Source: a virus
Taxonomy: Duplodnaviria > Heunggongvirae > Uroviricota > Caudoviricetes
Reading direction: 5' to 3' (one strand)
Virus record (IMG/VR): IMGVR_UViG_3300009594_000001
DNA length: 64,000 bases
Positions 1 through 64,000 of this stretch are shown piece by piece. The position numbers and the translations under genes were made by a program. Numbering within the stretch: the first letter of the stretch is position 1; the number at the start of each line of letters is the position of its first letter. Below the pieces are notes generated by a model. The model searched no databases. It worked only from the letters and a program-made list of their open reading frames with translations, and was not told the origin of the DNA.

Positions 1-107
1 CACATCTAAAGAAAAAGAGCTACGGCTGGGAGATAGTTCCCAGGGTATCTAGTTGGTCCACTTTCAACGACATAGCTCGTACTATCGACGTACTTAGGCT
101 GCGAGGG

Positions 108-776
108 GTGGAGCCGAATTCCAATTGCGGCCTACATGTGCATGTAGATGCATCCGATCTTACGATCCCCAACGTCGCCGTATTCATGGCTTGGTGGTGC
201 AAGTCGGAGGCTGTTGTCTGCAATATGGTTCCTAGCCGTCGAATTCACAGCGACTATTGCAAACTCTATCAGCACTGTTTTGCTTTGCACGATTTCTACA
301 GTCTCGCCGAGTTTTGGGAGGAGATCAAACCAACCGATTATTCCGTCCACGATAATCCAGAGCGTCGATTTGCTGTCAATCTAGTCAATTTTTGTGCGTG
401 GAACGAAGCCGGGTGCATTTGCAGTAGGAAGTTGCCAACTCTGGAACTTAGATTGCCAGAAGGCACTATGTATTCCGATGACGTAAAAGGCTGGGTTCTG
501 CTGTTCCTACTGATGGTCGAACGCTTTCCAACCCTTTCTGTACCAGCTAACTTCTTTGTCCTTTCTCTAGAAGAATTCCTTTGGGCCTTGGGTTTGATAG
601 GAACCCCAGGTAGTTTCTATATTTTGGACGAAGACCTATTCTTCTTGAAGAAATGGATTTTTTCTAGACTAGGAACCTTTTCGAGAAACAACTTGTTGCG
701 TCAGCAAGCTAGATTTTTGTACAATTACGTCACAGAATTGCCTTCTAGAAGAGATTCTGGAAATGTAAATAATTAG
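108..776 (+). CDS. hypothetical protein (222 aa)
   Basis: Long ORF with no recognisable motif; TAG stop. Confidence 0.45.
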   Translation: MEPNSNCGLHVHVDASDLTIPNVAVFMAWWCKSEAVVCNMVPSRRIHSDYCKLYQHCFALHDFYSLAEFWEEIKPTDYSVHDNPERRFAVNLVNFCAWNEAGCICSRKLPTLELRLPEGTMYSDDVKGWVLLFLLMVERFPTLSVPANFFVLSLEEFLWALGLIGTPGSFYILDEDLFFLKKWIFSRLGTFSRNNLLRQQARFLYNYVTELPSRRDSGNVNN

Positions 777-866
777 TCCGATGCATCTCTGATTGAGAAT
801 GCTGAGGGCGTACTACATTAACCTGTAGAACTAACACAACTAATTTAACTGACTTGGAGAATTATC

Positions 867-1418
867 ATGACTCGTGAAGAACGTGATCTATTGATCGTAA
901 ACCACATGCCCCTTGCTAGAAAGTTGGCTTGGGGAAAATGCTCGAACACGCCGGACCACATATCATACGAAGAACTGGAATCGGCTGCTTATCTGGGATT
1001 GGTGGACGCTGCCAGTAAGTTTGATGAGGCGAGGGGTGTGTCATTTGGCCTGTATGCTCGTTTTAGGATAACCGGGGCGATCTGCGATTATCTGCGGGAG
1101 CTAGAATGGTGTAGCAACAATAGGGATGTTGTGGTATCATTTTTGGATGTCACTGTAGGTGATTATCCTCTGAGCTACTTTCTGGAGAGCCAGGAACCAA
1201 ATGAAACCTTCTGTGAGTTTCTTGAAGTGGTCACGAAAGACCTGGACGAGAACGGTAAGAAGATCGTGAGCATGTACTATTTGGATGAACTGTCGCTTAA
1301 AGAAATCGGGAAGGTCATAGGCGTCAGCGAGGGCAGGGTTTCCCAACTACTCAAGAAATACCGAGAACAGATCAGAGATAGATGGGATTATCTGGAGCTT
1401 GCTGCTATGGCTGCATAG
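867..1418 (+). CDS. sigma-70 family RNA polymerase sigma factor
   Basis: Region-2-like YLGLVDAASKFDEARGVSFGLYARFRITGAI and region-4 HTH LSLKEIGKVIGVSEGRVSQLLKKYREQI. Confidence 0.8.
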   Translation: MTREERDLLIVNHMPLARKLAWGKCSNTPDHISYEELESAAYLGLVDAASKFDEARGVSFGLYARFRITGAICDYLRELEWCSNNRDVVVSFLDVTVGDYPLSYFLESQEPNETFCEFLEVVTKDLDENGKKIVSMYYLDELSLKEIGKVIGVSEGRVSQLLKKYREQIRDRWDYLELAAMAA

Positions 1419-1425
1419 GTGTGAA

Positions 1426-2349
1426 ATGAAGAAAATCGCCATGCTTCTGTTAATTTTTCTGTTCTTCTTGTCGGCTTCTATATCGAGGGCCGACGATGAA
1501 GAGATAGAGAAATTGATTTCCCACTTGTCGCTACCGATGCCGACTGGGATGAAAGTTCCCAGCGACCCGGAATTGAAGAACTTGGTATGGCATAAGCTGT
1601 CTACTAAAAACTTCACTATTTTGAGTTTGGACCCAAAGCATGGCCAGTATCTTCAGCAAAACATCGAGAAAATGAAACAATGGGTGCTGGCCCGCTGGGG
1701 CCTCCCAGATATAGATTTCACAGCCGAATGTCGGGTGCTTTGTGTTCCTGATAAGAAGCTGATGAAAAAGCTCTTCAATCTAGAAACCTCAGTAGCCGAA
1801 GTAAGGAAGGATAAGGGCAAAATAACTTTGTCAGTCCTTTGGCTTGTTCTCGACGGTAATCCAGCGGAAACGGTGCCGACTCCGTTGAGCGTGGTTTGTC
1901 TCAACGAGTTTGGGCAAAAGTACAATTTTGAAATGCCTCTCTGGGCTGTTCGAGGCATGTCGTATCTTAATAGCACCTTGTTTCAGATCAAAACGCAATT
2001 GGCCGCTATAGACGAATACTATAAGGTCAATAGTCAGATGTATTTTTCCAAAGCTCTTTTCTCGATGACTGAGGAGGAGTGGAGAAAGGAGTCTGTCGAA
2101 AAGCGTTTGATGTTTGACCGTGAAGCTGTAGCCTTGTGTTTACTTTTGCGGAAAGAATTCGGGCAGCGTGCCTTTGTAGAGTTCCTTCAGGCTGGTCCAT
2201 CTATAGAATCCAACTTTAGCAAAACCTATGGTTTCAAGGGGTTCAGCGAATTTGACGCTACCCTGAATAGGTATATGAAACACCTTTCCGCTGATGTGAT
2301 TACTAATAAGACGCCCAATTCTTATCTGCAAATCCAGGCGGCAAAGTAG
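1426..2349 (+). CDS. secreted hypothetical protein
   Basis: Signal peptide MKKIAMLLLIFLFFLSASISRA. The ORF track starts at 1399; the ATG at 1426 is preferred. Confidence 0.55.
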   Translation: MKKIAMLLLIFLFFLSASISRADDEEIEKLISHLSLPMPTGMKVPSDPELKNLVWHKLSTKNFTILSLDPKHGQYLQQNIEKMKQWVLARWGLPDIDFTAECRVLCVPDKKLMKKLFNLETSVAEVRKDKGKITLSVLWLVLDGNPAETVPTPLSVVCLNEFGQKYNFEMPLWAVRGMSYLNSTLFQIKTQLAAIDEYYKVNSQMYFSKALFSMTEEEWRKESVEKRLMFDREAVALCLLLRKEFGQRAFVEFLQAGPSIESNFSKTYGFKGFSEFDATLNRYMKHLSADVITNKTPNSYLQIQAAK

Positions 2350-2370
2350 TACATATACAGGAGGGAGCTT

Positions 2371-2634
2371 ATGTTGTACATTCTATGGCTGACGCTGTTC
2401 GGCCTACTCATCGGTGCAATTGCCAAGGGTATTCACCCAGGTGACGACCCCGATGGGTTCCTGCCAACGGCAGGAATCGGCATTGGAGGCTCGTACATTG
2501 GTGGATTCATAAACTGGATGCTAGGCAATGGAGCCATACTCTCGATGTCTGGATTTATCATGTCCGTCGTCGGGGCTGTGATACTTCTCATTGTCTACAA
2601 AATGTGGAAAGCCAACAATGGGAAGCAGCAATAA
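2371..2634 (+). CDS. GlsB/YeaQ/YmgE-family small membrane protein
   Basis: Two TM segments and the Gly-rich motif GIGIGGSYIGGFINWMLG; RBS aggaggga upstream. Confidence 0.7.
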   Translation: MLYILWLTLFGLLIGAIAKGIHPGDDPDGFLPTAGIGIGGSYIGGFINWMLGNGAILSMSGFIMSVVGAVILLIVYKMWKANNGKQQ

Positions 2635-2875
2635 TACAATACCTGAGAAGACGGTAGAGGGTCTCCGCAAGCGTTACCCCAACATGCATCCCCTTGTTTT
2701 TCACCGTTCTATAGAGCGGGCGGAAACAGGAGGGGAATTGTTCGACATCTTAGAGACCGTCCCTGACGGCTACCCTTTGATATGGAACGATAATCAACGC
2801 CGCTGGGTAATTACCGAAGACTTACAACAGTCTTCTCGTTTCGCAAAGAAAGAACTCATAGGAGGTAAAAAATGA
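2591..2875 (+). CDS. hypothetical protein
   Basis: ORF overlapping the 3' end of 2371..2634 out of frame; the internal ATG at 2618 is an alternative start. Confidence 0.35.
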   Translation: MSTKCGKPTMGSSNNTIPEKTVEGLRKRYPNMHPLVFHRSIERAETGGELFDILETVPDGYPLIWNDNQRRWVITEDLQQSSRFAKKELIGGKK

Positions 2876-3672
2876 TCCGCTACATTATGCTGGCTGCATT
2901 GTTCGGTATTTTCGCCGCAACGACAGCCTCGGCACAGGACGTGTTTCTAGATGATTCATACGGCTGCCACAGGCTCGTTCGATCCTACTCGTGCCCGCCG
3001 CCAGTCTACTATTCTTGCCCACCACCGGTTTACTACTATCAGTCGCCTCCGGTGACTTATTCGGAGCCGGTTGTGAAGTACGATATATACAACAACGACT
3101 ATGTTTCGAGCAAGTTTTACGTAAAGGCTCGATTCACGGACTACAACTACAAGTGTGAGATTCCGGTCATTAACGGTTACTTGCCCAGCGTGCAGGTCTC
3201 GACGGATAGTTATGGCCGGGTAGTCAGACTCACCTTGGATTACAGGACGAAAGAGTTCCTGTATCAGAACTATAGCGGCAAGAGCGAGATTGTTTATAGC
3301 AAGCACAACAGCACTTCCGGTTTACCGAAGAGACCTGCACCGAAGGTAACAGAGTCGGTTACTTCAGGCACCGATTCATTGAAGAAGCCGATGCCGAAGG
3401 TAGAAGATAAAGGCTCGCTTGTTGAGGAGAAGAGACCCGCTCCCAAGTTGTTTAACGACAAGGGCATTACGCCTCCCCCAGCGAAATCCGCAGTGAAAGA
3501 TGCCAGGATCGAGGAGCTTCTGAAGGATTTGCGTGGTAATGGCGAATTCAAGGGTTCCGGCTCTGTTGCACCGAAGGTTGACGCACTGCCGAGTGGTGTT
3601 ATGCGACCTTCTGACATAACTCAACCAGAGGTCGATAAGACCAAAAAGTTCCCAAGATACGACGACAAGTGA
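2872..3672 (+). CDS. secreted proline-rich repeat protein
   Basis: Signal peptide MIRYIMLAALFGIFAATTASA. Repeats SCPPPVYY x2 and KRPAPK/KKPMPK x3. Confidence 0.55.
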   Translation: MIRYIMLAALFGIFAATTASAQDVFLDDSYGCHRLVRSYSCPPPVYYSCPPPVYYYQSPPVTYSEPVVKYDIYNNDYVSSKFYVKARFTDYNYKCEIPVINGYLPSVQVSTDSYGRVVRLTLDYRTKEFLYQNYSGKSEIVYSKHNSTSGLPKRPAPKVTESVTSGTDSLKKPMPKVEDKGSLVEEKRPAPKLFNDKGITPPPAKSAVKDARIEELLKDLRGNGEFKGSGSVAPKVDALPSGVMRPSDITQPEVDKTKKFPRYDDK

Positions 3673-4277
3673 TGCATCTGTACGAAGAGTATCTGGCTAG
3701 ACATTCGATAACCCTGCCTGTCGTGAAGCATACGGGGCAGGGTTATCTCTTTTTCAAGGAGAGTGATGACGACTCCTGGCGAATTGCGTCTATACTTTTG
3801 ACAGATCAAAAGCAGGGGCCTAACAACTATTCCATCAAGGTGTTCAAGCCCGTCAGAATGGCGGATGCCTACTTTGGCTTGAATCCGGTATACGAAGAGG
3901 ATGATATTGAATGGGATGATTACGAGGACTTTATTCTAGATTGGTGCCGAGTTCTATCTAATTTCAAGATAGCCCTCACCGAGAGTGACATATTCTTCGC
4001 CGCCTGGGAGATGTTCATTGTTGCTAACGACGAGTGGTTCTCTCGTAACTTCCCATCGGACGTTTTGTATAGCACATTGGACGAAGATTTATCAAGGGTA
4101 GAGAGGTTGCACAACATCCGTGAGTGTGCCTGTTCGATCTCGCTCAAATCGCCGACCCGTTACCGGACTTGGAGAGATGAGGTATTGAACTTGGTAGATA
4201 ACTATGCATATTGGTTGTGCGATATCATTAAAAATGATCGTGTACAGATACAGGTATCGGAAACATCGCAACTATAG
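3669..4277 (+). CDS. hypothetical protein (202 aa)
   Basis: ORF; start overlaps the preceding stop (ATGA). Confidence 0.5.
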   Translation: MMHLYEEYLARHSITLPVVKHTGQGYLFFKESDDDSWRIASILLTDQKQGPNNYSIKVFKPVRMADAYFGLNPVYEEDDIEWDDYEDFILDWCRVLSNFKIALTESDIFFAAWEMFIVANDEWFSRNFPSDVLYSTLDEDLSRVERLHNIRECACSISLKSPTRYRTWRDEVLNLVDNYAYWLCDIIKNDRVQIQVSETSQL

Positions 4278-4448
4278 AGACGAGGCAATAGATTACCAGA
4301 ATTGGCTGCGTTCCAGAAGTCATCTAAATGAGAACAGAGATACAACCCCTAGTCTGAAAGAAGTGAAGATAGTTCAAAAGGAACGTGGTTCTATAGACTT
4401 GGGTTGTCGTGTTTGTTATTGTGATTTGAAGGAGGCCGAGAAACGATC

Positions 4449-5057
4449 ATGGTCAAAGTAGAATTTGCTCCAACCAAGAACTTCAACCTAGATGAGCAAC
4501 CCCCGCAGGTTGGTAGTTTTGCCATAGATGAGCCGACTATCAATTGGTACAAATGCAGGGAGCAGTTCGCAAACAGATTCGGGAAAGACTGCGAAGGTAT
4601 GTTTTTTTCCCATGAGCGAGGGCATGAGCATAGTGAACGAGTGGCTTGGTTCATGGCAATTGTGGAGGAGATACTAGACCTGAAAGAAAGGTCTGAGTAC
4701 GCCAAGTGTACTAAGAACTTCGCCATGTGGCTCCGTCCCTCCTCGTTTTGGTTAGATTGCGAAATGAAGAGATCGTTGTTTACGATCTTGTTGCGATCCG
4801 GTCTGGAATTTGATATAAAGAAGAACAACTTCGAGTCGGCGTTGTTCTCAGTGAATTATTCTAGCGAAACCAAACTAGCGGTCATGAGGTTTCTATTTGG
4901 CTTCACCAAGTATGCCCCCGATCCCACCATTGGCTGTGTAAAAGGCTGGTGGAGTGCCTTCAAAGATAAGACGGAAGATCAAGTCAAAAAACAACTAGTT
5001 TGGCCTGAAGACCGACATGAGAAGTACGTGGTTGGTGTCGGCTCGCTTTGGGCGTAG
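4449..5057 (+). CDS. hypothetical protein (202 aa)
   Basis: ORF. Confidence 0.5.
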   Translation: MVKVEFAPTKNFNLDEQPPQVGSFAIDEPTINWYKCREQFANRFGKDCEGMFFSHERGHEHSERVAWFMAIVEEILDLKERSEYAKCTKNFAMWLRPSSFWLDCEMKRSLFTILLRSGLEFDIKKNNFESALFSVNYSSETKLAVMRFLFGFTKYAPDPTIGCVKGWWSAFKDKTEDQVKKQLVWPEDRHEKYVVGVGSLWA

Positions 5058-5368
5058 GAGATGTCATGATTCTGAATGAAAGTAATTTTGATAAGGAGGT
5101 TTTAACCTCCACCGAACCATACTTGGTGGACTTTTGGGCTGCATGGTGCGGCCCCTGTCAGGCCCTCGCCAAAACGATAGACAAGCTCGCCGAGAAATAC
5201 AAGGTTGGCAAGGTCAACATTGACGAGGATGCCGAACTAGCAGAGAGATTTGGCATTTCCGCTATCCCGACCGTGATTATCTTCAAGGGCGGTAAGCGTG
5301 TAAAAACTATAGTCGGCCTTCAGTCTGAAGACCAACTTAGCAGGGTCATGGAATCTTTGAAAGGCTAG
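5048..5368 (+). CDS. trx: thioredoxin
   Basis: WCGPC active site (FWAAWCGPCQ); thioredoxin length and fold pattern. Confidence 0.85.
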   Translation: MGVGDVMILNESNFDKEVLTSTEPYLVDFWAAWCGPCQALAKTIDKLAEKYKVGKVNIDEDAELAERFGISAIPTVIIFKGGKRVKTIVGLQSEDQLSRVMESLKG

Positions 5369-5374
5369 CTCAAC

Positions 5375-6078
5375 ATGGCTAGCGACTCAGCAGTGGAGCG
5401 GTCTACATCCGATCCTGTTGCTTGTCTTTGGAACAACTATGAATTAACCATCAACATGCTAGAGTTCGCACGGAAGGTAAAGCCGTCGATTTTCTATCAA
5501 GTCTCAACCGATGAAGTCTACGGGGAGGCTCTCCCCGGCCAACCCAGCAATCCTTATGTGGCAAGTAAGGCCGTTCAAGAAGCTGTTGCTATATCTTACT
5601 GGCGTAGCTTTGACGTGCCTGTGGTTTTGACAAATACCATGAACAATGTCGGAGAAATGCAAGACTCAGAGAAGTTCTTGCCTAAGAAGAAGAGATGCCG
5701 ATCTATGGCGACAATGAGCAGAGTATCGGCACTAGGTATTATCTACATGCAAAGAACCACGCAGATGCCTTTGTGTTCCTCTCTAAAGTTCTTGTAGCAA
5801 AGTATTCCGAGGGAGCAAAACGACCAGATCGCTACAATGTGTGTGGCGATGTGGAGCTTAACAATCTAGAAATGGCTAGGTTGGTAGCCGAGATAATGAA
5901 AAAGCCCCTGCACTATCGTTTGATTCTATCTGAGTCGGCCAGAAAGGGCTACGATAAGCGATATGCACTAGACGGAGAGAAGATGAGGAAAATGGGGTGG
6001 ACGCCGCCCATTCCGTTCAGGGATAGTATCGAGCAGATCGTCAAGTGGACTTTAGCCAATCCTCACTGGCTGGTTTGA
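5375..6078 (+). pseudogene. dTDP-glucose 4,6-dehydratase / NAD-dependent epimerase remnant
   Basis: SDR motifs NxxxTxNLLEFARK, STDEVYG and PYVASKA are present. The N-terminal Rossmann segment (~100 aa) is missing. A frameshift near 5700 splits it into ORFs 5375..5797 and 5695..6078 (IYGDNEQ...DAFVF). Confidence 0.65.
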
Positions 6079-6117
6079 CACACCTGCCAACTTGCAGTAC
6101 AATGGCGGCAGTTAAAA

Positions 6118-6543
6118 ATGAAGAAAGATGAAAGAGGAAAGGAGATGAAACATTGGTTTTTTAGCGACCCCCATTTCGGCCACGGCAACGGACGCATCTC
6201 TTTGTTGATGCCCTACTCGGTTGTCCAGAAAATCCGCTCTCAATACGGCAGGGATGGCAAGGTCATCCACAGGAAGGAACTGTGCAATGCAGAGGATATT
6301 CTCATCCAAATGCACCACGTTCGCAAACTTGCCGATCTGAGAAAACCGGGGCGAGGACCGAAGGAAGAGTGGCAGAAGATCATGGCGGCTCGTAAGCGAA
6401 AGATGCTGGCTGTGAGAAGTGCCATGTCAAAATCCACACCGGGAGATACGACGGACCTTCCTTGCATGGTCCACTGGAGAGCCGGGGGCAGTGAAAATTG
6501 CACGCCCGGTTCGGAGAGGGTAGCTGGAAAAGGTTCGTTGTAA
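6118..6543 (+). other. metallophosphoesterase N-terminal fragment (motif I DPHFGH) in a different frame from the rest of the domain
   Basis: FSDPHFGHGNG matches the calcineurin-like phosphoesterase motif I; the downstream ORF carries motifs II and III in another frame. Confidence 0.4.
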
Positions 6544-7034
6544 CACGGAACCTCGCTGGCTACCTACTCTACTGTCGTCGCACGAAGTACATGACGCCGA
6601 ATGAGATTCGGCTTCTAGATGAGGGTGCGAATTTCCATGTCAGTCGTGAGAGCGTCTGGCGTATGAATGATGCCATTATTGGTAACATCAACGCTTTGGT
6701 CCAGCCTGACGACGTTTTCTGGTGCTTGGGGGATTTCTGTTTTGTAGGAGGCAAGGATTACTACAGAGAGTCAGCCATCTATCGCAGTCGGATCAAATGT
6801 GCAACGATGCACATGGTCTGGGGAAACCACGATACGTCCAGCAAGATCGCCTCGTTGTTCAATACCAGTCATAAGATGGAAATGATTGCCATCAACCCGG
6901 AGAGCGGTCGTTACTACATCGATGAGGAGGTAATCAGGCCGTTCGGACTAGACGAGATCATTAAGATCATGCAGGCCAGACCGGGCTTCTGGATGGACTA
7001 CCACGGCAAACGAGGAAATCGTGACGAAGAGTGA
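6498..7034 (+). CDS. metallophosphoesterase domain protein (possibly disrupted)
   Basis: GDFCFVGG (GDxxDRG-like) and GNHD motifs. Motif I lies in the upstream ORF in another frame. Confidence 0.55.
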   Translation: MHARFGEGSWKRFVVTRNLAGYLLYCRRTKYMTPNEIRLLDEGANFHVSRESVWRMNDAIIGNINALVQPDDVFWCLGDFCFVGGKDYYRESAIYRSRIKCATMHMVWGNHDTSSKIASLFNTSHKMEMIAINPESGRYYIDEEVIRPFGLDEIIKIMQARPGFWMDYHGKRGNRDEE

Positions 7035-7068
7035 TTTACAACGTCACTGTTAGCACTAGAATGTCGCT

Positions 7069-7287
7069 ATGAGCAAAGAAGATACCGCTGAAATGGAAGG
7101 AACCGTAACAGAAGCGGTTCGTGGTGGGTTCAGAGTCCGTTTAGATGGTTCCGACCACACCATCAACGCTACCATCAGCGGGAGAATTCGCAAAAACCAC
7201 ATCACCATTGTGGTTGGTGATCAAGTGCGAGTCGAAGTCTCGCCTTACGATCTCACCAGGGGCAGAATAACTTTTCGATTGAAGTAG
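7069..7287 (+). CDS. infA: translation initiation factor IF-1
   Basis: 72 aa with an S1-like fold sequence: [62 protein letters not shown]. Confidence 0.85.
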
Positions 7288-7296
7288 GAGGGTCCG

Positions 7297-9513
7297 ATGA
7301 GCCAGACCATCAACCCGTATCTTCAAACCTCGGTTGTCGATCTGGAACGTTGGATCGTTGCACTGGACACCGCTTACGAGGTTGGTGACGATTGCCTTCA
7401 TCCCGACACTGGCGAAATCGTCAGTGACGCCGACTACGACGCTATGCGTCGTGCGTTGGAGCAACTCAATCCCAAGTCTGACATCTTCAAGGACGGGTCT
7501 GCCTCCGCTCACGTTTCCGATGGCACGATCAAGAAGGTCAAGCACTCGCCGCCGATGACATCCATCGAGAAGGCGAGCCATGAAGACCTCGCCACGAAGG
7601 AGAGGATGCTTTTCAAGTTTCTGGATTTCTGTGTCCAGAACGGCCCCGTCTCCGTCAAGAAACTCCCCGTCTATGATCTTGCAGAGAAGGACGTTCCGCT
7701 GGTCGATCTCAAGACCGGCAAGAAAACCGACAAGACACGCCATTATACCGAGCGGAAGTTCGGCGGGAAGGTATTCACCTATCCTCGTGGCTACTTTTAC
7801 ATGACGTACAAACTAGACGGTGTGGCTTGTGCTCTCTACTACGAGAAGGGCAAGCTCATCCGTGCTGGCCTGCGTCCTCGTGATGGCATCAACGGCGAAG
7901 ACATTACCGAACAGGTGAAGTACATCGCTGGTATCCCGACCACACTCAAGGAACCAGTGACTTGTTCCATCCGTGGCGAGATCATCTGTAAGAATAGCGA
8001 CTTCGCCAAGGTTCAGGCCGAACTACGAGCGGCGGGTGAACAACTCCGGGCCAATCCCCGCAACCACGCTGCGGGCGGCATTCGCCAATTCAAAGACCCC
8101 AGCAAGGTTAAGGCGATGCGTCTCAGCTTCATCGGTCACAGTGTCGAGGGGTTGGCGTCCTCTACCGCTCAGTACAAAACAGAGATTGAGCGGGCGAAGT
8201 ACATTCGCACCAAGTTGGGCGTTGAATTCATTCGTTGCTCTGATTTCAACTTCTACATGCTCGACACTCTCGAAGAATTCGTCGGCGAATTGGACTACGA
8301 AGTAGACGGCTGTGTGATCGGCGTGAATGATCTCGAAGACCAAGAGCAACTCGGTCGGCATGGTAACAAGGACACCGGCAACCCCAAGGGTAAGATTGCC
8401 TGGAAGTTCAAGGAAGAGGAAGCCCAGGCCGTTATCAAGTCTATCGAATGGCAAACGGGTCGCACTGGCAAGATCGTGCCCGTCGCCAACTTCGATGCCG
8501 TTCGTCTGGCTGGCACGAACGTGAGCAGGGCCACGCTGCACAACTACGGCTTCATGCTCCGAAATAAGATTGACGTTGGCACGACTGTCATTGTTCTCAA
8601 GGCCGGGAAGATCATTCCGAAGGTCGTCCGTGTCATCAGCGGCCAGTGCAAGGGCGAACCAAACTATCCGAAGGTCTGCCCGTCCACTGGTGCCCCGACC
8701 GAAGTTCGCAAGGGCGGTGTGAAGGACGGTGAGGAGATGTGGGAACTATACTCCACGTCTACCACCGGCAACGTCGTCGCCAATCTCGAACACTTTCTCG
8801 CCACGCTGGGCATCCTGGGCTTGGGCGAGAGCAAGATTCAGCAGCTTGTAGATGGCGGTAAGGTCAAGACCTGGGCCGACTTCTTTCGGCTGACCGTGGC
8901 CGATGCCGAGGCATGCGGCATGAGTAAGCGTCAGGCATTGCTCGCCGTTGCCGCTCTCCATCTGGTGCCCTCGCCGGACAAGACGAAGGACGACGCCAAA
9001 CTGGAAGAGAAGATCGAGAATGCCCGCAAGGAACTCAAGTCGTTCCCGCTCTCCAAGGTGTTCGCTGCTCTGGGTGTCAAGAGTGCGGGTAAGTCGGCTG
9101 GCAAGGCTCTGGTCGAGCATTTCAAGGGGCCTGATCCGCTGAACGCCATGCTCAGTGCGACGGTCGAGGAATTGGAAGTGGTCGAGGAGATCGGCACACA
9201 GACTGCCCAGGTAATTCATGACTTCTTCGAGAAGAAGAAGGACGACATCAACGATCTGGCGAAGTATATCGTCCTAGAGCTTCCCAAGACCGGAAAGCTG
9301 ACCGGCAAGGTGTTCTGCTTCAGCGGCGGTTTCGCTGAGGGCAAGCGGCATTGGGAAGAACAAGTCGAGAACCTGGGTGGTAAATGCTCTGGTAGCGTCG
9401 GCAGCAAGATGAATTACTTGGTTGCTGGCGATGGGTCCGGCAGCAAGAGTGAGAAGGCCAAGGAACTCGGCATCCCGATCATCGACATCGATGAACTCAA
9501 GAAGATGTTGTGA
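7297..9513 (+). CDS. ligA: NAD-dependent DNA ligase
   Basis: Adenylation motif KLDGVACALYYEKGKL, OB and HhH regions, and a C-terminal BRCT (GKVFCFSGGFAEGKRHWEEQVENLGGK). 738 aa. Confidence 0.9.
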   Translation: MSQTINPYLQTSVVDLERWIVALDTAYEVGDDCLHPDTGEIVSDADYDAMRRALEQLNPKSDIFKDGSASAHVSDGTIKKVKHSPPMTSIEKASHEDLATKERMLFKFLDFCVQNGPVSVKKLPVYDLAEKDVPLVDLKTGKKTDKTRHYTERKFGGKVFTYPRGYFYMTYKLDGVACALYYEKGKLIRAGLRPRDGINGEDITEQVKYIAGIPTTLKEPVTCSIRGEIICKNSDFAKVQAELRAAGEQLRANPRNHAAGGIRQFKDPSKVKAMRLSFIGHSVEGLASSTAQYKTEIERAKYIRTKLGVEFIRCSDFNFYMLDTLEEFVGELDYEVDGCVIGVNDLEDQEQLGRHGNKDTGNPKGKIAWKFKEEEAQAVIKSIEWQTGRTGKIVPVANFDAVRLAGTNVSRATLHNYGFMLRNKIDVGTTVIVLKAGKIIPKVVRVISGQCKGEPNYPKVCPSTGAPTEVRKGGVKDGEEMWELYSTSTTGNVVANLEHFLATLGILGLGESKIQQLVDGGKVKTWADFFRLTVADAEACGMSKRQALLAVAALHLVPSPDKTKDDAKLEEKIENARKELKSFPLSKVFAALGVKSAGKSAGKALVEHFKGPDPLNAMLSATVEELEVVEEIGTQTAQVIHDFFEKKKDDINDLAKYIVLELPKTGKLTGKVFCFSGGFAEGKRHWEEQVENLGGKCSGSVGSKMNYLVAGDGSGSKSEKAKELGIPIIDIDELKKML

Positions 9514-9777
9514 GGACTAGATGACTCCGGTAGAAAAACTAGCTTCAATGGCCGACGATATGGGCCTGCGAGATATCTCCAATGTAGTTCGGGATTGCTC
9601 TAAGAAATCCTGAACCCCGACGTGGTTGCCTTGTCCTTATACTGTGCAGAGGATTTGTGCCGGTATTGGGGCATTCCAGAACAGATGTTCGAGGAGGTAA
9701 AAGGGGCGATTCTGCAATTTCACGCCAGGAAACGGAATCCGTTGTCATGTTTATTCTAGATCGGCCATAGATACTGC

Positions 9778-10248
9778 ATGGTTGACATGCAGTTCAAGAA
9801 ATGGCTTTTCCTGAATGAAATGGCGTCGTTTTCCGCACAGGGAAAGAAGTTCGCACTTCCAGCTTGCAATTTTCCGAAGGAGGATAGCTGCGAGAAGTGT
9901 ATCGTCGGTGCCTTGGACATGCGGTTCGAGGACTACATGCCTCAACTGAACCAGGGTTCCAAGTTCCACGCCGACATCCCTGAGAGTGATCTGGTTCTTG
10001 TATATCATGGCTGGAGCGAGAGTGAAGTTCTGCCAAAACAAGAATTTCAAAGGAAACAATTGCAGGGGTATACGCCACTTCCCAATGATTGGTGGAAGCA
10101 TGCTCAGGTTTTAGACCCAGACTTCGATGTATGTAAACAGGCTCTAGCCGATGAAACCGGAGAACGGCAGAGGAAACTAGCTGGCGTGCCTACTACTCAA
10201 CAAAAACCTCTTGAAATCCCGAACCAATCCAAAGCCACGGTGTCTTAG
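9778..10248 (+). CDS. hypothetical protein (156 aa)
   Basis: ORF. Confidence 0.4.
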   Translation: MVDMQFKKWLFLNEMASFSAQGKKFALPACNFPKEDSCEKCIVGALDMRFEDYMPQLNQGSKFHADIPESDLVLVYHGWSESEVLPKQEFQRKQLQGYTPLPNDWWKHAQVLDPDFDVCKQALADETGERQRKLAGVPTTQQKPLEIPNQSKATVS

Positions 10249-10291
10249 GTCTAGTCTGGTGGAAAAATCTGTAGAAAAGTTCGTATAGGGG

Positions 10292-10320
10292 TTGATTTTT
10301 TCACCGAACTACACTAATAT
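10292..10320 (+). promoter_or_regulatory. sigma-70-like promoter TTGATT-17-TAATAT
   Basis: Near-consensus -35/-10 with 17-nt spacer upstream of the Ro60-like gene; strong RBS aaagaaggat follows. Confidence 0.55.
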
Positions 10321-10356
10321 ACCTTCCTAACACATCCTAGAAAAAGAAGGATCGCC

Positions 10357-12282
10357 ATGTCCAAGAAGCTAGGTATGGGGAAGGGCCGTCATCACGAGGC
10401 CGTTACCCACGAGAAGGTCTACAGTGAGACTGTAGCCCACAAGCATGTTCCGGGCCGTGCGTACACCCACGACGACCCGACCGTGAAGCTCATCACCATG
10501 ATCGGTGGTGGGTTCTTCAACGAACCAAAGTATTACGACACCAACCGTCCGACTGTAGACTTCTACCGTGAACTGCGGGAGAAGGGCTGCATTTCGTCCG
10601 TCATCACGGACGCAATGGGTCTGTCCGAGCAGGCTCGTGAAGTCATTGAGACAGCACACAAGGTCGCTCAGGGTCCGAACCCGGAAGACCTACTCGTGAT
10701 CGCTGCCTGGGCACGAGACACCAAGAAGGGTCTCAAGCTGCGGTACACGCCGCAGATCATGCTCGCCCTGGCTGCGGCCAACGAGAAGACTAAGCCGTTC
10801 GTTCCTGTATACTCCACGGCTATCATCCAGCGTGCGGACGAAATCCGTAGTGTGTTCGCTGCGTTCCGTCATCTGTTCCACACGAAGGACACCGGCACTG
10901 GTCTGTACAAGGGCACGATCCCGCACTCTCTCCGTAAGGCTCTGGCTCTTGCCTTTGCCGAGGAGGGACTGTACGGCCTCATCAAGTACAACACCGACGA
11001 CCGCCCGACGTTCGGCGATGTACTGCTGATGCTTCGTGGCAGCGACATCGGGAAGTATCTGGAGAAGCGAATCGGCAAGAGCCGCCAGCACTGGCCGGTC
11101 AGCAAGTCCATGTTCGAGTACCTTGTCAACGGCAAGGTCGGCGAGGATGCTCCGAAGATGTTGAAGCTGCGTGAACAGTTCTTCAAGCTGAAGAAGGTCG
11201 AGGAAGTTACACCGAAACTCCTAGAGGGTGCCGGTTTGACCTGGGAAAACGTTATCTCTCATTTCGGCTCCACCAAAGAAGCCTGGGAGATGTGTATTCC
11301 GCTCATGGCGGAAATGGCCCTGGTCCGCAACCTCCGTAACTTCGAGAAGGTCAGTATCAGCAAGGATGCGTGGGATAAGGTACACGCCAAGTGTACTTCG
11401 ATCATGGACACCGAGCAGCTTCCGTTCCGCTTCTTCTCCGCTGAGAAGCAGGTTGGCAGCACGAATGCCAAGAGCGTCACGGACGCTATGCTGGACAACG
11501 CCTGCATGAACGTGCCGGACCTTCCGGGTGTGACTGTCATTTTCACCGACAACTCTGGCTCTGCTACCGGCTGTGCCGTTAGCGGTAAGAGCAAGATGCG
11601 TGTCGCTGACGCTGGCAACACCCTGGGTGCGATCATCGCCAAGCGGTTTGGCCGTAGGGCCATGATGGGTGTCTTCGGAGACTGCCTGATCTGGGTGCCG
11701 TTCAGCCCAAGCGACTCCTGCATGGCAATCAAGAAGTACATCGACCAGTGTGCCCAGAGCGGCGACCGTGGCAAGCTGAAGGCTCTTACCGTGATGAGCG
11801 GTAAGTACGATATCCTCACCGGGTCTAGCGGTCGCTACGGCGGCGGCGTCGGTGGTGGTACGGAGACGGGTCTGTGGTGCGGTATCCATGACCTTACCGA
11901 GAGGAAGGTCCATGTAGACCGTATCATCATCTGCTCCGACTTCTGCTGCTACACCAAGGGCGATGCTGTGAACTGTGGCCACGATATGACCCGTTGCTTC
12001 GGCGAGGGTGGTGACAAGGCCACGATTCAGAGCATGATCGAGAAGTACCGGAAGAAGGTCAACCCGAACTGCTGGGTCCACAGTATTGACCTACAGGGCT
12101 ATGGTCAGGCCCAGATCAAGTCGGGTTCCAAGAAGGCCCAGTTACTCAGCGGTTGGAGCGAGCAGGTGTTCACTCTGATCCGTGCAGTCGAACTCGGCGA
12201 CGAGCAGGTACAGCAGGTTCAGGGTGAGCCGGTCGAAGTTCCGACCATCGAATTGCTACGCAAGATGTACAAGCGGTCGTAG
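10357..12282 (+). CDS. rsr: Ro60-like protein (TROVE helical domain plus vWA domain)
   Basis: N-terminal helical region with Ro60-like motifs IGGGFFNEPKYY and QIMLALAAA. C-terminal vWA MIDAS motif VIFTDNSGSATG with downstream Thr and Asp (IIICSDF). 641 aa. Confidence 0.55.
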   Translation: MSKKLGMGKGRHHEAVTHEKVYSETVAHKHVPGRAYTHDDPTVKLITMIGGGFFNEPKYYDTNRPTVDFYRELREKGCISSVITDAMGLSEQAREVIETAHKVAQGPNPEDLLVIAAWARDTKKGLKLRYTPQIMLALAAANEKTKPFVPVYSTAIIQRADEIRSVFAAFRHLFHTKDTGTGLYKGTIPHSLRKALALAFAEEGLYGLIKYNTDDRPTFGDVLLMLRGSDIGKYLEKRIGKSRQHWPVSKSMFEYLVNGKVGEDAPKMLKLREQFFKLKKVEEVTPKLLEGAGLTWENVISHFGSTKEAWEMCIPLMAEMALVRNLRNFEKVSISKDAWDKVHAKCTSIMDTEQLPFRFFSAEKQVGSTNAKSVTDAMLDNACMNVPDLPGVTVIFTDNSGSATGCAVSGKSKMRVADAGNTLGAIIAKRFGRRAMMGVFGDCLIWVPFSPSDSCMAIKKYIDQCAQSGDRGKLKALTVMSGKYDILTGSSGRYGGGVGGGTETGLWCGIHDLTERKVHVDRIIICSDFCCYTKGDAVNCGHDMTRCFGEGGDKATIQSMIEKYRKKVNPNCWVHSIDLQGYGQAQIKSGSKKAQLLSGWSEQVFTLIRAVELGDEQVQQVQGEPVEVPTIELLRKMYKRS

Positions 12283-12313
12283 TTCATCCCGAAAGGGACC
12301 GATACGACCCGAA

Positions 12314-12344
12314 CGCCCAGCCCGCAAGGGCTGGGCGTTTTCTT
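12314..12344 (+). terminator. rho-independent terminator
   Basis: gcccagccc-gcaa-gggctgggc followed by a T-run. Confidence 0.7.
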
Positions 12345-12363
12345 TGGTAGATAAGTTCTATTC

Positions 12364-12669
12364 TTGCATTACAATGGACCCATGAAACGGTACGGGCGGT
12401 TCCCCTTGGAAGACGTGCTGAAGCACATCGGAAAAACTCACGCCAAGTGTGAAACCAGGGTCGGCGTGGTCTTTTCGGCCTACTCCTTCCCAGGTCATCA
12501 GGTGAAACTAGATTGGATTAAGTCGGATGACTTGAATGGATACGAAGACAACTTTGGCAACTGGTACAGATGGGAGGAACATGGCATGGAACGGTGGTTG
12601 TGTCCGGCTTTGTTCAAGTATTTCATGGAAGCACCGAAGCAATTATACGTGAGCTTGGTCAAACCATGA
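12364..12669 (+). CDS. hypothetical protein (101 aa)
   Basis: ORF. Confidence 0.4.
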   Translation: MHYNGPMKRYGRFPLEDVLKHIGKTHAKCETRVGVVFSAYSFPGHQVKLDWIKSDDLNGYEDNFGNWYRWEEHGMERWLCPALFKYFMEAPKQLYVSLVKP

Positions 12670-13051
12670 TCGCTGAGTGTGTACCAAGTTGTTTGTCCGA
12701 CATGCCAGGAAGAGGTCATCGTCCGTGACTCTCTAGATACGGCGGCGGGGCGGTATTGTCCGTCATGCAAGAACAAACTGCCAGGACAACATTTCGTAGC
12801 AAGGGAATGACTTTGTAAAAGAGCCGTTCCTTGTTTTTCATTCGATTGTGATGATTGTGGGCTGGAGAACGTAAGTTTCGAGAAACCGGAAAAATGCGTT
12901 CACTGCGGGGCTACTCTCTGTAGTTCGGGTTGTGTAGATACTTGTTCCTAGCTCGCACGTAAACGTATTTGTAGACCGATGGTGCGTCAGCGGTGCTTCC
13001 TTGCCAGACATCGACGTGATGCGGGTTGAGGCCCAATCGCTTCGGGTCTAC

Positions 13052-13408
13052 CTAGCCGCTTGGTTGAGCAGCCTTAGTTGGCGATTGGACGGCAGGCGGC
13101 GTGTATCTGCCCACTTCGCCTTTGGCGGCACTAACAGGACTTCTTCTAAATAGGTAGACGTTGATGGCACCACTAACGACATCGTAAATGTCGTTGGGGT
13201 TGGTTGCGCCCCTTTTCAACACACTTTCTTTGGCAAGCTGGATGAACGGTTCAAGGTCTTCTTTGCCTAGCTGGTTGTACTGATCGGGGTTCTGTTCAGC
13301 GAATCTTTCGAGAGCCTGTACAATCATGTCGTCGCTAACGCTTTCTAGAAAGCGATGGATCGACACTGCGGCAGATTCGGTGAGCCATTTTGTAAATTCC
13401 AGTTTCAT
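13052..13408 (-). CDS. hypothetical protein (118 aa)
   Basis: ORF on the minus strand. Confidence 0.45.
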   Translation of the reverse strand: MKLEFTKWLTESAAVSIHRFLESVSDDMIVQALERFAEQNPDQYNQLGKEDLEPFIQLAKESVLKRGATNPNDIYDVVSGAINVYLFRRSPVSAAKGEVGRYTPPAVQSPTKAAQPSG

Positions 13409-13440
13409 GCATTATTTAGCATTCCCCCTCGAAAAACCTA

Positions 13441-13469
13441 TTGACACTTGAAGGCGAGGATGCTATCAT
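13441..13469 (+). promoter_or_regulatory. sigma-70-like promoter TTGACA-17-TATCAT
   Basis: Consensus -35, 17-nt spacer, good -10; precedes a structured leader. Confidence 0.55.
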
Positions 13470-13763
13470 AACTGTCGTTGTGGGAAGGAATGAGGATCAG
13501 GCCACATGTGATTTGGCGATCCTCAGCCTGATCCAATTTCTCCCACAACGCTGGCTGGTAGCTTAGGGTAAAGCACTTCAGGAAGCCGCAAGGTGGACTG
13601 ATGGGATGTCAGGTTCAATTTCCTGGCCCAGCCGCTAGCGGGAACGGGTCGAGATTCTATAGTTACAAAGAAACGGCGACTAAATAGAAGATCAGCAATT
13701 TCGAGTTTTCACACTAAAATGGCGTCCCATTGACTCGTTCCCGTTTCCTAGAACAAGGAGTGC

Positions 13764-14309
13764 ATGATGCGGGTCACAGGCTATCAGATTCGTGAGGCGA
13801 TCAATCGCTGGTCGATTCGCAAGACGGTCATCCACAAACAATTCAACGAGTCGGTCTGGGCCTTCCAGGGCGAAGAGAAGCAGAAGCCCCAGGAGATCGT
13901 GGAATTGATGGCACAGGCCAATCGGACCTGGGCACGCCTCAAGGAAATCCAACAGTTCTACAACCGCACCGTCACGCTGACCCACGGCGGTCAGTCCATC
14001 TCTCTCTGTCTCGCCGTGCAGATGTTGCCCGGCCTGGGCCAGATCGAGAAGATGTATCGTGATGCTTCAACCAACACCAGGTGGGATCGCTACAGCAGCT
14101 ACGACTGCCAGCACAGCCGGTCGAAGGATAGCGAGTACGCCACTCGCCAGATCACCATGAAGGACGCCCTCGCCAAAGTCGAGGAGTCCAGTCGTTCGGC
14201 CTCCAGTCTCCGCAACGCCATCGCCAGGGCGAATACGCAGGAGATCGAGATCGGAACGTCGAACACGGTTCAAATCACCCAGGAGGAATATCGGCTGCTC
14301 TTCGAGTAG
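13764..14309 (+). CDS. hypothetical protein (181 aa)
   Basis: ORF with RBS aaggag. Confidence 0.5.
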   Translation: MMRVTGYQIREAINRWSIRKTVIHKQFNESVWAFQGEEKQKPQEIVELMAQANRTWARLKEIQQFYNRTVTLTHGGQSISLCLAVQMLPGLGQIEKMYRDASTNTRWDRYSSYDCQHSRSKDSEYATRQITMKDALAKVEESSRSASSLRNAIARANTQEIEIGTSNTVQITQEEYRLLFE

Positions 14310-14829
14310 TCGGTAGGAATTCTGCGTGGGCGGCAGGGCCAATATCTTTTACCAACGAGAGTAGGTGGAAGCTGAACTAGGGACGCCTCTGCATCGTGTT
14401 CCTCCACGGACCTGTACTCAGTGGCAGGGTGCCGTGGCTTCGAGAGTTAGAGTAGCAAGAATGTCCCGGTTAAGGCCCTCCTTAGTCTTGTTCCTGCCGT
14501 TTTTACTCTGTTAATCGAGACAAAACGGGAAGCGATAACCTGACGAGGGCACCGTGCTGGTGGGTAACAAAGGGCGTCGGCCCTGGGAAACGATCCCGGA
14601 AAACGCCAGATAGACGACTGACATGGGTAGACCCAGCCGGGGCAGAGCAAGTCCCGGCTGGGTTTTTCATCTCTACTCACTTTACAGCGAGCTTTCCATA
14701 CCATATAATGCCGGGCATGAAGGAGCATCCCGATGGGACTGGATTGGGCGGACAAAGAATACATCGAGGGGTCTACTTGGACGGAAGGCGAGGGAGACTC
14801 CTACGGCAATTGCTGCCAGAGTGAGTTCC

Positions 14830-15441
14830 ATGCCCCTAGCGGTAAAAAGAAGGTCCGAGGTACTACCAAGCAGGCCCCGTCTGGTAGTCGTAGAAAAGCC
14901 TCCGACTGTTGAGGAACATATAGGGCTTGCAAGGGACATTGCTTTACGTTATACTCCACGTCATCAAGAAGTGGAGGATACGGAACAGTATTCCGACGCA
15001 CTTCTAGGTTTACTCAAGGCGTGCCGTAGTTACACGTCTAGTCTTGGGTTTACCTTTGCTACCTGGGCGACTAAGTGCATCAACAACGAAATCTGGTTGG
15101 GGTACAGAAAACGATCCAGGCAGAGTCCGGCCACTTGCGTTGAAGCAGGCGTACTCGAAAACTGCGAGTGCCCGGAAGCGTGCCACTGGCAGGCTCTAGA
15201 TATTTTGTTCGACCCGCATCCAGACGATACGGCTGCCGACCTTCGGAACAAAGAGGCATTGAGGCGTCATTACCTAGAAGGCGATACTTGGCAGGAGATT
15301 GGTTCCGGTATGGGCGTTACCAGAAATCGGGCTTACCAGTACGGCCAGGAGGCTATCGACCTTCTACGCACTAGGTATCCTGATCTTTGGGAGTCGTTCT
15401 ATGCAGAACATAGTAACCATTTTTTCCAACGGCATAGCTGA
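14830..15441 (+). CDS. sigma-70 family RNA polymerase sigma factor (second)
   Basis: Region 2 FTFATWATKCINNEIWLGY; region 4 HTH LEGDTWQEIGSGMGVTRNRAYQYGQEAIDLL. The ORF track start (14623) is probably too far upstream. Confidence 0.65.
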   Translation: MPLAVKRRSEVLPSRPRLVVVEKPPTVEEHIGLARDIALRYTPRHQEVEDTEQYSDALLGLLKACRSYTSSLGFTFATWATKCINNEIWLGYRKRSRQSPATCVEAGVLENCECPEACHWQALDILFDPHPDDTAADLRNKEALRRHYLEGDTWQEIGSGMGVTRNRAYQYGQEAIDLLRTRYPDLWESFYAEHSNHFFQRHS

Positions 15442-17419
15442 TTTTCGTCGTGTAGTCAAATCCAAGGCCGAGCCTCAAACGCTATCACTGCCCGTCAAAA
15501 AAGAGCATGTCGGCGATCTACTCGCAACGCTCACCCCTCTCGGCCCAATCAAGCTCCTTGAACCACCTTCCTACGAGCCTGACAACGACCAGCACTCGTT
15601 GGCGTTGAACCCCGCCGAAATCTATACCGATATGGCGGTCAAGCTGTCCGGTGCCAAGGTCCGGCTCATCAGGCTAGACGGTCAGAACATAGAGGGTCGT
15701 TTGGCCGGTCTTCATAGTTCTGAGTCTGTGGTTAACAATGAGATAGTCAAGACCAACTCAATCGTCGTTATCGATAGCGGCATATCGATTTTTACCCCTC
15801 TCGACAAGATAGCAAAACTGGTCTTCCTCGATGATGAAGTGAAGGCCGAGATCGCAAAGGCCCTGGAACGCAACTATCAAAAGATCAAGCCAGGGTCTAC
15901 TTTCGTGACCCTCAAGGTTCAGACCATCAACAAAGCAGAGGACGGCGTTCTGCAATACGCTCTCCCAGCAGCGGCTTGGAAGATCAGCTACCGCCTCCGT
16001 GATCCAGGCACCGGCAAGCTCACACTCGAAGGTCTGGCTATCGTGGACAATAATACTGATGAGGACTGGAATGACTTTGCTCTCTCGGTTGTGACCGGCG
16101 ATCCGATCACCTTCAGTACCGATTTGGCAGCAGTCAAGACACCACACCGTCAGCAAGTCAACTTCGTTGCCGACCAAGCCCAGGGAGCAGTTGTGGTCGG
16201 TCGTGAATTTGCTTCTTCACATTCTCATTCAAGACGTGCGATGACGAAAAGTGCAATGGCGTTCGCTGCCTGTGCAGCCCCCGCTGGCGGTGGTTTGGAG
16301 AGATCGGCAGACTATGAAGCAGACTATGAAGCAGAAAAGCTTGTTGGCGATGTGAACTACGCTTCGCTTCAATCCTTCAATCAATCAGCATTCGAGGCCA
16401 ATGCTGAGATCACCGAGGTAGGTGATTACTCTGTGTTCTCTGCCAAAGACCCTGTGACCATCGCCTCGAAGAAGTCTGCTCTGGTTCCAGTGTTTTCTCT
16501 ACAACTGAATGATGCCAAGAAGGTGCTTCACTATAAGAGGGCAAACGATGCCGAAAGAGCTTTCCGCTCAATTCTGTTCACGAACGAGAGCGAGTTCACC
16601 CTTGGCCGTGGACCTTGTACTGTAGTCGAGAAAAGCATCCACCAGGGCGAGGCTGACTTCCCTGCCAGCAAACCCGGCGAGAAGTCAGTAGTGCCCTACG
16701 CTCGTGATACAACTGTACGCTTCCTGCATCAGCAGGGTAGTATGAATCAGAAGCGTTCGTCTATCAGCACCAGTGACGGCGTGCTGAATATCAAAGTTGT
16801 CAACACTGTAGACGTAACCTATCGTCTTATCAACACCAGGGAAGAAGCCTTCCTCGTCAATTTGGACCACGATTTTGTTCTAGGCACCGAGGCCAAGGCA
16901 ACTGCTGTACTAGAACGGACTGATGACTCGAATGAAGAGTGGGAAAACACTTTCGCCGAGGAAGTATTGAAGACCGGACGTCGCTTTGAGTTTACGTTGC
17001 CTCCAAAGGGCAACCTGACGTTCACTGTGAAGGAGAATCAGGTCGTCGCCAACGAAATCAAGATCGGCAGCTATAGCACCCTTGTCAGTTATCTCAGCGG
17101 TACGAAGCTATTGGATAATCCAAGTGTGAAGAAGTGTGCTGAGATACAAGAAAAAATTGACGAGGCCGGAAAGAAGGGCGAGGCTCTGGAAACCGAACAC
17201 GAGAAAATCGACGCCCGCCAGGAACGTCTACGCAAGAATCTCACTGCTGGAGGCCACGACGAATCCACTGCGGAGTGGAAGAGTGAGTTGGCTAAGAATG
17301 AGAAGCGTTTGCAGGTTATCGAGGACAAAGAGCAACCTGAGTTGCAGAAGGAAATCGATAAGCTGCAAAAGGCTCTTAAAAAGGCTTTGAAGGAAGTCGA
17401 AGCTAGCTTGACGGAATAA
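15401..17419 (+). CDS. large hypothetical protein with C-terminal coiled coil
   Basis: 673 aa from ATG 15401 (track start 15299). C-terminal heptad-rich stretch EIQEKIDEAGKKGEALETEHEKIDARQERLRKNL... Confidence 0.5.
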   Translation: MQNIVTIFSNGIADFRRVVKSKAEPQTLSLPVKKEHVGDLLATLTPLGPIKLLEPPSYEPDNDQHSLALNPAEIYTDMAVKLSGAKVRLIRLDGQNIEGRLAGLHSSESVVNNEIVKTNSIVVIDSGISIFTPLDKIAKLVFLDDEVKAEIAKALERNYQKIKPGSTFVTLKVQTINKAEDGVLQYALPAAAWKISYRLRDPGTGKLTLEGLAIVDNNTDEDWNDFALSVVTGDPITFSTDLAAVKTPHRQQVNFVADQAQGAVVVGREFASSHSHSRRAMTKSAMAFAACAAPAGGGLERSADYEADYEAEKLVGDVNYASLQSFNQSAFEANAEITEVGDYSVFSAKDPVTIASKKSALVPVFSLQLNDAKKVLHYKRANDAERAFRSILFTNESEFTLGRGPCTVVEKSIHQGEADFPASKPGEKSVVPYARDTTVRFLHQQGSMNQKRSSISTSDGVLNIKVVNTVDVTYRLINTREEAFLVNLDHDFVLGTEAKATAVLERTDDSNEEWENTFAEEVLKTGRRFEFTLPPKGNLTFTVKENQVVANEIKIGSYSTLVSYLSGTKLLDNPSVKKCAEIQEKIDEAGKKGEALETEHEKIDARQERLRKNLTAGGHDESTAEWKSELAKNEKRLQVIEDKEQPELQKEIDKLQKALKKALKEVEASLTE

Positions 17420-17436
17420 CTCCGTTGAGTTCTAAT

Positions 17437-17470
17437 AGACGCCCGGTGATGAACCGGGCGTCTATTTTTG
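17437..17470 (+). terminator. rho-independent terminator
   Basis: agacgcccggt-gatga-accgggcgtct followed by a T-run. Confidence 0.7.
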
Positions 17471-17530
17471 GAGTCATCATGTCTGTAGAAAACACATTCT
17501 CTGGGATAGTGGTAAAAAAGCCCTTATGAT

Positions 17531-18555
17531 ATGCATGTGCATTTCAGGGATTACGATATGTTGGCAAAAGTGGCAGTGGAGACGGCGAACTGTTTTGCCG
17601 GGGCACTGGTCATGCCGAACCTCGTACAACCGGTTACTACGGTCGAGCAATGTTTGGGGTACTGTGATCGTATCAAGGCTATCACGGACAGGTGTAAGAA
17701 GTTTACCCCTTATATGACGCTCTACCTCCAGATCAATGACTTCTTCCAAGACAAAGACAAACTGAAGGCCGTCAAATTGCTGCACGGCGACTGCATTAAA
17801 GCATTCAAGTTCTACTCCAGAGGCATGACCACCAACAGCGATCATGGGGTTGATCTAAACGATCTCAATTTACTCAAGGTACTTGAGGCGATGTAGGAGG
17901 TCGGAATCATCCTTTGCGTCCACGGAGAGACGGACGGTTTTGTGATAGATCGAGAGATGGAATTTTGCGACCGCTACTATCGGTTCTGGGCCGAGAAGTT
18001 TTCAGGTCTCAAGATCGTCATGGAGCATATTACTACCGAAACAGCCGCACTTGTACTAGATGCCTATTCGCCACGATCACCGTTCATCATCTCTTCCTGA
18101 CGCTGGATAACGTGATCGGCGGTCTGATGCAACCTCACTTGTTTTGTAAACCAATTGTGAAACGCCCAGCAGATAGGGCCGCTCTTTAGAAGTTAGCGAT
18201 TGGGGTTCACCCCAAGGTGATGCTCGGCACCGACTCGGCCCCACATCCCAAGAATAAAAAGGAGTGTTCTGGTTGTGCGGCTGGCGTGTACACAGCCCCT
18301 TTTGCTTTGCCGCTCTTAGCTCAGTTCTATGAGTGCAAGAAACTAGATGGCACTCTTACCTTGAGCGTGGAGTACGCTCTACGCTAGTTCGCTTCCTCCA
18401 ACGCCAGGAAGATATACGATCTTCCCGATGTGTCCAAAGAAGTCTTCTTGATGAAGAGGAAACAAACGATTCCCACCGTCACCGTAGCCGGTGTGGTGCC
18501 CATGTGGGCAGGTGAAAAAATCGATTGGTTCGTGGAACACGTTCTGAAGAAGTAA
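17531..18555 (+). pseudogene. pyrC: dihydroorotase (pyrC, class II) pseudogene
   Basis: Collinear with E. coli PyrC by memory ([62 protein letters not shown]). One frameshift near 18070 and three in-frame TAG codons (17897, 18187, 18388). Confidence 0.7.
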
Positions 18556-18585
18556 AAACACCCGGCGTGGCCGGGTGTTTTTACT
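18553..18585. terminator. bidirectional hairpin terminator
   Basis: aaaacacccggc-gtg-gccgggtgtttt between convergent genes. Confidence 0.6.
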
Positions 18586-18949
18586 TCTTCAGAACCGCTT
18601 TCGCTGCTTTCACGAAATCGCTCTGATCTGCGGCCAAGAAACCGGTTTGATAGCCCGGCTCCTCGACGCCGGTGATGACCGGTGGTTGTGGTCTCGGCGG
18701 TGGTATCGTGTCAACAACGGTGAATGTCAAAGTTTCACCAGGATCAGACCTATTGCCGTTATTGTCGATGTCTATTAGCCAGAGCGAGATATTCGAGCCT
18801 TCGGTTAGGTCTAGGGTGAAATTCCGCAGGTCTGGGGTGAGGGTGTAAACCGTTTCGTTGCCGTCTACAATGACATGCAACTCTCTGGTTACTACATCAC
18901 CGGCCCCAGGTGCGGGTATAGACAGTGTATATCTGAGTTGATCGGCCAT
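18581..18949 (-). CDS. hypothetical protein (122 aa)
   Basis: ORF on the minus strand. Confidence 0.45.
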   Translation of the reverse strand: MADQLRYTLSIPAPGAGDVVTRELHVIVDGNETVYTLTPDLRNFTLDLTEGSNISLWLIDIDNNGNRSDPGETLTFTVVDTIPPPRPQPPVITGVEEPGYQTGFLAADQSDFVKAAKAVLKK

Positions 18950-19048
18950 AGCACTCCCTTCGATTTTTTCGATTTTACTTCTTTTTGGCCTGCGGGGTTT
19001 CTTGCGTTTAGGCTTCTGCTTGCCTCCAGTACCTATTCAGCTATGAGG

Positions 19049-19645
19049 TTACTTATCTGGCAGGCCGAACAACCCGCTATACAGCTTTTGTTCAAGGGCG
19101 GTCCAAACTGGGCTAGCGTTATAGATTGCACTCAGGTGATGACTCTTAAAGTATCTAGTCAGGTCGTGGTCATAACTATTGTGCGGCTTGGTTGGTAAGT
19201 TGAATATAGTATCAACTTGCTCTTTTGTAAGCTCGTGTTGGGTCTTCAGAAAACTATACAAATCTTCTCGTAGAAACTCCATTCTGATCCAGTGGGCTAT
19301 TTCAACGCCGCCGTCAAGCCACTTCTTTAATAACCGCTCTCCGTAGATGTGATGAACTAGTTCATTGGCTTCGTAATAGGGCCAGGGTTCTCCGAATTCA
19401 CCACCATGCAGATGGGAATGCCACATGGCACTTACTTCCCAAGTGGGGAGTCGTCTGATTCCCAGGACCAGCTTTCTACCATCTAGAACTCCAGCTTGTT
19501 TGAAGGTCTGATGTTTTTTGGGGTTATCTGCGGCATGATCTGGCACGATTACGCCGGGTAAACTCAGGGCTTTCATTATCTGTTTTACTGGGTCGCCTCC
19601 CGTTTTCTGGATATGCCCTATGATGTAGTTGGGTGCTAAGATCAT
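19049..19645 (-). CDS. sulfotransferase-family protein
   Basis: N-terminal PAPS-binding-like motif HIQKTGGD (cf. hIPKTGGT of the Sulfotransfer_2 family). 198 aa. Confidence 0.5.
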   Translation of the reverse strand: MILAPNYIIGHIQKTGGDPVKQIMKALSLPGVIVPDHAADNPKKHQTFKQAGVLDGRKLVLGIRRLPTWEVSAMWHSHLHGGEFGEPWPYYEANELVHHIYGERLLKKWLDGGVEIAHWIRMEFLREDLYSFLKTQHELTKEQVDTIFNLPTKPHNSYDHDLTRYFKSHHLSAIYNASPVWTALEQKLYSGLFGLPDK

Positions 19646-21696
19646 TTAGATACCTCGCTATATATCCTTCTATATTCCATGCAATTCTCCTTGATGTTGT
19701 AGACCTTCTGCCTCATCAGGTTCTCTTTGATCCGCTCTAGGCTGTCATCAACTCTGATTTGCCTGATGAGTTGTGCAATCTGGCCTACGTCCTTGTGGTC
19801 CACAAGATATCCTGTTTCCTCGTGAATCACCCTATCTTGAATCGCACCGACCTTGGTAGCGATTACCGGTATACCAAGTCCCTGGGCCTCCGTGAGTGTG
19901 AGACAAAAGGTTTCATCCCACAGAGATAGAATCACCAATACATCGATATCGTGCAGCATTCCAGGAAGGGTCTGCAATGTATATTTACCCTTTCGCTGCA
20001 CGTTAAGTATATCAATTGCCTTCTCGTATGTAGGATTTATATTCCCAATGATGCAGAAACTATATTCATCCTCGTAGCTGAACAGGTTGGCTAGTGTTAG
20101 GAATATGTCGGCCCCTTTCTGCATACAGAAGTTTCCAAGGAAACCGATTTTGAGTTTGTTCAAATTCCTGTTTCTGCATACTTTGCACCCTACATCAACG
20201 CCATGTGGCACTACTTTGACTTTTTCGGTTTCCCCGAAGGCTTCGTTGATTTTGTTAGCCACGAATTGAGATGGTACAATTATGGTGTCAGCGGCCTCGA
20301 TGATCTGAGGAACTAGTTTCGCCCGCTCAGTCATGTAGTTTTGAGGATCGGTTCCCATTTTGGCCGACATGCAGTTCAAACACGTCAGATTTTGAGGCTG
20401 ACAGTGGGTTTGGCCGCACATTCTGTTGTCTGGAAGGAGTAGGTTGTACTCAGGGCACAGCAGGAAGTAATCATGAATGGTCAGAATGACCTTCGAGCCA
20501 TACTGCTTGGCGAGCAGGGGTAACATGAGCGATCCCCAACCAGCCAAATGCTGGAAATGGACTATATCGTAATCGCCTTGTAGTAGCTGGCCGAATTTTT
20601 CTTCTATATGCTGATTTCGGATGTCCACACCATTGTCGAGGACGTGCAGGTGGTGTTGTGGTTTTCTGAGGCGGATGACCCTGGGGTTCCCAGGTTGGTC
20701 CTCTAAGTCTAGGTATTCTCTCACTCTGGTGGAGGGGTAAGCCACAGTGAAATCAAACAAGTCCTTGTTGTGATCGATTACCTGTTTTGTGTGTAGTTCG
20801 GTTCCAGCGGCTACCTCATAGGAATGGATCACCTGTAGAATTCGTTTCTTGCCGTTAGAGTTCATTCTGGAAATGATCTTTTCTTGTATGCCACGAAGCG
20901 GGTTGTTGTTGCAAAAATCATGAATTATGAAATCATACTGCGGCCACTTTTCAAGTAGTTTGGCATGGTTCTGTTTTCGTAGTAGAGTGGAGTTGATCGA
21001 GAACGACTTTTCGCCGTGATGAAATACAAAACCATTGTCGCAGCACACGATCCGGTAGCCTTCTTGGTTTGCTCGCATGGCGTAATCGCACTCATCGCTG
21101 TATCCCATGCCGAAGCGTTCGTCTATCAAGCCAACTTTGTCTATTACCTCACGCTTGATAGCCATGCAGAAGCCGACGCCGGTTGGTACATCTGGGTAGA
21201 ATCGCTGTGACGTTTTGTGTATCAGGTGTGCGAATTCGTCAACGGTCCAGCCTTCGGGAAGGTCGTTGGGCTGGTTGAAGTACGGCACTGAGAAGATTGT
21301 TGCGTTGTTTGAGAGAGGCGTGCAGATGCTGATTTTTTCCGAACTCCAAAGGCACTCATCTATAGTTTCGAGCCAACGCCGGGGAAGCAACGTGTCGGAA
21401 TTCACGAGAACCACGTCATTCCGTGACAGCATCATGCCCATGTTCACGGTTTTGATGAATCCGAGGTTCCGTTCGTTTTTCAGATGAATGTAGTTTTTTT
21501 GGCTGAAGGAATTCAGGATAGACTCGATGTCTGGGTCGGTACTGCAATCATCAATCGCAATAATTCTGTGCTTTTGGTCTGTGTTCAATAAGATGGTTCT
21601 TAGGCATTCTTTTACGTACTCGCTCGCATTGTAGATCGGGATGATGATGTCATAGATTCTATTCATAGCTCCTCGTTTGCTGATGAGACTCGCCAT
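19642..21696 (-). CDS. bifunctional glycosyltransferase (GT2 N-terminal, GT1/GT4 C-terminal)
   Basis: GT2 motifs IIIPIYNASEYV...AIDDCSTD. GT4-like C-terminus EAQGLGIPVIATKVGAIQDRVIHEETGYLV. Confidence 0.75.
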   Translation of the reverse strand: MASLISKRGAMNRIYDIIIPIYNASEYVKECLRTILLNTDQKHRIIAIDDCSTDPDIESILNSFSQKNYIHLKNERNLGFIKTVNMGMMLSRNDVVLVNSDTLLPRRWLETIDECLWSSEKISICTPLSNNATIFSVPYFNQPNDLPEGWTVDEFAHLIHKTSQRFYPDVPTGVGFCMAIKREVIDKVGLIDERFGMGYSDECDYAMRANQEGYRIVCCDNGFVFHHGEKSFSINSTLLRKQNHAKLLEKWPQYDFIIHDFCNNNPLRGIQEKIISRMNSNGKKRILQVIHSYEVAAGTELHTKQVIDHNKDLFDFTVAYPSTRVREYLDLEDQPGNPRVIRLRKPQHHLHVLDNGVDIRNQHIEEKFGQLLQGDYDIVHFQHLAGWGSLMLPLLAKQYGSKVILTIHDYFLLCPEYNLLLPDNRMCGQTHCQPQNLTCLNCMSAKMGTDPQNYMTERAKLVPQIIEAADTIIVPSQFVANKINEAFGETEKVKVVPHGVDVGCKVCRNRNLNKLKIGFLGNFCMQKGADIFLTLANLFSYEDEYSFCIIGNINPTYEKAIDILNVQRKGKYTLQTLPGMLHDIDVLVILSLWDETFCLTLTEAQGLGIPVIATKVGAIQDRVIHEETGYLVDHKDVGQIAQLIRQIRVDDSLERIKENLMRQKVYNIKENCMEYRRIYSEVSK

Positions 21697-22113
21697 ATTT
21701 AGGTTTTTCGTCTAGGAGATTTGCCCCTCGTATAGAAAAAAGGCTCACTTGGTACGAGACTTGCTCAATTTTCAATTGGTGTTTGTTTACCCTGTTTCGA
21801 TGACGCCAGATAGAGGAGAACTCTAATGGCAACTATGGTTGCGAATCCCAGGAGGCGAAGTGAGGCACTTAGAACCGTCAAGGAGAAGCTGGCGGTTCTA
21901 CAAGGCATGTCAGACGAGATCGGTTCCAAGATGGTCATCGAGACCGCCATCGATGCCGTCGAGTCCACTATGGAAGCCGCCCTCTGCTGATGGGCAGTCG
22001 GCGTAACACGCATGGGAAATGAACTGTACAGCCGTCCCTGTGCAGACCATTCCTCGACCAGTCTGGCAACTTGACAACCAACCGGGACAAAGTGACGTGA
22101 TCGAAAAAAGGGG

Positions 22114-22142
22114 TTGACTCGGTTGGCCTCTCTTGCTAGAAT
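22114..22142 (+). promoter_or_regulatory. sigma-70-like promoter TTGACT-17-TAGAAT
   Basis: Upstream of the first tRNA cluster. Confidence 0.5.
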
Positions 22143-22165
22143 GTTTCTCGTCAGTTGATTGCTAG

Positions 22166-22258
22166 GCAGGTAGCTTAGTAGGCCGCAAGGTAGCTTGGAG
22201 TAGAGCGTCAGCCTAATAAGTTGAAGGTTGCTGGTGCGAATCCAGTCCTGCCCACTTA
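22166..22258 (+). ncRNA. tRNA-like element (93 nt, type and anticodon unresolved)
   Basis: Acceptor-like ggcaggt/cctgcc pairing, T-arm ctgg-tgcgaat-ccag, long D region; no clean anticodon arm. Confidence 0.35.
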
Positions 22259-22441
22259 AACGAGAACTGCCGTGGCCGCAAGGCGGAAAGGCAACCCTGG
22301 GAGCGAGTCTCCCGCTAACATCCAACCGGACTCATAAGGGGTAGCGGGGAATCCGGTTCACGGCGGAAAAATTCCGAAAAATGTCCTTTTTTGGGATTGC
22401 TCGTCTATATATTGGACAGGCAGAAATGCCGACATGACGTG

Positions 22442-22512
22442 GGGTGGTGTAATTGGTCAACATACGAGGCTCATAACCTCGTGATTCCAGGTTCGAGTCC
22501 TGGCCCCGCAAC
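22442..22512 (+). tRNA. tRNA-Met(CAT)
   Basis: AC arm cgagg-ctCATaa-cctcg; T arm ccagg-ttcgagt-cctgg; acceptor ccccgca. Confidence 0.7.
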
Positions 22513-22789
22513 TCAAGGACGCTAACAGCATTTTCCTACTACGGCAAAGAGATGGCGTCCGGGGGACAAGCGGTTAAGTCGCTAGTCTCATAAACAACAC
22601 CGGGCCGTGAGGCCCACAATGGAGGCAAGAAGAATACAATGGCTGTCCTGATTCAGAGACATGGGAAACAATGGTGCCGCTGCCATAAGCAGTGGAATAA
22701 CCAGATTACGTACCTCATGTCCTGATCGAGCAGCCAAAAGCCGGTTCAGGGCGTGAGTCCTGGGCCGGTGTCATAGGGAACTTGTAGAA

Positions 22790-22830
22790 CCCCTCGATAC
22801 CACTCAGCGGTATCGAGGGGTTTCTTTTTT
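22790..22830 (+). terminator. rho-independent terminator
   Basis: cccctcgatacc-actcagc-ggtatcgagggg followed by tttcttttttc. Confidence 0.7.
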
Positions 22831-23177
22831 CTACGAGGTATCCCTATGAGGATAGTGTCGGAGTTCAGGGACTACTACGATTGCATCCAGGCAATGGGCC
22901 AAGATCGGTCGTTAGTCTATGTGAAAATATCGAAGGAAGTGGATTGTAGTTACCGAGGCGTGAATTCGCCGGTTTACCCCTTCCCGACGTTCGGAGGTTA
23001 CTATAGGTTTCCTTACGATGACTTTTCGATCCCTACATGGCGTTCCAAGAGATTTCGATGTATCTGGGAGGATTAGCAGTTCCTCAGAAACCTATGCCGA
23101 AAATCTCCGACGAAGTGATGGCAGAGATCAAGGGATTCGATAAATGGAGCTTCCGAAAAGAACCCAGCAGGAAATGA

Positions 23178-23248
23178 TGTGGCGTCAGATAATGGTAATC
23201 GGCCTGCCTGTTAAACAGGAGATGTTGGTTCGATCCCAGCCGCCACAG
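23178..23248 (+). tRNA. tRNA-Asn(GTT)
   Basis: Acceptor tgtggcg/cgccaca; AC loop ctGTTaa; T arm gttgg-ttcgatc-ccagc. Confidence 0.6.
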
Positions 23249-23254
23249 CTTTAT

Positions 23255-23339
23255 TCCTGGGTAGCCTAAAGGTAAGGCAGCAGTCTGTTAAACTGCCGTG
23301 GCGAAAGTCCGAATGTTGGTTCGAGTCCAACCCCAGGAG
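23255..23339 (+). tRNA. type-II-like tRNA with anticodon GTT (Tyr-like scaffold, long variable arm)
   Basis: Acceptor tcctggg/cccagga; D gcct/aggc; AC gcagt-ctGTTaa-actgc; 18-nt variable region; T gttgg-ttcgagt-ccaac. Confidence 0.5.
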
Positions 23340-23356
23340 CTTGATAGGTTAGTTCT

Positions 23357-23385
23357 TTGACAATTAGGATCGCCAAAACTATAGT
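23357..23385 (+). promoter_or_regulatory. sigma-70-like promoter TTGACA-17-TATAGT
   Basis: Consensus -35 with 17-nt spacer, inside the tRNA cluster. Confidence 0.5.
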
Positions 23386-23410
23386 CGCCGCAAGGCAGTG
23401 GTGACTATAT

Positions 23411-23492
23411 GGGGTCGTGGCAGAATGGTTATGCACCCGGCTTTTAACCGGAGCGAGAAATCGCAATGAGGGTTCGATTCCTTCTGGCCCCA
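23411..23492 (+). tRNA. tRNA-Lys(TTT) with a 15-nt variable arm
   Basis: Acceptor ggggtcg/tggcccc; AC ccgg-ctTTTaa-ccgg; variable hairpin gcga-gaaa-tcgc; T gaggg-ttcgatt-ccttc. Confidence 0.5.
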
Positions 23493-23496
23493 CTTT

Positions 23497-23568
23497 CGGC
23501 TCATGTTGTAGTGGTCTGCGAACCGCTCTGATAAGGCGGGAGTCCTGGGCCGATTCCAGGTGAGCCGA
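23497..23568 (+). tRNA. tRNA-Ile(GAT), atypical T-loop
   Basis: Acceptor cggctca/tgagccg; AC ccgct-ctGATaa-ggcgg; T cctgg-gccgatt-ccagg (no TTC); weak D arm. Confidence 0.45.
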
Positions 23569-23576
23569 CTCCGAAT

Positions 23577-23649
23577 GGCCTGGTCGTTCAATGGTTAGGA
23601 CGCCGCTCTGATAAGGCGGTAATGAAGGTTCGACTCCTTCCTGGGCTAC
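23577..23649 (+). tRNA. tRNA-Ile(GAT)
   Basis: Same AC arm ccgct-ctGATaa-ggcgg; T gaagg-ttcgact-ccttc; acceptor contains G-U pairs. Confidence 0.5.
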
Positions 23650-23654
23650 TAGAT

Positions 23655-23730
23655 GGGCCTGTGTTGTAATGGCAGCGAGCCGGTCGGGCTTATGAGAGAA
23701 TGTTGGAAGAAGCGAAAAAGTGTGTCCTGC
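23655..23730 (+). ncRNA. tRNA-like fragment (D-arm gtgttgtaatggcagc, no T-arm)
   Basis: 5' half resembles the neighbouring tRNAs, but the 3' half lacks a T-loop. Confidence 0.25.
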
Positions 23731-23856
23731 TTTGTAACTGATGTCACACAGAGGTCACGCACGGCGTAGCGACACTGAACATTGGCGACACATGCCATCC
23801 GAACTAGTGTAGGGGAGTTGTGTGGCCTCTGGGGAGAGGCCCAGACCTTGAGATAT

Positions 23857-23928
23857 GGTGGTCGTGGTGTTGGTTTCGCACGCTTGGCTGTGAACCAAGA
23901 GGAATGGGTTCGATCCCCGTCGATCACC
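23857..23928 (+). tRNA. tRNA-His(GTG)
   Basis: G-1 present; acceptor gtggtcg/cgatcac; AC cttgg-ctGTGaa-ccaag; T atggg-ttcgatc-cccgt. Confidence 0.7.
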
Positions 23929-23932
23929 CTTG

Positions 23933-24005
23933 TAGTCGATGTGGTGTAATTGGCAGCATGGCCGTTGAGCGGAATTAGGTGCAGGTTCGAGTCCTGTCGC
24001 CCGGT
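23933..24005 (+). ncRNA. tRNA-like element B (D-arm and T-arm but no anticodon arm)
   Basis: gtggtgtaattggcagc D-arm; T gcagg-ttcgagt-cctgt; 3' acceptor cgcccgg has no 5' partner upstream. Confidence 0.35.
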
Positions 24006-24019
24006 CTAGACAACCAAAA

Positions 24020-24092
24020 CCGGGTGTGATGTAATGGCAGCACGGCCCCAGCGAAGGGGAAACAGGTCTGGGTTTGAGTCTCAGCGATCGAA
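24020..24092 (+). ncRNA. tRNA-like element C (D-arm and T-arm but no canonical anticodon arm)
   Basis: 5' ccgggtg pairs with the 3' cgcccgg of element B. D-arm gtgatgtaatggcagc; T ctggg-tttgagt-ctcag. Confidence 0.35.
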
Positions 24093-24221
24093 GATACGTG
24101 AGATAGATTGTGGCGTCGTCTAACACCCCGCCAGAATAGTCGAACAACTATGGGGTAAAAAGGATATCGGGGGCCAGATTAGCCCGGAGATGCAGGTGAA
24201 ACTCCTGTCCGTCACAGCCAT

Positions 24222-24294
24222 TGAGGGGTCGTCTAATTGGTAGGACGCTCGGCTTTGAACCGGGAAAATGAAGGTTCGACTCCTTCCCCCTCAG
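24222..24294 (+). tRNA. tRNA-Gln(TTG)
   Basis: Acceptor tgagggg/cccctca; AC ctcgg-ctTTGaa-ccggg; T gaagg-ttcgact-ccttc. Confidence 0.65.
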
Positions 24295-24317
24295 CTAGAC
24301 AGAATGGTGCAGACACC

Positions 24318-24388
24318 AGTTCCTTCGACCAAGTAGGTCAACATCCTGTTAAGATGTCCATTGTGGGTGTCAAATCCCACAGGAACAA
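24318..24388 (+). tRNA. tRNA-Asn(GTT)-like, atypical 8-nt T-loop
   Basis: AC acatc-ctGTTaa-gatgt; D gacc/ggtc; T gtggg-tgtcaaat-cccac; acceptor agttcct/aggaaca with one mismatch. Confidence 0.4.
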
Positions 24389-24418
24389 CCTGATGTCGAA
24401 TATCTCTTCTGTCTTTAC

Positions 24419-24491
24419 GGCCCCAAGGTGTTAGTGGCAGCATTCCACGCTCTTAACGTGCGGGGTCCGGGTTCAAGTCCCGGTGGGGCCA
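24419..24491 (+). tRNA. tRNA-Lys(CTT)
   Basis: Acceptor ggcccca/tggggcc; AC cacg-ctCTTaa-cgtg; T ccggg-ttcaagt-cccgg. Confidence 0.65.
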
Positions 24492-24582
24492 CTTTGCTCT
24501 AGAAAAACCTAGAGCCATCATCTATACTACTAGCACTACGACCAGTGGCTCGACCTGTTCCGCAAGAAGGAATGGATCGAGA

Positions 24583-25044
24583 ATGAATGCAACGAAACTG
24601 CTGTCCATAGGAAAGACAGCCGAAAGATTGGGAGTGCATGTTGATACTCTCAGGGAATGGGACAAAGACGGCAAACTGACCCCGGTGAAGACCCCCGGCA
24701 ACCATCGCCGCTACCGCATCGAAGACATCGAAGCGTTCTGCGGCAACATGGTTGAGAAGAAGGATGACGCAAAGGCAGTCAGAGTCGCCCAAGAAAAACC
24801 TCAAAATAAATTCAAGGATGTTTTGCATTTTGCCGATGATTACATTATAATACTTTGTCTGACTGTGGATACTCTACGATTTTGGCGGGACAAAGACGTA
24901 TTTGACCTGATTGGCACAATCGGAGGACACAACATTGATGAAGTTTTAGGTGTAATTAGTGAAAAGTCAAGTAAGGTGGACAGAGGACGAGGTAAATCTT
25001 CTCAAAGAACACGGAGCGACAAAACTCCTGCACGAACTGGTTGA
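24583..25044 (+). CDS. tnpA: IS607-family TnpA N-terminal MerR-like HTH segment (reading frame terminates before the catalytic domain)
   Basis: LLSIGKTAERLGVHVDTLREWDKDGKLTPVKTPGNHRRYRIEDIEAF matches the IS607 TnpA N-terminus from memory; it is followed by the intein block A-like CLTVDTLRF. Confidence 0.5.
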   Translation: MNATKLLSIGKTAERLGVHVDTLREWDKDGKLTPVKTPGNHRRYRIEDIEAFCGNMVEKKDDAKAVRVAQEKPQNKFKDVLHFADDYIIILCLTVDTLRFWRDKDVFDLIGTIGGHNIDEVLGVISEKSSKVDRGRGKSSQRTRSDKTPARTG

Positions 25045-25924
25045 GCTACTACCGAGACATACGGCAATGGGTATCTCGATCAAGAGAAAGCGGCTCGGCA
25101 TAGAACTGCCAGATGAATACCTGTCAAGGCAAGGAGCATACGGCAGGTCATTTGTAAATAATGACAACTTGTGTAAGACGGATCACAGCCTCACGCTAAA
25201 CGATCTTGATGATACGACCAAACAGGTTCTTCTTGGCAGCGTCTTAGGCGACGGCAGTATCAAGAAGAATGGAAGCGGTGGGAAGATGAGGGGCAAGTGG
25301 AGTCAAAGGAACTTCATCTTCTACGACATGCACAGAAGTCCACAATTTGACTACACGGACTGGAAGGCATCCAAACTCCAAACATTCTTAGCCAAGTCAA
25401 GCCGCAACGATGAGAAGAACAGGTCAGAGACTTGGACGGTATCGCATCCGATCTTCACCATGTTGCGTGATAAGTTTTATCCGGCGATGACGAAGTGTAA
25501 CAAGTGCATGATCCCCGCCGACATCGTTGAGCAGATGGATGAGTTGGCGTTGTTGGTGTGGTACTTTGATGACGGCTACATCGGTGTGCGTCCTGATGGA
25601 TTTGACACCAAAGGTCATCACAAACGACCGCAACCAAGAATTGCGGCAAAAGGTTGGAACTACGAAGACCTGTGCAGAGCCGCCGAGATACTGAACAAGA
25701 ACTTGGGGTTGCATCTGTACGTTCTTACATTCAAGCACAGGGACGGTGTTGGTAAAGAAGTCAAGATACCAGCAAAAGACAGGGATTACTTGTTTCAGCT
25801 TTGGCAGCAGTTGGCGAAACAACACGGCGTACCTGAGTGTATGATGTACAAACTGAACCTGCACGAATGGAAAGATGTACTTGTGTATAAGCAGCCACGA
25901 ACAGAAGCAGAAGGGCGACCTTGA
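24959..25924 (+). CDS. LAGLIDADG homing endonuclease (double-motif)
   Basis: Two dodecapeptide motifs, LLGSVLGDGSI and LLVWYFDDGYIG. Lies between the HTH and catalytic parts of tnpA, in a third frame. Confidence 0.7.
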   Translation: MKSQVRWTEDEVNLLKEHGATKLLHELVELLPRHTAMGISIKRKRLGIELPDEYLSRQGAYGRSFVNNDNLCKTDHSLTLNDLDDTTKQVLLGSVLGDGSIKKNGSGGKMRGKWSQRNFIFYDMHRSPQFDYTDWKASKLQTFLAKSSRNDEKNRSETWTVSHPIFTMLRDKFYPAMTKCNKCMIPADIVEQMDELALLVWYFDDGYIGVRPDGFDTKGHHKRPQPRIAAKGWNYEDLCRAAEILNKNLGLHLYVLTFKHRDGVGKEVKIPAKDRDYLFQLWQQLAKQHGVPECMMYKLNLHEWKDVLVYKQPRTEAEGRP

Positions 25925-26999
25925 GCGACAAAATGGGCGGGTTCTCGCCTACTGCGTCAAGAAACAGTACCAAGTAGTAAAATCCTACGAGGAAGTCGGC
26001 TCTGGCATGTGCGACACCCGACCAAAACTTCATCAAATCTTCAAGTTGGTTGAAGAGAAGCAGGTGGATAAGGTCATCGTAGAACACAAGGACCGGCTGA
26101 CCCGGTTCAACTTCAACTTTCTGGCAGCGTTCTTCGCCAGTCATGGTGTTGAGGTTGAATGGACAGAGGAAGTGCTTGGGAACAAGCGGTACGAGGACGA
26201 GTTAGTGGAAGACATGCTCACGCTCATGTCCTCGTTCTCAAACAAAATCTACGGCAAACGATCCGCAGAGAACCGCAAGAAGAAAAAGTTAGAGAAGTTG
26301 GCGGCAAAGGAGCAAGGTGAAGGTACAGAGGGGCTTCAAGACGGAGATCAGACCAAGCGACAAGCAAAAGACGCTGCTGCTCAAGAATGCAGGAGCGGCA
26401 CGCTGGGCGTACAACTACGGTCTGAGCCAGAAGAAGATCGCTCTGGAAGCCAAGACGAAGATACCCAACGCCATCGAACTGCACCGTCGCTTGAACGAGT
26501 TGAAGAAGACGGAAATACCGTGGGCTTACGAGTGCAGCAAGTGCAGTTTTCAAGAAGCACTCAGAAACCTCGACAGGGCTTTCAGCAACTTCTGGACAGC
26601 ACGGAAAACCAAGAGACGCATGGGCTTCCCGAAGTTCAAGAGCAAGAAGAACGGCATCGGCGGCTTCCGGCTCACAGGGACGATCATCGTGTCCAGCGAC
26701 CGCATCCAGTTGCCCCGTCTCGGCACGATCCGGCTCAAGGAGAAGAACTACCTGCCGACCGACGCCAAGATACTCAACGCCACGGTAACGGAGAGGGCTG
26801 GCAGGTGGTTCGTGAGCGTACTGGTGGAGATGGAACAGCCGGAATACACCGGCATCAAGGACAAGAAGGACGTGGTGGGCGTGGACTTGGGCATCAAGAC
26901 GCTGGCGACCGTGAGCGACGGCACGGTGTACGAGAACCCGAAACCACTCAAGACCCGATTACGCAAACTACGGCGGCTACAACGAGCAGTCGCCCGTAA
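25875..26999 (+). CDS. tnpA: IS607-family serine recombinase catalytic domain (TnpA C-terminal part; 3' end uncertain)
   Basis: YLCISSHEQKQKGDLERQ (cf. YARVSSxxQ...DLxRQ) and IVEHKDRLTRFNFNFL...GVEVEW. The frame stays open to 26999, overlapping tnpB out of frame; the true stop is probably near 26330. Confidence 0.55.
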   Translation: MYLCISSHEQKQKGDLERQNGRVLAYCVKKQYQVVKSYEEVGSGMCDTRPKLHQIFKLVEEKQVDKVIVEHKDRLTRFNFNFLAAFFASHGVEVEWTEEVLGNKRYEDELVEDMLTLMSSFSNKIYGKRSAENRKKKKLEKLAAKEQGEGTEGLQDGDQTKRQAKDAAAQECRSGTLGVQLRSEPEEDRSGSQDEDTQRHRTAPSLERVEEDGNTVGLRVQQVQFSRSTQKPRQGFQQLLDSTENQETHGLPEVQEQEERHRRLPAHRDDHRVQRPHPVAPSRHDPAQGEELPADRRQDTQRHGNGEGWQVVRERTGGDGTAGIHRHQGQEGRGGRGLGHQDAGDRERRHGVREPETTQDPITQTTAATTSSRP

Positions 27000-27456
27000 G
27001 GTCAAGGGCAGTAGAAACCGCAGGAAGGCGGCAGACCGTGTGGCTCGTTTGTACCTGAAAGTGAGCAACATCCGTAAGGACACCTTGCACAAGATGACGA
27101 CATGCTTGACGAAAACCAAGTCGGCGGTCGGTATCGAGGACTTGAACGTGTCGGGGATGCTCAGGAACAGGTGCTTGGCACGGTCTATCGCTGATCTCGG
27201 TCTTGGTGAATGGCGGCGGCAGATGACCTATAAGGGCGTCTGGTACAAGTGCCACATCGCCGTGGCGGACAGGTTCTTCGCCTCCAGCAAGACGTGTAGC
27301 GTCTGCGGGGAGATCAACGAGAACCTGACGCTGGCTGACCGAGAGTGGGTCTGTGAAGGTTGTGGGACGCACCATGACCGGGACTTCAACGCAAGCAGTA
27401 ATTTGGAATACGTTGCCGCCAGTTCGACGGAAACGATAAACGCCTGTGTAGTGTGA
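26317..27456 (+). CDS. tnpB: TnpB (IS605 OrfB family RuvC-like nuclease with zinc finger)
   Basis: 379 aa with the OrfB N-terminus (PSDKQKTLLLKNAGAARWAYNYGL), RuvC motifs (VVGVDLGIKTLAT; GIEDLNVSGM) and C-terminal zinc finger CSVCGE...CEGCG. Confidence 0.85.
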   Translation: MKVQRGFKTEIRPSDKQKTLLLKNAGAARWAYNYGLSQKKIALEAKTKIPNAIELHRRLNELKKTEIPWAYECSKCSFQEALRNLDRAFSNFWTARKTKRRMGFPKFKSKKNGIGGFRLTGTIIVSSDRIQLPRLGTIRLKEKNYLPTDAKILNATVTERAGRWFVSVLVEMEQPEYTGIKDKKDVVGVDLGIKTLATVSDGTVYENPKPLKTRLRKLRRLQRAVARKVKGSRNRRKAADRVARLYLKVSNIRKDTLHKMTTCLTKTKSAVGIEDLNVSGMLRNRCLARSIADLGLGEWRRQMTYKGVWYKCHIAVADRFFASSKTCSVCGEINENLTLADREWVCEGCGTHHDRDFNASSNLEYVAASSTETINACVV

Positions 27457-27601
27457 TGGCTCTGGCTTGAGGGCGTACCTCAAGTGAAACTGTTTCGTAT
27501 GCAGCAGGAATGGAACAGGAAATCGGGGTCATTTTGTGCCTTCCAGATTTCCATAGGTTTTCAGGAACGGTTCGACTCCCTACGGTCCCACTAGATGATA
27601 G

Positions 27602-27904
27602 GTGAATGAAATGAGTGAAGTACAAGACATATCGGTGAAGGCGAAAGGGGTCGAAGTCACCGATAGGCCGGAAGTTTTGGAGTGGCACAGTCAATTTTAT
27701 TTTGTCGCTGCCGCTCGAAAAGATGGATCGGCACCCGGCCTTGAGAAAGCTGTAGAGGCGAAGTTTTTCCTCGATCCAGACGAAGCCGAGATGTTCCGGC
27801 GAACCGTCAGCGAGGAATACGATTACCAATACAGAGTGTTTGAAGGCGTTGCGGTGATTCAGCGGTTCCAGAACCGAGGAGACACAAGCAAGGTAGAAGA
27901 GTGA
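27602..27904 (+). CDS. hypothetical protein (100 aa)
   Basis: ORF. Confidence 0.4.
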   Translation: MNEMSEVQDISVKAKGVEVTDRPEVLEWHSQFYFVAAARKDGSAPGLEKAVEAKFFLDPDEAEMFRRTVSEEYDYQYRVFEGVAVIQRFQNRGDTSKVEE

Positions 27905-27908
27905 AGGA

Positions 27909-27977
27909 TGCCCTCTGGTGTAATGGCAGCACATCTGACTTTGGATCAGATAGTTCACGTTCGAGTTGTGGGAGGGC
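27909..27977 (+). tRNA. tRNA-Gln(TTG)
   Basis: Acceptor gccctct/ggagggc; D-arm gtgtaatggcagcaca; AC tctga-ctTTGga-tcaga; T cacg-ttcgagt-tgtg. Confidence 0.55.
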
Positions 27978-28115
27978 AGCTTGCAAAGAGCGGATAGTAA
28001 CGATGGCATGGGTGAACTGTCACCAGATATTACTCCCAAAAGGCCCGCTCCGAGTCGGGGAAGTGGATTACCAGCCCTGGTGCCTTAGCCCCGATGGGTG
28101 TGACCGAGGGTAGAT

Positions 28116-28196
28116 GCTGGGTATGCTAAACGGTGTTATAGTTGCCGGTTGTAGCCTCTATCCGGTTGTGTTGGTTCAACTCCAACCACGCCCACT
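28116..28196 (+). ncRNA. tRNA-like element (T-arm gttgg-ttcaact-ccaac; anticodon arm unresolved)
   Basis: Acceptor-like tgggtat/acgccca pairing; the ccgg...ccgg stem encloses a 13-nt loop. Confidence 0.3.
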
Positions 28197-28276
28197 ATGG
28201 AAATCTTTTTCGTCATTTGCGTAATTGGTTTGTTTTGTTGGATAGTTGTCGTTGCAGCCGAGATTTTGACATGAAA

Positions 28277-28346
28277 TGGCCCGTTCGCTGGATGCGGAGT
28301 CCGGTCTTCTAAACCAGACGGGAGAGGTTCGATTCCTCTACGGGCT
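28277..28346 (+). tRNA. tRNA-Arg(TCT)
   Basis: Acceptor ggcccgt/acgggct; AC ccggt-ctTCTaa-accag (one mismatch); T agagg-ttcgatt-cctct. Confidence 0.5.
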
Positions 28347-28535
28347 ACTTGCGGGCCGTGAGTGTGACGGAAGCACGCAACGCTTCGGACGTTGAAGAAA
28401 GGGTTGGCGTGTCTGGGTCTGTTAGGTGTCATCATCTGGCAGGCTAATCACTGGTATCAGGCAAGGCACACGCTTTGCCCGACTAGCAACATGTACTGCT
28501 GTCCGAAATGCGGCTGGGACGCATATGTGTAGTTA

Positions 28536-28606
28536 TTGACCCCTAGTGTAACGGTAGCACAAGTGACTCTGGATCACTTAGTCAAGGTCCGAATCCTTGG
28601 GGGTCA
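28536..28606 (+). tRNA. tRNA-Gln(CTG)
   Basis: Acceptor tgacccc/ggggtca; AC agtga-ctCTGga-tcact; T caagg-tccgaat-ccttg. Confidence 0.55.
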
Positions 28607-28608
28607 GC

Positions 28609-28723
28609 TTGGGACATAGTGTAAGCGAGAAGCTGTCGTTGTGTATGATTCTAGATGAAAGCAACGGCTGGTAGCACGAGTCTATACGAAGGGCTTAGTT
28701 TGGGTTCGAGTCCCAATGTCCCA
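28609..28723 (+). ncRNA. 115-nt tRNA-like element with ~40-nt insertion in the D region
   Basis: Perfect acceptor tgggaca/tgtccca and T-arm ttggg-ttcgagt-cccaa. The D-loop motif ggtagcac is displaced by an extra segment; no clear anticodon arm. Confidence 0.35.
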
Positions 28724-28730
28724 ACTTAGA

Positions 28731-28803
28731 TGGTGTGGGTAGCTTAATGGCAAAGCATCTGCTTGTGAGGTAGAAAGATGCCGGTTCGAGTCCGGTCCCA
28801 CAC
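28731..28803 (+). tRNA. tRNA-His(GTG)
   Basis: G-1 present; acceptor gtgtggg/cccacac; D gctt/aagc; AC tctgc-ttGTGag-gtaga; T gccgg-ttcgagt-ccggt. Confidence 0.6.
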
Positions 28804-28993
28804 CCTTATGAAACTGCAAGAAATGAGACATCTATTTAAGGAGTTCGGAAGGACGCTCGGCAAACATCCTGACGAGTGGTGGGGTTTTGAGCAGGCGGTA
28901 TGGCATGAATTGTCGAAAAAGTTTACCATATGGTTAAGCAAGAACCGGGACGAGCTAGAAAAGCTCCGAGAGAAGGACAAGTACGTTGTATAA

Positions 28994-29065
28994 GGCCATG
29001 TAGCCAAGTGGTAAGGCATGGGTCTGCAAAATCCATCATCGTGGGTTCGACCCCCACCGTGGTTT
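28994..29065 (+). tRNA. tRNA-Cys(GCA)
   Basis: AC tgggt-ctGCAaa-atcca; T gtggg-ttcgacc-cccac; acceptor ggccatg/cgtggtt with three G-U pairs. Confidence 0.55.
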
Positions 29066-29126
29066 CTAGAGACGCTAACAGCATTTTCTAACAACCTTCC
29101 AAGTTGACGAAATAGCGTCTCGTTTT

Positions 29127-29204
29127 GTCGATGGAGGCGAAAGCATCGGGGCGGTGCATTGGTCTGCAAAACCAACGCCAAGTGGTTCAACTCTACCCAT
29201 CGAC
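29127..29204 (+). tRNA. tRNA-Cys(GCA)-like with an extra GNRA mini-hairpin between acceptor and D-arm
   Basis: Perfect acceptor gtcgatg/catcgac; AC ttggt-ctGCAaa-accaa; extra gcgaaagc segment; short T-stem. Confidence 0.45.
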
Positions 29205-29226
29205 TTTTCATTTTAGGAGACCGATC

Positions 29227-29400
29227 ATGTGGGGCGTAAACAAGAAGGCGATCCTAGTTGAGACAAGCGATTACTACAGCGAGGACGATACGCCTTCGGT
29301 CTGTACTACGGTGATCGAGTCGCTATCCGATTTGGCGACCTGCCTGGGTAATGACTTGGCGGGAGATCATCATGCGATGGAGGCCCTGCTGAAGAACTAG
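29227..29400 (+). CDS. hypothetical small protein (57 aa)
   Basis: RBS aggag 7 nt upstream of ATG 29227; the track ORF 29125..29400 overlaps the tRNA. Confidence 0.4.
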   Translation: MWGVNKKAILVETSDYYSEDDTPSVCTTVIESLSDLATCLGNDLAGDHHAMEALLKN

Positions 29401-29451
29401 CACTTCCTCAAGGCCCTGGACCAACGTGGTTTTCGTGACGTAGAGAAGATC

Positions 29452-29760
29452 GTGTCTGCCGTTGAGAAGGTGAAGGCCGGAACTAGGTTCTTCATGTACA
29501 ACGGCGAGAGCTACCCTTCGATTCGTGAGATCGACATCTTCAACAAGGACCGCTATGTTGCTGAACAGCTTGCGGACGTGGAGAAGTCCTCGCTCAAGGA
29601 GATCAATGGGACGGCATATCGATACGTGCTGGCCGCTCGCAAGAGAATCGATGCTGCGAGCAAGGCAAGAGCAGCCAAGGCGAAGAATTGCCAAAAGAAG
29701 CTTAAGAAAAAGGAACTAGAGAAGGCCAGAGAGTTATTGAAGGAAGCTGGTGAGTTATGA
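29452..29760 (+). CDS. hypothetical protein (102 aa), Lys/Ala-rich C-terminus
   Basis: ORF. Confidence 0.4.
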   Translation: MSAVEKVKAGTRFFMYNGESYPSIREIDIFNKDRYVAEQLADVEKSSLKEINGTAYRYVLAARKRIDAASKARAAKAKNCQKKLKKKELEKARELLKEAGEL

Positions 29761-30302
29761 ATGACAAGTTGACTATGACCGAACTAGAACAGAAAGAGGC
29801 CAGACTTCAGGAGCTATACAACCTATCTGACAAAATCAACGAAGAAGTGACCGAACTCAATCAACAGCTTTACAGCCTAAGATTGAAGAGGTTGCTTGAG
29901 ACCGATTTGCTGAGTCGCATTGATTGGCTCTATACTTACGATCTAGCTCTCAGAGGCGAAGAGGCTGCTGGGATTGGCGATTTGCTCAAGCCGTGGGGCT
30001 ACCACGACCGATTTGAGGGCGAAGAGTGGAGTCTGAGTTTTGACGATGGCGAGATCAGGCTGGGATTCGGCGAGGCAGAATTCATGGCTGACTTCATCAA
30101 GGCCCAGAAACTCAAGGTGAATTTTAAGGGTTTGCAGAGCGAACTGAAGCAGAAGGAGACCGAGTACCATAAGGTGAAGGAACTTGCCGAAACGCTCGGA
30201 ATACTCGATGGCAAAGAAGATAACGAAGCAGCAGGAAATTCGCCACGAGGAGCAGTACGTCGAGTTCCTGCGGAAGCGTCTTGGGTCATAGATAAATCAT
30301 GA
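29757..30302 (+). CDS. hypothetical protein (181 aa), coiled-coil N-terminus
   Basis: ORF; start overlaps the previous stop (ATGA). Confidence 0.45.
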   Translation: MNDKLTMTELEQKEARLQELYNLSDKINEEVTELNQQLYSLRLKRLLETDLLSRIDWLYTYDLALRGEEAAGIGDLLKPWGYHDRFEGEEWSLSFDDGEIRLGFGEAEFMADFIKAQKLKVNFKGLQSELKQKETEYHKVKELAETLGILDGKEDNEAAGNSPRGAVRRVPAEASWVIDKS

Positions 30303-30871
30303 CCCGCACGCAGTTCTTGATCCAGCTAATTAACGACCGGAAGCTGAAGCGATTCGCTGAGATCGGTGTCTATAAAGGGAAGACGTGTAGGACGATCTTG
30401 AAAAACTGCCCTTCCCTCGAAATCTATTGGGCGGTCGATTCCTGGCTCGAATATACAAAACTTGGTTTCGAGAACCCGACCTTCAAGCAGGGTTTGTTGA
30501 CCCAAGAACAATGGGACCAAATGTATATCCGCAACTGCCTGGATATGCATTACTTCCCCGCCTTGAAGGTTTTTCGGGGAACCTTGCTTCAGGTGGCATG
30601 GTTGTTCAGAGGGAGGCCCAATTTTGATTTCATCTACATCGATGGCTTGCACGATAAAGAATCTGTGCTAGCCGACATTGCGGCCTGGAAGCCACTGGTG
30701 GTAGAAGGGGGCTTGCTAGGCGGGCATGATTATGGTAAAGGACACAGGAAGGGGCATCGTGTCGCCGAGGCGGTCAATGAGGCTTTTACAAAGGAACAGA
30801 TCAATCTAGGGCCGGACGGCGTTTGGTATGTATTCATCGGTAGCTCAACCGACAGAGCAGCAGACTCTTAA
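30299..30871 (+). CDS. class I SAM-dependent methyltransferase (TylF/MycF-like)
   Basis: FAEIGVYKGKT (GxG-like) and YIDGLHDKESVLADIAAWKPLVVEGGLLGGHDY. The 3' end overlaps tRNA-Lys. Confidence 0.6.
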   Translation: MTRTQFLIQLINDRKLKRFAEIGVYKGKTCRTILKNCPSLEIYWAVDSWLEYTKLGFENPTFKQGLLTQEQWDQMYIRNCLDMHYFPALKVFRGTLLQVAWLFRGRPNFDFIYIDGLHDKESVLADIAAWKPLVVEGGLLGGHDYGKGHRKGHRVAEAVNEAFTKEQINLGPDGVWYVFIGSSTDRAADS

Positions 30872-30906
30872 TCTGAAGGTTGTGGGTTCGACTCCCACTC
30901 GATGGA
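30834..30906 (+). tRNA. tRNA-Lys(CTT)
   Basis: D gctc/gagc; AC caga-ctCTTaa-tctg; T gtggg-ttcgact-cccac; acceptor tcatcgg/tcgatgg. Confidence 0.6.
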
Positions 30907-31263
30907 CTGTGAATAGAGATTTTTGGAGTCCTATCATACTTCTCTTCTTCTCGCTCGTTGTCGGGCTGGTTGGGTTCTTACTTTTGCTAGTAGGGTATGT
31001 TTATTTTGGAATCTGAGCCGGGCCAACATCTCTACGTCATCTCTGACTTCTGGGCTTGCGAAGAACGAGAACGGTTCTCTTGGGACCATGCGATTCACTT
31101 TCCTCTTGGTAGTGAAGTGATCTATTGTGACATTGTTCTCGCTGGCAGAGACTTCTACGACCGGCAGCCCATCGAGAAATGGTGTGTGCTTTTTGAGTTT
31201 GATGGGAAGAGGTTCAAAGCAGTGGCTTCTTGTTTCATCTCTGAGTCTATTTGGCGTCAATTA

Positions 31264-31893
31264 CTACATCATTTTAGTCTTATCACCAGCGGACATCGGG
31301 ACTTGGCCTCTCCTTCTCATGATCTCGTCTTGAACTAGTTTCATCTTAGCTTTGTCGCCTTCGGCCTTGTCAGGGGTCGGTGCGGCTGGTGCAGCACCAC
31401 CTTTTCTTAGGCCCATCAAACGCTGCCACCAATTACCCCCCTTCTTCGGCTCCTTTGGTAGCCATCCCTTCTCTCTACCTACCTTGCCTGCCCTTATTAC
31501 TGCTGCTACTGGCGAAGTAATTGCCTGAGTTACTCCAGTCCCGATATCTTGCAACCCGCTTAGTCCTTGGCGACCGGCCCATCTCAAAGCCGAATCATCT
31601 CCTGTAATGGCCTTGTTCGCCATTCCGTACAAGCTGCCTCCCGCACCCGCTGCCAGTCTAGCTCCTCCACCGAGTGCTCTAAGGGTGCCGCCGATGAGGT
31701 TTCTTCCGAGATTAACCCCGCCAGAGGCCATGCCTTTCAACATGTCATATAATCCCTCGTCTAGATTCATGCCGTTGTCCTTGAAGAACTCAACAATTTC
31801 CTCGTGAGTTGCACCGTGATCGGCTAGTTCCAGGTAGACCTGACAGTATTGGTCTTGCTTCTGTGCGTATTCTGAAAAACTGTGTATACTCAT
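31264..31893 (-). CDS. Gly/Ala-rich hypothetical protein (209 aa)
   Basis: ORF on the minus strand. Confidence 0.45.
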   Translation of the reverse strand: MSIHSFSEYAQKQDQYCQVYLELADHGATHEEIVEFFKDNGMNLDEGLYDMLKGMASGGVNLGRNLIGGTLRALGGGARLAAGAGGSLYGMANKAITGDDSALRWAGRQGLSGLQDIGTGVTQAITSPVAAVIRAGKVGREKGWLPKEPKKGGNWWQRLMGLRKGGAAPAAPTPDKAEGDKAKMKLVQDEIMRRRGQVPMSAGDKTKMM

Positions 31894-32027
31894 GCCTTTC
31901 CTCCGTGAGTTATCTATGGTTGGAATTGATCTTTTGCAGTCAGTTTGCTAATATCCTTTTATAGAGAATGTAGACCCGTTTGCCTTTTTGATCCTGATCT
32001 ACATCGGCTGCTTGGTACTGGCGGCTA

Positions 32028-32456
32028 TTGTGGCAGCCATTTACAAAAAGTTCTTCAAAAAAGACCCTCCAGACTGGCAAATTTGACATGGAGCTAAACA
32101 GCACTTACTGGCACCAGAGACAGAATCCTATGCCTAAGAACGTCGAGCAATTTCTGTGGGAGATATTGGTCTCAACCGTAAAGAACGGCAAATCTATCAG
32201 GACTAGATACCATCGGGTTTGGGATGCGAAGGTTCGTGAAATCAGCAAAGGACTAACTATATTGACACCAGCCAGGGGTCAGTGGATCAATCCAGATGGC
32301 GAGCTTTTCGTTGAGCGGATGATCCCTGTGAGGATCGCCTGTACTGCCGAGGAAATCGAACAGATCGCCGACATGATCGCTGTGTACTATAAGCAGAAAT
32401 CGGTCATGTACTACAAGCTTAGTGATGGTGTGGTAATCAAGCACTATGACACCTGA
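32028..32456 (+). CDS. hypothetical protein (142 aa)
   Basis: ORF. Confidence 0.4.
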   Translation: MWQPFTKSSSKKTLQTGKFDMELNSTYWHQRQNPMPKNVEQFLWEILVSTVKNGKSIRTRYHRVWDAKVREISKGLTILTPARGQWINPDGELFVERMIPVRIACTAEEIEQIADMIAVYYKQKSVMYYKLSDGVVIKHYDT

Positions 32457-32624
32457 CGAAATCGATTCGCTGGTCAAAGAGAATGAGCGACTCAAGCAAG
32501 AGAATGCATCACTCAAATCTCAAATTGCTTCTCTTCGTAAGCAATTGGAATCACACCAGAGATACATTTCACAGCGAAGGCGTCTAGAAGACGACTATCT
32601 GCCATACGAGGATGATCCGTATAG

Positions 32625-32984
32625 ATGATCCGTATTGCGTCAGGTCGTCTTTTGTTGTATTATTCCGGCATGAAAAAATGTTTACTCTGCCGTAATTCTA
32701 TGGAGGAAGATCAGCACGGTTTTTTCACAGGCGGTACACTTTATGCCAATTTCGGCTATCACAGTCGGTTTGATGACTGTCCAGGGCTTCCGCCCCCTGG
32801 TGTAAATGTTACTCCTCCAGAACGGCTTTCGATGTGCCGTGAGGTTGTCGCATACATCTGTAACGACTGTTTTGAAAAGAATTATGAACTTTTCGAGGGG
32901 TATGATATTATCTTCACACGACCAAAACGAGTATTGGAGTTCACTGGTGGCGAACTACTCGATAAAGAGCAACTCTCATCATGA
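32625..32984 (+). CDS. zinc-ribbon hypothetical protein
   Basis: CLLCRN...CNDCFEKN cysteine pairs; overlaps 32806..33330 out of frame. Confidence 0.35.
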   Translation: MIRIASGRLLLYYSGMKKCLLCRNSMEEDQHGFFTGGTLYANFGYHSRFDDCPGLPPPGVNVTPPERLSMCREVVAYICNDCFEKNYELFEGYDIIFTRPKRVLEFTGGELLDKEQLSS

Positions 32985-33330
32985 AGTAAGACTATACATC
33001 GGGTCTAGAGAACATTACAATGGGCAGCGTTTTGGGCGAGACGAGCTAATCGCAGCCGTGACCGAGTTCCAACGTCAAAACACATTGGAATTGGCTGGAC
33101 CTCTCAGGTTCACTCCGACTTGCTATGTCTGGGATGACTATATTGAGGACGGTTGGGAAATAGCGATCATTAACTACCCCCGCTACCCCAAGCCCGAAGC
33201 AGTCCTCAATTCTTTTATGCTGAGGTTGGCGGATTACCTGTTGTACCGTTTCAGGCAAAACAGGATTTCTGTAGTTTTCCCCAATGAGATTGTCATGCTA
33301 CAGTCGCATGATGCACAGGAGAGGAGTTGA
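32806..33330 (+). CDS. hypothetical protein (174 aa)
   Basis: ORF; the 5' part overlaps the previous ORF. Confidence 0.35.
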   Translation: MLLLQNGFRCAVRLSHTSVTTVLKRIMNFSRGMILSSHDQNEYWSSLVANYSIKSNSHHEVRLYIGSREHYNGQRFGRDELIAAVTEFQRQNTLELAGPLRFTPTCYVWDDYIEDGWEIAIINYPRYPKPEAVLNSFMLRLADYLLYRFRQNRISVVFPNEIVMLQSHDAQERS

Positions 33331-33501
33331 GTGATGTTCTGGGCCGGACTCGTCGTTGGCATTTCACCGCCGCACGATGACAATCAAGGGGTGCCACGAA
33401 ACCTTTAAGATATATCCCTTATATAATGGTGGTGAGTGGAAGTAGGATTTCCATTTCCCATAAAAGGAACTGCAAGTATTGCAAAGACCGTCCCTGATGC
33501 G

Positions 33502-33580
33502 GGTGTAACTCAGTGGTAGAGTGCCATATGATGCGGATATTTGCCCTCGGTTCTAGATGGAGCATACCTCAGAAGGTTTT
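33502..33580 (+). ncRNA. tRNA fragment / pseudo-tRNA (5' half gcgggtgtaactcagtggtagagtgcc)
   Basis: Canonical acceptor and D-arm, degenerate anticodon and T arms, no matching 3' acceptor. Confidence 0.3.
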
Positions 33581-33716
33581 CGATCCTTCTGAACGAGGTA
33601 TCGGTGTCTAGATACCTCAAAAATAGTCTATACGTTCCCTTCTATCACCTTCTCTTGGATCGCCTGAATTCAGACTTTTTGGTGTTGATAAATGCCTTTG
33701 TTTCATATATAGTTCC

Positions 33717-33878
33717 ATGAAGCTCAAGAAGTTTGCAGAGTGGGTCTCTCTGCGAGAATCAAAGAAGAAACCCCACACTTGTTGCGAGTGTTGCAAATCC
33801 TGTCCTTGCGGCGAAGAATGCAAATGCTGCCAGGAAGGGAAGTGTTGCCCTTGCTGTAAGTGTTGCGATGAAGAGTAG
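33717..33878 (+). CDS. cysteine-rich metallothionein-like small protein (53 aa, 16 Cys)
   Basis: MKLKKFAEWVSLRESKKKPHTCCECCKSCPCGEECKCCQEGKCCPCCKCCDEE; below the ORF-track length cutoff. Confidence 0.45.
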   Translation: MKLKKFAEWVSLRESKKKPHTCCECCKSCPCGEECKCCQEGKCCPCCKCCDEE

Positions 33879-33880
33879 TC

Positions 33881-34255
33881 ATGTATTCCATCACCCAACT
33901 GAACAACGGCAAATGGTATTGTGAGGTCAGGATTCAGGATGGGACTGAAAGATGGGAAAAAGACACTCGTGAGGAGACTGTTAGATCAGTCATCTCCGGT
34001 GCCAGGGTACTTAACGGGTCTTACATTCGAGAGGACGATATATCCTTTCATATACAACCGCCAAAGATGCCGGTTGTAACTCAGGCGGGCGTCCCTATCT
34101 TCGAGGCGGATGAGAAGCTCTTGCTAGAGATCAAGCGTGGTGCTAAAAAGGTTCTAGATTTTGATCATTATCTTGTGAAGTATCGTATTACACAAGATGA
34201 GGCCGATTTGATTGTCGATATCAGAGAAGGCAAAGCCAGAGTGATGAGAGGCTAG
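33881..34255 (+). CDS. hypothetical protein (124 aa)
   Basis: ORF. Confidence 0.45.
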   Translation: MYSITQLNNGKWYCEVRIQDGTERWEKDTREETVRSVISGARVLNGSYIREDDISFHIQPPKMPVVTQAGVPIFEADEKLLLEIKRGAKKVLDFDHYLVKYRITQDEADLIVDIREGKARVMRG

Positions 34256-34256
34256 A

Positions 34257-35066
34257 ATGTCCACAGAACCATTCAATGTCAAAGTCTGGACTCTTCACAC
34301 CCATGCTTCCCGTATTGAGAAAGCCGAGAAGACACTAGCTGGTACAGCTAACGCTGGCGGCGTCAAGTGGTGTGGGCCATTTACTTACGCCAACGCTGCC
34401 GGGTGGTGGTTATATCCTCCCATCGACATTGATATTTTGTGGCGAGGCGGCAAGGAATTCGAGCATCGCCTTCTATTGCCTTGGGATAACGAAGAGGAAC
34501 TTCTGATTTCTAGTTTACTTCGTCCAGAAGACCAAGCTGATATTTCCAAATTCTGTCTTGGCGGCAGAACAAAATTCACCTGGGGGGCCGTTGAGGAAGG
34601 CGTCGTACAGATGTGGACTGGCTGTATTTTCGAGACTCCTCCTGGTTGGGGTTTGCATATTCGGAGTCCGATCAATTGCCCAACACAACCCTATCACATC
34701 ATGGAAGGTATACTAGAAACCGATTGGCTACAATATGACATTTGGACCAATCTAGTTTTCGACCGGGCAGATGAGTGGGTTCACTTGCGACGAGACCAAT
34801 GGCCTCCTTTGGCTCATATTGTGCCGATCAAGAGGGAGAGCTATAATGAGTCGTGGGAGTTTTCGGTAGAGCAGGTAAACCGAGATACGCCGGAAGCAAA
34901 CCGGGTGTTCGAGTATTACGTGGAGTACAACATGAAGAAGTTTGGGCATGGTGGCAAGCAGGCTTTGTCAACGACCGATCTGAACTTGACGAAAGACTCG
35001 ACTACTTACATGAGGGAACGCAAGAAATTCTTGAAGTGTCCCTACTCTTCTGATTCGGATGACTAA
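34257..35066 (+). CDS. hypothetical protein (269 aa)
   Basis: ORF. Confidence 0.5.
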   Translation: MSTEPFNVKVWTLHTHASRIEKAEKTLAGTANAGGVKWCGPFTYANAAGWWLYPPIDIDILWRGGKEFEHRLLLPWDNEEELLISSLLRPEDQADISKFCLGGRTKFTWGAVEEGVVQMWTGCIFETPPGWGLHIRSPINCPTQPYHIMEGILETDWLQYDIWTNLVFDRADEWVHLRRDQWPPLAHIVPIKRESYNESWEFSVEQVNRDTPEANRVFEYYVEYNMKKFGHGGKQALSTTDLNLTKDSTTYMRERKKFLKCPYSSDSDD

Positions 35067-35103
35067 GCGTTGTTGTAGCTGCATTGGCACGATGTAGATG
35101 AAT

Positions 35104-35174
35104 GCGGGTTTGGTGTAGTGGAAACACGACAGCCTTCCAAGCTGTAGTCACCGGATCATGTCCGGTAGCCCGCT
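35104..35174 (+). tRNA. tRNA-Gly(TCC)
   Basis: Acceptor gcgggtt/agcccgc; AC acagc-ctTCCaa-gctgt; T accgg-atcatgt-ccggt (atypical loop). Confidence 0.5.
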
Positions 35175-36078
35175 CTGCACATGTGCGGGGTTAGCCATGA
35201 GCTTCCTGCGAGGCCCCGTTAGTTTCGATCACGGCTTTCTCCTGCTTTCTTAAACCCGCCAAAATCGGCGAGCCTAAATAGATGGTCTTTCAACCATCAA
35301 AAAGTAATTAAACTTCACTCCCTACGAGCAGTTCTTGTAGGAAGATTTCGCCCAAGAGATTTTCACCCTTGTATCGAATAGTGCCAGCAAACTCTTTGAG
35401 GTCTGCCAGTCTAACCCGGCTGGAAAACAAAACAATTGTCAAAATCTTTGGGAATGGTTGAATTACTTGAAAAATTATGTAGATGTTTATATTCGATTAA
35501 ACGAGGCAAAGTGATCCGAGTCATACATGGCGAAATATGGAACGAAGATTTCACGCAACTGAACGATCTAATCAGAGATTTCCAGTCTTCAAACACTGTT
35601 TGCCTCTGATGTTCTGGTAACTGGCTCAGAATTTCTAATTCTTGTGGCAATGCTAAATTTGTCCAATCTTCGTTCAATCAGACTGTTGTGTACAATTCGG
35701 TATTTCTCCTGAATTTCCTTCGCTTTCAGTAACATCTTTCACCAATTCATTTCACCAATTCATTCTTAACATTGGTGAACCAACGCATAAAGTCGTCCTT
35801 GTCTGGTAGTTCCTCGAAAGGTTCGTCAAACACTATCTTCTCTCCGTTGAGAATGGCGTATTCTTTAGTCAGTTCGCTCACTTCTACCTCTAGTAGTCAT
35901 AATCGCTCCATTCTTGAAAAACTTTACCTGATTTTGGTGGATTTTCTTGGATTTAGGCAAGTTTATGGGAAACTGCTAAACCTCGTGCAAGGTCCAAGTG
36001 TCTAGCCTCTGAAACCCGCCCAGGTCGGTTACTACGCTAATTCCAAAGGGCCAGCGTGCTTAGGCGAAAAAGGCATAG

Positions 36079-36462
36079 GTTGTTTGTCGGTTAGAAAAAG
36101 ACGCTTCGGAGTTCTATAGGAAGGGAAAGTGGCTTCAATCTCGATGTAAAACTTGCAAAAGGAAGGCGAATCACCTTCATTACATCGAGAATAAAGACTG
36201 CTATCTTGCCAAGAACGCCGAGTTCAAAGCCAAGAGGATAGTTGCACTAGGTAGAATCAAGGAAGAACAAGGTTGCCGTCTATGTCCAGAAAAGATGGCG
36301 TGCAGTGTGGACTTCCACCATCTAGAAAGCGAAGAGAAGGAGTTTGGCATAGCCAACGGCTACACGCTTTCGTGGAAGAAGATTCTTGCAGAGATTGACA
36401 AGTATGTTGTTCTTTGTAAGAATTGTCATGCGAAGGTACATGCTGGTTTGTTGTGGGTTTAG
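36079..36462 (+). CDS. HNH endonuclease (no canonical start codon before the first CxxC)
   Basis: CKTCKRK...DFHHLESEE...VVLCKNCHAKVH; paralog of 42494..42850; the 3' end overlaps tRNA-Gly(CCC). Confidence 0.4.
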   Translation, partial: VVCRLEKDASEFYRKGKWLQSRCKTCKRKANHLHYIENKDCYLAKNAEFKAKRIVALGRIKEEQGCRLCPEKMACSVDFHHLESEEKEFGIANGYTLSWKKILAEIDKYVVLCKNCHAKVHAGLLWV

Positions 36463-36523
36463 TTCAATGGTAGAACGGAACATTCCCAATGTTCAGGTAC
36501 GGGTTCGATTCCCGTATCCCGCT
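36453..36523 (+). tRNA. tRNA-Gly(CCC)
   Basis: D gttc/gaac; AC gaaca-ttCCCaa-tgttc; T acggg-ttcgatt-cccgt; acceptor gtgggtt/atcccgc with one mismatch. Confidence 0.6.
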
Positions 36524-36765
36524 TTTGGGGCGGCTCCCTTGCAAGGTGAAATTGCGAAACTGGTCAGGCCGGAAGGTGTAGCCATAAACAGCGTGCCAAT
36601 GATGATTGTTGGGGGTCTGCTAATAGTCGAGGAGATGATCCGAGACTATTGCCCAACGCAGCCTGCCTCTTTGGTTACAAAGATCGGGCTGGTAGCTGTC
36701 TTTGTTGGCATGTGTTTGTTTTGATAGACCTCTAACCAACAAGGTGATTAAGATGTTGTGCTGAC

Positions 36766-37044
36766 ATGAAAGACTTGGCCCACACGAGGCCAGACCAAGG
36801 CAGAATCACAGTCAATCTATATGACCCGATTATGTTGAGAGCGATTGATAAGACGTTGAAAGCAGCCGGTTTTAACTCCTACGTCTTTTCCAAAACGGCT
36901 GTAGTCGTAAACATACCCAGGCCGACTTCGGAAGACAGAGACCAAGTTGTAGCTCACGTCAAAAAGTTGACAGAAGAACAACCGTCTTTAGAAGAAGTAC
37001 GGTGTGGACCCCAAGACCAAGGCGACGTGGCACTGCGTTCGTAA
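36766..37044 (+). CDS. hypothetical protein (92 aa)
   Basis: ORF. Confidence 0.35.
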   Translation: MKDLAHTRPDQGRITVNLYDPIMLRAIDKTLKAAGFNSYVFSKTAVVVNIPRPTSEDRDQVVAHVKKLTEEQPSLEEVRCGPQDQGDVALRS

Positions 37045-37101
37045 GGAGTCCGCCAACGGTAAGGAAATCATGAAACTCACCAAGAAGTACAGTTTGGCCG
37101 C

Positions 37102-37923
37102 ATGAATAAACTCACTCTACAAGAAAAGCTCGCCATACGAGGCATGATCCAACAACGTCAAATCCCTGAAGAGGGGTGGGTGTTATTGGAGCGTTTGTTC
37201 GAGGAGAACAACGCCAACATTAGGCGTGCTACCGATCCTAGCTTGGAAACTGGAGGAAGTAGTTGCTCATCCGCCGCCGAAGTTCAAATATCCAACATGA
37301 GTTACGAAAACTTCCGGGCAACGATTTTTGTTCTCGGCCACGGAGGAGTACCCAAGGTAGCCGATTTACCATATCTGGAGCCTGTGAATCTAGATGATCT
37401 GAATCTAGACAATCGATTGGCCGAGTCTCGCATATTTCTGTCCAACCTCCCAGATCAAGTTACGACAGACTATATCGGCTTCGCTACCTATCGTTGGAAC
37501 GAAAAGTTCCCAAAACTGCGACCTATCCTGCCTCTAGAAAAGTTGTGGAAATTGCCCCTTGCCAAGAATGTGGTTTGGGCACCAGTTCTTGCCGAAGGTT
37601 GGGTAGCTCTTTCTGAGTCATACCACCCAGGCATGACGAAGTATTTAGAAGAGGCGGCTAGTTACTCTAATATGTCGCTGACTCAAGGCCACGGCATGTG
37701 GTGTAACAATTTCATTTGCCACAAGTCGGTGTATAAAGAGTTCCAGCAGTTCTTCAGGCACATGTTTGACTTTTTCTTCGAGAAGTATGGTTACTCGATG
37801 GACTTTGGGGATATAGATGAGAAAAGACGAGTGGCTTACTTCTACGAACGAATGGCAATTTTATTCTTCTCGAATCGAACCGACCTGGAGATTCGTGCTA
37901 TCCCAGCTAGGATCAAGAAATGA
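37102..37923 (+). CDS. hypothetical protein (273 aa)
   Basis: ORF. Confidence 0.5.
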   Translation: MNKLTLQEKLAIRGMIQQRQIPEEGWVLLERLFEENNANIRRATDPSLETGGSSCSSAAEVQISNMSYENFRATIFVLGHGGVPKVADLPYLEPVNLDDLNLDNRLAESRIFLSNLPDQVTTDYIGFATYRWNEKFPKLRPILPLEKLWKLPLAKNVVWAPVLAEGWVALSESYHPGMTKYLEEAASYSNMSLTQGHGMWCNNFICHKSVYKEFQQFFRHMFDFFFEKYGYSMDFGDIDEKRRVAYFYERMAILFFSNRTDLEIRAIPARIKK

Positions 37924-38240
37924 GTAACGAATGTCCGTCCGTGTATCTACAAGAGAAGTGTGCAACACTCTCCGCTGTTTTGGATTTCTTCATGCAAGGC
38001 ATGCCGCACTACTCGATCAACGAAAAGAAGTTGACCTTCTTCGCACAGATTGATTTCTGGGAGTGGGAACTGGAGACTGTGCCGTGGGTCGATCTCAACC
38101 GGCTCATCGATAAGTGGAACGCACTGTTGGAAGGCTGCGAAAAGAAGCTCCTCGATAACAGCATCAATCCAGATTGTGGTGCGGACGTACAGCCGGATTT
38201 GTCCAAGTACAAGAAGAAGCGGAAGATCGTTTCCGCTTGA
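37920..38240 (+). CDS. hypothetical protein (106 aa)
   Basis: ORF; start overlaps the preceding stop. Confidence 0.45.
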   Translation: MSNECPSVYLQEKCATLSAVLDFFMQGMPHYSINEKKLTFFAQIDFWEWELETVPWVDLNRLIDKWNALLEGCEKKLLDNSINPDCGADVQPDLSKYKKKRKIVSA

Positions 38241-38308
38241 CAGTGCAACTTTCGGATATACAATGTGCGTCAGGCATCAACGCATAACTCGTATCCTGGG
38301 AGGAAAGC

Positions 38309-38833
38309 ATGTCAACAACCACGAAAGCCAAGGTAAAGTCTGAATGGGCCGATAAGCCCTCGACCATCAAACATCTGGTCGCATTCACGCCCAGCAAAGA
38401 AGCTCGAATCGTCATCAAGTTCGGCAGCAGCAACATCGACAGCAAGGTGAGGATTGGCGGCGTCGGTGGCGATCCTCGTTTTGGTCGCTATCGTGGTTTC
38501 GGCAGCGGCTACATGGCAGGCCGTCACAACGTCCGTTACGATACCAGGGTTGTCAAGCGGAATGGCAGGCCGATGACCATCCCGCTCCAGGTGAAGACCA
38601 CGTTCATCGAATGCACGATTGGCGAGAAGACCATCAAAGCCAGGAGTTGCTGCAAGCCGCCCGATTTCTGGTCCACGAAGACTGGCATCTACTACGCAGT
38701 CCGGCACCTGTTCCGCATCGATTCCAAGGCCGACAAACCGATCCTCTCCAAGAAGGACCGGGCAACGCTGATGCAAGCTCTCTGCCCTTGGCTCTTCAAC
38801 AAGGCCAAAAAGAAGAAAACAGCAATCGAGTAA
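38309..38833 (+). CDS. basic hypothetical protein (174 aa)
   Basis: ORF with RBS gggaggaaa; followed by a terminator. Confidence 0.5.
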   Translation: MSTTTKAKVKSEWADKPSTIKHLVAFTPSKEARIVIKFGSSNIDSKVRIGGVGGDPRFGRYRGFGSGYMAGRHNVRYDTRVVKRNGRPMTIPLQVKTTFIECTIGEKTIKARSCCKPPDFWSTKTGIYYAVRHLFRIDSKADKPILSKKDRATLMQALCPWLFNKAKKKKTAIE

Positions 38834-38857
38834 TTCCGACCCTAGCCTTGGAAGCGA

Positions 38858-38890
38858 CACGCCCGGCGAAAGCCGGGCGTGTTCGTTTAT
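38858..38890 (+). terminator. rho-independent terminator
   Basis: cgcccggc-gaaa-gccgggcg followed by gttcgtttat. Confidence 0.65.
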
Positions 38891-38962
38891 ATTGACAGTT
38901 TTTGCTTTTCATGGCAGACTATTTCCGTTCTTGAAACTGAAACAATGTAGGAGGAGTCTAGA

Positions 38963-40876
38963 ATGGAAAATCTAATTCTTATCCTGATCCTGGCTGGGAG
39001 CGTGGTCTTTGGTTTCTTGGTTCTGGCGTGGCTGATCACGAGATACGTTCCCAACACCAAAGAGGCCATTGTCGAGAAACTATGGTCTGGCAAAGGTTCG
39101 CTGAGCGAGGGCTATATCATCGCTCTCAACGGCGAGGCTGGTTACCAAGCCGACGTTCTGCGAGGCGGTATCCACTTCGGATACTGGCGATGGCAGTATG
39201 GTCTACACAAGACCAAACTCATCGAGATTCGTCAGGGTAAACTCGGTTACGTCTTCTCCAGAGTCGGCGACCCGCTACCGCCTAGCCAAACTCTGGGCAA
39301 GATCGTGGAGTGCGATCATTTCCAAGACGTGAAGAAGTTTCTAGATGGCGGCGGTCAGAAAGGTCGGCAGCGTGCCATTCTTCGTGAAGGCGTTTACGCT
39401 ATCAACCTTGCCGCTTTCTCCGTCATCACCGAGGATCATGTTTACTCGCTGGATCACGACAAGAGCCTGACAGAGTATCACGATCAACTCAAAACCACCA
39501 AGGGCTTTGATCCGGTGGTCATCGGCAGTTCGACCGGCCAAGATAACATTGGCATCGTGACTACACATGATGGTCCGTCGCTGAAGCCGGGCGAGATCAT
39601 TGCTCCCGCTGTTGCGACGGAAGCCAACGACCCGAATTTCCACAACAACTACCAGGACATCGAAGCCTTCTTGCGGGCCGGTGGTCAGCGTGGCTTGCAA
39701 TACGCTCCGTTGCTAGACGGCACGTACTTCCTGAATCACTGGTTTGCCACGATGAAGCTGGTGCCCAAGGAGGTTGTAGACATTGGCTACGTCGGCGTAG
39801 TTGTGAGCTACTACGGCAAGGAAGGTGCCGACACGTCCGGCACTACGTTCCGTCACGGCGAACGTGTACATGTTGGCGAGCGTGGCGTCTGGGAGAAAAC
39901 GCTTGGCCCCGGCAAATATCCTTTCAACAACTTCGCTGGCAAGATCATCATGGTGCCGACGACCAACTTTGTCTTGCACTGGATCACCGGCAAAACCGAA
40001 GGGCACAAGTACGACGAGAGCTTGCGGTCCATCGACCTTATCACGAAAGACGCCTACGAGCCGATCCTGCCACTTTCGGTCGTCGTACACATCGACTACC
40101 AGAAGGCTCCCAGCGTGATCCAGCGGTTCGGCGATGTGAAGAAGCTCATCACTCAAACCATCGACCCGATGCTGAGTGCCTACTTCCGTGACGTGGCTCA
40201 CAAGAAGACCATGCTGGAACTCGTTCACAGCCGTGATGAAATCCAGAAGCAGGCTCGCAAGGAGCTACAAGAGAAGTTCAAGCAATTCGATATCGAATGT
40301 GTTGACGTTCTGATCGGACGCCCAGAGTCCCAGGACAACGACCAGAAGATCGAAACCCTGTTAGAACAGTTGCGAACCCGGCAGCTTTCGCTCGAACAGA
40401 TCGAAACCTACAACAAGCAAGAGCAGGCTGCGGCCAAGCTCCAAACGCTGAACGAAGCCAACGCAAAGGCCGAGTTGCAAAAGGAGCTAACTTCCTCGAA
40501 GGTCAAGATCGAGATCGCTGGCAACGAAGGTTCCGCCGATCTAGAATTGGCCAAGAAGGAGGCCGAGAAGGTCAAGGTTCTCGCAGCCGCCGAAGCCGAG
40601 AAGATCACCAGCATCGGTACTTCCGAGGCCGATGTCTTGCAGAAAAAGGTCAAATCGTTCGGCGATTCCAGACTCTATGCGATGTCAGTGCTGGCTCAGT
40701 ACGTCACGCAGAGCAAGCAGCCCATCGTCCCGACCAACCTGTTCACAACGGGCGGCGGGAAGCAGAATGGCGGCGTGCTTGATCTACTACTGTCACTGAT
40801 AGCGGTGGAACAAGTCAAGAAGCTGTCCAGCGACGGCCAATACGTTGAAGACAATGGGGCCTTAGCAGAGAAGTAG
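38963..40876 (+). CDS. SPFH/band-7 flotillin-like membrane protein
   Basis: N-terminal TM helix, SPFH-like core, and flotillin-type Glu/Ala-rich C-terminus (EKVKVLAAAEAEKITSIGTSEADVLQKKV). Confidence 0.65.
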   Translation: MENLILILILAGSVVFGFLVLAWLITRYVPNTKEAIVEKLWSGKGSLSEGYIIALNGEAGYQADVLRGGIHFGYWRWQYGLHKTKLIEIRQGKLGYVFSRVGDPLPPSQTLGKIVECDHFQDVKKFLDGGGQKGRQRAILREGVYAINLAAFSVITEDHVYSLDHDKSLTEYHDQLKTTKGFDPVVIGSSTGQDNIGIVTTHDGPSLKPGEIIAPAVATEANDPNFHNNYQDIEAFLRAGGQRGLQYAPLLDGTYFLNHWFATMKLVPKEVVDIGYVGVVVSYYGKEGADTSGTTFRHGERVHVGERGVWEKTLGPGKYPFNNFAGKIIMVPTTNFVLHWITGKTEGHKYDESLRSIDLITKDAYEPILPLSVVVHIDYQKAPSVIQRFGDVKKLITQTIDPMLSAYFRDVAHKKTMLELVHSRDEIQKQARKELQEKFKQFDIECVDVLIGRPESQDNDQKIETLLEQLRTRQLSLEQIETYNKQEQAAAKLQTLNEANAKAELQKELTSSKVKIEIAGNEGSADLELAKKEAEKVKVLAAAEAEKITSIGTSEADVLQKKVKSFGDSRLYAMSVLAQYVTQSKQPIVPTNLFTTGGGKQNGGVLDLLLSLIAVEQVKKLSSDGQYVEDNGALAEK

Positions 40877-40885
40877 GCCAAAGAG

Positions 40886-40920
40886 AACGGCCCGCCGAAA
40901 GGCGGGCCGTTCTTGTTTAT
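40886..40920 (+). terminator. rho-independent terminator
   Basis: cggcccgcc-gaaa-ggcgggccg followed by ttcttgtttat. Confidence 0.65.
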
Positions 40921-41209
40921 AGAGGTATCTTTCCTCGAATCATATCCCAAAGTATTCTCCAGTCGGAGAGCTTGGCTAGTAGCGGGTTTCGGAATGCTGC
41001 CGGTTTGTTGTGTTCAAATAGAAAGTGTCCGGTCCATGCGAATGGGTAGACGACGAATGGCAGTAGAACTAGCAGAAGCAAGAACCAGCCGCCCAACCAG
41101 ATAACGAGTCCCAGGAAAGCTAGGGTCGTCAATTGGCCCAGCACATGTAGTCTTCTGCACTATTTGTTCTGATGTAGAGACAGGTAGTGTTGGTAGTATT
41201 CGTCAAAGG

Positions 41210-41419
41210 TCACTTGTTGTTGGCCTTTCTTACGCAGTGATCGCAACCCTGGGTCATGCACTTGCATTCCGGACCACAATCACACTGACGTGCGGACGGC
41301 GGCAGGCACTTACCACCCTCGCCCGAACATGGGGCACAGTGGTAACACTTCGGCCTGCCGGTGCAGCCGGTCACGGCCAGGGCAGCACCGATCAAAAAAA
41401 CAGCAATTAGACTTTTCAT
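41210..41419 (-). CDS. small cysteine-rich lipoprotein
   Basis: Lipobox LAVTGC after a signal peptide; 11 Cys in 69 aa. Confidence 0.45.
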   Translation of the reverse strand: MKSLIAVFLIGAALAVTGCTGRPKCYHCAPCSGEGGKCLPPSARQCDCGPECKCMTQGCDHCVRKANNK

Positions 41420-41742
41420 ATTATGTTTCCAATTCTAGGTACAGTAGGTCCAAACTTGATTTCTATGTAGGTAGCTCCTCGTTTGACTACGTTCACGAGG
41501 GCGTAGGCAACTAGATCACCAGCTTTGGCTTTGACCTGGGCGGACCCAGCACGTCGGGCCTCGATGTCGCATTCGATGCCTTGGTCGCTCAAAGGAACGA
41601 GATCGACAATTCCTTCCGGTTCAGAAGACCACCGTACCGGCAAGTCCCGCTCTCTGATTTCGGTTACGAGGTTTCCCAGGATTGCCAGGAGCGAAGCCGT
41701 GGTCTTCTCGTTTGTTTGGAGCGTGATTACCGGGATGCTCAT
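41416..41742 (-). CDS. hypothetical protein (108 aa)
   Basis: ORF on the minus strand. Confidence 0.4.
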   Translation of the reverse strand: MSIPVITLQTNEKTTASLLAILGNLVTEIRERDLPVRWSSEPEGIVDLVPLSDQGIECDIEARRAGSAQVKAKAGDLVAYALVNVVKRGATYIEIKFGPTVPRIGNII

Positions 41743-42023
41743 TTATTCTCTTCTTCCTTTGCCACTGGCTCAGCAGGTGGTTCTTCTTGGGGTTTGGCCC
41801 AGGGTGCCGTCTTCAGTTTGTCCTTCTTCGGGAATAGCCATTTCAGGAAGGCGGACTCGTCCATCTTCTTGTCTTCAGTCAGAAATTGCTTGAATGATCG
41901 CATGATTTCCTCTTTCTGTTGCTCCAGGTATTTATGTCCCAACAGGCGGTTTCCGACGTGTTTCCGGGCCGGAAAAAATTTTGAAAAAGTGCGAATCTTG
42001 GGGCGGGCATACTCGTCTATCAT
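41739..42023 (-). CDS. hypothetical protein (94 aa)
   Basis: ORF on the minus strand. Confidence 0.4.
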   Translation of the reverse strand: MIDEYARPKIRTFSKFFPARKHVGNRLLGHKYLEQQKEEIMRSFKQFLTEDKKMDESAFLKWLFPKKDKLKTAPWAKPQEEPPAEPVAKEEENK

Positions 42024-42381
42024 GCAGGTGGCAGAGATTCTCGAAAAAAAATCTCAGTCGGACTTGACCAGAATCGTGGGTTGGAGTATAAATACACTTA
42101 CGAGACACGAGTTCTCGACCGGGGGCGTGTGCCCCACAAGGAGACTAACGGTTATGTTGACGTGCAGGTTTACCTTTGTAGAACGCACAGCCGGAACCAC
42201 GGAAGCCGTGGCCCCGGCAGCGGTGCGTCCAGAGGGTATGTCCGCCGTCGATACCACCGTCTAGTTTCCTGAACCGTCGCATCGGTTCAGGGAAGCCTGA
42301 ACCGGATGAGACGTAGTAAATAGACTCGTCAAACCCGTTTAGGCAGCCAAAAGCAGCTTGAACGGGTTTTTCGTTTTGCGA

Positions 42382-42452
42382 CCCGACATCGTTCAATGGT
42401 AGGACAGGGGTTTCATACGCCCACAACAGTGGTTCGATTCCACTTGTCGGGA
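42382..42452 (+). tRNA. tRNA-Met(CAT)
   Basis: Acceptor cccgaca/tgtcggg; AC gggt-ttCATac-gccc; T agtgg-ttcgatt-ccact; T-run follows. Confidence 0.6.
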
Positions 42453-42493
42453 TTTTTGAACACTGGCTACTCTCATAAGTCACAAGGAGACTT

Positions 42494-42850
42494 ATGATGT
42501 ATAGCCACAAAGAGTATATCAGAGAGAGGTATCGCAACGACCCAGAGTACAAGAAGAAACAGATAGAATTGGTCGAACGTCGCAAGCGTGAGTTGCGTCA
42601 GTGGTTTCTAAAATTGAAATCAACTCTGTCCTGCGAGAAGTGCGGTGAGGATCATGTAGCTTGTTTGGATTTTTACCACACTGATCCTAAGATCAAAGAA
42701 TCGGCTCTGGGCGAGTGTTGGAGGAGAGGTTGGTCGAAGGAGCGAGTGTTAGCAGAGATAGCGAAGTGTAAAGTTCTTTGTTCTAATTGTCACCGAAAGG
42801 AACATTGGGATGAGGAACAAAAGAAGTGGATGTTTCGGGAAGTGGGCTAA
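42494..42850 (+). CDS. HNH endonuclease
   Basis: CEKCGEDH...DFYHTDP...VLCSNCHRKEH. The 3' end overlaps a tRNA-like element. Confidence 0.6.
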   Translation: MMYSHKEYIRERYRNDPEYKKKQIELVERRKRELRQWFLKLKSTLSCEKCGEDHVACLDFYHTDPKIKESALGECWRRGWSKERVLAEIAKCKVLCSNCHRKEHWDEEQKKWMFREVG

Positions 42851-42916
42851 AGGCTAGCCGCCTGATTTGGGGCCAGGACATCAAGTGGGTTCGATTCCCC
42901 TTCCCGACTGACAGAT
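42834..42916 (+). ncRNA. tRNA-like element (anticodon arm unresolved, short T-stem)
   Basis: Perfect acceptor cgggaag/cttcccg; D ggct/agcc; 9-nt AC loop; T-loop ttcgatt. Confidence 0.3.
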
Positions 42917-43018
42917 AGAGAGCTTCTAGCTTTCTAGCGATCTTTGACAATTTGGTTGAAACGTCAAATGCCCTTCGTCACCATCGAGGGCATGGTAGCG
43001 ATATCATGTCCTCGTTTT

Positions 43019-43091
43019 GCGGGTGTAGCTTAATGGCTAAAGCACGACGTTGCCAACGTCGGGACTACGGGTTCGAGTCCCGTCACCCGCT
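43019..43091 (+). tRNA. tRNA-Gly(GCC)
   Basis: Acceptor gcgggtg/cacccgc; D gctt/aagc; AC cgacg-ttGCCaa-cgtcg; T acggg-ttcgagt-cccgt. Confidence 0.75.
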
Positions 43092-43095
43092 CTGT

Positions 43096-43166
43096 GCGTC
43101 CTTGGTCTAGTGGTATGATGCTAGCTTACCATGCTGGAGGCACCGGTTCGATTCTGGTAGGACGCT
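43096..43166 (+). tRNA. tRNA with apparent anticodon ACC (identity uncertain)
   Basis: Acceptor gcgtcct/aggacgc; AC ctagc-ttACCat-gctgg; T accgg-ttcgatt-ctggt; weak D-arm. Confidence 0.4.
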
Positions 43167-43172
43167 CTCGCC

Positions 43173-43449
43173 ACTATGGTGTAGTTGCGAAAGGGGTAGG
43201 CGTTTCTGAAGACTACAGGATGATGCTTGTGAAAGCCTGAGTAAACTGGATAGTAACATCGCAAAAGGCTCTAAAAATCGTGAACTGGGAGAATGGTCCG
43301 GACAGGCTTGAAAGGGAACGATGGTAAGTACCAGTCATCGGAATGTAGCTAGTAGGTTTCGCCGAGTCCGAGTAGTAGGGAACACGCCGCTAAGCATTTT
43401 GCGATTCGGAAGCGGAATCATGGGTTCGAGTCCCATTGGTGGCTCTTTT
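43173..43449 (+). ncRNA. 277-nt RNA with tRNA acceptor and T-arm ends (intron-containing tRNA or tmRNA-like candidate)
   Basis: 5' gccacta pairs with 3' tggtggc; T-arm atggg-ttcgagt-cccat directly precedes the 3' strand. The ~200-nt interior contains gaagactaca (P7-like GACTA). Confidence 0.3.
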
Positions 43450-43454
43450 ATTCT

Positions 43455-43527
43455 GGTGCTGTGGTGTAACGGTCTAGCATAACACTCTGTCGAAGTGTTG
43501 GAGCGGGTTCAACTCCCGTCAGCACCG
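43455..43527 (+). tRNA. tRNA-Asp(GTC)
   Basis: Acceptor ggtgctg/cagcacc; AC acact-ctGTCga-agtgt; T cggg-ttcaact-cccg. Confidence 0.65.
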
Positions 43528-43569
43528 CTTGTTCCAGGGACGCCTGGGGCAAACTGGCTAGGAGGATCG

Positions 43570-43642
43570 ACGGATTCTCTGAAATCGTTCGTATAGCCCG
43601 GTTAGTATGCCGGGGCGAAAGCCCGGAGGCGTGGGTTCAAAT
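43570..43642 (+). ncRNA. tRNA-like element with variable-arm hairpin ccggg-gcgaaag-cccgg
   Basis: T-arm gtggg-ttcaaat-cccac; no complementary 5' acceptor found; 8-nt anticodon loop. Confidence 0.25.
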
Positions 43643-43737
43643 CCCACACGTAAGCCAGCTTTACAAGGAGACCATCATGCGTAGTCAAAGGAATGGTAGC
43701 GTCTTCTAGAGCAATTACGCTCTAGGAGAAATGCTAC

Positions 43738-44094
43738 ATGGCAAAGAAGAAGTGGTACTACGGCTGCCTGCGAAATCCTCGCACAACGCAGGAACGCAGA
43801 GCGAACCAAGAACGCAATAATCCTCTCATTAGAGGAAGGCGAAGGAAGCTTCCCAACGCCTGGGATGACATTCCTCGCAGTAGCGATCAGAAGTCTTGGA
43901 AGGTTCTTGGTCGCAAGCATCAGTATCGTGACGAGAAGAAAGGGTACTCGTTGCACGAGTTCACTTATTCGTGGTGTGATGTCGAGAGCAGGATGATCAC
44001 TCGAAACATCATGCGACACCTGGATCAGATCGGGTGCTGGTATGAGTATGCTTTTGAAGGCATCAAGTGGTTCGGCCCTGCCGACTCTTGGTAG
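43738..44094 (+). CDS. hypothetical protein (118 aa), basic N-terminus
   Basis: ORF followed by the hairpin ggcccc-ttcg-ggggcc. Confidence 0.45.
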   Translation: MAKKKWYYGCLRNPRTTQERRANQERNNPLIRGRRRKLPNAWDDIPRSSDQKSWKVLGRKHQYRDEKKGYSLHEFTYSWCDVESRMITRNIMRHLDQIGCWYEYAFEGIKWFGPADSW

Positions 44095-44119
44095 GAAACG
44101 GCCCCTTCGGGGGCCACAT

Positions 44120-44193
44120 GGCCCTATGGTGTAGTGGTTTCTGCATGTCTGGTTGTCAACCAGCAGGTCGGGGTTCGATTCCCCGTAGGGCCG
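44120..44193 (+). tRNA. tRNA-Asp(GTC)
   Basis: Acceptor ggcccta/tagggcc; AC ctgg-ttGTCaa-ccag; T cgggg-ttcgatt-ccccg. Confidence 0.6.
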
Positions 44194-44198
44194 CTTTT

Positions 44199-44269
44199 GC
44201 CGGTATGTTGTAGTGGTAGCGAGTCTGCCTTGTAAGCAGAAAGCGAGGGTTCGATTCCTTCTACCGGCT
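44199..44269 (+). tRNA. tRNA-Thr(TGT)
   Basis: Acceptor gccggta/taccggc; AC tctgc-ctTGTaa-gcaga; T gaggg-ttcgatt-ccttc. Confidence 0.65.
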
Positions 44270-44281
44270 TTGAAGGGATAT

Positions 44282-44358
44282 GCGGCTATAGTGTTTAACG
44301 GTCTCAGTACGACTGGCTTCCAACCAGTTAGTGGCAGGTTCAAATCTCCCTAGCTGCT
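44282..44358 (+). tRNA. tRNA-Gly(TCC)-like (imperfect T-stem)
   Basis: Acceptor gcggcta/tagctgc; AC actgg-ctTCCaa-ccagt; T-loop ttcaaat with two stem mismatches. Confidence 0.45.
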
Positions 44359-44428
44359 CTTGAATGCAAGCACTTTCCCTGGTCGTATATTTCAGGAGTA
44401 TCAAGGACTCCTATATACGACCAATTAT

Positions 44429-44500
44429 GGCTCCATCGTCTAGTGGTCAGGATAACAGACTTTCAATCTGTAGACCGGAGTTCGACTCTCTGTGGAGCTA
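44429..44500 (+). tRNA. tRNA-Glu(TTC)
   Basis: Acceptor ggctcca/tggagct; AC acaga-ctTTCaa-tctgt; T cggag-ttcgact-ctctg. Confidence 0.65.
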
Positions 44501-44502
44501 CT

Positions 44503-44945
44503 ATGAAACTCGACAAGGACTTGCAGGCGAGATGGGATGAGTTGTTCGAGCAATGCCCCATACTCACTTTCAAAGAATGGTATAGTGGTGTACCCACGAG
44601 GAGGTACATGCTGGAACGTGAACAACAGAAGTTGATAGAAGAGCAAGAAAAACGGGACCGCCTTGCAAACAAGAATAATGTTTGCAATTCTACTCTAACA
44701 ACAAACAGAAAGAGGCTGAGTACAACAAGAAGTATAAAGCCGTGTGGTATAAGAAAAACAGACGAAGGCTGAAAGAATGGTTTTGGGAATACAAGAAAAC
44801 GCTGGTGTGTACAGAGTGTGGTGCAGACCATCCAGCGGTGATTGATTTCCACCATCCAGGCAAAAAGGAGGCTGGTATCTCTGAAATGTTGAAGGATGGC
44901 GTTGGCAAAGATACGCTGTTGGCCGAGGTTTAACAATGTAGCAAC
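44503..44945 (+). pseudogene. HNH endonuclease paralog disrupted by a frameshift (~44690) and in-frame TAA (44932)
   Basis: The N-terminal ORF MKLDKD... shifts into frame 0: ...KEWFWEYKKTLVCTECGADHPAVIDFHHPG...LLAEV*QCSNCHRILHYGED. Confidence 0.45.
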
Positions 44946-44982
44946 TGCCACAGGATATTACATTACGGCGAAGACAATTGAT

Positions 44983-45054
44983 GCCCCGTTCGACTTCGGG
45001 TGAGGTCGCTTGGCTTTCAACCAAGCTAGAAGAGTTCGACTCTCTTACGGGGTA
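44983..45054 (+). tRNA. tRNA-Glu(TTC)
   Basis: Acceptor gccccgt/acggggt; D gac-ttcgggtgag-gtc; AC cttgg-ctTTCaa-ccaag; T aagag-ttcgact-ctctt. Confidence 0.65.
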
Positions 45055-45060
45055 CTATAT

Positions 45061-45133
45061 GCCCCATTCGACTTTCGGTGAGGTCACGAGACTCTCAATC
45101 TCGGTAGGACGGGTTCGACTCCCGCATGGGGTA
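45061..45133 (+). tRNA. tRNA-Glu(CTC)
   Basis: Acceptor gccccat/atggggt; same D-arm; AC cgaga-ctCTCaa-tctcg; T cggg-ttcgact-cccg. Confidence 0.65.
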
Positions 45134-45139
45134 CTATAT

Positions 45140-45214
45140 TGGGGTGTGGTTCAGCTTGGAGTGGACGCCAGTTTCGGGAACTGGAGAACGTGGGTTCAAG
45201 TTCCACCACCCCGA
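45140..45214 (+). tRNA. tRNA-Pro(CGG)
   Basis: Acceptor tggggtg/caccccg; AC ccagt-ttCGGga-actgg; T gtggg-ttcaagt-tccac. Confidence 0.6.
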
Positions 45215-45319
45215 CTCGAAGGCAACAGGTCCGACTCGGATGGCCTGGTGCTACTACCTGTCAGCCGCCATTAGTGTAAGGGCACGTCCGCCAGCAAGGG
45301 CGGGAGGACCGAGTTTCTA

Positions 45320-45400
45320 TATCTGGATGTGTCGGGAGTCCGGTTATCCGTCCTGCTTCGGATGCAGGGGCACGTTGGTTCAAATCCAACCACCCAGACT
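45320..45400 (+). ncRNA. tRNA-like element (type-II-like, possible anticodon CTG with C33)
   Basis: T-arm gttgg-ttcaaat-ccaac; acceptor ctggatg/cacccag with one mismatch; AC atccg-tcCTGct-cggat; 10-nt variable region. Confidence 0.3.
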
Positions 45401-45403
45401 CAT

Positions 45404-45477
45404 CGGGGCGTAGCTCAGCTTGGTAGAGCGTCTGGTTTGGGACCAGAAGGCCGCAGGTCCGAATCCTGTCGCCCCGA
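45404..45477 (+). tRNA. tRNA-Pro(TGG)
   Basis: Acceptor cggggcg/cgccccg; D gctc-agcttggtag-agc; AC tctgg-ttTGGga-ccaga; T gcagg-tccgaat-cctgt. Confidence 0.75.
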
Positions 45478-45791
45478 CTGTGGAGTGGTGAAGATAAGGG
45501 ATACTTCAAACGTCACACTCATAATGTGAAACTGTAGGTGCAACTCCTACCCCTACTATCTTGAAGAGGTTGAAGAACCTCAGAAAGAAATGGCGGACAG
45601 AGCAGACTAGAGAACGAAGTTTCGTCTGGGCTACGTGCCCGGTGCCTTGAGTCTCGAAAAATCAGTTGGGATAGATATCGATTACGGTATGTGTTCCAGC
45701 GAGCTTGATCGGTTCATTCGTGAACTCGAAAGAGCAACCACGCCAGGGTAGTTTAACAGAAAGTCCCTTGCCGACTATTTCCTCTACAAAC

Positions 45792-45863
45792 GGGCCTTTA
45801 GGTTAGAGGAAAACCGCTTGGATCACGCCCAAGAAACCGCTGGTTCGAGTCCAGCAAGGCCCA
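45792..45863 (+). tRNA. tRNA-Val(CAC)
   Basis: Acceptor gggcctt/aaggccc; AC cttgg-atCACgc-ccaag; T gctgg-ttcgagt-ccagc. Confidence 0.55.
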
Positions 45864-45938
45864 CTGCCGGGCGACAAAATAGAAGACGTGTCATGCACGT
45901 ATGTTACCGTTGGACCAACGGAATCAATGTCCGGCAAT

Positions 45939-46010
45939 GACCCATTGGTTTACCGGATGCATCTCTGTCTGACGTACAGAAAGCAGTAGGTTCGATTCTT
46001 ACATGGGTCA
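45939..46010 (+). tRNA. tRNA-Val(GAC)
   Basis: Acceptor gacccat/atgggtc; AC tctgt-ctGACgt-acaga; T gtagg-ttcgatt-cttac. Confidence 0.6.
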
Positions 46011-46025
46011 CTCGGAGGGTATATC

Positions 46026-46457
46026 ATGAGAAAGCTATTCCGTTTCAAATACGAGCCTTGCAACAAGACGTGTTATGCATATTGTTCAAAGCTCATGACC
46101 GAGTTGAGGAAGTTGTCTCAAGACAAAAGAGAAGAACTAGTCTTTAGCATGGTCGAGGCACATAACCGGTTGTGCGATAACCCGGAGTATTCTTTCGGTG
46201 TGGACGTGGATGAAGTGAACGATATATTCGTCTCTCACTTCCGAACGCCTCAAAGCACCGACTTGTTTTCAAGCAAAGAATTCTCCGATTGTGTACAGAC
46301 CGTGATGAACACAGACATCCCGCAGGTAAAGGGAGAATGTAACTTCGGCGACAACGGGGCCGAAGACCTTGGTAGAGAGATACTAAGGTTCTGCACGGAT
46401 GTCGGCTACGCCGAAGTTCTGGAGAAGCGTTGTGAGTGTAAAGCTCACGCTGCTTAA
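46026..46457 (+). CDS. hypothetical protein (143 aa)
   Basis: ORF starting 16 nt after tRNA-Val. Confidence 0.45.
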   Translation: MRKLFRFKYEPCNKTCYAYCSKLMTELRKLSQDKREELVFSMVEAHNRLCDNPEYSFGVDVDEVNDIFVSHFRTPQSTDLFSSKEFSDCVQTVMNTDIPQVKGECNFGDNGAEDLGREILRFCTDVGYAEVLEKRCECKAHAA

Positions 46458-46625
46458 CATGGGCAAGCAAAAAGTAAGATACTGTGTCCGAGCCAATCCG
46501 CCGCATGGATGGTAGATTTGGGACCGGAAACGACAGAAATGGTGGGGGAGACCTACCAAAGAGTTCCCGACGAAGGAACTAGAGTTGCTCAACTCTGGCC
46601 GACAAGCAGAGTTGAAATACTAGAT

Positions 46626-46698
46626 GGGCCATTGGTGTATCGGCTAACACGTCTCGCTTACACCGAGAAGACGGTAGGTTCAACTCCTACATGGCCCA
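46626..46698 (+). tRNA. tRNA-Val(TAC)
   Basis: Acceptor gggccat/atggccc; AC tctcg-ctTACac-cgaga; T ggtagg-ttcaact-cctac. Confidence 0.65.
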
Positions 46699-46808
46699 CT
46701 GCCAGCAAGGTGCAGGGTAGAGTTACTTCACAGGTTCAATTCTTGTTTTCTCCGCAAGGGGAAAGCTAAAGGTAGCTTCACTCTTCTCGAATATGTCTGC
46801 TGGCAAAT

Positions 46809-46883
46809 GGGCCGTTGGTGAAGCCTGGAGTTCACGTCACGTTGACATCGTGAAGGTCGCTGGTTCAAATCCAGCACGGCCCA
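46809..46883 (+). tRNA. tRNA-Val(GAC)
   Basis: Acceptor gggccgt/acggccc; D gtga/tcac; AC tcacg-ttGACat-cgtga; T gctgg-ttcaaat-ccagc. Confidence 0.65.
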
Positions 46884-47091
46884 CTTATGGAATTGCTAGA
46901 TAATCTCAAATCTCTGACGAACGTGGCAAAGTTCTTCCACAAGCTGCGACACAAAGAGCTTGTGTTAGATAAGAAGACACCCATCGAGGACGTTACCAAG
47001 AAGCTTAAAAGAAAGGTGCCTGCTGTACTAGAAGGCTGTAAAGTCCATCTGGCTACATATCACCGATCTCAAGAAGCAGGGTAAAGTTTCG

Positions 47092-47436
47092 GTGGATCAC
47101 CCGCAGGTCGGGCAATTCGTAGTAGATATGCGTCACAAACCGCATGTGGCGAAAGATGCGATTCAAATCGAGGCCAATCTAGAACGGCCTTTGCCGGTCG
47201 GCGTGACTGATCTACAACAGCGAATTACGATTTTTCCGCATGGCCCTGGGCAGACAATGGTGCAATTGGAGATCGGCATGAAACTACAACGTATCGTGCC
47301 TTCGTTTGTCAGGAATTACGCTCAGGGGGAATTAGATGCGGCCACAGAGCGTTCGATACGCAATATCGAGCAGGTGTTGAGGAATCTGCCGTCTCCGAAG
47401 AAGGGATTGGTAATCCCTCTTCACTTGGATAGATAG
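47092..47436 (+). CDS. hypothetical protein (114 aa)
   Basis: ORF. Confidence 0.4.
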   Translation: MDHPQVGQFVVDMRHKPHVAKDAIQIEANLERPLPVGVTDLQQRITIFPHGPGQTMVQLEIGMKLQRIVPSFVRNYAQGELDAATERSIRNIEQVLRNLPSPKKGLVIPLHLDR

Positions 47437-47552
47437 TAGGTGATCTATCATTACCAGGGACGCCTAGTACGAGTGCTTTACAAACCTAAGATACGAAACC
47501 CTAATTTCGTGTTTGTAGAGTATCTTAACACTCAGACGAAGTTTCTGGTAGA

Positions 47553-47786
47553 GTGCTACAAGCTGACCAAGGCTTGGGAGTAACTATGGTAGGTTCAGAC
47601 GAACCGATTTGGCTTGGGTTGACCGGGCGTGAGATCGGCATGTTGGTAACAGCGTTGATCTTGTTTGTGATCTTCGTCTACCATTGGTGCAGGTATAAAG
47701 TTTGGAACTGGCTTGCTTTGGTACTCATGCTATCGCCTTGGCCGATATTTTGGCTGATTCGATGGCATATAGAAGGGAAACTATGA
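47553..47786 (+). CDS. small membrane protein (77 aa)
   Basis: Two predicted TM helices. Confidence 0.4.
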   Translation: MLQADQGLGVTMVGSDEPIWLGLTGREIGMLVTALILFVIFVYHWCRYKVWNWLALVLMLSPWPIFWLIRWHIEGKL

Positions 47787-47832
47787 TTGACGAGAGAAGT
47801 GGATCAAGTCAATCAAGTGTGATTAGCTTGAT

Positions 47833-47905
47833 GGGGGCTTAGCTCAGTTGGGAGAGCGACAGGCTGGCAGTCTGTAGGTCATGGGTTCGAGTCCCATAGC
47901 CTCCA
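47833..47905 (+). tRNA. tRNA-Ala(GGC)
   Basis: Acceptor gggggct/agcctcc (G3:U70); D gctc-agttgggag-agc; AC acagg-ctGGCag-tctgt; T atggg-ttcgagt-cccat. Confidence 0.7.
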
Positions 47906-47910
47906 CTTTT

Positions 47911-47982
47911 GGCTCCATCGTCTAGCGGCTAGGACATAACCCTCTCAAGGTTAAGACCGGAGTTCGAGTCTCCGTGGAGTCA
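47911..47982 (+). tRNA. tRNA-Glu(CTC)
   Basis: Acceptor ggctcca/tggagtc; AC taacc-ctCTCaa-ggtta; T cggag-ttcgagt-ctccg. Confidence 0.65.
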
Positions 47983-48164
47983 CTTATGAACGCTAGAATG
48001 GTTTAGCCAGACCCGCTTAGGGATTTGGATTGGAACCTGTAGTGCGTTTCTTTTCTACGCATGGCACATTATGATGTGTCGTCGTAAGAAAGAGAAATAC
48101 ATGTACTATGAGGCCGAGAAAGCATACAATCCGAAATTAGAGTTTCGGTGGTGGATTAAGTAGC

Positions 48165-48476
48165 ATGTGGGAAAACTGCCACGACGCATTGGAGTATGAA
48201 GAGGCCGTGAAGCGGGCTGAAGAGTACAAACGAGTCAGCAAGCCGCTTCAAGCTGTGTGCAATGTCTGTGGCACCCCTTCTCAGTTCTTCATTCAAGGGA
48301 ACATCACTGTCGAAGAAGAGGAAGGCGAAGTAAAATTGGTTGCGATCTGCAAAAAGTGCCTTCTAGAGATCGGCTTAGAGCAATGCTACAAATTCTTGAT
48401 GGACCATGTTGGAACTTCACAGCGAACGAAATACCTCCAAGGTTTCAAAGCCCAGCGACTATTGATGGGGGCTTAG
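48165..48476 (+). CDS. hypothetical protein (103 aa) with CxxC...CxxC
   Basis: ORF; zinc-ribbon-like cysteines CNVCG...CKKC. Confidence 0.4.
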   Translation: MWENCHDALEYEEAVKRAEEYKRVSKPLQAVCNVCGTPSQFFIQGNITVEEEEGEVKLVAICKKCLLEIGLEQCYKFLMDHVGTSQRTKYLQGFKAQRLLMGA

Positions 48477-48539
48477 CTCAGATGGGAGAGCGATAGCTTT
48501 GCAAGCTATAGGTCATGGGTTCGAGTCCCATAGCCTCCA
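48467..48539 (+). tRNA. tRNA-Ala(TGC)
   Basis: Same acceptor and D-arm as Ala(GGC); AC atagc-ttTGCaa-gctat; T atggg-ttcgagt-cccat. Confidence 0.75.
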
Positions 48540-48599
48540 CTCGTCTCATACATAGGAAAAGGTCATGAAATGAAGCGTGTAGATAACGATTGATGTTTG

Positions 48600-48670
48600 G
48601 CCCCGTCCAGCGGACTTCTGGCACCGAGTTTCCTAAACTTGGTTAATTGGTTCGACTCCAATACGGGGTA
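48600..48670 (+). tRNA. tRNA-Arg(CCT) (irregular D region)
   Basis: Acceptor gccccgt/acggggt; AC cgagt-ttCCTaa-acttg; T attgg-ttcgact-ccaat. Confidence 0.5.
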
Positions 48671-48673
48671 CTT

Positions 48674-48775
48674 GCGGGATGGTGCAGGATACGGTTCCTT
48701 CGCCAAATGGTATGGCACTAGCTGTCAAAGCTGGAGTTGTGGGTTCAATTCCCACAGGTTCAAATCCCGTATCTG
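48674..48775 (+). ncRNA. ~100-nt tRNA-like region with two T-loop-like motifs
   Basis: 5' gcgggat pairs with 3' atcccgt 100 nt downstream; contains gtggg-ttcaatt-cccac and ggttcaaatcc; no clean cloverleaf. Confidence 0.25.
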
Positions 48776-48803
48776 TTTATTTCTCCCGCTACTTACATAA
48801 GGA

Positions 48804-49451
48804 ATGATTTATCATGCAATCGGGACGCATCTTGGTGATTGTTGGTCCAGCCTGAACTACGTGCTATTCCAAGACGATCCCTGCATCTCGATGTATTTCC
48901 TATCACACTCCAGGGGGTGGAAGAAACGGAATGCTGGAAAGCACTTCAGGAAGATGATCCCGTTGTTCAAAGACGGTGATAGAATCAAAGTTACCGAAGA
49001 GCTACCAACTGTACGGCTAACTTGGAGGGGCATTTACAATGTCCCAGGTTATCACGAGACCGTTTATCCCTGGGCGGGCGAGGGCAGCAAGAAGGTTGCC
49101 TATCAGTTCAATGGTCGCAACAACGGCTTTGCTAAGAACTGCAAGCCCTGGGAAGAAGCGTGGATTTTGGAAGTGCTATGTGAGCTTGGCTATGAGCCGG
49201 TTCAGATGGGCTTGCCAAAATCGCTGAAGCAGAGCATCAAAGACTTGTCTCGGTGCTGTGCCTTCGTTGGAGTAGAGAGTGGTTTTTCGGTAGTATCACA
49301 GTCGATAGTCGGTTTGCCGATAACGATCATTCGCAACCAGATCGAGGAGGAATCTATTCGGCACTCACAGCGAGGCGACGGGCGGATAGTTAAAGACGCT
49401 GCTGAGTATATAGCTCTGTTAAAGAGCGGTCAGATTGCCGGTATAGGATAG
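48804..49451 (+). CDS. hypothetical protein (215 aa)
   Basis: ORF; stop lies inside the following tRNA-Thr. Confidence 0.45.
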   Translation: MIYHAIGTHLGDCWSSLNYVLFQDDPCISMYFLSHSRGWKKRNAGKHFRKMIPLFKDGDRIKVTEELPTVRLTWRGIYNVPGYHETVYPWAGEGSKKVAYQFNGRNNGFAKNCKPWEEAWILEVLCELGYEPVQMGLPKSLKQSIKDLSRCCAFVGVESGFSVVSQSIVGLPITIIRNQIEEESIRHSQRGDGRIVKDAAEYIALLKSGQIAGIG

Positions 49452-49507
49452 TGGTAGTCCGTCTCACTCGTAATGAGAAAGCCTGTGTTCGATTCATAGT
49501 ACCGGCT
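49437..49507 (+). tRNA. tRNA-Thr(CGT)
   Basis: Acceptor gccggta/taccggc; AC tctca-ctCGTaa-tgaga; T ctgtg-ttcgatt-catag. Confidence 0.6.
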
Positions 49508-49518
49508 CTTGCTCAAGT

Positions 49519-49634
49519 GCAGATCGTTGCCGTAATGAGAAGTAGGTATCGAATCCCCAAGTCGCAAGTCAGCCGAGCAACTGGCGTAAGCGATGCAAGG
49601 TAGGTCTAGCGTGAGTTCGAGTCTCACCGATCTG
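49519..49634 (+). ncRNA. 116-nt tRNA-like element (perfect acceptor gcagatc/gatctgc, two T-arm-like motifs, partial Thr-like anticodon arm)
   Basis: ccgtaatgag duplicates the preceding tRNA-Thr anticodon arm; T gtgag-ttcgagt-ctcac at the 3' end. Confidence 0.3.
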
Positions 49635-49641
49635 CACAACT

Positions 49642-49713
49642 GCCGATGTAGCATAAAGGTAATGCACGATCTTGGTAAGATCGGGAGTGTGGGTTCAAGT
49701 CCCACCATCGGCT
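49642..49713 (+). tRNA. tRNA-Thr(GGT)
   Basis: Acceptor gccgatg/catcggc; D gcat/atgc; AC cgatc-ttGGTaa-gatcg; T gtggg-ttcaagt-cccac. Confidence 0.7.
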
Positions 49714-49735
49714 CTTTGACGTTTCAACCAAACAT

Positions 49736-49806
49736 GCTACCGTCTTCTAGTGGTAAGAAACCAGCGTGGTAAGCTGGGAACCTGAGTTTGATTCTCAGCG
49801 GTAGCT
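49736..49806 (+). tRNA. tRNA-Thr(GGT)
   Basis: Acceptor gctaccg/cggtagc; AC ccagc-gtGGTaa-gctgg; T ctgag-tttgatt-ctcag. Confidence 0.55.
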
Positions 49807-49950
49807 CTCATTTCTCTCTATCCTAATCCTAGAATCACTGGTAGAATCTATATACCGTCTAGCGGTATATAGATCATCCGACCGCTACTGCTACTGTATT
49901 AAGGAGATCAACGAGCAGGATAGGTACGTGTTGCTTGAGCTTGTTGATGG

Positions 49951-50541
49951 TCACTGGCTGGTGAAGTCCTGCTGAAAGAATAGTTCTTTGAACTCGTCCG
50001 ATGCGGGGATGTCGTTTTCGGCCAGCCACTTCATAATGTTTTGGTGTCTTAGCAACGCCAGGGCAGGGTCACTCATTTTCTGATGGTGAGGCTCGAACAT
50101 TACAGCTTTGAAATACCTCATCGAGCCTTTCTTAATCATGTGTGGGAACAAGTAGTATTCACTGCCTTCGATGTCGGCTCGCAAGATGTTGTTGTTGCTC
50201 GGCAAAAGCGTCTCTTTCACCCACCTGTCGAAATCGATGCACTCTACCTTAGTGACTCGGTTAAGATTTCCATTGCAAGGTATTTTGTCTACTATAGTTG
50301 AACCAGCACCCTTATAGCCGCTTACTTCCATCTCCTTTACCTCCTCTCTGATCCAAACTGCTTTTCTGAGATAGCGAAAATTAGGAAACTCCTTTTCTAG
50401 TTTTTCTAGAGCTTCGGCTAATTTCTCATGTGGGGCGGGACATGGATCGAACCCATAGAACACAATCTCCGGGTATTCTATAAGAGGCTCACGAATATAC
50501 TTTGGGCGATTTACTCCTAATTCTATCACAACTGTTTTCAT
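49951..50541 (-). CDS. FkbM-like methyltransferase-family protein
   Basis: 196 aa on the minus strand; ILRADIEGSEYYLFPHMI resembles the FkbM motif iKiDvEGaE; weak. Confidence 0.45.
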   Translation of the reverse strand: MKTVVIELGVNRPKYIREPLIEYPEIVFYGFDPCPAPHEKLAEALEKLEKEFPNFRYLRKAVWIREEVKEMEVSGYKGAGSTIVDKIPCNGNLNRVTKVECIDFDRWVKETLLPSNNNILRADIEGSEYYLFPHMIKKGSMRYFKAVMFEPHHQKMSDPALALLRHQNIMKWLAENDIPASDEFKELFFQQDFTSQ

Positions 50542-50564
50542 TGGTTTGCCTATATAGATAGAGT

Positions 50565-50951
50565 ATGGATTTCAAGAAGTTTATCGAACAGAACGCAATG
50601 CCGATGCAGCAGTTTTCTCAGCCCGCCAAGCCGTGGAAGGCCAAGAAAGCTGATGTTCTACGTTTCTGGCAGGAGATTCGCCCCGGTTTGCCCATTGAAG
50701 TTCAGCCTGTCGAGAAAGGTCATAGCGGAACTAGATTCAACGAAGATGGCATTCGTATAACTGGCAGCCCAGTTTTTATTAGTAGCGTGCTTAGTCGCCT
50801 CAAGGATTTGCTCAGTTATAACTCTACTCCTGGTAAGAAACTAGATGTGGAATATAGAGAAATACAAAGTGCTGGTAGCACAGGTCGGAAAGTATATGTC
50901 TTTTATGTTCACGTTTTGCAAGATGAACTTGATATGCCAAAGGTTCCTTGA
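50565..50951 (+). CDS. hypothetical protein (128 aa)
   Basis: ORF. Confidence 0.4.
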   Translation: MDFKKFIEQNAMPMQQFSQPAKPWKAKKADVLRFWQEIRPGLPIEVQPVEKGHSGTRFNEDGIRITGSPVFISSVLSRLKDLLSYNSTPGKKLDVEYREIQSAGSTGRKVYVFYVHVLQDELDMPKVP

Positions 50952-50977
50952 TTTGATTTTGCTTTTCTGTTAGGGCC

Positions 50978-51358
50978 ATGAGAGTAGTACAAGACCAAGA
51001 AGATGAAGGCGGCAACAAACCGCAAGAGAAGCCTCAGAAAAAAGACGAGCGTGTAGAACGTCCGCCCAAGAGTCAAAAAACCAATAGACTCTGCGGACTT
51101 GTAGAGGGCTGGGTACTAGATACGTTAGGGCGTTCGCCTAACTTTTCTCATGTTCGAGCCTACCACCTTTGGGATAATAGATTCCGAGTCAACATCTGGA
51201 CGAATGAGAACCGTATCTCTGATAGTTTTTTCATCCACGCTGTACTCGATGGGATAACGCACTCGTCACCAGCCTTGGAGAAGAAATATGCAGACCCAGC
51301 AGCAACAACACCTGCCGGACCAGAACTTGTTGAAGCAGCAAGTTCAAATGTAGAGTGA
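50978..51358 (+). CDS. hypothetical protein (126 aa)
   Basis: ORF. Confidence 0.35.
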   Translation: MRVVQDQEDEGGNKPQEKPQKKDERVERPPKSQKTNRLCGLVEGWVLDTLGRSPNFSHVRAYHLWDNRFRVNIWTNENRISDSFFIHAVLDGITHSSPALEKKYADPAATTPAGPELVEAASSNVE

Positions 51359-51666
51359 TTGCTGCTTATTTTGGGCAGAGGAGGAACATGAACTATTACC
51401 AAGCGAGAGAGATGTACAAGGATGGGAAGCCGAGCGGCAAATGGCACTACATTTGTATGAACGACGGAAAAATCTGGCCTGTCGGATACTGTAGTCCCTG
51501 GAAGACCTGTCTTGACTGCGACGGCAAAAGTGCATGGTATCATCTCTATGACGACACTCCTGATTGTGCTACATGTAATAACAAGGGAATAGTAGAAGAT
51601 GCAAATCCTTGCCCTGGTCACGATACACCAGACGAGGCTGTAACCACTATAGAGAGTATCTTCTAG
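51355..51666 (+). CDS. cysteine-rich hypothetical protein (103 aa)
   Basis: CSPWKTCLDCDGKS...CATCNNKG...CPGHD. Confidence 0.4.
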   Translation: MIAAYFGQRRNMNYYQAREMYKDGKPSGKWHYICMNDGKIWPVGYCSPWKTCLDCDGKSAWYHLYDDTPDCATCNNKGIVEDANPCPGHDTPDEAVTTIESIF

Positions 51667-52274
51667 ATAACGCAAAGTACGATAACCACCTGCAAGTCAA
51701 GAAACTGCCGCTCGTTCCAACATATGTCGTTGACATAGGTGCCCACATCGGAACATTCTCTGTATTGGTTAAACGCACCTTCCCAGGCAGCCAAACCATA
51801 TGTTGCGAACGCTGCCCAGAAAACATTCCAATGCTATCGAAGAATATCCGTGGCTTTGGCAAGGTGGTTCAGGCCGCAATCACCTATGAGGTCGATCTAA
51901 CACTTTTGAACTCGGTATTCCCAGATTGTGTGTCTATAGGAGGGAGCATTGTCTGTCATCCTGATTTGCTTGCCACAATTGATAAAGTGCGGTATTGGGC
52001 CGATACGAGGCCGTTAGCTCGCAAGACTTTGGAAAATGTGATCTCCGAGAATAAACTAGAACGGATCGATCTGTTGAAACTAGATTGCGAGGACAGCGAA
52101 TTGAGTATTCTCCGAAACACCACATCACTAGATAAAATTCGATTCATTGTCGGCGAGTGGCACGGAAGGAATCAGTTCATGGATATAGTTTCAACTAGGT
52201 TTTCAACCTGGAACTTCAGAATTTTCAGAGATGGCGAATTGGGATTATTCTGGTTAGAAAATAAGGTAATATGA
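51609..52274 (+). CDS. FkbM-family methyltransferase
   Basis: VVDIGAHIGTFSV (SAM-binding DIGAxxG) and LKLDCEDSELSIL (iKiDvEGaE-like). Confidence 0.65.
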   Translation: MPWSRYTRRGCNHYREYLLDNAKYDNHLQVKKLPLVPTYVVDIGAHIGTFSVLVKRTFPGSQTICCERCPENIPMLSKNIRGFGKVVQAAITYEVDLTLLNSVFPDCVSIGGSIVCHPDLLATIDKVRYWADTRPLARKTLENVISENKLERIDLLKLDCEDSELSILRNTTSLDKIRFIVGEWHGRNQFMDIVSTRFSTWNFRIFRDGELGLFWLENKVI

Positions 52275-52693
52275 TGTCAACAATCTTTCTTACTCGTCCT
52301 CCGTTCATCGTGGATGCAGGGCCGTGCCCTGGCGTTTACTCGGAGGCTTACCAATTTCACCTACAAATGAAAGGAATTGATCCTATGGCTATTTTGAAAG
52401 GCTTTCCGCTGTCCAACACCATTTCTCCGGATACGAGGATAAATATAGAAGAAGAATCAATGTGGCCCATTGACGATACCGATGCCAAGGTTTGCAAAGA
52501 GATAGTTGCCGATGACCCACAAGCTGGTCCAGGGCAGGACGCCGAGTGGGATACTGGCAATTACACGATGGTTCATGACGAAAGGGATTACGGAGATGGC
52601 CGCAACATCAGTTTCAGGAAGAGGTCTGGGGATGTCCTACCCGCCAACGGAGAGGAAATCCAAGCAGAAACCGCAGAATCACATAACGTGTAA
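52271..52693 (+). CDS. hypothetical protein (140 aa)
   Basis: ORF. Confidence 0.4.
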   Translation: MMSTIFLTRPPFIVDAGPCPGVYSEAYQFHLQMKGIDPMAILKGFPLSNTISPDTRINIEEESMWPIDDTDAKVCKEIVADDPQAGPGQDAEWDTGNYTMVHDERDYGDGRNISFRKRSGDVLPANGEEIQAETAESHNV

Positions 52694-52825
52694 TTGTGGT
52701 CCGAATTGCGACCCTCCACCGACTCCCACGCCTTCTCCTAGCAAATGCTATTCTAGAGTGAAAGTTGGCGGGGTCTCTAGAATCAAAGTATCTAATAGTA
52801 GGAGTCTCAAGATTTGTACATAAGG

Positions 52826-52906
52826 GGCCTTGGTCTAACGGTAAGGCGTCGTGTTAAAGTCACAGTGCCGCACGAAGATGTCGGTTCGATTCCGGCAGGT
52901 TCCATA
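52826..52906 (+). ncRNA. tRNA-like element without a resolvable anticodon arm
   Basis: Acceptor ggggcct/aggttcc (two G-U); D-arm gtctaacggtaag; T gtcgg-ttcgatt-ccggc. Confidence 0.3.
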
Positions 52907-52981
52907 TTGATTGAAATGTCTTTTCTGGTTACACTCTAGCATCGTATAGTACATTTTGCCACTTACCCAAAGGAATGCAAG

Positions 52982-55090
52982 ATGTCAGTACCAGAGATGT
53001 TGGAAAGACGGGTGTGGCCCATCGAGAAAGCCCTGCAACGCATCCTTGTTGGGCAGAGGAACGTCATCCGCCGTGTGACTATGGCGTTATTCGCTGTCGG
53101 ACAGCGGGACTTCTATCCAGATGGTACACGATTTTTAGGAACAGGCCACGTTCTATGCGAAGGCGGTGTAGGAACAGGAAAATGTCTTGGTAAAGGCACC
53201 CCCGTCTTGATGTTCGACGGAACTATAATTCCCGTTGAATCCGTTAAGACTGGAGACCTGTTGATGGGACCAGATTCTCTGCCCAGGAAGGTTATTGCTC
53301 TCGGACACGGTTTTGGAGAGCTATATCGGGTGATACCAAAAAAGGGCGATTCGTATGTTGTCAATGACGAGCATATCCTGTCATTTAAGATGACTAGTCG
53401 TGGTCGAAATAGGCAGGGCAATTTTCCACGTTCTGGCGACAATGTTCCTGGCATGATTTATAACATGTCAGTCAAAGAATACTTGGGAAGGTCAGAGCGA
53501 TTCAAGAGTCATGCCAAGGGATATAGAGTTGGCATCGAGTTTGATGAGCGAATTGTGCCACTGGACCCGTATTTTTTTGGCGTGTGGTTGGGAGATGGGA
53601 TCAGTCGCACCGCACAGGTTTGCAATACGGATAACGAAATTATTGCGTACATTCGTAAGATGGCAAACAAGTACAGGCTGCGGTTCAACACTTACACAGC
53701 AAGCGGGAAAGCTCCGATTCACTCGTTGTGGGGGAAAAAATTCCATCCTAATGCGATATTGAGTGCTTTACGTGAAATGAACGTATTGCAAAACAAACAT
53801 GTTCCACAAATATACAAAGCAAATTCACGACGAGTGAGATTGCAAATTTTGGCCGGACTGATGGACACAGATGGCAGTCTGTCGGCTGGTTGCTATGACT
53901 TCGTAAACAAGTCAAAACAACTTGCCGATGATGTGGTTTATTTGGCGAGGTCTCTAGGATTCGCCGCTTATGTCAAACCATGCACCAAGGTTTGCAAAAA
54001 CAACGGTAAAAAGGGTCGATATTACCGAGTATCGATTTCTGGAAATTTATCGGAAGTTCCGGTTCGCATTGCCAAGAAAAAGGCTTCTCTTCGTCGGCAG
54101 AAGAAGAATGTGTTGGTGACTGGAATCAAAGTAGAACCAGAGGGCTATGGAGAATACTTTGGTTTCGAGATTGAGGGACCAGACAGGCTGTTTCTCCTGG
54201 GAGATTTCACGGTCACACACAATACCGTTCTCTGTAAAGCACTTTCTAGGTTGCTGGCTGGCAACTCCAAACGAGTATCGGGAATGCCCGACGCACTTGC
54301 CAGCGATATTACTGGTTGCGAGATCATCTTGCTGACCGGCGATACCAAGACGGTCCAGGGGCCGCTATTCTGCAACGTTATGCTGGCTGACGAGATCAAC
54401 CGTTTCCCGCCCAAAGCCCAAAATGCGTTCATCGAAGCACTGGCTGAAGGCTGTGTCACCATCGCAAATGAAACTATTCGTTTGAAGCAGCCTTTCTTCT
54501 GCCTCGCTACACAGAACCCGACTGAGCAAAAAGGCACGAGTCGTCTACAAGAGGCTCTGTCAGACCGGTTTATGTTCAAACTCGTCATGCGTGAGACTAC
54601 AGAGCAGGAGAAGATTGATATCGCAAAGCGGACACACCACTTCGATGTCACGAACCTGAATCCTGTAATTACGACAGACGAAGTATACGAAGCTAGAGAG
54701 TATTTCTTCAACAATACTCACGTCAGCGATGAGGTACGTCGCTACGCTGCTCGCTTGCTTCGTGCAATCAACCATCCAGCGGAATACAAACTTCTTGAGA
54801 AGGAACGGGCCTTGCTTGCGGGCGATAACATCTTCAAGCAAAAGCCAGCGGTCAACGACCGTGCCATGCTGCATATGGAAGGTGCGGCGATGATGGAGGC
54901 GGTTATGAGTGGGAGGGACTACGTGATCCCCGCCGACGTTGCTGCTGTTGCGGCAGATGCCCTCCGTGCCCGTCTTCTCCTGTCTGAGTCTAGTTTGCAC
55001 CTTCTGGCGGAACTACACCCAGGCAAAACCGAAACCGAGTTGGTGGACTATTTCATAGACGAAACTCTGTCTAGGGTGCGACACACTTGA
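52982..55090 (+). CDS. MoxR-like AAA+ ATPase interrupted by an intein (extein about 355 aa)
   Basis: Walker A GGVGTGK|...|T is split by the intein; the post-intein extein carries Walker B LADEINR and sensor motifs typical of MoxR. Confidence 0.8.
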   Translation: MSVPEMLERRVWPIEKALQRILVGQRNVIRRVTMALFAVGQRDFYPDGTRFLGTGHVLCEGGVGTGKCLGKGTPVLMFDGTIIPVESVKTGDLLMGPDSLPRKVIALGHGFGELYRVIPKKGDSYVVNDEHILSFKMTSRGRNRQGNFPRSGDNVPGMIYNMSVKEYLGRSERFKSHAKGYRVGIEFDERIVPLDPYFFGVWLGDGISRTAQVCNTDNEIIAYIRKMANKYRLRFNTYTASGKAPIHSLWGKKFHPNAILSALREMNVLQNKHVPQIYKANSRRVRLQILAGLMDTDGSLSAGCYDFVNKSKQLADDVVYLARSLGFAAYVKPCTKVCKNNGKKGRYYRVSISGNLSEVPVRIAKKKASLRRQKKNVLVTGIKVEPEGYGEYFGFEIEGPDRLFLLGDFTVTHNTVLCKALSRLLAGNSKRVSGMPDALASDITGCEIILLTGDTKTVQGPLFCNVMLADEINRFPPKAQNAFIEALAEGCVTIANETIRLKQPFFCLATQNPTEQKGTSRLQEALSDRFMFKLVMRETTEQEKIDIAKRTHHFDVTNLNPVITTDEVYEAREYFFNNTHVSDEVRRYAARLLRAINHPAEYKLLEKERALLAGDNIFKQKPAVNDRAMLHMEGAAMMEAVMSGRDYVIPADVAAVAADALRARLLLSESSLHLLAELHPGKTETELVDYFIDETLSRVRHT
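53183..54223 (+). mobile_element. intein with LAGLIDADG homing endonuclease domain (347 aa)
   Basis: Begins with Cys in block A (CLGKGTPVLMFDG); LAGLIDADG motifs FFGVWLGDGIS and ILAGLMDTDGSLS; ends VTHN, followed by the Thr that completes GKT. Confidence 0.8.
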
Positions 55091-55932
55091 AAAAGAACTT
55101 TCGATCTATCGAAATCACTGTTAAGAAACTGCTCAATACTTTTCCAACTGGCGGGCATGTAAGTTCACTCAAGAACTCCATTATTGACGTTGATGTGGTC
55201 CGAGAGTATCAGCCCGGTGACAAGCGGTTGGATAGTCGAGCCAGCCTCCGTACCAACAGCATTATGTCGAGGGTATTCACCCCCGACAAGTCAATGAACG
55301 TGATGTTGGTTTTGGATGTTAGTTGCTCTCAGGCATCTAAGTTCGAGTCGGCTATTCTTGTGTGCCTGTATCTGTGCTATCTGGCAAATCAGTCCAACGA
55401 CCCGGTTGGTCTGACAACTTTTGGCGATAGAGTGTCACTTTCTATCCAGCCGGATGAGGACATTCGGAATGTTACCTCTGTACTAGAACAAATTTACTAT
55501 AGAGGCAATCTATCACCTGGGAGTAACCTGGACGACGCTCTTCGGAGGATTGGCAATCAAGAACCCTCGAATACTCTCACTGTGCTGGTAAGTGATTTCT
55601 GTTTCCCGTTTAGCGATCGTATAGTTGGTCTACTACGTTGTATATCATGCGGCATAAATAACGTGATGATAGCTCCAATTCTTGCAAACTCTCAGGAATG
55701 GTCTTTCGATGTATTGCCATTTCGGGTAGACTTTAAGGATTCGGAAAGCAACGATGCAACTAACTGGAATTTTGGATCGGAGAAGGCACACAAAGGTCAT
55801 CTGGCGGCTTTTGAGAAGTGGCAAACCGATCTAAAGGCCGTCCTGCATCAAGGAAGGGTCGAGCCTATCTTGATGCAGGTAGATAAGCCTGATTTTATGA
55901 TGCCCTTGGTCAAATTTTTCCTGAGAGCGTAA
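55087..55932 (+). CDS. DUF58-domain protein (MoxR partner)
   Basis: VREYQPGDKRLDSRASLRT matches the DUF58 signature (YxxGDxxRxIDWKA). Confidence 0.65.
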   Translation: MKKNFRSIEITVKKLLNTFPTGGHVSSLKNSIIDVDVVREYQPGDKRLDSRASLRTNSIMSRVFTPDKSMNVMLVLDVSCSQASKFESAILVCLYLCYLANQSNDPVGLTTFGDRVSLSIQPDEDIRNVTSVLEQIYYRGNLSPGSNLDDALRRIGNQEPSNTLTVLVSDFCFPFSDRIVGLLRCISCGINNVMIAPILANSQEWSFDVLPFRVDFKDSESNDATNWNFGSEKAHKGHLAAFEKWQTDLKAVLHQGRVEPILMQVDKPDFMMPLVKFFLRA

Positions 55933-55933
55933 C

Positions 55934-57415
55934 ATGGACCTGATTTCTGCTTTCACTCTGTTCTTCGGTATCTTCGCTTGCATAGATCGGCAGCCGGTCT
56001 ATCAGATCGACCATTTTTACTACTACAACGCTGAACACAAGCAGATCGGTTTGCCGTTGCAAGGTGGGGTGTTGGCTCCCAACGGTCCCGGTTTACAAGA
56101 CTTCATTGACGCTGGCAAACACGGCGAGGCGACAGTTAAGAAGCTGGAGAAAAGCCAGTTTGAGGGTGTTGTTTTCGTCTGCGACGACAACCGGAAAATG
56201 CTTGAGTTGCTTAGAAAGTTGAGCGACAAGAAGATAGAAGCGTACCCTATAGTCAAGTTCTCTAACATGCTCTGTGTGCCCAGCGACACGGTTTTGGTGA
56301 AAACGAAGAAGCATGTTACCGAGGCCACGTTGAAGCAACGCCTCAAGCACAACGGCAAACTAGTTGTCGATAAAATCGACAAAGCGGCACCGTACACATA
56401 CCAAATCAAGATCAGCAAGATGTCGTTGCCTCCCAACATTCTTGTCACGGCTAATATGCTCGCAGAGGATACGGCGTGGTTTGAACATGCACGAGCGATG
56501 TTCCGCCCCATATATCAGCCTGTTGTGGCGTGGGTCGTCGTAGAACGACCAGCGAGTTCGACCGTTGGCGAGGAACGCCTTCTGAAGCTTGTAATCGAAG
56601 TACACAAGCCTTCGATCAAGATTCTGAAGGACACCATTCCGAGCCTTGGGCATAATAAATGGATTCCTCAGCCTCAGACGCTCGATGTTTGGTGTGAATT
56701 CGGGAAGCCATCGCCACACAAGGTAGAAGCCACGCAAGACGGCTACATGATCACGATCACGCAGCCGTTTCGCTTTTACTCAATTGTCCCGATCATTATT
56801 CCGCCTGCTGGCTTTGTCTACGAAGACGATGATGGGGAGAAATATATGGCTAACATCCAGGGCTGCAAATATCGAAACTCTAGTCTGCTTGCTGGGACAA
56901 ATATCGATGACATACAGCCAAGACCCCCCATTGGATCACTGCCTTTGTTAGACGCTCCTGAGCCTCTGGTTCCCGAAACCAGCCTGTATGGTTATCGACC
57001 GCTGTTGTTATACGGAATGGCGATGGTCGGGGTTGGGTCGCTGGTGTTGGTGCTTTTGGTGTTGGCAAAGGCCAATCGTTTTCGCATCAACACGCTGTTG
57101 CGTTGGGCCGGAAGTCGAGAGCGTGCCCGTTACTGGAATGAGCTAGAATCGACTGCGTTCCACCTGAATGCTGGCGACAACTGGCGTCTGGCCTACCAAC
57201 AGGTTACGGATGCACTCTCGAATGTGCTGAGCGAGTTTTATGATGTCAAACGGCCATTGTCGGCTTTGGAACACAAAGACACGCTTCTTCAGTCCATCGT
57301 AGGCGAGCTAGAACTGTTCTATAAGTCCGACTATGAGCCGAACGAGGCTGCTGTGGCGGCTCTGGTTGCCAACCTGAACACCTTTGTCAAGGAACGGGTC
57401 AAGTTCAATGTTTGA
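55934..57415 (+). CDS. membrane-anchored hypothetical protein (493 aa) of the Bat-like operon
   Basis: Single TM helix near the C-terminus (LLLYGMAMVGVGSLVLVLLVLA). Confidence 0.45.
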   Translation: MDLISAFTLFFGIFACIDRQPVYQIDHFYYYNAEHKQIGLPLQGGVLAPNGPGLQDFIDAGKHGEATVKKLEKSQFEGVVFVCDDNRKMLELLRKLSDKKIEAYPIVKFSNMLCVPSDTVLVKTKKHVTEATLKQRLKHNGKLVVDKIDKAAPYTYQIKISKMSLPPNILVTANMLAEDTAWFEHARAMFRPIYQPVVAWVVVERPASSTVGEERLLKLVIEVHKPSIKILKDTIPSLGHNKWIPQPQTLDVWCEFGKPSPHKVEATQDGYMITITQPFRFYSIVPIIIPPAGFVYEDDDGEKYMANIQGCKYRNSSLLAGTNIDDIQPRPPIGSLPLLDAPEPLVPETSLYGYRPLLLYGMAMVGVGSLVLVLLVLAKANRFRINTLLRWAGSRERARYWNELESTAFHLNAGDNWRLAYQQVTDALSNVLSEFYDVKRPLSALEHKDTLLQSIVGELELFYKSDYEPNEAAVAALVANLNTFVKERVKFNV

Positions 57416-58481
57416 ACACCCATACTTTTTGGCACTCGGTCTGCTAGCGTTAGCATTTTTATTCTACCGCTGCAACCGGTACTTCTTGACCCATGCCTAT
57501 GTCAAGGCCCTGAAAACTACGCAGGACGCAATTGGCGGGGGAAGTGGGCGTTTTAGATTTCAGAGTTCGATGCTGGCATTGGGGTGGGTGGTCTTGATTA
57601 TTGCCGCTTCGGGTATGTCCTGGGGTTTCACACAACCCGTTAGGAAGCAACAAGTCCACAAATACGTACTGGTAAACGATGGCTCTGGTTCTATGGTGGA
57701 TGGGAACAAACTACAAGGGAGGGGGAAGCAACTAGATACTGTTCACAAAGGAAACCAAGCGTTTCTCAACATGCTCGCCCAGAGAGATGACGGGAGCAAG
57801 GATGTGGTGGGAGCGGTGGTGTTTTCCAATGATGCCTACATTGTCTCTTACTTAGTTGATGATCCCGCCTTTGTTGAAAAAAAGTTGAGCTTCATCGACT
57901 ATAGGCTGCCTCCCCTTGCAGGAGGCACGCTGTCGGATAGGTCTTTGTGGTGTGCCGTGGAAATGCTGATGCGTGATGGTAAGAAAGCGTCGGATGAAGA
58001 CATGCTCGCAATGCAGTTGACTATGTACGGTCCAGAGGAGAAATACAAGCGAACGGAGAAGATGGAAGAGCTTGTTAAGAAGTACCAGCCAATTGTAGAA
58101 GGCGGCAATATCGTTATCTTTACCGATGGGATATTCCAACCCTGGGGCAACGCCCAGATGATGTCCACTTTCAAATTGCTCGATCTGTGTAAGGATTTGC
58201 GTATTAAGGTCTACCTAATTTCGGTCGAGACGATAGACCCGCTGTTGTTCGCAAGCATGAAAGAGACCGGAGGGTTTGCTATACTCTTGCGTGGCTTTGA
58301 TGCCAAGGTGTTTGAGCAGACCTACACAGATATAGTGAGAAGCAACGCTCAAGAGGAAATCGTTGTAGACCAGCCCATCAGGAAACCGTTGTCTCCGATC
58401 TTGGCCCCAATAGCTTTTGCTCTTATTGCTGCGGGTTTGCTGTTGAGGCTGACATTTAATCGAAACTACACAGAGGTCTAA
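57384..58481 (+). CDS. vWA-domain membrane protein (BatA-like)
   Basis: N-terminal and C-terminal TM helices; MIDAS motif YVLVNDGSGSM. Confidence 0.65.
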   Translation: MSRNGSSSMFEHPYFLALGLLALAFLFYRCNRYFLTHAYVKALKTTQDAIGGGSGRFRFQSSMLALGWVVLIIAASGMSWGFTQPVRKQQVHKYVLVNDGSGSMVDGNKLQGRGKQLDTVHKGNQAFLNMLAQRDDGSKDVVGAVVFSNDAYIVSYLVDDPAFVEKKLSFIDYRLPPLAGGTLSDRSLWCAVEMLMRDGKKASDEDMLAMQLTMYGPEEKYKRTEKMEELVKKYQPIVEGGNIVIFTDGIFQPWGNAQMMSTFKLLDLCKDLRIKVYLISVETIDPLLFASMKETGGFAILLRGFDAKVFEQTYTDIVRSNAQEEIVVDQPIRKPLSPILAPIAFALIAAGLLLRLTFNRNYTEV

Positions 58482-58482
58482 C

Positions 58483-59292
58483 ATGAAAAAGCTACTACTC
58501 CTCGTCCTGGTTACACTCGCTGGCGGAAGCTATATGATGTTCTATAGCAAGGCCCAGGATTACGAACGCCAGCAGAAGGAAACAGAGTGCCAAGCACAAA
58601 TCAAGAAAGTCGATGCCGTAAATGCGTTCATTAAGAGCATTAACGAGGCGAAGACAGTCGCTCAATTAGAAAGCTTGGAAGCAGAGTTGGCTCATTGGCT
58701 TGATCCAGACGGAGATGCCCACAAAAAAGTTAGGTCCACGATTTTGCTCAAAAAGGCCAGGGTATCTTTTGATGAGGCCGAGGAGCTTCTACAACAAGCA
58801 ATCAGCTTGCAGCAGGCATTGAATTTACCACCGTTGCCTCCACCGTTGCCTCCACCACAGTCGGAGCTAGCGGACCCGCATAATCACTATAATTCCGCAC
58901 CGCCGTCCAGACCGGAACTGTCGATTCATCCAGCGGCTCAGGAGGCTTTAATCAAAGCCGACAAGCTGTACGTGGACAGCAAAAAATATCTGGATAAGCT
59001 CAGCGACATTCCAGGTGATACGAGCTATAACTTCTCGCTTAATTACCTCAAGGGAGAGGTATATTATCGTCACACGATGTTTCGTTCGTCGTCCGAAACT
59101 GTTCAGGACTTGTTCACACAGACTGCCACGTACTACAAGAAAGCTCTGTCGTACAAGCCCGGAGACGTTGATACCACTGTCAACATCGAACTGCTTCTTA
59201 AACAGCAGCAGGGCATGATGGGCGAGGCAGGACAATCTCAGCCTCAACGGATGTTGAACCAAATGGGCATGGGCAAGTCCAAAGGCAACTGA
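58483..59292 (+). CDS. secreted helical/TPR-like protein (BatC-like)
   Basis: Signal peptide MKKLLLLVLVTLAGG; proline-rich PPLPPPLPPP linker; helical repeats. Confidence 0.4.
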   Translation: MKKLLLLVLVTLAGGSYMMFYSKAQDYERQQKETECQAQIKKVDAVNAFIKSINEAKTVAQLESLEAELAHWLDPDGDAHKKVRSTILLKKARVSFDEAEELLQQAISLQQALNLPPLPPPLPPPQSELADPHNHYNSAPPSRPELSIHPAAQEALIKADKLYVDSKKYLDKLSDIPGDTSYNFSLNYLKGEVYYRHTMFRSSSETVQDLFTQTATYYKKALSYKPGDVDTTVNIELLLKQQQGMMGEAGQSQPQRMLNQMGMGKSKGN

Positions 59293-59293
59293 T

Positions 59294-60334
59294 ATGTTCG
59301 AGAACCCCTTATTTCTCTGGGCACTCCTGTTTGTGCCCCTGGTAGTAATACTGCTGGTGTATTCGTGGCGTTGCTTCAAGAAATTCGAGCAATCGCCACG
59401 AATTGCCTCTTTTCTATACGCAAGTAGGCGTCCTGGCTGGGCAGCCCGTAGGGTTATTGCTGTCGTTTGGTTGGTTTCTCTGTCTCTGTTGATTCTTGGT
59501 CTTGCTCAGCCGTATGTAGATGTCCCGACTTCAGAGAAAAAGCACAAGAACGTCAGGATATTCTTCGTCGTGGATGTCTCTAGATCGATGGTCTATGCCG
59601 AGGATATCAAGCCCAATAGAATGGTTGCGGCACGGTCTGAGTTGGTAGAACTCTACAAGCAATTGGATGGGCATTATGAGTGCAGCATCATTCCTTTTGC
59701 TGGTTCGCCGAACGTCTATTACTGCCCCCTGACGTACAGTAAGCGAGTTATTCTGCCGCTCCTTGAAGACCTGGGGCCGGACACGGCACCAGAATATGGC
59801 ACTGATTTGGTTAAGGCTGTGTCGGCTCTTCAAAACATTCTCAAGCAAGAAAAGCTAGATCAAGACGGTATCAACCTCATCATTCTCGTCAGCGACGGCG
59901 GCAAGGAGGAGGCAGAGGCGACGAACAGGGTAAGACTACATGCGTTGGTCCAAAGCATGGCCTCGAAGAACTGTAAGTTCTTCACGGTTGGTGTTGGTGG
60001 TCGTGATCCCTGTGAGCTAATCAAACGGTACGGCGATGGCTCGTTCGATGATTTTTTGAAGGAAGACGGCAAGATACAGGTCTCTCATTTGGATGAGGAG
60101 ATTTTGCAGGCAGTGGCAGATCAAGGCAACGGCAAATATTGTCATTTTCATCAGAAAGATCAGATGCGGGGCTTTGTAAACGAAGCGATACAGCGAAACC
60201 GCATAGAAGAGGGAGCCATTGTCGTCACAAAAAGGGTCTACCTGGAGTATTATTTGTACGCCCTCTGTGCTATACTTCTGTGGTTCGGTTTCATAGCCAA
60301 CAAAACATATGCATCAGAGACCAGAAGTAAGTGA
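59294..60334 (+). CDS. vWA-domain membrane protein (BatB-like)
   Basis: N-terminal TM helices; MIDAS motif IFFVVDVSRSM; C-terminal TM. Confidence 0.65.
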   Translation: MFENPLFLWALLFVPLVVILLVYSWRCFKKFEQSPRIASFLYASRRPGWAARRVIAVVWLVSLSLLILGLAQPYVDVPTSEKKHKNVRIFFVVDVSRSMVYAEDIKPNRMVAARSELVELYKQLDGHYECSIIPFAGSPNVYYCPLTYSKRVILPLLEDLGPDTAPEYGTDLVKAVSALQNILKQEKLDQDGINLIILVSDGGKEEAEATNRVRLHALVQSMASKNCKFFTVGVGGRDPCELIKRYGDGSFDDFLKEDGKIQVSHLDEEILQAVADQGNGKYCHFHQKDQMRGFVNEAIQRNRIEEGAIVVTKRVYLEYYLYALCAILLWFGFIANKTYASETRSK

Positions 60335-60496
60335 TGAGGAAATTCAATTCCTCGTCTACAGGTATGTGATGGGCGAACTTACCGACGTGCAGTTTAATTA
60401 CTATGTCCAGGTCTGGCAATTGGATCGGGAATACGTTAATCTTCTGCTCAGCGATGCTAGACGAGCCAAGGAGATTTTCGACCATGTTCCTTTTGG

Positions 60497-60931
60497 GTGC
60501 CTTTGGTTTTTGATGGCTGTGGTCATTGTGTTGATAATCATAATGTTGAATTTTCTACTATAATGAGTGACCATTACGACGAAGCTGAGCTTTTTGTCTG
60601 CGATTGCAGCGATGTAGCTCACCAACTTGTTTTCCAACTCTGGGACTTTAGCAAGAACGGCGAGGAGCTTTGGAGACCGGCAAAGGAAAACGTAAATTTG
60701 ACAGTTTGCGTTTACCTGAACCAGTATCACGGCTTCTGGGCACGTCTCTGGATGGCGGTCAAGTACGTGTTTGACTACCGAAGTAAGTACGGCGAGTTTG
60801 ACGTGGTGAACATCCGGGCCGAGGATGTGCCAAGAATGAAGGCAATTCTTGACAAGTTCGCTTCTAGGGTCCAGTATTATCAGGGAGAGTTAGACGCCCT
60901 GGATTCCAAGCGGAACTTGGTCCAAGAGTAA
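60497..60931 (+). CDS. hypothetical protein (144 aa)
   Basis: ORF. Confidence 0.4.
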   Translation: MPLVFDGCGHCVDNHNVEFSTIMSDHYDEAELFVCDCSDVAHQLVFQLWDFSKNGEELWRPAKENVNLTVCVYLNQYHGFWARLWMAVKYVFDYRSKYGEFDVVNIRAEDVPRMKAILDKFASRVQYYQGELDALDSKRNLVQE

Positions 60932-61329
60932 CGCCGTTCCTCAGCGAGACAACGAACAGCGAACCTCAACACGCCTACCAATACGGCATCCCAACGGTCG
61001 ATTTCTACTTGGGTCATAATATCTCTGGCGGGCAAACCGTGGCCCTCGTAGTACCGCCTGCACCTGCTGATCCAGGGCTGTTCAGCGATCTCGCAGAATA
61101 GAAAATCCATTACGCTCCGGTAGGAGTCCATCTTCTTCCGGGTAGAGACGTACTTCAATGCCAGAAGCGTGTCGGTGTCTTCCAGGGCCGTTTCTGCCAA
61201 GGGAAAGATCGTGGTCAAATACTCGCTCTCGCAGCGGATTGACAGTTCAGGACGGATTGAGCAGGCCAGTTGCATGAGTACCTCCTTGCTGTGGGCTAAA
61301 AGCAAGTATCGTGCCAAGCGAGGAAACAC
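60880..61329 (-). CDS. hypothetical protein (149 aa)
   Basis: ORF on the minus strand. Confidence 0.35.
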   Translation of the reverse strand: MFPRLARYLLLAHSKEVLMQLACSIRPELSIRCESEYLTTIFPLAETALEDTDTLLALKYVSTRKKMDSYRSVMDFLFCEIAEQPWISRCRRYYEGHGLPARDIMTQVEIDRWDAVLVGVLRFAVRCLAEERRYSWTKFRLESRASNSP

Positions 61330-61527
61330 CCAGGGGCCGGTGCCGGAAGAGGCTTGTCGTAACTGGAGTTACGGAAAACGGAACTAGGTTGGCCTTCCAC
61401 AAGATTGTTTGTGCGGTCAACAAAATCGATTGTGGAGTCGAACGATACCGATCATGGCGTCGGGCGAATGTCGTCAAAAGGCGGCGACCGTCGCCGTAAG
61501 GTGACGCCAAAAGGCGTCGGAGGGGTA

Positions 61528-61830
61528 ATGGAGTACCGTATGTTTGCACGGAGGGTGCTGGATCGGCCTCTCCGGGTTGCCATCCTCGATCACCGAGGGC
61601 TGCGTTTTGTCGCCAAAGTCCTCAACACTAGCGAAGGCGGGTTGGGGCTTCTTTGCGATCAGGCTTTTGAGATTGGCTCGGTGCTGCAAGTCATTACTGG
61701 GTCGCTTTGGTGTGACACAAAAGTTCGGCATTGCACTAGAACAGGAAATGAATACACTGTTGGTGTGGAGTACACAGACGCTCACAAGGGCAAAGCGATC
61801 ACCAACAGTCTGAATAGAGGTCATTTATGA
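61528..61830 (+). CDS. PilZ-domain protein
   Basis: RRVLDRPLRV (RxxxR) and NTSEGGLGL (D/NxSxxG) c-di-GMP-binding motifs; an alternative TTG start at 61405 exists. Confidence 0.5.
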   Translation: MEYRMFARRVLDRPLRVAILDHRGLRFVAKVLNTSEGGLGLLCDQAFEIGSVLQVITGSLWCDTKVRHCTRTGNEYTVGVEYTDAHKGKAITNSLNRGHL

Positions 61831-62291
61831 GTGTACTAGAAACGATTCAGTTCCGAATCACCGCAGCGATGAAGTCGGGCAACGACACAGAGAAGAATCT
61901 TTTTCGAGTCGTTCTCGGCGAGGCACAGATGGCCGCTGTCCGCAAGGGAAAGGACAAGCCGGACGACGAAACCATGATCGCTACCATTCGCAAGGTTATC
62001 AACGGTCTGAATGAGAACATTGTTCTGGTCAAAGGGTCGGCCACAGGCGGCTCAACCGTGCAGCAGGAAACCGAGCTAGCTCTGCTGGCACCGTTCCTGC
62101 CCGCTACCTGGGACCAGCCGCAGATCGAGGCATTCTTCCTCAATGGCGATAACCTGGTTTTTGAACAAATTCGTGACGCCAAGAGCGAGGGAGCGGCGAT
62201 GGGCCTTGCTATGAAGACGCTCAAAGGCGAATCGGCACCGGTCAACGCCGACGACGTGAAGGCTGTTGTCACCAAGATTCGTACATCCTGA
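61827..62291 (+). CDS. GatB/YqeY-domain protein
   Basis: 154 aa with the YqeY pattern (AMKSGNDTEKNLFRVVLGE...ETELALLAPFLP...AAMGLAMKTLKG). Confidence 0.7.
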   Translation: MSVLETIQFRITAAMKSGNDTEKNLFRVVLGEAQMAAVRKGKDKPDDETMIATIRKVINGLNENIVLVKGSATGGSTVQQETELALLAPFLPATWDQPQIEAFFLNGDNLVFEQIRDAKSEGAAMGLAMKTLKGESAPVNADDVKAVVTKIRTS

Positions 62292-62313
62292 AAACATAAG
62301 TTGGCAGAAAAAG

Positions 62314-62345
62314 TCACGCTTTCAGCGTGGCCTTTTCTATTTTAG
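62314..62345 (+). terminator. rho-independent terminator
   Basis: cacgct-ttc-agcgtg followed by gccttttctatttt. Confidence 0.55.
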
Positions 62346-62348
62346 GGC

Positions 62349-62612
62349 ATGAAGCCAGTTCTATCTCATACACGCCATATTGCGAAGGCCATTTCTTACC
62401 GTATTCTCGGCACCATCGCAACTATATTGATCGGCTGGGTAGTAACCGACAGTATAGAAGTCGGGACTTCTCTTGGAATCCTCGACATTACTGTTAAGAC
62501 TTTCCTCTATTACCTTCATGAACGGGTCTGGTATAGAATCCCGTTTGGAGTAAATAGAGATGATAATATGCATCCAACCAGTGGAACAGTGGACGGGAGC
62601 GACCGATCTTGA
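62349..62612 (+). CDS. DUF2061-like small membrane protein
   Basis: AISYRILGTIATILIGWVVTDS...TFLYYLHERVWYRIPFG. Confidence 0.45.
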   Translation: MKPVLSHTRHIAKAISYRILGTIATILIGWVVTDSIEVGTSLGILDITVKTFLYYLHERVWYRIPFGVNRDDNMHPTSGTVDGSDRS

Positions 62613-62775
62613 CAAAGCGACATACCTCGAAATTCTTGATGGTGTGGACCCAGATCAAGAGGCCAATAGCTTCTACTACGGCGAAAACCACTTGCTACTT
62701 ATTGAGCATTTCATTAAACTAGGGGCCAAGGTAGTAGAGAACCCGATCAAGACCTACTTTGTATAGGAGAGGGTC

Positions 62776-63237
62776 ATGTCGATCTTCGAGAGGGAATCCA
62801 AGAAGGATTTCGATTTCGAGAAGGACATCCTGGGGCTTCAAATGGTGAGGCCCTATAAGCACGAGGGTCGCTGGGTTTTCGATGACCAAGAAGGACTTCG
62901 CCGGGATATCGCACCCGCTGGTGCTACTGTAGCGACTCTCTCTCCAATTGTGGTCGGGGCCGACCGCTTAATTATGGAGGGAACCAGGAGGAAGGGAATC
63001 GAAAATCCAGAAAGTGGATTTCGTCTCTACTTCTCAGATAAGGCGTTTCCTGATGCCGATGTAGAGTTCCGCTGGGAGCGGGAATGCTATGACGGGCATA
63101 TCTACAACGTTTTACCATGCGGAGATAAAATTGCCATTCCCTCCGACCAACAGGCTTGGATTTGTCCTTACCTGATGTTATACTACAAACAACCGCCGAA
63201 GATTCTATTTCTGAAGATCGAGGCTGATGGGAGATAA
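62776..63237 (+). CDS. hypothetical protein (153 aa)
   Basis: ORF with RBS aggagag. Confidence 0.45.
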   Translation: MSIFERESKKDFDFEKDILGLQMVRPYKHEGRWVFDDQEGLRRDIAPAGATVATLSPIVVGADRLIMEGTRRKGIENPESGFRLYFSDKAFPDADVEFRWERECYDGHIYNVLPCGDKIAIPSDQQAWICPYLMLYYKQPPKILFLKIEADGR

Positions 63238-63239
63238 CA

Positions 63240-63695
63240 ATGAACCAGAAGGTTAAGTGGTTGGTTCTATGTCTAGTTGCTATCGCCTGTAGCTCAGTGG
63301 CGAGCTACAAGATCGGCTACGAACAAGGCGATAGGGACTGCCGCCAACAACTGATTACGATGCTGGATGGCTTGAGAATGCAGTGTTGGGAGGACTTGGG
63401 CGAAGCCAAGGCTCAATGGAAAGAGATCGAGGTCGTCGAACTGAAAAAGGGCTTGCCGGATTGGGTTGAGTTCGACCGGATGAAGGGGCGACTGGAAGAA
63501 GTTGGTGCCTATGGCATTGAGGGGAAAATCTATACGAAGGAAAATAAGCGTGTGGTTTTCCGCAAGAAACTGGAGTGGGGTAATCCACCAGAAAACTATC
63601 GGGAGTTACTGGACGCCGACAGGAAAGAGATACAAAAACTGGAGGAAGAAGGTAACTATGTTATAGTGATCGGCTCAAAGGTGCCGATCCCATAA
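63240..63695 (+). CDS. secreted hypothetical protein (151 aa)
   Basis: Signal peptide MNQKVKWLVLCLVAIACSSVAS. Confidence 0.45.
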   Translation: MNQKVKWLVLCLVAIACSSVASYKIGYEQGDRDCRQQLITMLDGLRMQCWEDLGEAKAQWKEIEVVELKKGLPDWVEFDRMKGRLEEVGAYGIEGKIYTKENKRVVFRKKLEWGNPPENYRELLDADRKEIQKLEEEGNYVIVIGSKVPIP

Positions 63696-63708
63696 CATCT
63701 AGCTCCCG

Positions 63709-63798
63709 GCTCCGGTCGGTTAATGGTAAGCCCCACGACTTATAATCGTGTCAGTCCCAGATAAGGACGAAATGTGGGTTCGATTCCCACCCGGAGCA
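63709..63798 (+). tRNA. type-II-like tRNA with anticodon TAT (long variable arm)
   Basis: Acceptor gctccgg/ccggagc; AC cacga-ctTATaa-tcgtg; ~21-nt variable arm with stem gtcc/ggac; T gtggg-ttcgatt-cccac. Confidence 0.5.
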
Positions 63799-64000
63799 TA
63801 TGCTAAAACAATGTACGAAGTGCAGCACAGAATTAACGGAGACTAACGGATACCGCAGAGGAGTTACCTTCTGCAAACGATGTCGCAGTAGGCAACATTC
63901 AGATAGATTGAGAAGTATGAAGCTGAAGTGCATCGAGTACAAGGGCAGGAAGTGTGAATTCTGTGGATACAGTCGGTTCTATGGTGCGTTGGAATTCCAA

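What the first reader, a model, noticed from the sequence alone, without database searches (positions are those of the whole stretch)
10292..12344. Ro60-like RNA-binding protein gene (TROVE helical domain fused to a vWA MIDAS domain) with its own consensus promoter and terminator
The 641-aa product has a C-terminal vWA domain with an intact MIDAS (DNSGS...T...D). Its N-terminal helical region carries Ro60-like motifs (IGGGFFNEPKYY vs human FGSEGGTYY; QIMLALAAA vs PMLFALAIC). Ro60 orthologs (Rsr) bind Y RNAs and act in RNA quality control. From established knowledge they occur in Deinococcus, Salmonella and a few mycobacteriophages, always with a co-encoded Y RNA. A Ro60 gene on an element that also carries more than 40 tRNAs and tRNA-like RNAs suggests a virus-encoded RNA surveillance or tRNA-like-RNA handling module. 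This is not a standard phage function.
Basis: partly seen in the sequence, partly recalled or inferred. Interest (0 to 1): 0.7.

Follow-up and report, generated by a model that had tools for sequence, protein, structure and literature searches.

The report
Phage Ro60 gene with Y RNAs
A very large, phage-like element carries a genuine Ro60 RNA-binding ring protein, and I found at least four matching small "Y RNA" genes that standard databases miss, three of them wedged directly between tRNA genes; phage Ro60 is a known kind of system, but this arrangement of its RNAs is unusual.

Summary
The ORF is real (10357-12282, +, 641 aa) and is a Ro60/Rsr ortholog. Pfam TROVE gives E=9e-19. The AlphaFold model's 13 best PDB matches are all Ro60 structures. 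The MIDAS residues are invariant in homologs.

Phage Ro60 is not new. tblastn found homologs in 58 phage records, jumbo phages are reported to carry it, and the Thermus phage phiLo Ro60 has been solved.

Rfam finds no Y RNA in the window. The closest cellular homologs (50-58% identity, Planctomycetota MAGs) are flanked by sub-threshold YrlA hits and by shorter RNAs. These share a covarying two-stem module with the motifs GGUGCAG, UUACUUC and AUUUC. A covariance model built only from non-window loci finds four strong members in the window, all on the Ro60 strand:
- 24296-24414
- 45477-45789
- 46699-46805
- 48671-48791

All four score 45-54 bits (E 1e-13 to 5e-11). A fifth, divergent copy lies at 13477-13548, 1.2 kb downstream of Ro60, with its own promoter. 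Three of the strong copies sit flush between tRNA genes. One contains ARAGORN's "tRNA-SeC".

Verdict: a new member of a known protein family, partnered with a new variant of Y RNA. The function (RNA surveillance or decay) is inferred, not shown.

The parts
10292..10320 (+). Weak sigma-70-like promoter candidate for the Ro60 gene (TTGATT, 17 nt, TAATAT; 8 of 12 positions)
   Evidence: Read from the sequence. It falls below the scanner's 9-of-12 threshold and is not listed.
10357..12282 (+). Ro60/Rsr ortholog: a TROVE HEAT-repeat ring plus a vWA domain with an intact MIDAS; 641 aa
12311..12347 (+). Intrinsic terminator of the Ro60 gene
   Evidence: 13-bp stem with 9 G-C pairs, followed by a T-run.
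13441..13469 (+). Strong promoter (TTGACA, 17 nt with TG, TATCAT; 11 of 12) driving Y1
   Evidence: Both hexamers are conserved in the related contig L037.
13477..13548 (+). Y1: a divergent Y-like RNA (long bulged hairpin), 1.2 kb downstream of Ro60
   Evidence: Folding z=-4.8. Model scores: R1 14.9 bits, E=0.059, second best in the window; R2 12.8 bits, E=0.24. Its ortholog in L037 scores 23.3 bits, E=6e-5. That ortholog carries the family 5' loop GGUGC and a compensatory stem change.
13553..13634 (+). tRNA-like cloverleaf directly after Y1. It has a GGUUCAAUU T-loop and a D-arm-like hairpin, and a long odd arm in place of the anticodon arm. ARAGORN and Rfam do not call it.
   Evidence: Folds. 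The acceptor stem keeps pairing through changes in L037. No tRNA hit.
24296..24414 (+). Y2: a Y-like RNA with an internal cloverleaf in normal tRNA order (D-like, anticodon-like and T arms). It lies flush between tRNA-Gln and tRNA-Lys.
   Evidence: R2 50.0 bits, E=1.6e-12. Fold. Gaps of 0 and 4 nt to the flanking tRNAs.
45477..45789 (+). Y3: a long Y-like RNA (about 313 nt) with a large insert. It lies flush between tRNA-Pro and tRNA-Val. Its 5' part is the weak Rfam 'tRNA' at 45484-45558.
   Evidence: R2 45.1 bits, E=4.7e-11. Sequence. Gaps of -2 and +2 nt.
46699..46805 (+). Y4: a compact Y-like RNA with three internal hairpins in the YrlA order (T-like, closed stem, D-like). It lies flush between two tRNA-Val genes.
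   Evidence: R1 28.2 bits, E=7e-6. R2 53.6 bits, E=1.3e-13. Fold. Gaps of -1 and +3 nt.
48671..48791 (+). Y5: a Y-like RNA whose interior (48693-48763) is what ARAGORN calls tRNA-SeC(tca) and Rfam calls tRNA (41 bits)
   Evidence: R2 53.7 bits, E=1.2e-13..

Best explanation
The gene encodes a true Ro60/Rsr ring protein on a 464-kb, huge-phage-like element. It was probably acquired from, or shares ancestry with, the Rsr of Planctomycetota. It works as a ribonucleoprotein with Y-like RNAs encoded on the same element.

At least four, and probably five, Y-like RNAs are present in the window. Each has a conserved closing module: an outer stem, an internal loop (5' side GGUGCAG, 3' side ..AUUUC) and an inner stem. 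I infer this module to be the Ro60 docking site. Each RNA also has a variable apical module, often tRNA-like, which I infer to recruit or mimic a partner.

Y1 has its own promoter next to the Ro60 gene. Y2-Y4 are embedded in the tRNA arrays with 0-4 nt spacing, so the RNase P and 3'-end processing of the neighbouring tRNAs would release them. Y1 is followed by a tRNA-like element that could serve the same purpose.

By analogy with Deinococcus RYPER and phage phiLo, the RNP most likely acts on structured or misfolded RNA during infection. It could tether a host 3'-5' exoribonuclease such as PNPase, or restrain it.

What is shown: protein identity, RNA family membership, covariation and genomic arrangement. 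What is inferred: binding, processing and the target.
For: Protein identity:
- TROVE E=9e-19.
- phiLo Ro60 E=7e-13 by sequence and 1.7e-19 by profile.
- AF2 model pLDDT 81, pTM 0.80.
- The top 13 Foldseek PDB hits are all Ro60/Rsr (E 6e-14 to 6e-9); the next hit has E=0.026.
- MIDAS residues are invariant.

Host-lineage link:
- 11 Planctomycotota MAG loci encode homologs at 50-58% identity.
- In all 7 bacterial loci scanned, Rfam YrlA hits (E 5e-8 to 3e-3) lie directly upstream on the same strand.
- On a 2.8-Mb contig the gene sits beside RtcA and an RNase II/R gene.

RNA family:
- 36 units aligned by MAFFT give 94.8% paired cells against 74.7% in shuffles. 14 of 18 pairs show compensatory changes. 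0 of 500 shuffles reach the observed values, and slid controls give 39-53%.
- Model R1 finds 103 hits in 48 loci, all on the TROVE strand.
- Model R2 was built without any window sequence. It gives window hits of 53.7, 53.6, 50.0 and 45.1 bits; noise is at or below 12.8 bits.
- R2 finds nothing in 682 kb of unrelated viral contigs that were pre-selected for carrying two of the motifs.

Y1:
- Its promoter, hairpin and tRNA-like element are conserved in L037, with compensatory changes.
- The L037 copy scores E=6e-5.

Arrangement:
- Gaps to the flanking tRNAs are -2 to +4 nt.
- The same tRNA-Y juxtaposition occurs in contig L016.
- Arrays of Y-like units lie right after the Ro60 gene in L002 and in the 442-kb contig L052.
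Against: - No expression, binding or processing data exist.
- Y1 itself is only marginal by the models (E=0.06-0.24). It rests on its L037 ortholog and its position.
- Y2-Y5 lie 12-36 kb from the Ro60 gene, outside the 4-kb rule seen in earlier surveys (PMC4201824).
- None of the RNAs reaches the Rfam YrlA threshold. The canonical GNCGAAN0-1G/CGAA motif is only loosely recognisable, as GGA(A/U)GG at the top of the outer stem.
- No PNPase, RtcB or other RNA-repair gene was found among the 41 window ORFs scanned against Pfam. The effector is therefore unknown.
- That the element is a phage is inferred from gene content. The flanks encode PhoH, endonuclease VII, an aaRS, a release factor and IF1, and the window has tRNA arrays. 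No capsid or terminase gene was seen in the parts I read.
Confidence: 0.75

Rival explanations
1. Host-nuclease sequestration or anti-defence. As proposed for Thermus phage phiLo, the Ro60-Y RNPs mainly trap host PNPase or another RNase. This protects phage transcripts and the large tRNA pool, or impairs host crRNA maturation, rather than carrying out quality control.
For: phiLo Ro60 and its Yrl RNAs form ternary complexes with host PNPase and attenuate it (PMC12135203). phiLo Ro60 is the closest solved relative. Many Y paralogs could act as a stoichiometric sponge.
Against: Nothing in the window identifies PNPase as the partner. The apical modules here are tRNA-like rather than the PNPase-binding type. 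In the host lineage the gene sits with RtcA and RNase II/R, which points to repair or decay.
Confidence: 0.3
2. tRNA decoy or tRNA-pool guardian. The tRNA-like domains of Y2, Y4 and Y5 mimic tRNAs. They could absorb host anticodon nucleases or tRNA-modifying enzymes, or bring Ro60 to misfolded phage pre-tRNAs made from the long arrays.
For: Y2 folds into a full cloverleaf with a canonical 7-nt loop CUGUUAA. Y5's interior scores 41 bits as a tRNA. The RNAs are co-located, and probably co-transcribed, with the tRNAs. YrlA is known to be a substrate of tRNA enzymes (PMC4201824).
Against: Purely structural inference. The acceptor-like stems are closed by the Y stem, so there is no free CCA end. 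No anticodon-nuclease or repair gene was found nearby.
Confidence: 0.25
3. Passenger gene. The Ro60 gene is a recent capture from a Planctomycetota host with no dedicated role, and the Y-like elements are decaying relics or mere tRNA-array spacers.
For: The closest named homologs are cellular, at 50-58% identity.
Against: The ligase-Ro60 synteny is kept in relatives at 70% identity (L002, L003), and the downstream region is kept in L037 at 92%. The gene is intact with invariant MIDAS residues. The phage Y units keep stems through compensatory changes and score 45-54 bits. Separate large contigs (L016, L052) also pair a Ro60 gene with Y arrays.
Confidence: 0.05

Closest known systems
Bacterial Rsr with YrlA/YrlB (Salmonella, Mycobacterium smegmatis; Chen et al. 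2014, PMC4201824; Rfam RF02553)
   Same: A Ro60 ring protein with several Y RNAs on the same strand. Each RNA has a closing stem with a conserved loop plus a tRNA-like module; Y4 has the T / closed stem / D order. In the Planctomycotota relatives the RNAs directly flank rsr, and RtcA is adjacent.
   Different: The stem-loop motifs differ: GGUGCAG / UUACUUC / AUUUC instead of GNCGAAN0-1G. No window RNA reaches the Rfam threshold. Y2 and Y5 carry the tRNA-like domain in normal D / anticodon / T order, closed at the acceptor end. Four of the five RNAs lie 12-36 kb from the gene, inside tRNA arrays.
Thermus phage phiLo Ro60 with Yrl1/Yrl2 (Hu et al. 2025, PMC12135203; PDB 9KOP, 9L5Y)
   Same: A phage-encoded Ro60 with phage-encoded Y-like RNAs. 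It is the best sequence and fold match among solved structures.
   Different: Only about 20% identity. The window protein is about 140 aa longer. The phiLo Yrls lie upstream of the gene and carry CGAA. Here there are more RNAs, most have tRNA-like modules, and several are interleaved with tRNAs.
Deinococcus radiodurans Rsr-Y RNA-PNPase (RYPER)
   Same: Same protein fold (2nvo, E=1.8e-10). It provides the general model in which a Y RNA tethers the ring to an exoribonuclease.
   Different: No PNPase-binding module or PNPase gene has been identified here. The effector is unknown.
Ro-like proteins of mycobacteriophages, Streptomyces and Gordonia phages, Bacillus phage G and other jumbo phages
   Same: Same protein family in phages (58 records). 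TROVE is noted in a subset of jumbo phages (PMC7824862).
   Different: All are below 30% identity to the window protein. The window protein belongs to a distinct clade of about 630 aa shared with Planctomycetota. A placement of Y RNAs inside tRNA arrays was not mentioned in the papers I read.

Membership tests
Ro60 / Rsr (TROVE + vWA ring protein) | TROVE (HEAT-repeat) domain detectable by profile | tested here: met
   PF05731 E=9.3e-19, 68 bits against a cutoff of 23. phrog_850 E=1e-23.
Ro60 / Rsr (TROVE + vWA ring protein) | C-terminal vWA domain with MIDAS (DxSxS...T...D) | tested here: met
   D398, S400, S402, T502/T504 and D528 are invariant in 23 homologs. DNSGS aligns to the DVSGS of phiLo Ro60. 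The model shows alternating strands and helices over residues 393-598. Pfam gave no separate VWA hit.
Ro60 / Rsr (TROVE + vWA ring protein) | Overall Ro60 fold over the full length | tested here: met
   AF2 pLDDT 81, pTM 0.80. The top 13 Foldseek hits are all Ro60/Rsr, with target-normalised TM 0.63-0.76 and alignments of 574-641 columns. Ring closure itself was not inspected.
Ro60 / Rsr (TROVE + vWA ring protein) | Co-encoded Y RNA(s) on the same strand | tested here: met
   Four R2 hits at 45-54 bits plus the divergent Y1, all on the + strand.
Ro60 / Rsr (TROVE + vWA ring protein) | Physically binds Y RNA and misfolded RNA ends | not testable with these tools
   Needs EMSA, RIP or structural work.
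YrlA (Rfam RF02553) | Scores at or above the family gathering threshold (69 bits) | tested here: not met
   The only window hit scores 24.9 bits (E=0.56) and spans two adjacent tRNAs, so it is an artefact. Host-lineage RNAs reach only 33-49 bits.
YrlA (Rfam RF02553) | 5' GNCGAAN0-1G / CGAA motif in the closing stem | tested here: inconclusive
   The family has GGA(A/U/C)GGUGCAG at the top of the outer stem. It resembles the motif but does not match it.
YrlA (Rfam RF02553) | Permuted tRNA-like domain (T arm, closed acceptor-like stem, D arm) | tested here: inconclusive
   The Y4 fold fits this order. Y2 and Y5 have D / anticodon-like / T order. Y1 has no internal tRNA-like domain. These are MFE folds only.
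YrlA (Rfam RF02553) | Encoded within about 4 kb of Ro60 on the same strand (PMC4201824) | tested here: inconclusive
   Same strand for all five. Y1 is 1.2 kb away, which meets the rule. Y2-Y5 are 12-36 kb away, which does not.
Planctomycotota-type Y-like RNA (models R1/R2 defined here) | Outer stem, GGUGCAG/AUUUC internal loop and inner stem, supported by covariation; significant score with a model trained on other loci | tested here: met
   Covariation. Window hits have E 1e-13 to 5e-11. The negative control gave 0 hits in 682 kb. Y1 itself is marginal (E=0.24), while its L037 ortholog has E=6e-5.

The most novel reading that the evidence does not exclude
This huge phage, and relatives such as L016, L002 and L052, have built Y RNAs into their tRNA arrays as tRNA-punctuated genes. 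The set includes a previously undescribed Y RNA architecture in which the Ro60-binding stem closes the acceptor end of an otherwise normally ordered tRNA-like cloverleaf.

Under this reading the Ro60-Y RNP is a dedicated guardian or decoy system for the phage's own tRNA pool. It also follows that some 'suppressor' or 'SeC' tRNA calls in huge-phage genomes are actually Y RNA domains.
Probability: 0.35. Interest if true: 0.7.

Novelty: new variant of a known kind. Interest (0 to 1): 0.5.

Why it matters
- Ro60-Y RNA particles are conserved from bacteria to humans, where Ro60 is a major autoantigen, but their function in bacteria and phages is still poorly defined.
- This locus shows that the curated YrlA model misses a whole lineage of Y RNAs, found in Planctomycetota and their likely phages.
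- It shows that a phage can carry five or more Y paralogs, and that they can be placed inside tRNA arrays where tRNA-processing enzymes would release them.
- That gives a concrete, testable link between Ro60 and tRNA biology in a virus.
- It adds a caution for huge-phage annotation. One apparent UGA-reading 'tRNA-SeC' in this window is the inside of a Y RNA, which matters when suppressor tRNAs are used as evidence for stop-codon recoding.

Tried and rejected
- **Rfam scans.** I ran Rfam at gathering and at permissive thresholds on the locus and on the whole window. No Y RNA or YrlA was found. The single YrlA hit (45373-45429, E=0.56) spans the T arm of one tRNA and the D arm of the next, so I rejected it as an artefact.
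- **Near-identical DNA in the phage collection.** None found.
- **TROVE relatives in IMG/VR.** None confirmed.
- **Motif scan of IMG/VR.** The pattern GGTGCAGN{6,9}TTACTTC gave 120 matches. None of the 80 loci tested is a real family member by R2. The matches are chance, and they were useful only as a negative control.
- **GAAG/CUUC pairing idea.** I first thought GA(A/G)G in the 5' loop pairs with C(U/C)UC in the apical region (GAAG/CUUC in L002, GAGG/CCUC in Y1). The bacterial members have GCAG with CUUC, so this is not a family feature. I dropped it.
- **Simple regex-plus-stem scan.** It recovered Y2, Y4 and Y5, but also two minus-strand decoys, against a shuffle mean of 1.4. It is too weak on its own and was superseded by the covariance models.
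- **PHROG 'terminase' hits.** The hits for the ORF at 52982-55090 come from its intein, not from a terminase.
- **RNA-repair or PNPase genes.** Among the 40 other window ORFs scanned against Pfam, none was found.
- **Flanks of the window.** R2 on the 10 kb beyond each end of the window found no further Y-like RNAs.
- **Similarity of Y interiors to window tRNAs.** No convincing similarity to any particular tRNA.
Full report

The ORF runs 10357-12282 on the + strand and encodes 641 aa. An SD-like GAAGGA lies 6 nt upstream of the ATG. A strong intrinsic terminator follows at 12311-12340 plus a T-run.

The claimed 'consensus promoter' is weak. TTGATT, 17 nt, TAATAT at 10292-10320 matches 8 of 12 positions and falls below the scanner's list.

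Pfam gives TROVE at E=9.3e-19. PHROGs gives the 'RNA-binding protein' family phrog_850 at E=1e-23. Among PDB sequences the best match is the Ro60 of Thermus phage phiLo (9KOP/9L5Y): E=7e-13 with the single sequence and 1.7e-19 with a profile. Human Ro60 scores E=7e-4 with the profile.

An AlphaFold2 model built on 23 homologs has pLDDT 81 and pTM 0.80. Its 13 best Foldseek matches in the PDB are all Ro60/Rsr structures: phage phiLo, Xenopus, human and Deinococcus. They align over essentially the full length, with E 6e-14 to 6e-9. The next hit has E=0.026.

The MIDAS residues D398, S400, S402, T502/T504 and D528 are invariant in the homolog alignment. The protein is a Ro60/Rsr ortholog.

**2. 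Where does the window come from, and who are the relatives?**

The window is part of a 463,644-bp metagenomic contig, ENA ERZ27245623 k141_14709.

The window and its flanks encode:
- 43 ARAGORN tRNA calls
- an IF1-like protein
- an NAD-dependent DNA ligase
- sigma factors
- PhoH
- endonuclease VII
- a class I aminoacyl-tRNA synthetase
- a release factor
- homing endonucleases, an intein and a group II intron

. This gene content is typical of huge phages. I saw no capsid or terminase gene in the roughly 85 kb I could read, so 'phage' is an inference.

The protein belongs to a clade of about 630 aa. Close, syntenic relatives (ligase followed by Ro60) are L002/L003 at 70% identity and L037 at 92%. 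Eleven loci from Planctomycotota MAGs (Gemmataceae, Urbifossiella, Gemmata, Thermoguttaceae, Planctomycetaceae) encode homologs at 50-58% identity. Some lie on contigs of 1.8-3.1 Mb. On one of these the gene sits beside RtcA and an RNase II/R gene, which recalls the rsr-rtc association known from Salmonella.

**3. Is there a Y RNA?**

Rfam finds none in the window at any threshold.

In all seven bacterial loci I scanned, Rfam YrlA gives sub-threshold but significant hits (33-49 bits, E 5e-8 to 3e-3). They lie 40-500 nt upstream of the TROVE gene on the same strand. Reading those regions showed that each rsr gene is flanked by several RNAs with a common closing module:
- an outer stem (typically CCGGG paired with CCCGG)
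- a 5' loop GGUGCAG
- an inner stem ending in GGG
- UUACUUC
- a variable apical part, either short or a T / closed stem / D tRNA-like domain
- the inner-stem 3' strand
- a 3' loop ..(N)AUUUC
- the outer-stem 3' strand

Phage-like contigs have the same units, usually with GAUGAAG in place of GGUGCAG. They lie in arrays right after the Ro60 gene: four units plus two mini tRNA-like elements in L002, and at least eight units in the 442-kb contig L052, two of which are also Rfam YrlA hits.

A MAFFT alignment of 36 short units excluded the window and its closest relatives. It gives an RNAalifold structure of 18 pairs, 14 of them with compensatory changes. 94.8% of cells are paired, against 74.7% in column shuffles and 39-53% when partners are slid. 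0 of 500 shuffles reach the observed values.

Model R1, built from this alignment, finds 103 units in 48 loci, every one on the TROVE strand. Model R2 was built from those 103 hits.

**4. What R2 finds in the window** (filters off)

| Unit | Coordinates | Bits | E-value |
|---|---|---|---|
| Y5 | 48671-48791 | 53.7 | 1e-13 |
| Y4 | 46699-46805 | 53.6 | 1e-13 |
| Y2 | 24296-24414 | 50.0 | 2e-12 |
| Y3 | 45477-45789 | 45.1 | 5e-11 |
| Y1 | 13477-13548 | 12.8 | 0.24 |
| best unrelated hit | 16671-16740 (-) | 12.3 | 0.34 |

As a specificity control, I took 682 kb of unrelated IMG/VR contigs selected for carrying GGTGCAG...TTACTTC by chance. R2 gives no hit at E<=0.001 in them. The 10-kb flanks of the window hold no further copies.

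**5. Y1 needs separate treatment**

I first noticed Y1 by eye. The best promoter match in the region (TTGACA, 17 nt with TG, TATCAT at 13441-13469) is followed by a long bulged hairpin with folding z=-4.8. Four nucleotides later comes a cloverleaf with a GGUUCAAUU T-loop that neither ARAGORN nor Rfam calls.

In L037 the promoter hexamers, the hairpin and the cloverleaf are all conserved:
- The inner stem shows an A-U to G-C change.
- The acceptor stem stays paired through changes.
- The 23-nt apical loop is identical.
- The 5' loop reads GGUGCGAGG, which is the family motif.

The L037 copy scores 23.3 bits, E=6e-5, with R2. I therefore regard Y1 as a diverged family member. It lies 1.2 kb downstream of Ro60 on the same strand, and this conclusion carries moderate confidence.

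**6. Anatomy and arrangement**

MFE folds of Y2, Y4 and Y5 reproduce the family module.
- **Y4** has an interior of three hairpins in the YrlA order: T-like, closed stem, D-like.
- **Y2 and Y5** carry cloverleaf-like interiors in the normal tRNA order: D-like, anticodon-like with a 7-nt loop, then T.

In Y2 and Y5 the Y stem therefore closes the acceptor end rather than the anticodon end. This is an arrangement I did not find described in the papers I read.

The interior of Y5 is exactly what ARAGORN reports as tRNA-SeC(tca) at 48693-48763, and what Rfam reports as a 41-bit tRNA. Part of Y3 is a weak Rfam 'tRNA' at 45484-45558.

Y2, Y3 and Y4 are flush with the neighbouring tRNA genes, with gaps of -2 to +4 nt. 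In L016 a tRNA-Met is followed at 0 nt by a Y unit. Y1 is followed at 4 nt by its tRNA-like element.

The simplest reading is that tRNA 5' and 3' processing defines the ends of the Y RNAs. This is an inference from spacing. It is supported by the published observation that a mycobacterial YrlA is an RNase P substrate (PMC4201824).

**7. How it most likely works**

Shown:
- a Ro60 ortholog
- a covarying RNA family that accompanies this Ro60 clade in bacteria and in phage-like contigs
- four strong members and one weak member in the window

Inferred:
- Ro60 docks on the conserved stem-loop module, as in the vertebrate Ro-Y RNA mode and the bacterial GNCGAAN0-1G site (PMC4201824).
- The variable apical modules engage other factors.
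- The particle acts on structured or misfolded RNA during infection. It would do so either by tethering a host exoribonuclease (the Deinococcus RYPER model) or by restraining one (the phiLo model, PMC12135203).

A role centred on the phage's own tRNA pool, or on decoying tRNA-directed host enzymes, fits the tRNA-like modules and their location but is untested. No RNA-repair or PNPase gene was found among the 41 window ORFs scanned.

**8. Comparison with what is known, and novelty**

Phage Ro60 is established:
- 58 phage records contain homologs, all below 30% identity to the window protein.
- YrlA-type RNAs were reported next to Ro60 in 254 bacteria and 22 phages (PMC4201824).
- TROVE proteins are noted in a subset of jumbo phages (PMC7824862).
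- The phiLo protein has a crystal structure and binding data (PMC12135203).

The protein is a new member of a known family.

The RNAs fail the Rfam YrlA threshold and differ in three ways: the motifs of the closing module, the topology in Y2 and Y5, and the placement inside tRNA arrays up to 36 kb from the gene. I file them as a new variant of Y RNA rather than as YrlA members. A literature search for Y RNA, Rsr and Planctomycetes together returned nothing. The supplementary tables of the 2014 survey were not available to me, so the bacterial YrlA-like copies may already have been listed there.

**9. Verdict**

The claim of rarity is overstated. The added value lies in the lineage-specific Y RNA family, its interleaving with tRNAs, and the mis-called tRNA-SeC. 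Interest is moderate (0.5).

Noticed in passing
window 48693-48763: ARAGORN's 'tRNA-SeC (tca)' call, also a 41-bit Rfam tRNA hit, is the interior of Y-like RNA Y5. It has a weak acceptor stem, no free 3' end and G rather than U before the 'anticodon'. It should not be read as a UGA suppressor.
   Followed up: yes
window 13553-13634: A tRNA-like cloverleaf with good T and D arms and an extended odd arm in place of the anticodon arm. No tool calls it. It is conserved in L037, where that arm carries an insertion.
   Followed up: partly
L002 8141-8240 and window 45534-45550: Mini tRNA-like elements share the T-arm GTAGGTGCAACTCCTAC. Two stand between Y units in L002, and the same arm occurs inside the large insert of Y3.
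   Followed up: no
window 44810-44857: A short hairpin carrying GGUGCAG ... GAUUUC. It scores weakly with R1 and R2 (E 0.7-1.1). It may be a minimal or degenerate Y-like unit, or it may be chance.
   Followed up: no
L052 5830-6745 (441,848-bp contig Ga0315284_10000005): A second huge contig with a Ro60 homolog at 40% identity. The gene is followed directly by an array of at least 8 Y-like units. Two of them have tRNA-like domains and are weak Rfam YrlA hits.
   Followed up: partly
L057 4442-5464 and 1700-2569 (2.8-Mb Planctomycetota contig): In the cellular relative, the TROVE gene lies next to a divergently oriented RtcA RNA cyclase and near an RNase II/R gene.
   Followed up: no
window 52982-55090, and on to 60334: A MoxR-type AAA+ ATPase is interrupted by an intein carrying a LAGLIDADG endonuclease. 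It is followed by DUF58 and vWA/BatA-like genes. The PHROG 'terminase' hits for this ORF come from the intein.
   Followed up: partly
window 6118-6572: A group II intron domain (Rfam, 56 bits, 6477-6572) lies next to an AI2M-like HNH ORF (6118-6543). Just upstream is a short epimerase-like ORF (5375-5797). This may be a gene split by an intron.
   Followed up: no
window 24959-26999: A LAGLIDADG endonuclease ORF and a serine recombinase/resolvase ORF sit inside the tRNA-rich region.
   Followed up: no
window 12364-12669 and 62776-63237: Two DUF6717 paralogs. One lies immediately downstream of the Ro60 terminator. A 43-aa ORF with CxxC...CxxC (12679-12810) follows the first.
   Followed up: no
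window 23255-23340, 23411-23493, 52824-52904, 63709-63798: Unusually long tRNA calls (81-90 nt), including tRNA-Phe(aaa) and tRNA-Ile(tat). They may contain introns or be atypical tRNAs.
   Followed up: no
window 22184-22254, 43586-43650, 44282-44358: Weak Rfam tRNA hits (33-42 bits) that ARAGORN does not call. They may be further tRNA-like elements. They are not Y-like by model R2.
   Followed up: no

What the first reader, a model, noticed from the sequence alone, without database searches (positions are those of the whole stretch)
22114..49806. Exceptionally large and redundant tRNA complement (43 tRNAs and a dozen tRNA-like elements in 64 kb) arranged in promoter-driven arrays
By-eye cloverleaf folding gives tRNAs for Met x2, Asn x2, Lys x3, Ile x2, His x2, Gln x3, Arg x2, Cys x2, Gly x4, Asp x2, Thr x4, Glu x4, Pro x2, Val x4 and Ala x2. 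Many are near-identical paralogs sharing acceptor and D-arms (e.g. Ala GGC/TGC, Glu TTC/CTC, Thr). Consensus sigma-70 promoters sit at 22114 and 23357 and a terminator at 22790. No canonical Leu, Ser, Tyr, Phe or Trp genes were recognised. The set is biased toward particular codon families, and several members have atypical T-loops or G-U-rich acceptors.
Basis: seen in the sequence. Interest (0 to 1): 0.55.

Follow-up and report, generated by a model that had tools for sequence, protein, structure and literature searches.

The report
Huge-phage tRNA gene array
The window holds a real, dense array of about 43 transfer-RNA genes plus about 14 decayed or altered copies, on what is most likely a ~464 kb "huge phage" genome; such arrays are already known, but two of its tRNAs (Asn and Lys) carry an extra hairpin arm that proved to be a widespread feature of virus-borne tRNA arrays for which my searches found no description.

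Summary
ARAGORN finds 43 tRNAs, all on the + strand. Rfam finds 43 at the gathering score, and the union is 47. The T-loop box GGTTCRANTCC occurs 35 times, all on the + strand, against 0.37 expected. About 14 further tRNA-like remnants lie in the array.

The window is part of a 463,644 bp metagenomic contig. It is syntenic with LR756511.1, an "uncultured phage" of 595 kb, whose own tRNA array sits at the same position. This is therefore a new member of a known kind: huge phages are reported with up to 67 tRNAs.

The missing Leu, Ser and Tyr tRNAs reflect structural class, not codon bias. In LR756511 all 12 clustered long-arm (class II) tRNAs form a separate array about 136 kb from the main one. 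The window set decodes every codon of 15 amino acids.

The "SeC" call is a decayed pseudo-tRNA, and the window uses the standard genetic code. "Near-identical paralogs" is overstated, because only the Ala pair reaches 89% identity. Consensus promoters exist but are not enriched over chance.

New details:
- 36 of 43 genes end N73-C74-T75, with no encoded CCA.
- tRNA-Asn(GUU) at 23255 and tRNA-Lys(UUU) at 23411 carry a GAAA-capped extra arm.
- That arm recurs in at least 105 viral loci with stem covariation, and in 1 of 185,579 bacterial and archaeal species genomes for the Asn form.

The parts
22114..22142 (+). sigma-70-like promoter (TTGACT-17-TAGAAT, with TG extension) upstream of the first tRNA-like element and the initiator-like tRNA-Met
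   Evidence: 10 of 12 matches. Function not shown; such sites are not enriched over shuffles.
22184..22254 (+). tRNA-like element or weak tRNA (anticodon position reads AAT); keeps the A-C-T-T trailer
   Evidence: Rfam 41.7 bits; ARAGORN only at lowered threshold; fold z-score -0.43
22438..22512 (+). tRNA-Met(CAU), initiator-like (C1xA72 mismatch)
   Evidence: (59.9 bits)
22787..22823 (+). strong intrinsic-terminator-like hairpin (15 bp stem, then a T-run)
23178..23249 (+). tRNA-Asn(GUU), normal length (72 nt)
23255..23340 (+). tRNA-Asn(GUU) of 86 nt with an extra hairpin in the variable region (GGC-GAAA-GUC); Asn-type acceptor (U1-A72, C2-G71, C3-G70, G73)
   Evidence: (60.6 bits); the MFE fold is a five-arm cloverleaf, z-score -3.0; homologues in 7 viral contigs and 1 bacterial-assembly tRNA array
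23357..23385 (+). best sigma-70-like promoter of the region (TTGACA-17-TATAGT); the -10 box ends 25 nt before the extra-arm tRNA-Lys
   Evidence: 11 of 12 matches. Function not shown.
23411..23493 (+). tRNA-Lys(UUU) of 83 nt with an extra hairpin in the variable region (GCGA-GAAA-UCGC); A73
   Evidence: (50.8 bits); member of a family found in at least 105 IMG/VR loci with stem covariation
23497..23569 (+). tRNA-Ile(GAU), atypical T-loop GCCGATT
   Evidence: (44.5 bits)
23577..23649 (+). tRNA-Ile(GAU)
23858..23929 (+). tRNA-His(GUG) with encoded G-1 and C73
23933..24004 (+). tRNA-like remnant (perfect T-arm GCAGG-TTCGAGT-CCTGT, T-C-T-A trailer)
24222..24295 (+). tRNA-Gln(UUG)
24318..24390 (+). 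degenerate tRNA-like element (8-nt T-loop), paralog of the 'UCA' element at 48693
   Evidence: (68% identity)
24419..24492 (+). tRNA-Lys(CUU)
24583..27456 (+). mobile-element block that splits the array: IS607-like serine recombinase (HTH part 24583-25044, catalytic domain 25875-26999), a LAGLIDADG endonuclease ORF (24959-25924) and TnpB (26317-27456)
   Evidence: Pfam Resolvase 4.4e-19; phrog_506 transposase 5e-110 and a LAGLIDADG PHROG; sequence read
27530..27592 (+). tRNA 3'-half remnant just after the IS element (GGTTCGACTCC box, A-C-T trailer)
27909..27980 (+). tRNA-Gln(UUG)
28106..28195 (+). tRNA-like element (perfect T-arm, A-C-T-A trailer, degenerate core)
28278..28348 (+). tRNA-Arg(UCU), weak
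   Evidence: ARAGORN; Rfam 28.3 bits, just under the gathering score
28537..28608 (+). tRNA-Gln(CUG)
28610..28725 (+). 116-nt tRNA-like element: perfect 7-8 bp acceptor, perfect T-arm, expanded core, A-C-T-T trailer
   Evidence: ARAGORN with the intron option; T-arm scan
28733..28805 (+). tRNA-His(GUG) with G-1 and C73
28994..29066 (+). tRNA-Cys(GCA)
30834..30907 (+). tRNA-Lys(CUU)
35104..35175 (+). tRNA-Gly(UCC), atypical T-loop ATCATGT
36453..36523 (+). tRNA-Gly(CCC)
42382..42452 (+). tRNA-Met(CAU); elongator Met or Ile2 type, not resolved
42494..42850 (+). free-standing HNH homing endonuclease between tRNA genes; two homologues lie inside the LR756511 tRNA arrays
   Evidence: phrog_3106 2.6e-23; tblastn
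42835..42908 (+). tRNA-Pro(UGG), weak (3-bp T-stem)
   Evidence: Rfam 32.9 bits
43019..43092 (+). tRNA-Gly(GCC)
   Evidence: 70.8 bits
43096..43167 (+). tRNA-Gly(ACC), unusual A34 anticodon
   Evidence: (55.2 bits)
43358..43445 (+). tRNA-like element (perfect T-arm, acceptor, T-C-T-T trailer, aberrant core)
43455..43528 (+). tRNA-Asp(GUC)
43586..43656 (+). tRNA-like element whose anticodon arm is a 6-bp stem capped by a GAAA tetraloop (no usable anticodon loop); imperfect acceptor
   Evidence: Rfam 32.8 bits
44120..44194 (+). tRNA-Asp(GUC)
44199..44269 (+). tRNA-Thr(UGU)
44282..44358 (+). weak tRNA or tRNA-like element (UCC at the anticodon position)
   Evidence: Rfam 33.2 bits
44429..44501 (+). 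tRNA-Glu(UUC)
44983..45055 (+). tRNA-Glu(UUC)
   Evidence: Rfam 45.2 bits
45061..45134 (+). tRNA-Glu(CUC), tandem paralog of 44983 (74% identity)
45140..45215 (+). tRNA-Pro(CGG)
45323..45399 (+). tRNA-Pro(CGG), weak
   Evidence: ARAGORN only
45404..45478 (+). tRNA-Pro(UGG)
   Evidence: 67.2 bits
45484..45558 (+). tRNA-like element (CAU at the anticodon position, truncated D-arm)
   Evidence: Rfam 33.7 bits
45792..45864 (+). tRNA-Val(CAC)
45939..46011 (+). tRNA-Val(GAC), weak D-arm
   Evidence: 37.8 bits
46626..46699 (+). tRNA-Val(UAC)
46665..46753 (+). tRNA-like remnant overlapping the 3' end of tRNA-Val (second T-arm at 46730)
   Evidence: weak
46809..46884 (+). tRNA-Val(GAC)
47833..47906 (+). 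tRNA-Ala(GGC) with G3:U70
47911..47983 (+). tRNA-Glu(CUC), paralog of 44429 (77% identity)
48467..48540 (+). tRNA-Ala(UGC), 89% identical to 47833 (duplication plus anticodon change)
   Evidence: (70.9 bits)
48600..48671 (+). decayed tRNA: acceptor identical to Glu 44983, perfect T-arm, A-C-T-T trailer, but ruined D and anticodon arms
48693..48763 (+). pseudo-tRNA with UCA anticodon (ARAGORN labels it 'SeC'); three mismatches in the acceptor stem, no SeC architecture, A-A-T trailer
   Evidence: (41.3 bits); TGA is the commonest stop codon
49437..49508 (+). tRNA-Thr(CGU)
49560..49640 (+). tRNA 3'-fragment (T-arm GTGAG-TTCGAGT-CTCAC)
   Evidence: approximate bounds
49642..49714 (+). tRNA-Thr(GGU)
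49736..49807 (+). tRNA-Thr(GGU), T-loop TTTGATT
52824..52904 (+). 81-nt tRNA-like element with AAA at the anticodon position, a weak anticodon stem, a 13-nt variable loop and a G-U-rich acceptor; lies just upstream of the MoxR gene
   Evidence: (46.7 bits); fold z-score -1.0 and not a cloverleaf
63709..63798 (+). tRNA-Ile(UAU) of 90 nt with an extra arm (GUCC-CAGAUAA-GGAC)
   Evidence: 56.4 bits; five-arm MFE fold, z-score -3.3

Best explanation
The region 22.1-49.8 kb, with outliers at 52.8 and 63.7 kb, is the main tRNA gene array of a huge bacteriophage. The window belongs to a 463.6 kb contig that is distantly related to the 595 kb phage LR756511.

The array holds bacterial-type tRNAs of the short-variable-loop class. 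They cover every codon of Ala, Cys, Asp, Glu, Gly, His, Ile, Lys, Met, Asn, Pro, Gln, Thr and Val, plus AGA/AGG of Arg.

Inferred mechanism:
1. The genes are co-oriented with small ORFs and are read as polycistronic transcripts. Some of these start at sigma-70-like promoters, and the phage also encodes sigma factors.
2. The 5' ends are cut out by RNase P.
3. The 3' ends are cut by an RNase Z/BN-type activity. No gene encodes CCA, and 84% end N73-C74-U75.
4. A CCA-adding enzyme completes the 3' end.
5. Host or phage synthetases charge the tRNAs.
6. The tRNAs keep phage translation running when host tRNAs are depleted, mismatched to phage codon use, or cleaved by tRNA-targeting defences.

The array evolves by birth and death. 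There is local duplication with anticodon change (Ala GGC/UGC; Glu UUC/CUC; Gln; Thr; Val). Copies decay into about 14 tRNA-like remnants. Homing endonucleases and an IS607/TnpB element have invaded it.

The lack of Leu, Ser and Tyr reflects segregation by structural class. These tRNAs are expected in a separate array elsewhere on the contig, as in LR756511.

Shown here: the genes, their folds and identity elements, the synteny, the trailer, the paralogy and the mobile elements. Inferred: transcription, processing, charging and biological role.
For: tRNA calls:
- ARAGORN finds 43 and Rfam finds 43, with a union of 47, all on the + strand.
- The T-box occurs 35 times against 0.37 expected, and T-arm hairpins are 47 on the + strand against 1 on the - strand.

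Contig and phage context:
- The window lies on ena:ERZ27245623:k141_14709, 463,644 bp.
- The flanks carry dUTPase, Endonuclease VII, PhoH, amidoligase, sigma factors, IF1-like, a class I aaRS and an RF-like gene.
- Many ORFs have no family match.

Relationship to LR756511.1:
- 25 proteins match at 22-71% identity.
- Window -9 kb to 7 kb is collinear with LR 307.9 to 293.4 kb, and LR's own array begins immediately afterwards at 291 kb.
- The MoxR operon is collinear with LR 392.6 to 386.6 kb.
- LR756511 has 62-63 tRNAs plus a tmRNA.
- Its 12 clustered class II tRNAs lie alone at 427.7-437.5 kb.
- Huge phages with up to 67 tRNAs are published (PMC7162821).

Other points:
- Trailer statistics.
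- Identity elements.
- Paralogy.
- Mobile elements.
- The cultured Streptomyces phage Faust has the same companions in its tRNA region: HNH endonuclease, Ro-like protein, Band-7-like protein and tmRNA.
- Standard genetic code.
Against: - No capsid, portal or terminase gene was seen in the 83 kb of the contig that I could read. Phage identity therefore rests on synteny with a deposited phage genome and on gene content.
- The rest of the contig could not be read, so the predicted class II array is unverified.
- In another huge phage (LR745206) and in phage Faust, class II tRNAs are interspersed with the others. Segregation is therefore not general.
- Promoter-like sites are not enriched, and there are no expression data.
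- Several members score poorly and may be non-functional: Arg 28278, Pro 42835 and 45323, Val 45939.
- The host is unknown. The only hint is that the named homologues of the DUF4139 protein are Planctomycetota at about 38% identity. Codon compensation could therefore not be tested.
Confidence: 0.8

Rival explanations
1. The array is a 'tRNA array unit' on a bacterial chromosome, megaplasmid or integrative element, like those described in Mycobacterium and Firmicutes, and not on a phage.
For: - tRNA array units exist on chromosomes and plasmids (PMC5966550, PMC6515697; listed).
- The MoxR-DUF58-VWA-BatA operon, the glycosyltransferases and the DUF4139 protein are bacterial-type genes.
- No virion gene was seen in the 83 kb read.
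- The only hit for the extra-arm Asn tRNA among species genomes is a 22-tRNA array on an actinobacterial assembly contig.
Against: - Three blocks are collinear with LR756511.1, a curated huge-phage genome, and LR carries the MoxR operon itself.
- Endonuclease VII, PhoH, dUTPase, amidoligase, homing endonucleases and an intein are present, with a high fraction of ORFs that have no family match.
- The DUF4139 homologues sit in ordinary Planctomycetota chromosomal contexts that share nothing else with this contig.
Confidence: 0.1
2. Most of the array is non-functional: decaying tRNA pseudogenes or selfish duplicated DNA with no role in translation.
For: - There are about 14 obvious remnants.
- Several calls are low-scoring.
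- Some elements have odd anticodons: ACC, AAA, UCA.
- The tRNAs diverge fast between relatives, reaching at most 82% identity to any LR756511 tRNA.
Against: - 34 of the 43 score at least 50 bits on the tRNA model.
- Amino-acid-specific identity elements are intact.
- The isoacceptor set is complete for 15 amino acids.
- The 3' trailer is conserved in 84% of the genes.
- The array is positionally conserved in a distant relative.
Confidence: 0.07
3. The main selective value of the array is defence evasion, not codon supply. Redundant and structurally altered tRNAs, including the extra-arm Asn and Lys, replace host tRNAs that are cut by anticodon nucleases.
For: - Phage tRNAs rescue infection from PARIS, retron-Eco7 and PrrC (PMC11464382, PMC11555353, PMC10264068).
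- PARIS AriB targets Lys(UUU), Thr(UGU) and Asn(GUU), cuts at 40|41 and contacts the D-loop (PMC12409363).
- Extra-arm tRNAs here and in relatives are mostly Lys, Asn and Thr.
- Normal and extra-arm Asn genes sit side by side here and in several of the other viral arrays.
- The best consensus promoter lies directly upstream of the extra-arm Lys.
- Window codon usage is even, so compensation pressure looks weak.
Against: - Nothing here is experimental.
- The host and its defences are unknown.
- Extra arms also occur on Gln, Ile, Met, Trp, Cys and Arg tRNAs.
- The AriB analogy comes from E. coli.
- This is a claim about function that is compatible with the best explanation, not an exclusive alternative to it.
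Confidence: 0.3

Closest known systems
tRNA complements of huge phages (Al-Shayeb et al. 2020, PMC7162821), specifically LR756511.1 (595,163 bp)
   Same: - Dozens of co-oriented tRNAs with redundant isoacceptors.
- The array sits at the syntenic position, downstream of the sigma factor / thioredoxin / epimerase block.
- HNH endonuclease homologues lie inside the arrays.
- The N73-C74-U75 trailer is shared.
- An extra-arm class I tRNA is present (Thr(UGU), 83 nt).
- Translation genes (RF, IF1-like) lie nearby.
   Different: - The tRNA sequences are at most 82% identical.
- Our copy has a 15 kb insertion (ligase, Ro60, DUF4139, glycosyltransferase) between the conserved block and the array.
- The MoxR operon lies directly after our array but about 95 kb away in LR.
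- LR has Trp, Phe, five Arg tRNAs, an amber-suppressor tRNA(CUA) and a tmRNA that are not seen in our window.
- Our MoxR gene carries an intein that LR appears to lack.
tRNA gene regions of cultured large phages (T5-type tRNA-rich region; Streptomyces phage Faust NC_070783.1; Ruegeria phage vB_RpoS-V10 MH015255.1)
   Same: - tRNAs are interspersed with small ORFs and free-standing HNH endonucleases.
- Faust also carries a Ro-like protein, a Band-7-like protein and a tmRNA in its tRNA region, and all 24 of its tRNAs keep C74 without CCA.
- vB_RpoS-V10 has an 88-nt tRNA-Lys next to a tRNA-Asn.
   Different: - Those arrays hold 24-30 tRNAs with class II tRNAs mixed in. Ours has none in 64 kb.
- Ours is larger and carries more remnants.
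Bacterial and plasmid 'tRNA array units' (Morgado & Vicente, PMC5966550; PMC6409571 for viruses)
   Same: High tRNA density, association with mobile elements, and isoacceptor redundancy.
   Different: The genomic context here is phage-like and syntenic with a phage genome.
Class II (long variable arm) tRNAs Leu/Ser/Tyr, and nematode 'nev-tRNAs' (V-arm tRNAs with Gly/Ile anticodons; recalled from memory, not checked here)
   Same: The extra stem-loop lies between the anticodon and T arms. Many viral extra-arm Lys and Asn tRNAs also have the 3-bp D-stem and long D-loop typical of class II.
   Different: - The anticodons are Lys(UUU) and Asn(GUU).
- The acceptor and discriminator match Lys (A73) or Asn (U1-A72, G73).
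- The arm is short (3-4 bp) and GAAA-capped.
- Our own two copies have class I-type D-arms.

Membership tests
Canonical tRNA (Rfam RF00005) | Scores at or above the family gathering score (29 bits) on the covariance model | tested here: met
   43 window matches between 32.8 and 70.9 bits. Arg 28278 gives 28.3 bits, just below the threshold, and Pro 45323 is not reported.
Canonical tRNA (Rfam RF00005) | Cloverleaf with a 7-bp acceptor, D-arm, 7-nt anticodon loop with U33, and a T-arm with the TTCRANY loop | tested here: met
   ARAGORN structures for all 43. Exceptions: 48693 has three acceptor mismatches, 52824 has a weak anticodon stem, and a few have atypical T-loops.
Canonical tRNA (Rfam RF00005) | Isoacceptor identity elements (His G-1/C73; Ala G3:U70; initiator C1xA72; discriminators) | tested here: met
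   Read directly from the sequences. The rules themselves come from established knowledge of E. coli identity sets.
Canonical tRNA (Rfam RF00005) | Expressed, processed, CCA-tailed and aminoacylated | not testable with these tools
   There are no expression data. CCA is not encoded in any of the 43 genes.
Huge-phage tRNA array | Located on a phage genome longer than 200 kb | tested here: inconclusive
   The contig is 463,644 bp. It is syntenic with the curated phage LR756511.1 and has phage-type flanking genes. No virion gene lies within the 83 kb that could be read.
Huge-phage tRNA array | Tens of tRNA genes clustered, with redundancy beyond a minimal set | tested here: met
   41 tRNAs in 27.6 kb, with 2-4 genes per amino acid.
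Huge-phage tRNA array | tRNA sequences distinct from those of the host | not testable with these tools
   The host genome is unknown.
Selenocysteine tRNA (for 48693-48763, which ARAGORN labels 'SeC') | 8/5 or 9/4 acceptor/T-stem geometry, long variable arm, 6-bp D-stem | tested here: not met
   It is 71 nt, with a 4-nt variable loop and a 4-bp D-stem, and its acceptor has three mismatches. The label comes from the UCA anticodon alone.
Stop-codon-recoding suppressor system (UGA reassignment) | In-frame TGA in genes, so that ORFs lengthen when TGA is read as sense | tested here: not met
   TGA is the commonest stop codon (20 of 41 ORFs). The longest ORFs do not change when TGA is read as sense. 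This was tested in the window only.
Class II (long-variable-arm) tRNA, for 23255, 23411 and 63709 | Extra base-paired arm between positions 44 and 48 | tested here: met
   ARAGORN and the MFE folds show a 3-4 bp stem plus loop. Covariation of the three pairs next to GAAA appears in 98 unique viral Lys(UUU) sequences: 91/91/79% paired against 45% in shuffles.
Class II (long-variable-arm) tRNA, for 23255, 23411 and 63709 | Leu, Ser or Tyr anticodon and identity | tested here: not met
   The anticodons are GUU, UUU and UAU. The acceptor and discriminator are of the Asn and Lys type.
YrlA-type bacterial Y RNA (for the candidate at 13470-13640 near the Ro60 gene) | Encoded next to a Ro60/TROVE gene and containing a tRNA-like module (D and T arms) | tested here: met
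   The TROVE gene is at 10357-12282. The element lies 1.2 kb downstream and has acceptor, D-arm, T-arm (CAGG-UUCAAUU-CCUG) and a G-C-U trailer. The region folds with z-score -4.6.
YrlA-type bacterial Y RNA (for the candidate at 13470-13640 near the Ro60 gene) | Match to the Rfam YrlA model (RF02553), with the Ro-binding stem formed by the 5' and 3' ends | tested here: not met
   There is no YrlA match at E <= 1 in 1-22500. The long helix is a local hairpin 5' of the tRNA-like module.

The most novel reading that the evidence does not exclude
The extra-arm tRNA-Asn(GUU) at 23255-23340 and tRNA-Lys(UUU) at 23411-23493 may belong to an undescribed, virus-associated structural class. These are tRNAs with Lys or Asn identity that carry a short GAAA-capped variable arm, often on a class II-like body. 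They are kept next to a normal isoacceptor in mobile tRNA arrays.

The arm would be selected because it lets the tRNA escape host tRNA-targeting nucleases while still being charged and used. PrrC, RloC and PARIS AriB-type enzymes have Lys, Asn and Thr tRNAs as their known targets.

A bolder variant is that some of these tRNAs are charged by LeuRS, SerRS or TyrRS and mistranslate.

What is shown:
- The family exists in at least 105 viral loci.
- The arm's stem covaries.
- The Asn form is all but absent from 185,579 species genomes.
- The family occurs in cultured phages, where it is annotated as plain 'tRNA-Lys'.

What is not shown: any function.
Probability: 0.25. Interest if true: 0.8.

Novelty: new member of a known kind. 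Interest (0 to 1): 0.5.

Why it matters
The array itself adds one more example to a documented phenomenon, large phages carrying near-complete tRNA sets, so it is not surprising on its own. Three details could matter if they hold up.

1. Segregation by class. In the LR756511 lineage, tRNA genes are separated by structural class, with the clustered class II genes in their own array. This argues that such arrays grow by local duplication and anticodon change within a class, not by piecemeal capture from hosts.

2. The 3' trailer. The N73-C74-U75 trailer is nearly invariant here and in LR756511. LR745206 has C-A-A instead, and phage Faust keeps C74 only. This points to a conserved 3'-processing signal for phage tRNAs that lack encoded CCA.

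3. The extra-arm family. Lys(UUU) and Asn(GUU) tRNAs with the extra arm are a large, covarying, virus-enriched family hidden under ordinary 'tRNA-Lys' and 'tRNA-Asn' labels.
   - Lys, Asn and Thr tRNAs are the known targets of several anti-phage nucleases, so the family gives a directly testable hypothesis for structural immune evasion.
   - It is also a possible source of orthogonal tRNAs.
   - Cultured carriers exist, such as Ruegeria phage vB_RpoS-V10 on R. pomeroyi DSS-3, so the experiments are feasible.

Tried and rejected
- Near-identity search of the window against 50,697 phage records: no match.
- IMG/VR relatives found through the TROVE and DUF4139 proteins: only 27-34% identical, with no shared synteny and no arrays.
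- The large contigs (260-630 kb) that carry DUF4139 homologues looked like possible related huge phages. They turned out to be ordinary Planctomycetota chromosomal contexts.
- Walking along the 463 kb contig to find the Leu/Ser/Tyr genes: not possible beyond +/-10 kb, because only window-encoded proteins can be looked up.
- UGA recoding as the role of the UCA tRNA: rejected.
- Selenocysteine tRNA: rejected.
- Codon-bias explanation for the anticodon set: rejected. Usage is even, and the missing amino acids make up about 30% of codons.
- A recurrent phage promoter motif upstream of tRNA clusters: none found by 9-mer counting or by eye.
- ARAGORN at very low thresholds: rejected as evidence, because it gives as many calls on the - strand and outside the array as inside it. 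A T-arm and trailer test was used instead.
- The idea that extra arms occur only on ANN-decoding tRNAs: contradicted by extra-arm Gln, Trp, Cys, Glu and others.
- The alignment of extra-arm Asn tRNAs is not a fair covariation test, because the search pattern fixed GAAAGTCC. The Lys pattern fixed only the loop and was used instead.
- Rfam YrlA for the Ro-adjacent element: no match.
- Literature searches for a description of extra-arm Lys or Asn phage tRNAs: nothing found. This is absence in one library, not proof of novelty.

Full report

Yes. ARAGORN tRNA genes in the 64 kb window, all on the + strand, and 41 of them lie between 22438 and 49807. An independent covariance-model search against Rfam finds 43 matches to RF00005 at or above the gathering score. 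Four of these ARAGORN misses (22184, 43586, 44282, 45484). Conversely, three weak ARAGORN calls fall below the Rfam filters or cut-off. The union is 47.

The T-loop box GGTTCRANTCC occurs 35 times, every time on the + strand, against 0.37 expected. A scan for T-arm hairpins gives 47 on the + strand and 1 on the - strand. Ten of the + strand hairpins lie inside the array region but outside any ARAGORN gene.

Lowering ARAGORN's threshold further is not informative. It then calls as many 'tRNAs' on the wrong strand and outside the array as inside it.

The differences are Arg 1 (not 2), Cys 1 (not 2) and Pro 4 (not 2). The tools also add a UCA element, an AAA element and an Ile(UAU).

**2. Are they real tRNAs?**

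Most are. Thirty-four score at least 50 bits. Amino-acid-specific identity elements are in place:
- Both His genes have an encoded G-1 opposite C73.
- Both Ala genes have G3:U70.
- Met 22438 has the C1xA72 mismatch of bacterial initiators.
- Asn, Gln and Asp have G73.
- Gly and Cys have U73.

Weak members are Arg 28278, Pro 42835 and 45323, and Val 45939.

The 'tRNA-SeC(tca)' at 48693 is not a selenocysteine tRNA. It is 71 nt, has a 4-nt variable loop and has three mismatches in the acceptor stem. Its closest paralog is another degenerate element, at 24318. The window also uses the standard code. TGA is the commonest stop codon (20 of 41), and reading TGA as sense does not lengthen the long ORFs.

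**3. What genome is this?**

Exact-protein look-ups place the window on ena:ERZ27245623:k141_14709, a contig of 463,644 bp, at about 264,748-328,747.
- The 9 kb to the left encode dUTPase/dCTP deaminase, an Endonuclease VII homologue, PhoH, a Gp80-family protein and an amidoligase.
- The 10 kb to the right encode a 928-aa class I aminoacyl-tRNA synthetase and a release-factor-like protein.
- The window itself has two sigma factors, an IF1-like gene, an NAD ligase, a Ro60/TROVE protein, an SPFH protein, a MoxR ATPase carrying an intein, and many ORFs with no family match.

A translated search with a concatenation of such unmatched ORFs hit one record, LR756511.1, an 'uncultured phage' genome of 595,163 bp.

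I assembled that record from 50 kb pieces and compared it with 83 kb of our contig. Twenty-five proteins match in three collinear blocks. Our -9 kb to +7 kb region maps to LR 307.9 to 293.4 kb, and LR's own tRNA array starts right after that block, at 291 kb. The two arrays are therefore positional homologues.

No virion gene lies in the part of our contig I could read. Phage identity is thus well supported but not proven, and I put it at about 0.85.

The named homologues of the DUF4139 protein are all from Planctomycetota, apart from one MAG labelled Crenarchaeota, and they sit in ordinary chromosomal contexts. This is a weak hint at the host.

**4. Why no Leu, Ser or Tyr?**

The explanation is not codon bias. 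In 34 window CDSs, codon usage is even. Leu, Ser, Tyr, Phe, Trp and the Arg CGN codons make up about 30% of codons. By contrast, the tRNAs present read every codon of 15 amino acids.

What is missing is a structural class. LR756511 has 62-63 tRNAs plus a tmRNA. Its Leu x6, Tyr x2 and Ser x4 genes with long variable arms sit together, with no other tRNA among them, at 427.7-437.5 kb. That is about 136 kb from the main array, which has none of them. One more Leu lies at 6.3 kb.

With about 21% of tRNAs being class II in that genome, finding zero among 43 by chance has a probability near 4e-5 (my calculation). The simplest reading is that our contig keeps its class II genes elsewhere too. I could not check this, because look-ups are limited to proteins encoded in the window.

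Segregation is not universal. In huge phage LR745206 and in Streptomyces phage Faust, the classes are mixed.

**5. How the array evolves**

- Adjacent or nearby isoacceptors are each other's best matches. Ala GGC/UGC is 89% identical over 80 nt including flanks. Glu UUC/CUC pairs are 74% and 77%, Thr UGU/CGU is 74%, Gln UUG/CUG is 72%, and the Val genes are 67-71%. The mean over all pairs is 56%. 'Near-identical' is therefore true only for Ala.
- Between the two phages, no tRNA pair exceeds 82% identity.
- Decay is visible. The element at 48600 keeps the acceptor of Glu 44983 and a perfect T-arm but has lost its D and anticodon arms. The element at 43586 has its anticodon loop replaced by a GAAA tetraloop on a 6-bp stem. 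The element at 28610 has a perfect acceptor and T-arm around a 116-nt core.
- Mobile DNA sits inside the array:
  - An HNH homing endonuclease lies at 42494-42850, with two homologues inside LR's arrays.
  - A block at 24583-27456 combines an IS607-type serine recombinase, a LAGLIDADG endonuclease and TnpB. It splits the first tRNA cluster.
- Free-standing endonucleases in phage tRNA regions are a known theme. Faust has one as well.

**6. Expression and processing (inferred)**

Genes and ORFs are co-oriented and tightly packed, and stop codons abut tRNA 5' ends.

However, promoter-like sites are no more frequent than in shuffled sequence, and I found no recurrent motif.

No gene encodes CCA. 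Instead, 36 of 43 genes continue N73-C74-T75. In LR756511 the figure is 55 of 62. In LR745206, 37 of 41 continue C-A-A. In Faust, all 24 keep C74 with a mixed next base.

This looks like a conserved 3'-processing context for cleavage by an RNase Z/BN-type enzyme, followed by CCA addition. From memory, unchecked here: B. subtilis RNase Z is activated by a uracil just downstream of the discriminator, and E. coli RNase BN was defined on tRNA-C-U substrates modelled on T4 precursors. Most remnants keep the N-C-T trailer.

**7. The extra-arm tRNAs**

Three window tRNAs are too long: Asn(GUU) at 23255-23340 (86 nt), Lys(UUU) at 23411-23493 (83 nt) and Ile(UAU) at 63709-63798 (90 nt). Each folds by free energy alone into a five-arm cloverleaf, with a 3-4 bp stem in the variable region. 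The stem is capped by GAAA in Asn and Lys.

Their acceptors and discriminators are those of Asn (U1-A72, C2-G71, C3-G70, G73) and Lys (A73). The extra-arm Asn sits 5 nt after a normal 72-nt Asn.

The same feature recurs elsewhere:
- LR756511 has a Thr(UGU) of 83 nt with GUC-GAAA-GAC.
- LR745206 has Lys(UUU) of 87 and 84 nt, Lys(CUU) of 87 nt, Asn(GUU) of 87 nt and Gln(UUG) of 82 nt.

A pattern for the Asn form (CTGTTAA N9-12 GAAAGTCC N5-8 GGTTCGA) hits 7 IMG/VR contigs of 17.7-424 kb. In six of the seven the hit lies inside a dense tRNA array; the seventh locus (L038) holds only two tRNAs. In four the extra-arm gene lies in the same locus as a normal Asn, directly adjacent in two. In one genome for each of 185,579 bacterial and archaeal species, it hits once. 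That hit is itself a 22-tRNA array in 4.5 kb on an actinobacterial assembly contig.

A looser pattern for Lys(UUU) fixes only the anticodon loop, a GAAA and the T-box. Of these, 105 lie inside ARAGORN tRNA-Lys(UUU) genes of 81-93 nt. The median is 10 tRNAs per locus, and 39 loci also hold a normal Lys(UUU).

In 98 unique sequences, the three positions on each side of GAAA pair in 91%, 91% and 79% of cases, against 45% after shuffling. Many pair types are used (CG, AT, GC, TA), and pairing disappears at the fourth layer. That is covariation for a real 3-bp arm.

The family is diverse, with 68 clusters at 80% identity. Many members have the short D-stem and long D-loop of class II tRNAs.

A cultured example exists. 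Ruegeria phage vB_RpoS-V10 carries an 88-nt gene annotated simply as 'tRNA-Lys', next to a tRNA-Asn.

Four literature queries found no description of such tRNAs. That does not prove there is none.

**8. What might the arm do?**

This is hypothesis only. Phage tRNAs are now known to rescue infection from tRNA-cleaving defences (PMC10264068, PMC11464382, PMC11555353). PARIS AriB targets exactly Lys(UUU), Thr(UGU) and Asn(GUU). It cuts between positions 40 and 41, and in an AlphaFold 3 model supported by a U16C substitution that impairs cleavage it also contacts the D-loop (PMC12409363).

An arm emerging between those two contact regions could plausibly block such an enzyme. Keeping a normal and an armed copy side by side would fit bet-hedging.

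Against this idea: arms also occur on Gln, Ile, Met, Trp, Cys and Arg tRNAs, the host here is unknown, and nothing was tested.

**9. Verdict**

The finding is real. It is the class I tRNA array of a probable ~464 kb huge phage, a new member of a known kind. It is off on 'codon bias', 'near-identical' and 'promoter-driven', and it missed the genomic context.

The most valuable results are secondary: class segregation in the LR756511 lineage, the N-C-U trailer, and the widespread extra-arm Lys/Asn tRNA family.

Noticed in passing
window 10357-12282 (TROVE/Ro60 gene) and 13409-13763 (candidate RNA at about 13470-13640): A Ro60/TROVE homologue lies 10 kb upstream of the array. About 1.2 kb downstream of it there is a promoter-like TTGACA-17-TATCAT, then a long imperfect hairpin, then a tRNA-like module. 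The module has acceptor GGCUGG/CCAGCC, a D-arm, a T-arm CAGG-UUCAAUU-CCUG and a G-C-U trailer, and its anticodon arm is replaced by a GCAA-capped hairpin. The region folds with z-score -4.6. It is possibly a Y-RNA-like partner of Ro60, but there is no Rfam YrlA match and the architecture differs. Phage Faust also has a Ro-like gene inside its tRNA region.
   Followed up: partly
all tRNA genes of the window; LR756511.1; LR745206.1 (L028); NC_070783.1 (L029): The 3' trailer is strongly conserved. It is N73-C74-T75 in 36 of 43 window genes and in 55 of 62 in LR756511. In LR745206 it is C-A-A in 37 of 41, and in Faust C74 is kept in 24 of 24. CCA is essentially never encoded in these phages, although some IMG/VR arrays do encode it.
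   Followed up: partly
LR756511.1 427,700-437,520 (L024 16899-26719), against its main array at 233-291 kb: In the closest complete relative, the 12 clustered class II tRNAs (Leu x6, Tyr x2, Ser x4) form their own array with no class I tRNA among them, and the 49-gene main array has none of them. That phage also has an amber-suppressor-like tRNA(CUA) at 179,588 and a tmRNA.
   Followed up: yes
They also occur in cultured Ruegeria/Roseobacter phages, where they are annotated as plain tRNA-Lys.
   Followed up: partly
window 52982-55090, with 55087-60334 downstream: The MoxR-type AAA ATPase is interrupted by an intein (Hint plus LAGLIDADG domains at residues 68-355). In LR756511 the two flanking parts align contiguously, so that homologue appears to lack the intein. 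The DUF58/VWA/BatA operon downstream is collinear in both phages.
   Followed up: partly
window 6118-6572: A group II intron domain V (Rfam 56.3 bits, 6477-6572) lies just after a 141-aa ORF that matches only the HNH end of intron maturases. It looks like a truncated group II intron, next to a short epimerase-like ORF.
   Followed up: no
window 24583-27456: The IS607-like element has its recombinase in pieces: a MerR-type HTH ORF at 24583-25044 and the catalytic domain at 25875-26999. A LAGLIDADG endonuclease ORF lies between them and TnpB follows. A tRNA 3' remnant lies just beyond TnpB, at about 27530-27592.
   Followed up: partly
window 9024, 12322, 13586, 22183, 22276, 23388, 46752, 61940 (+ strand); 33804 (- strand): The octamer CCGCAAGG, a GCAA tetraloop closed by CC/GG, occurs 9 times against 2.0 +/- 1.2 expected, 8 of them on the + strand. 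Several copies lie beside tRNA-like elements and around the Ro60 gene.
   Followed up: no
L010 10842-10938 (81-177 nt beyond the right end of the window): A 97-nt tRNA-like gene has a class I body. Its anticodon stem encloses about 26 nt. The sequence reads C-U-U-A-A followed by a small hairpin, so removing about 20 nt would leave a canonical Leu(UAA) anticodon loop. It could be an insertion-bearing tRNA or a decoy. Bacteria have no known way to splice such a short insert.
   Followed up: no
window 43096-43167: tRNA-Gly with an ACC anticodon (A34) scores 55 bits and lies next to Gly(GCC). A34 is unusual in bacteria outside Arg(ACG). All four Gly anticodons (UCC, CCC, GCC, ACC) are present.
   Followed up: no
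window 38856-38883: A 12-bp GC-rich hairpin with a GAAA tetraloop, followed by a T-rich tail (terminator-like), lies just before the SPFH/Band-7 gene at 38963-40876. Faust also has a Band-7-like gene in its tRNA region.
   Followed up: no
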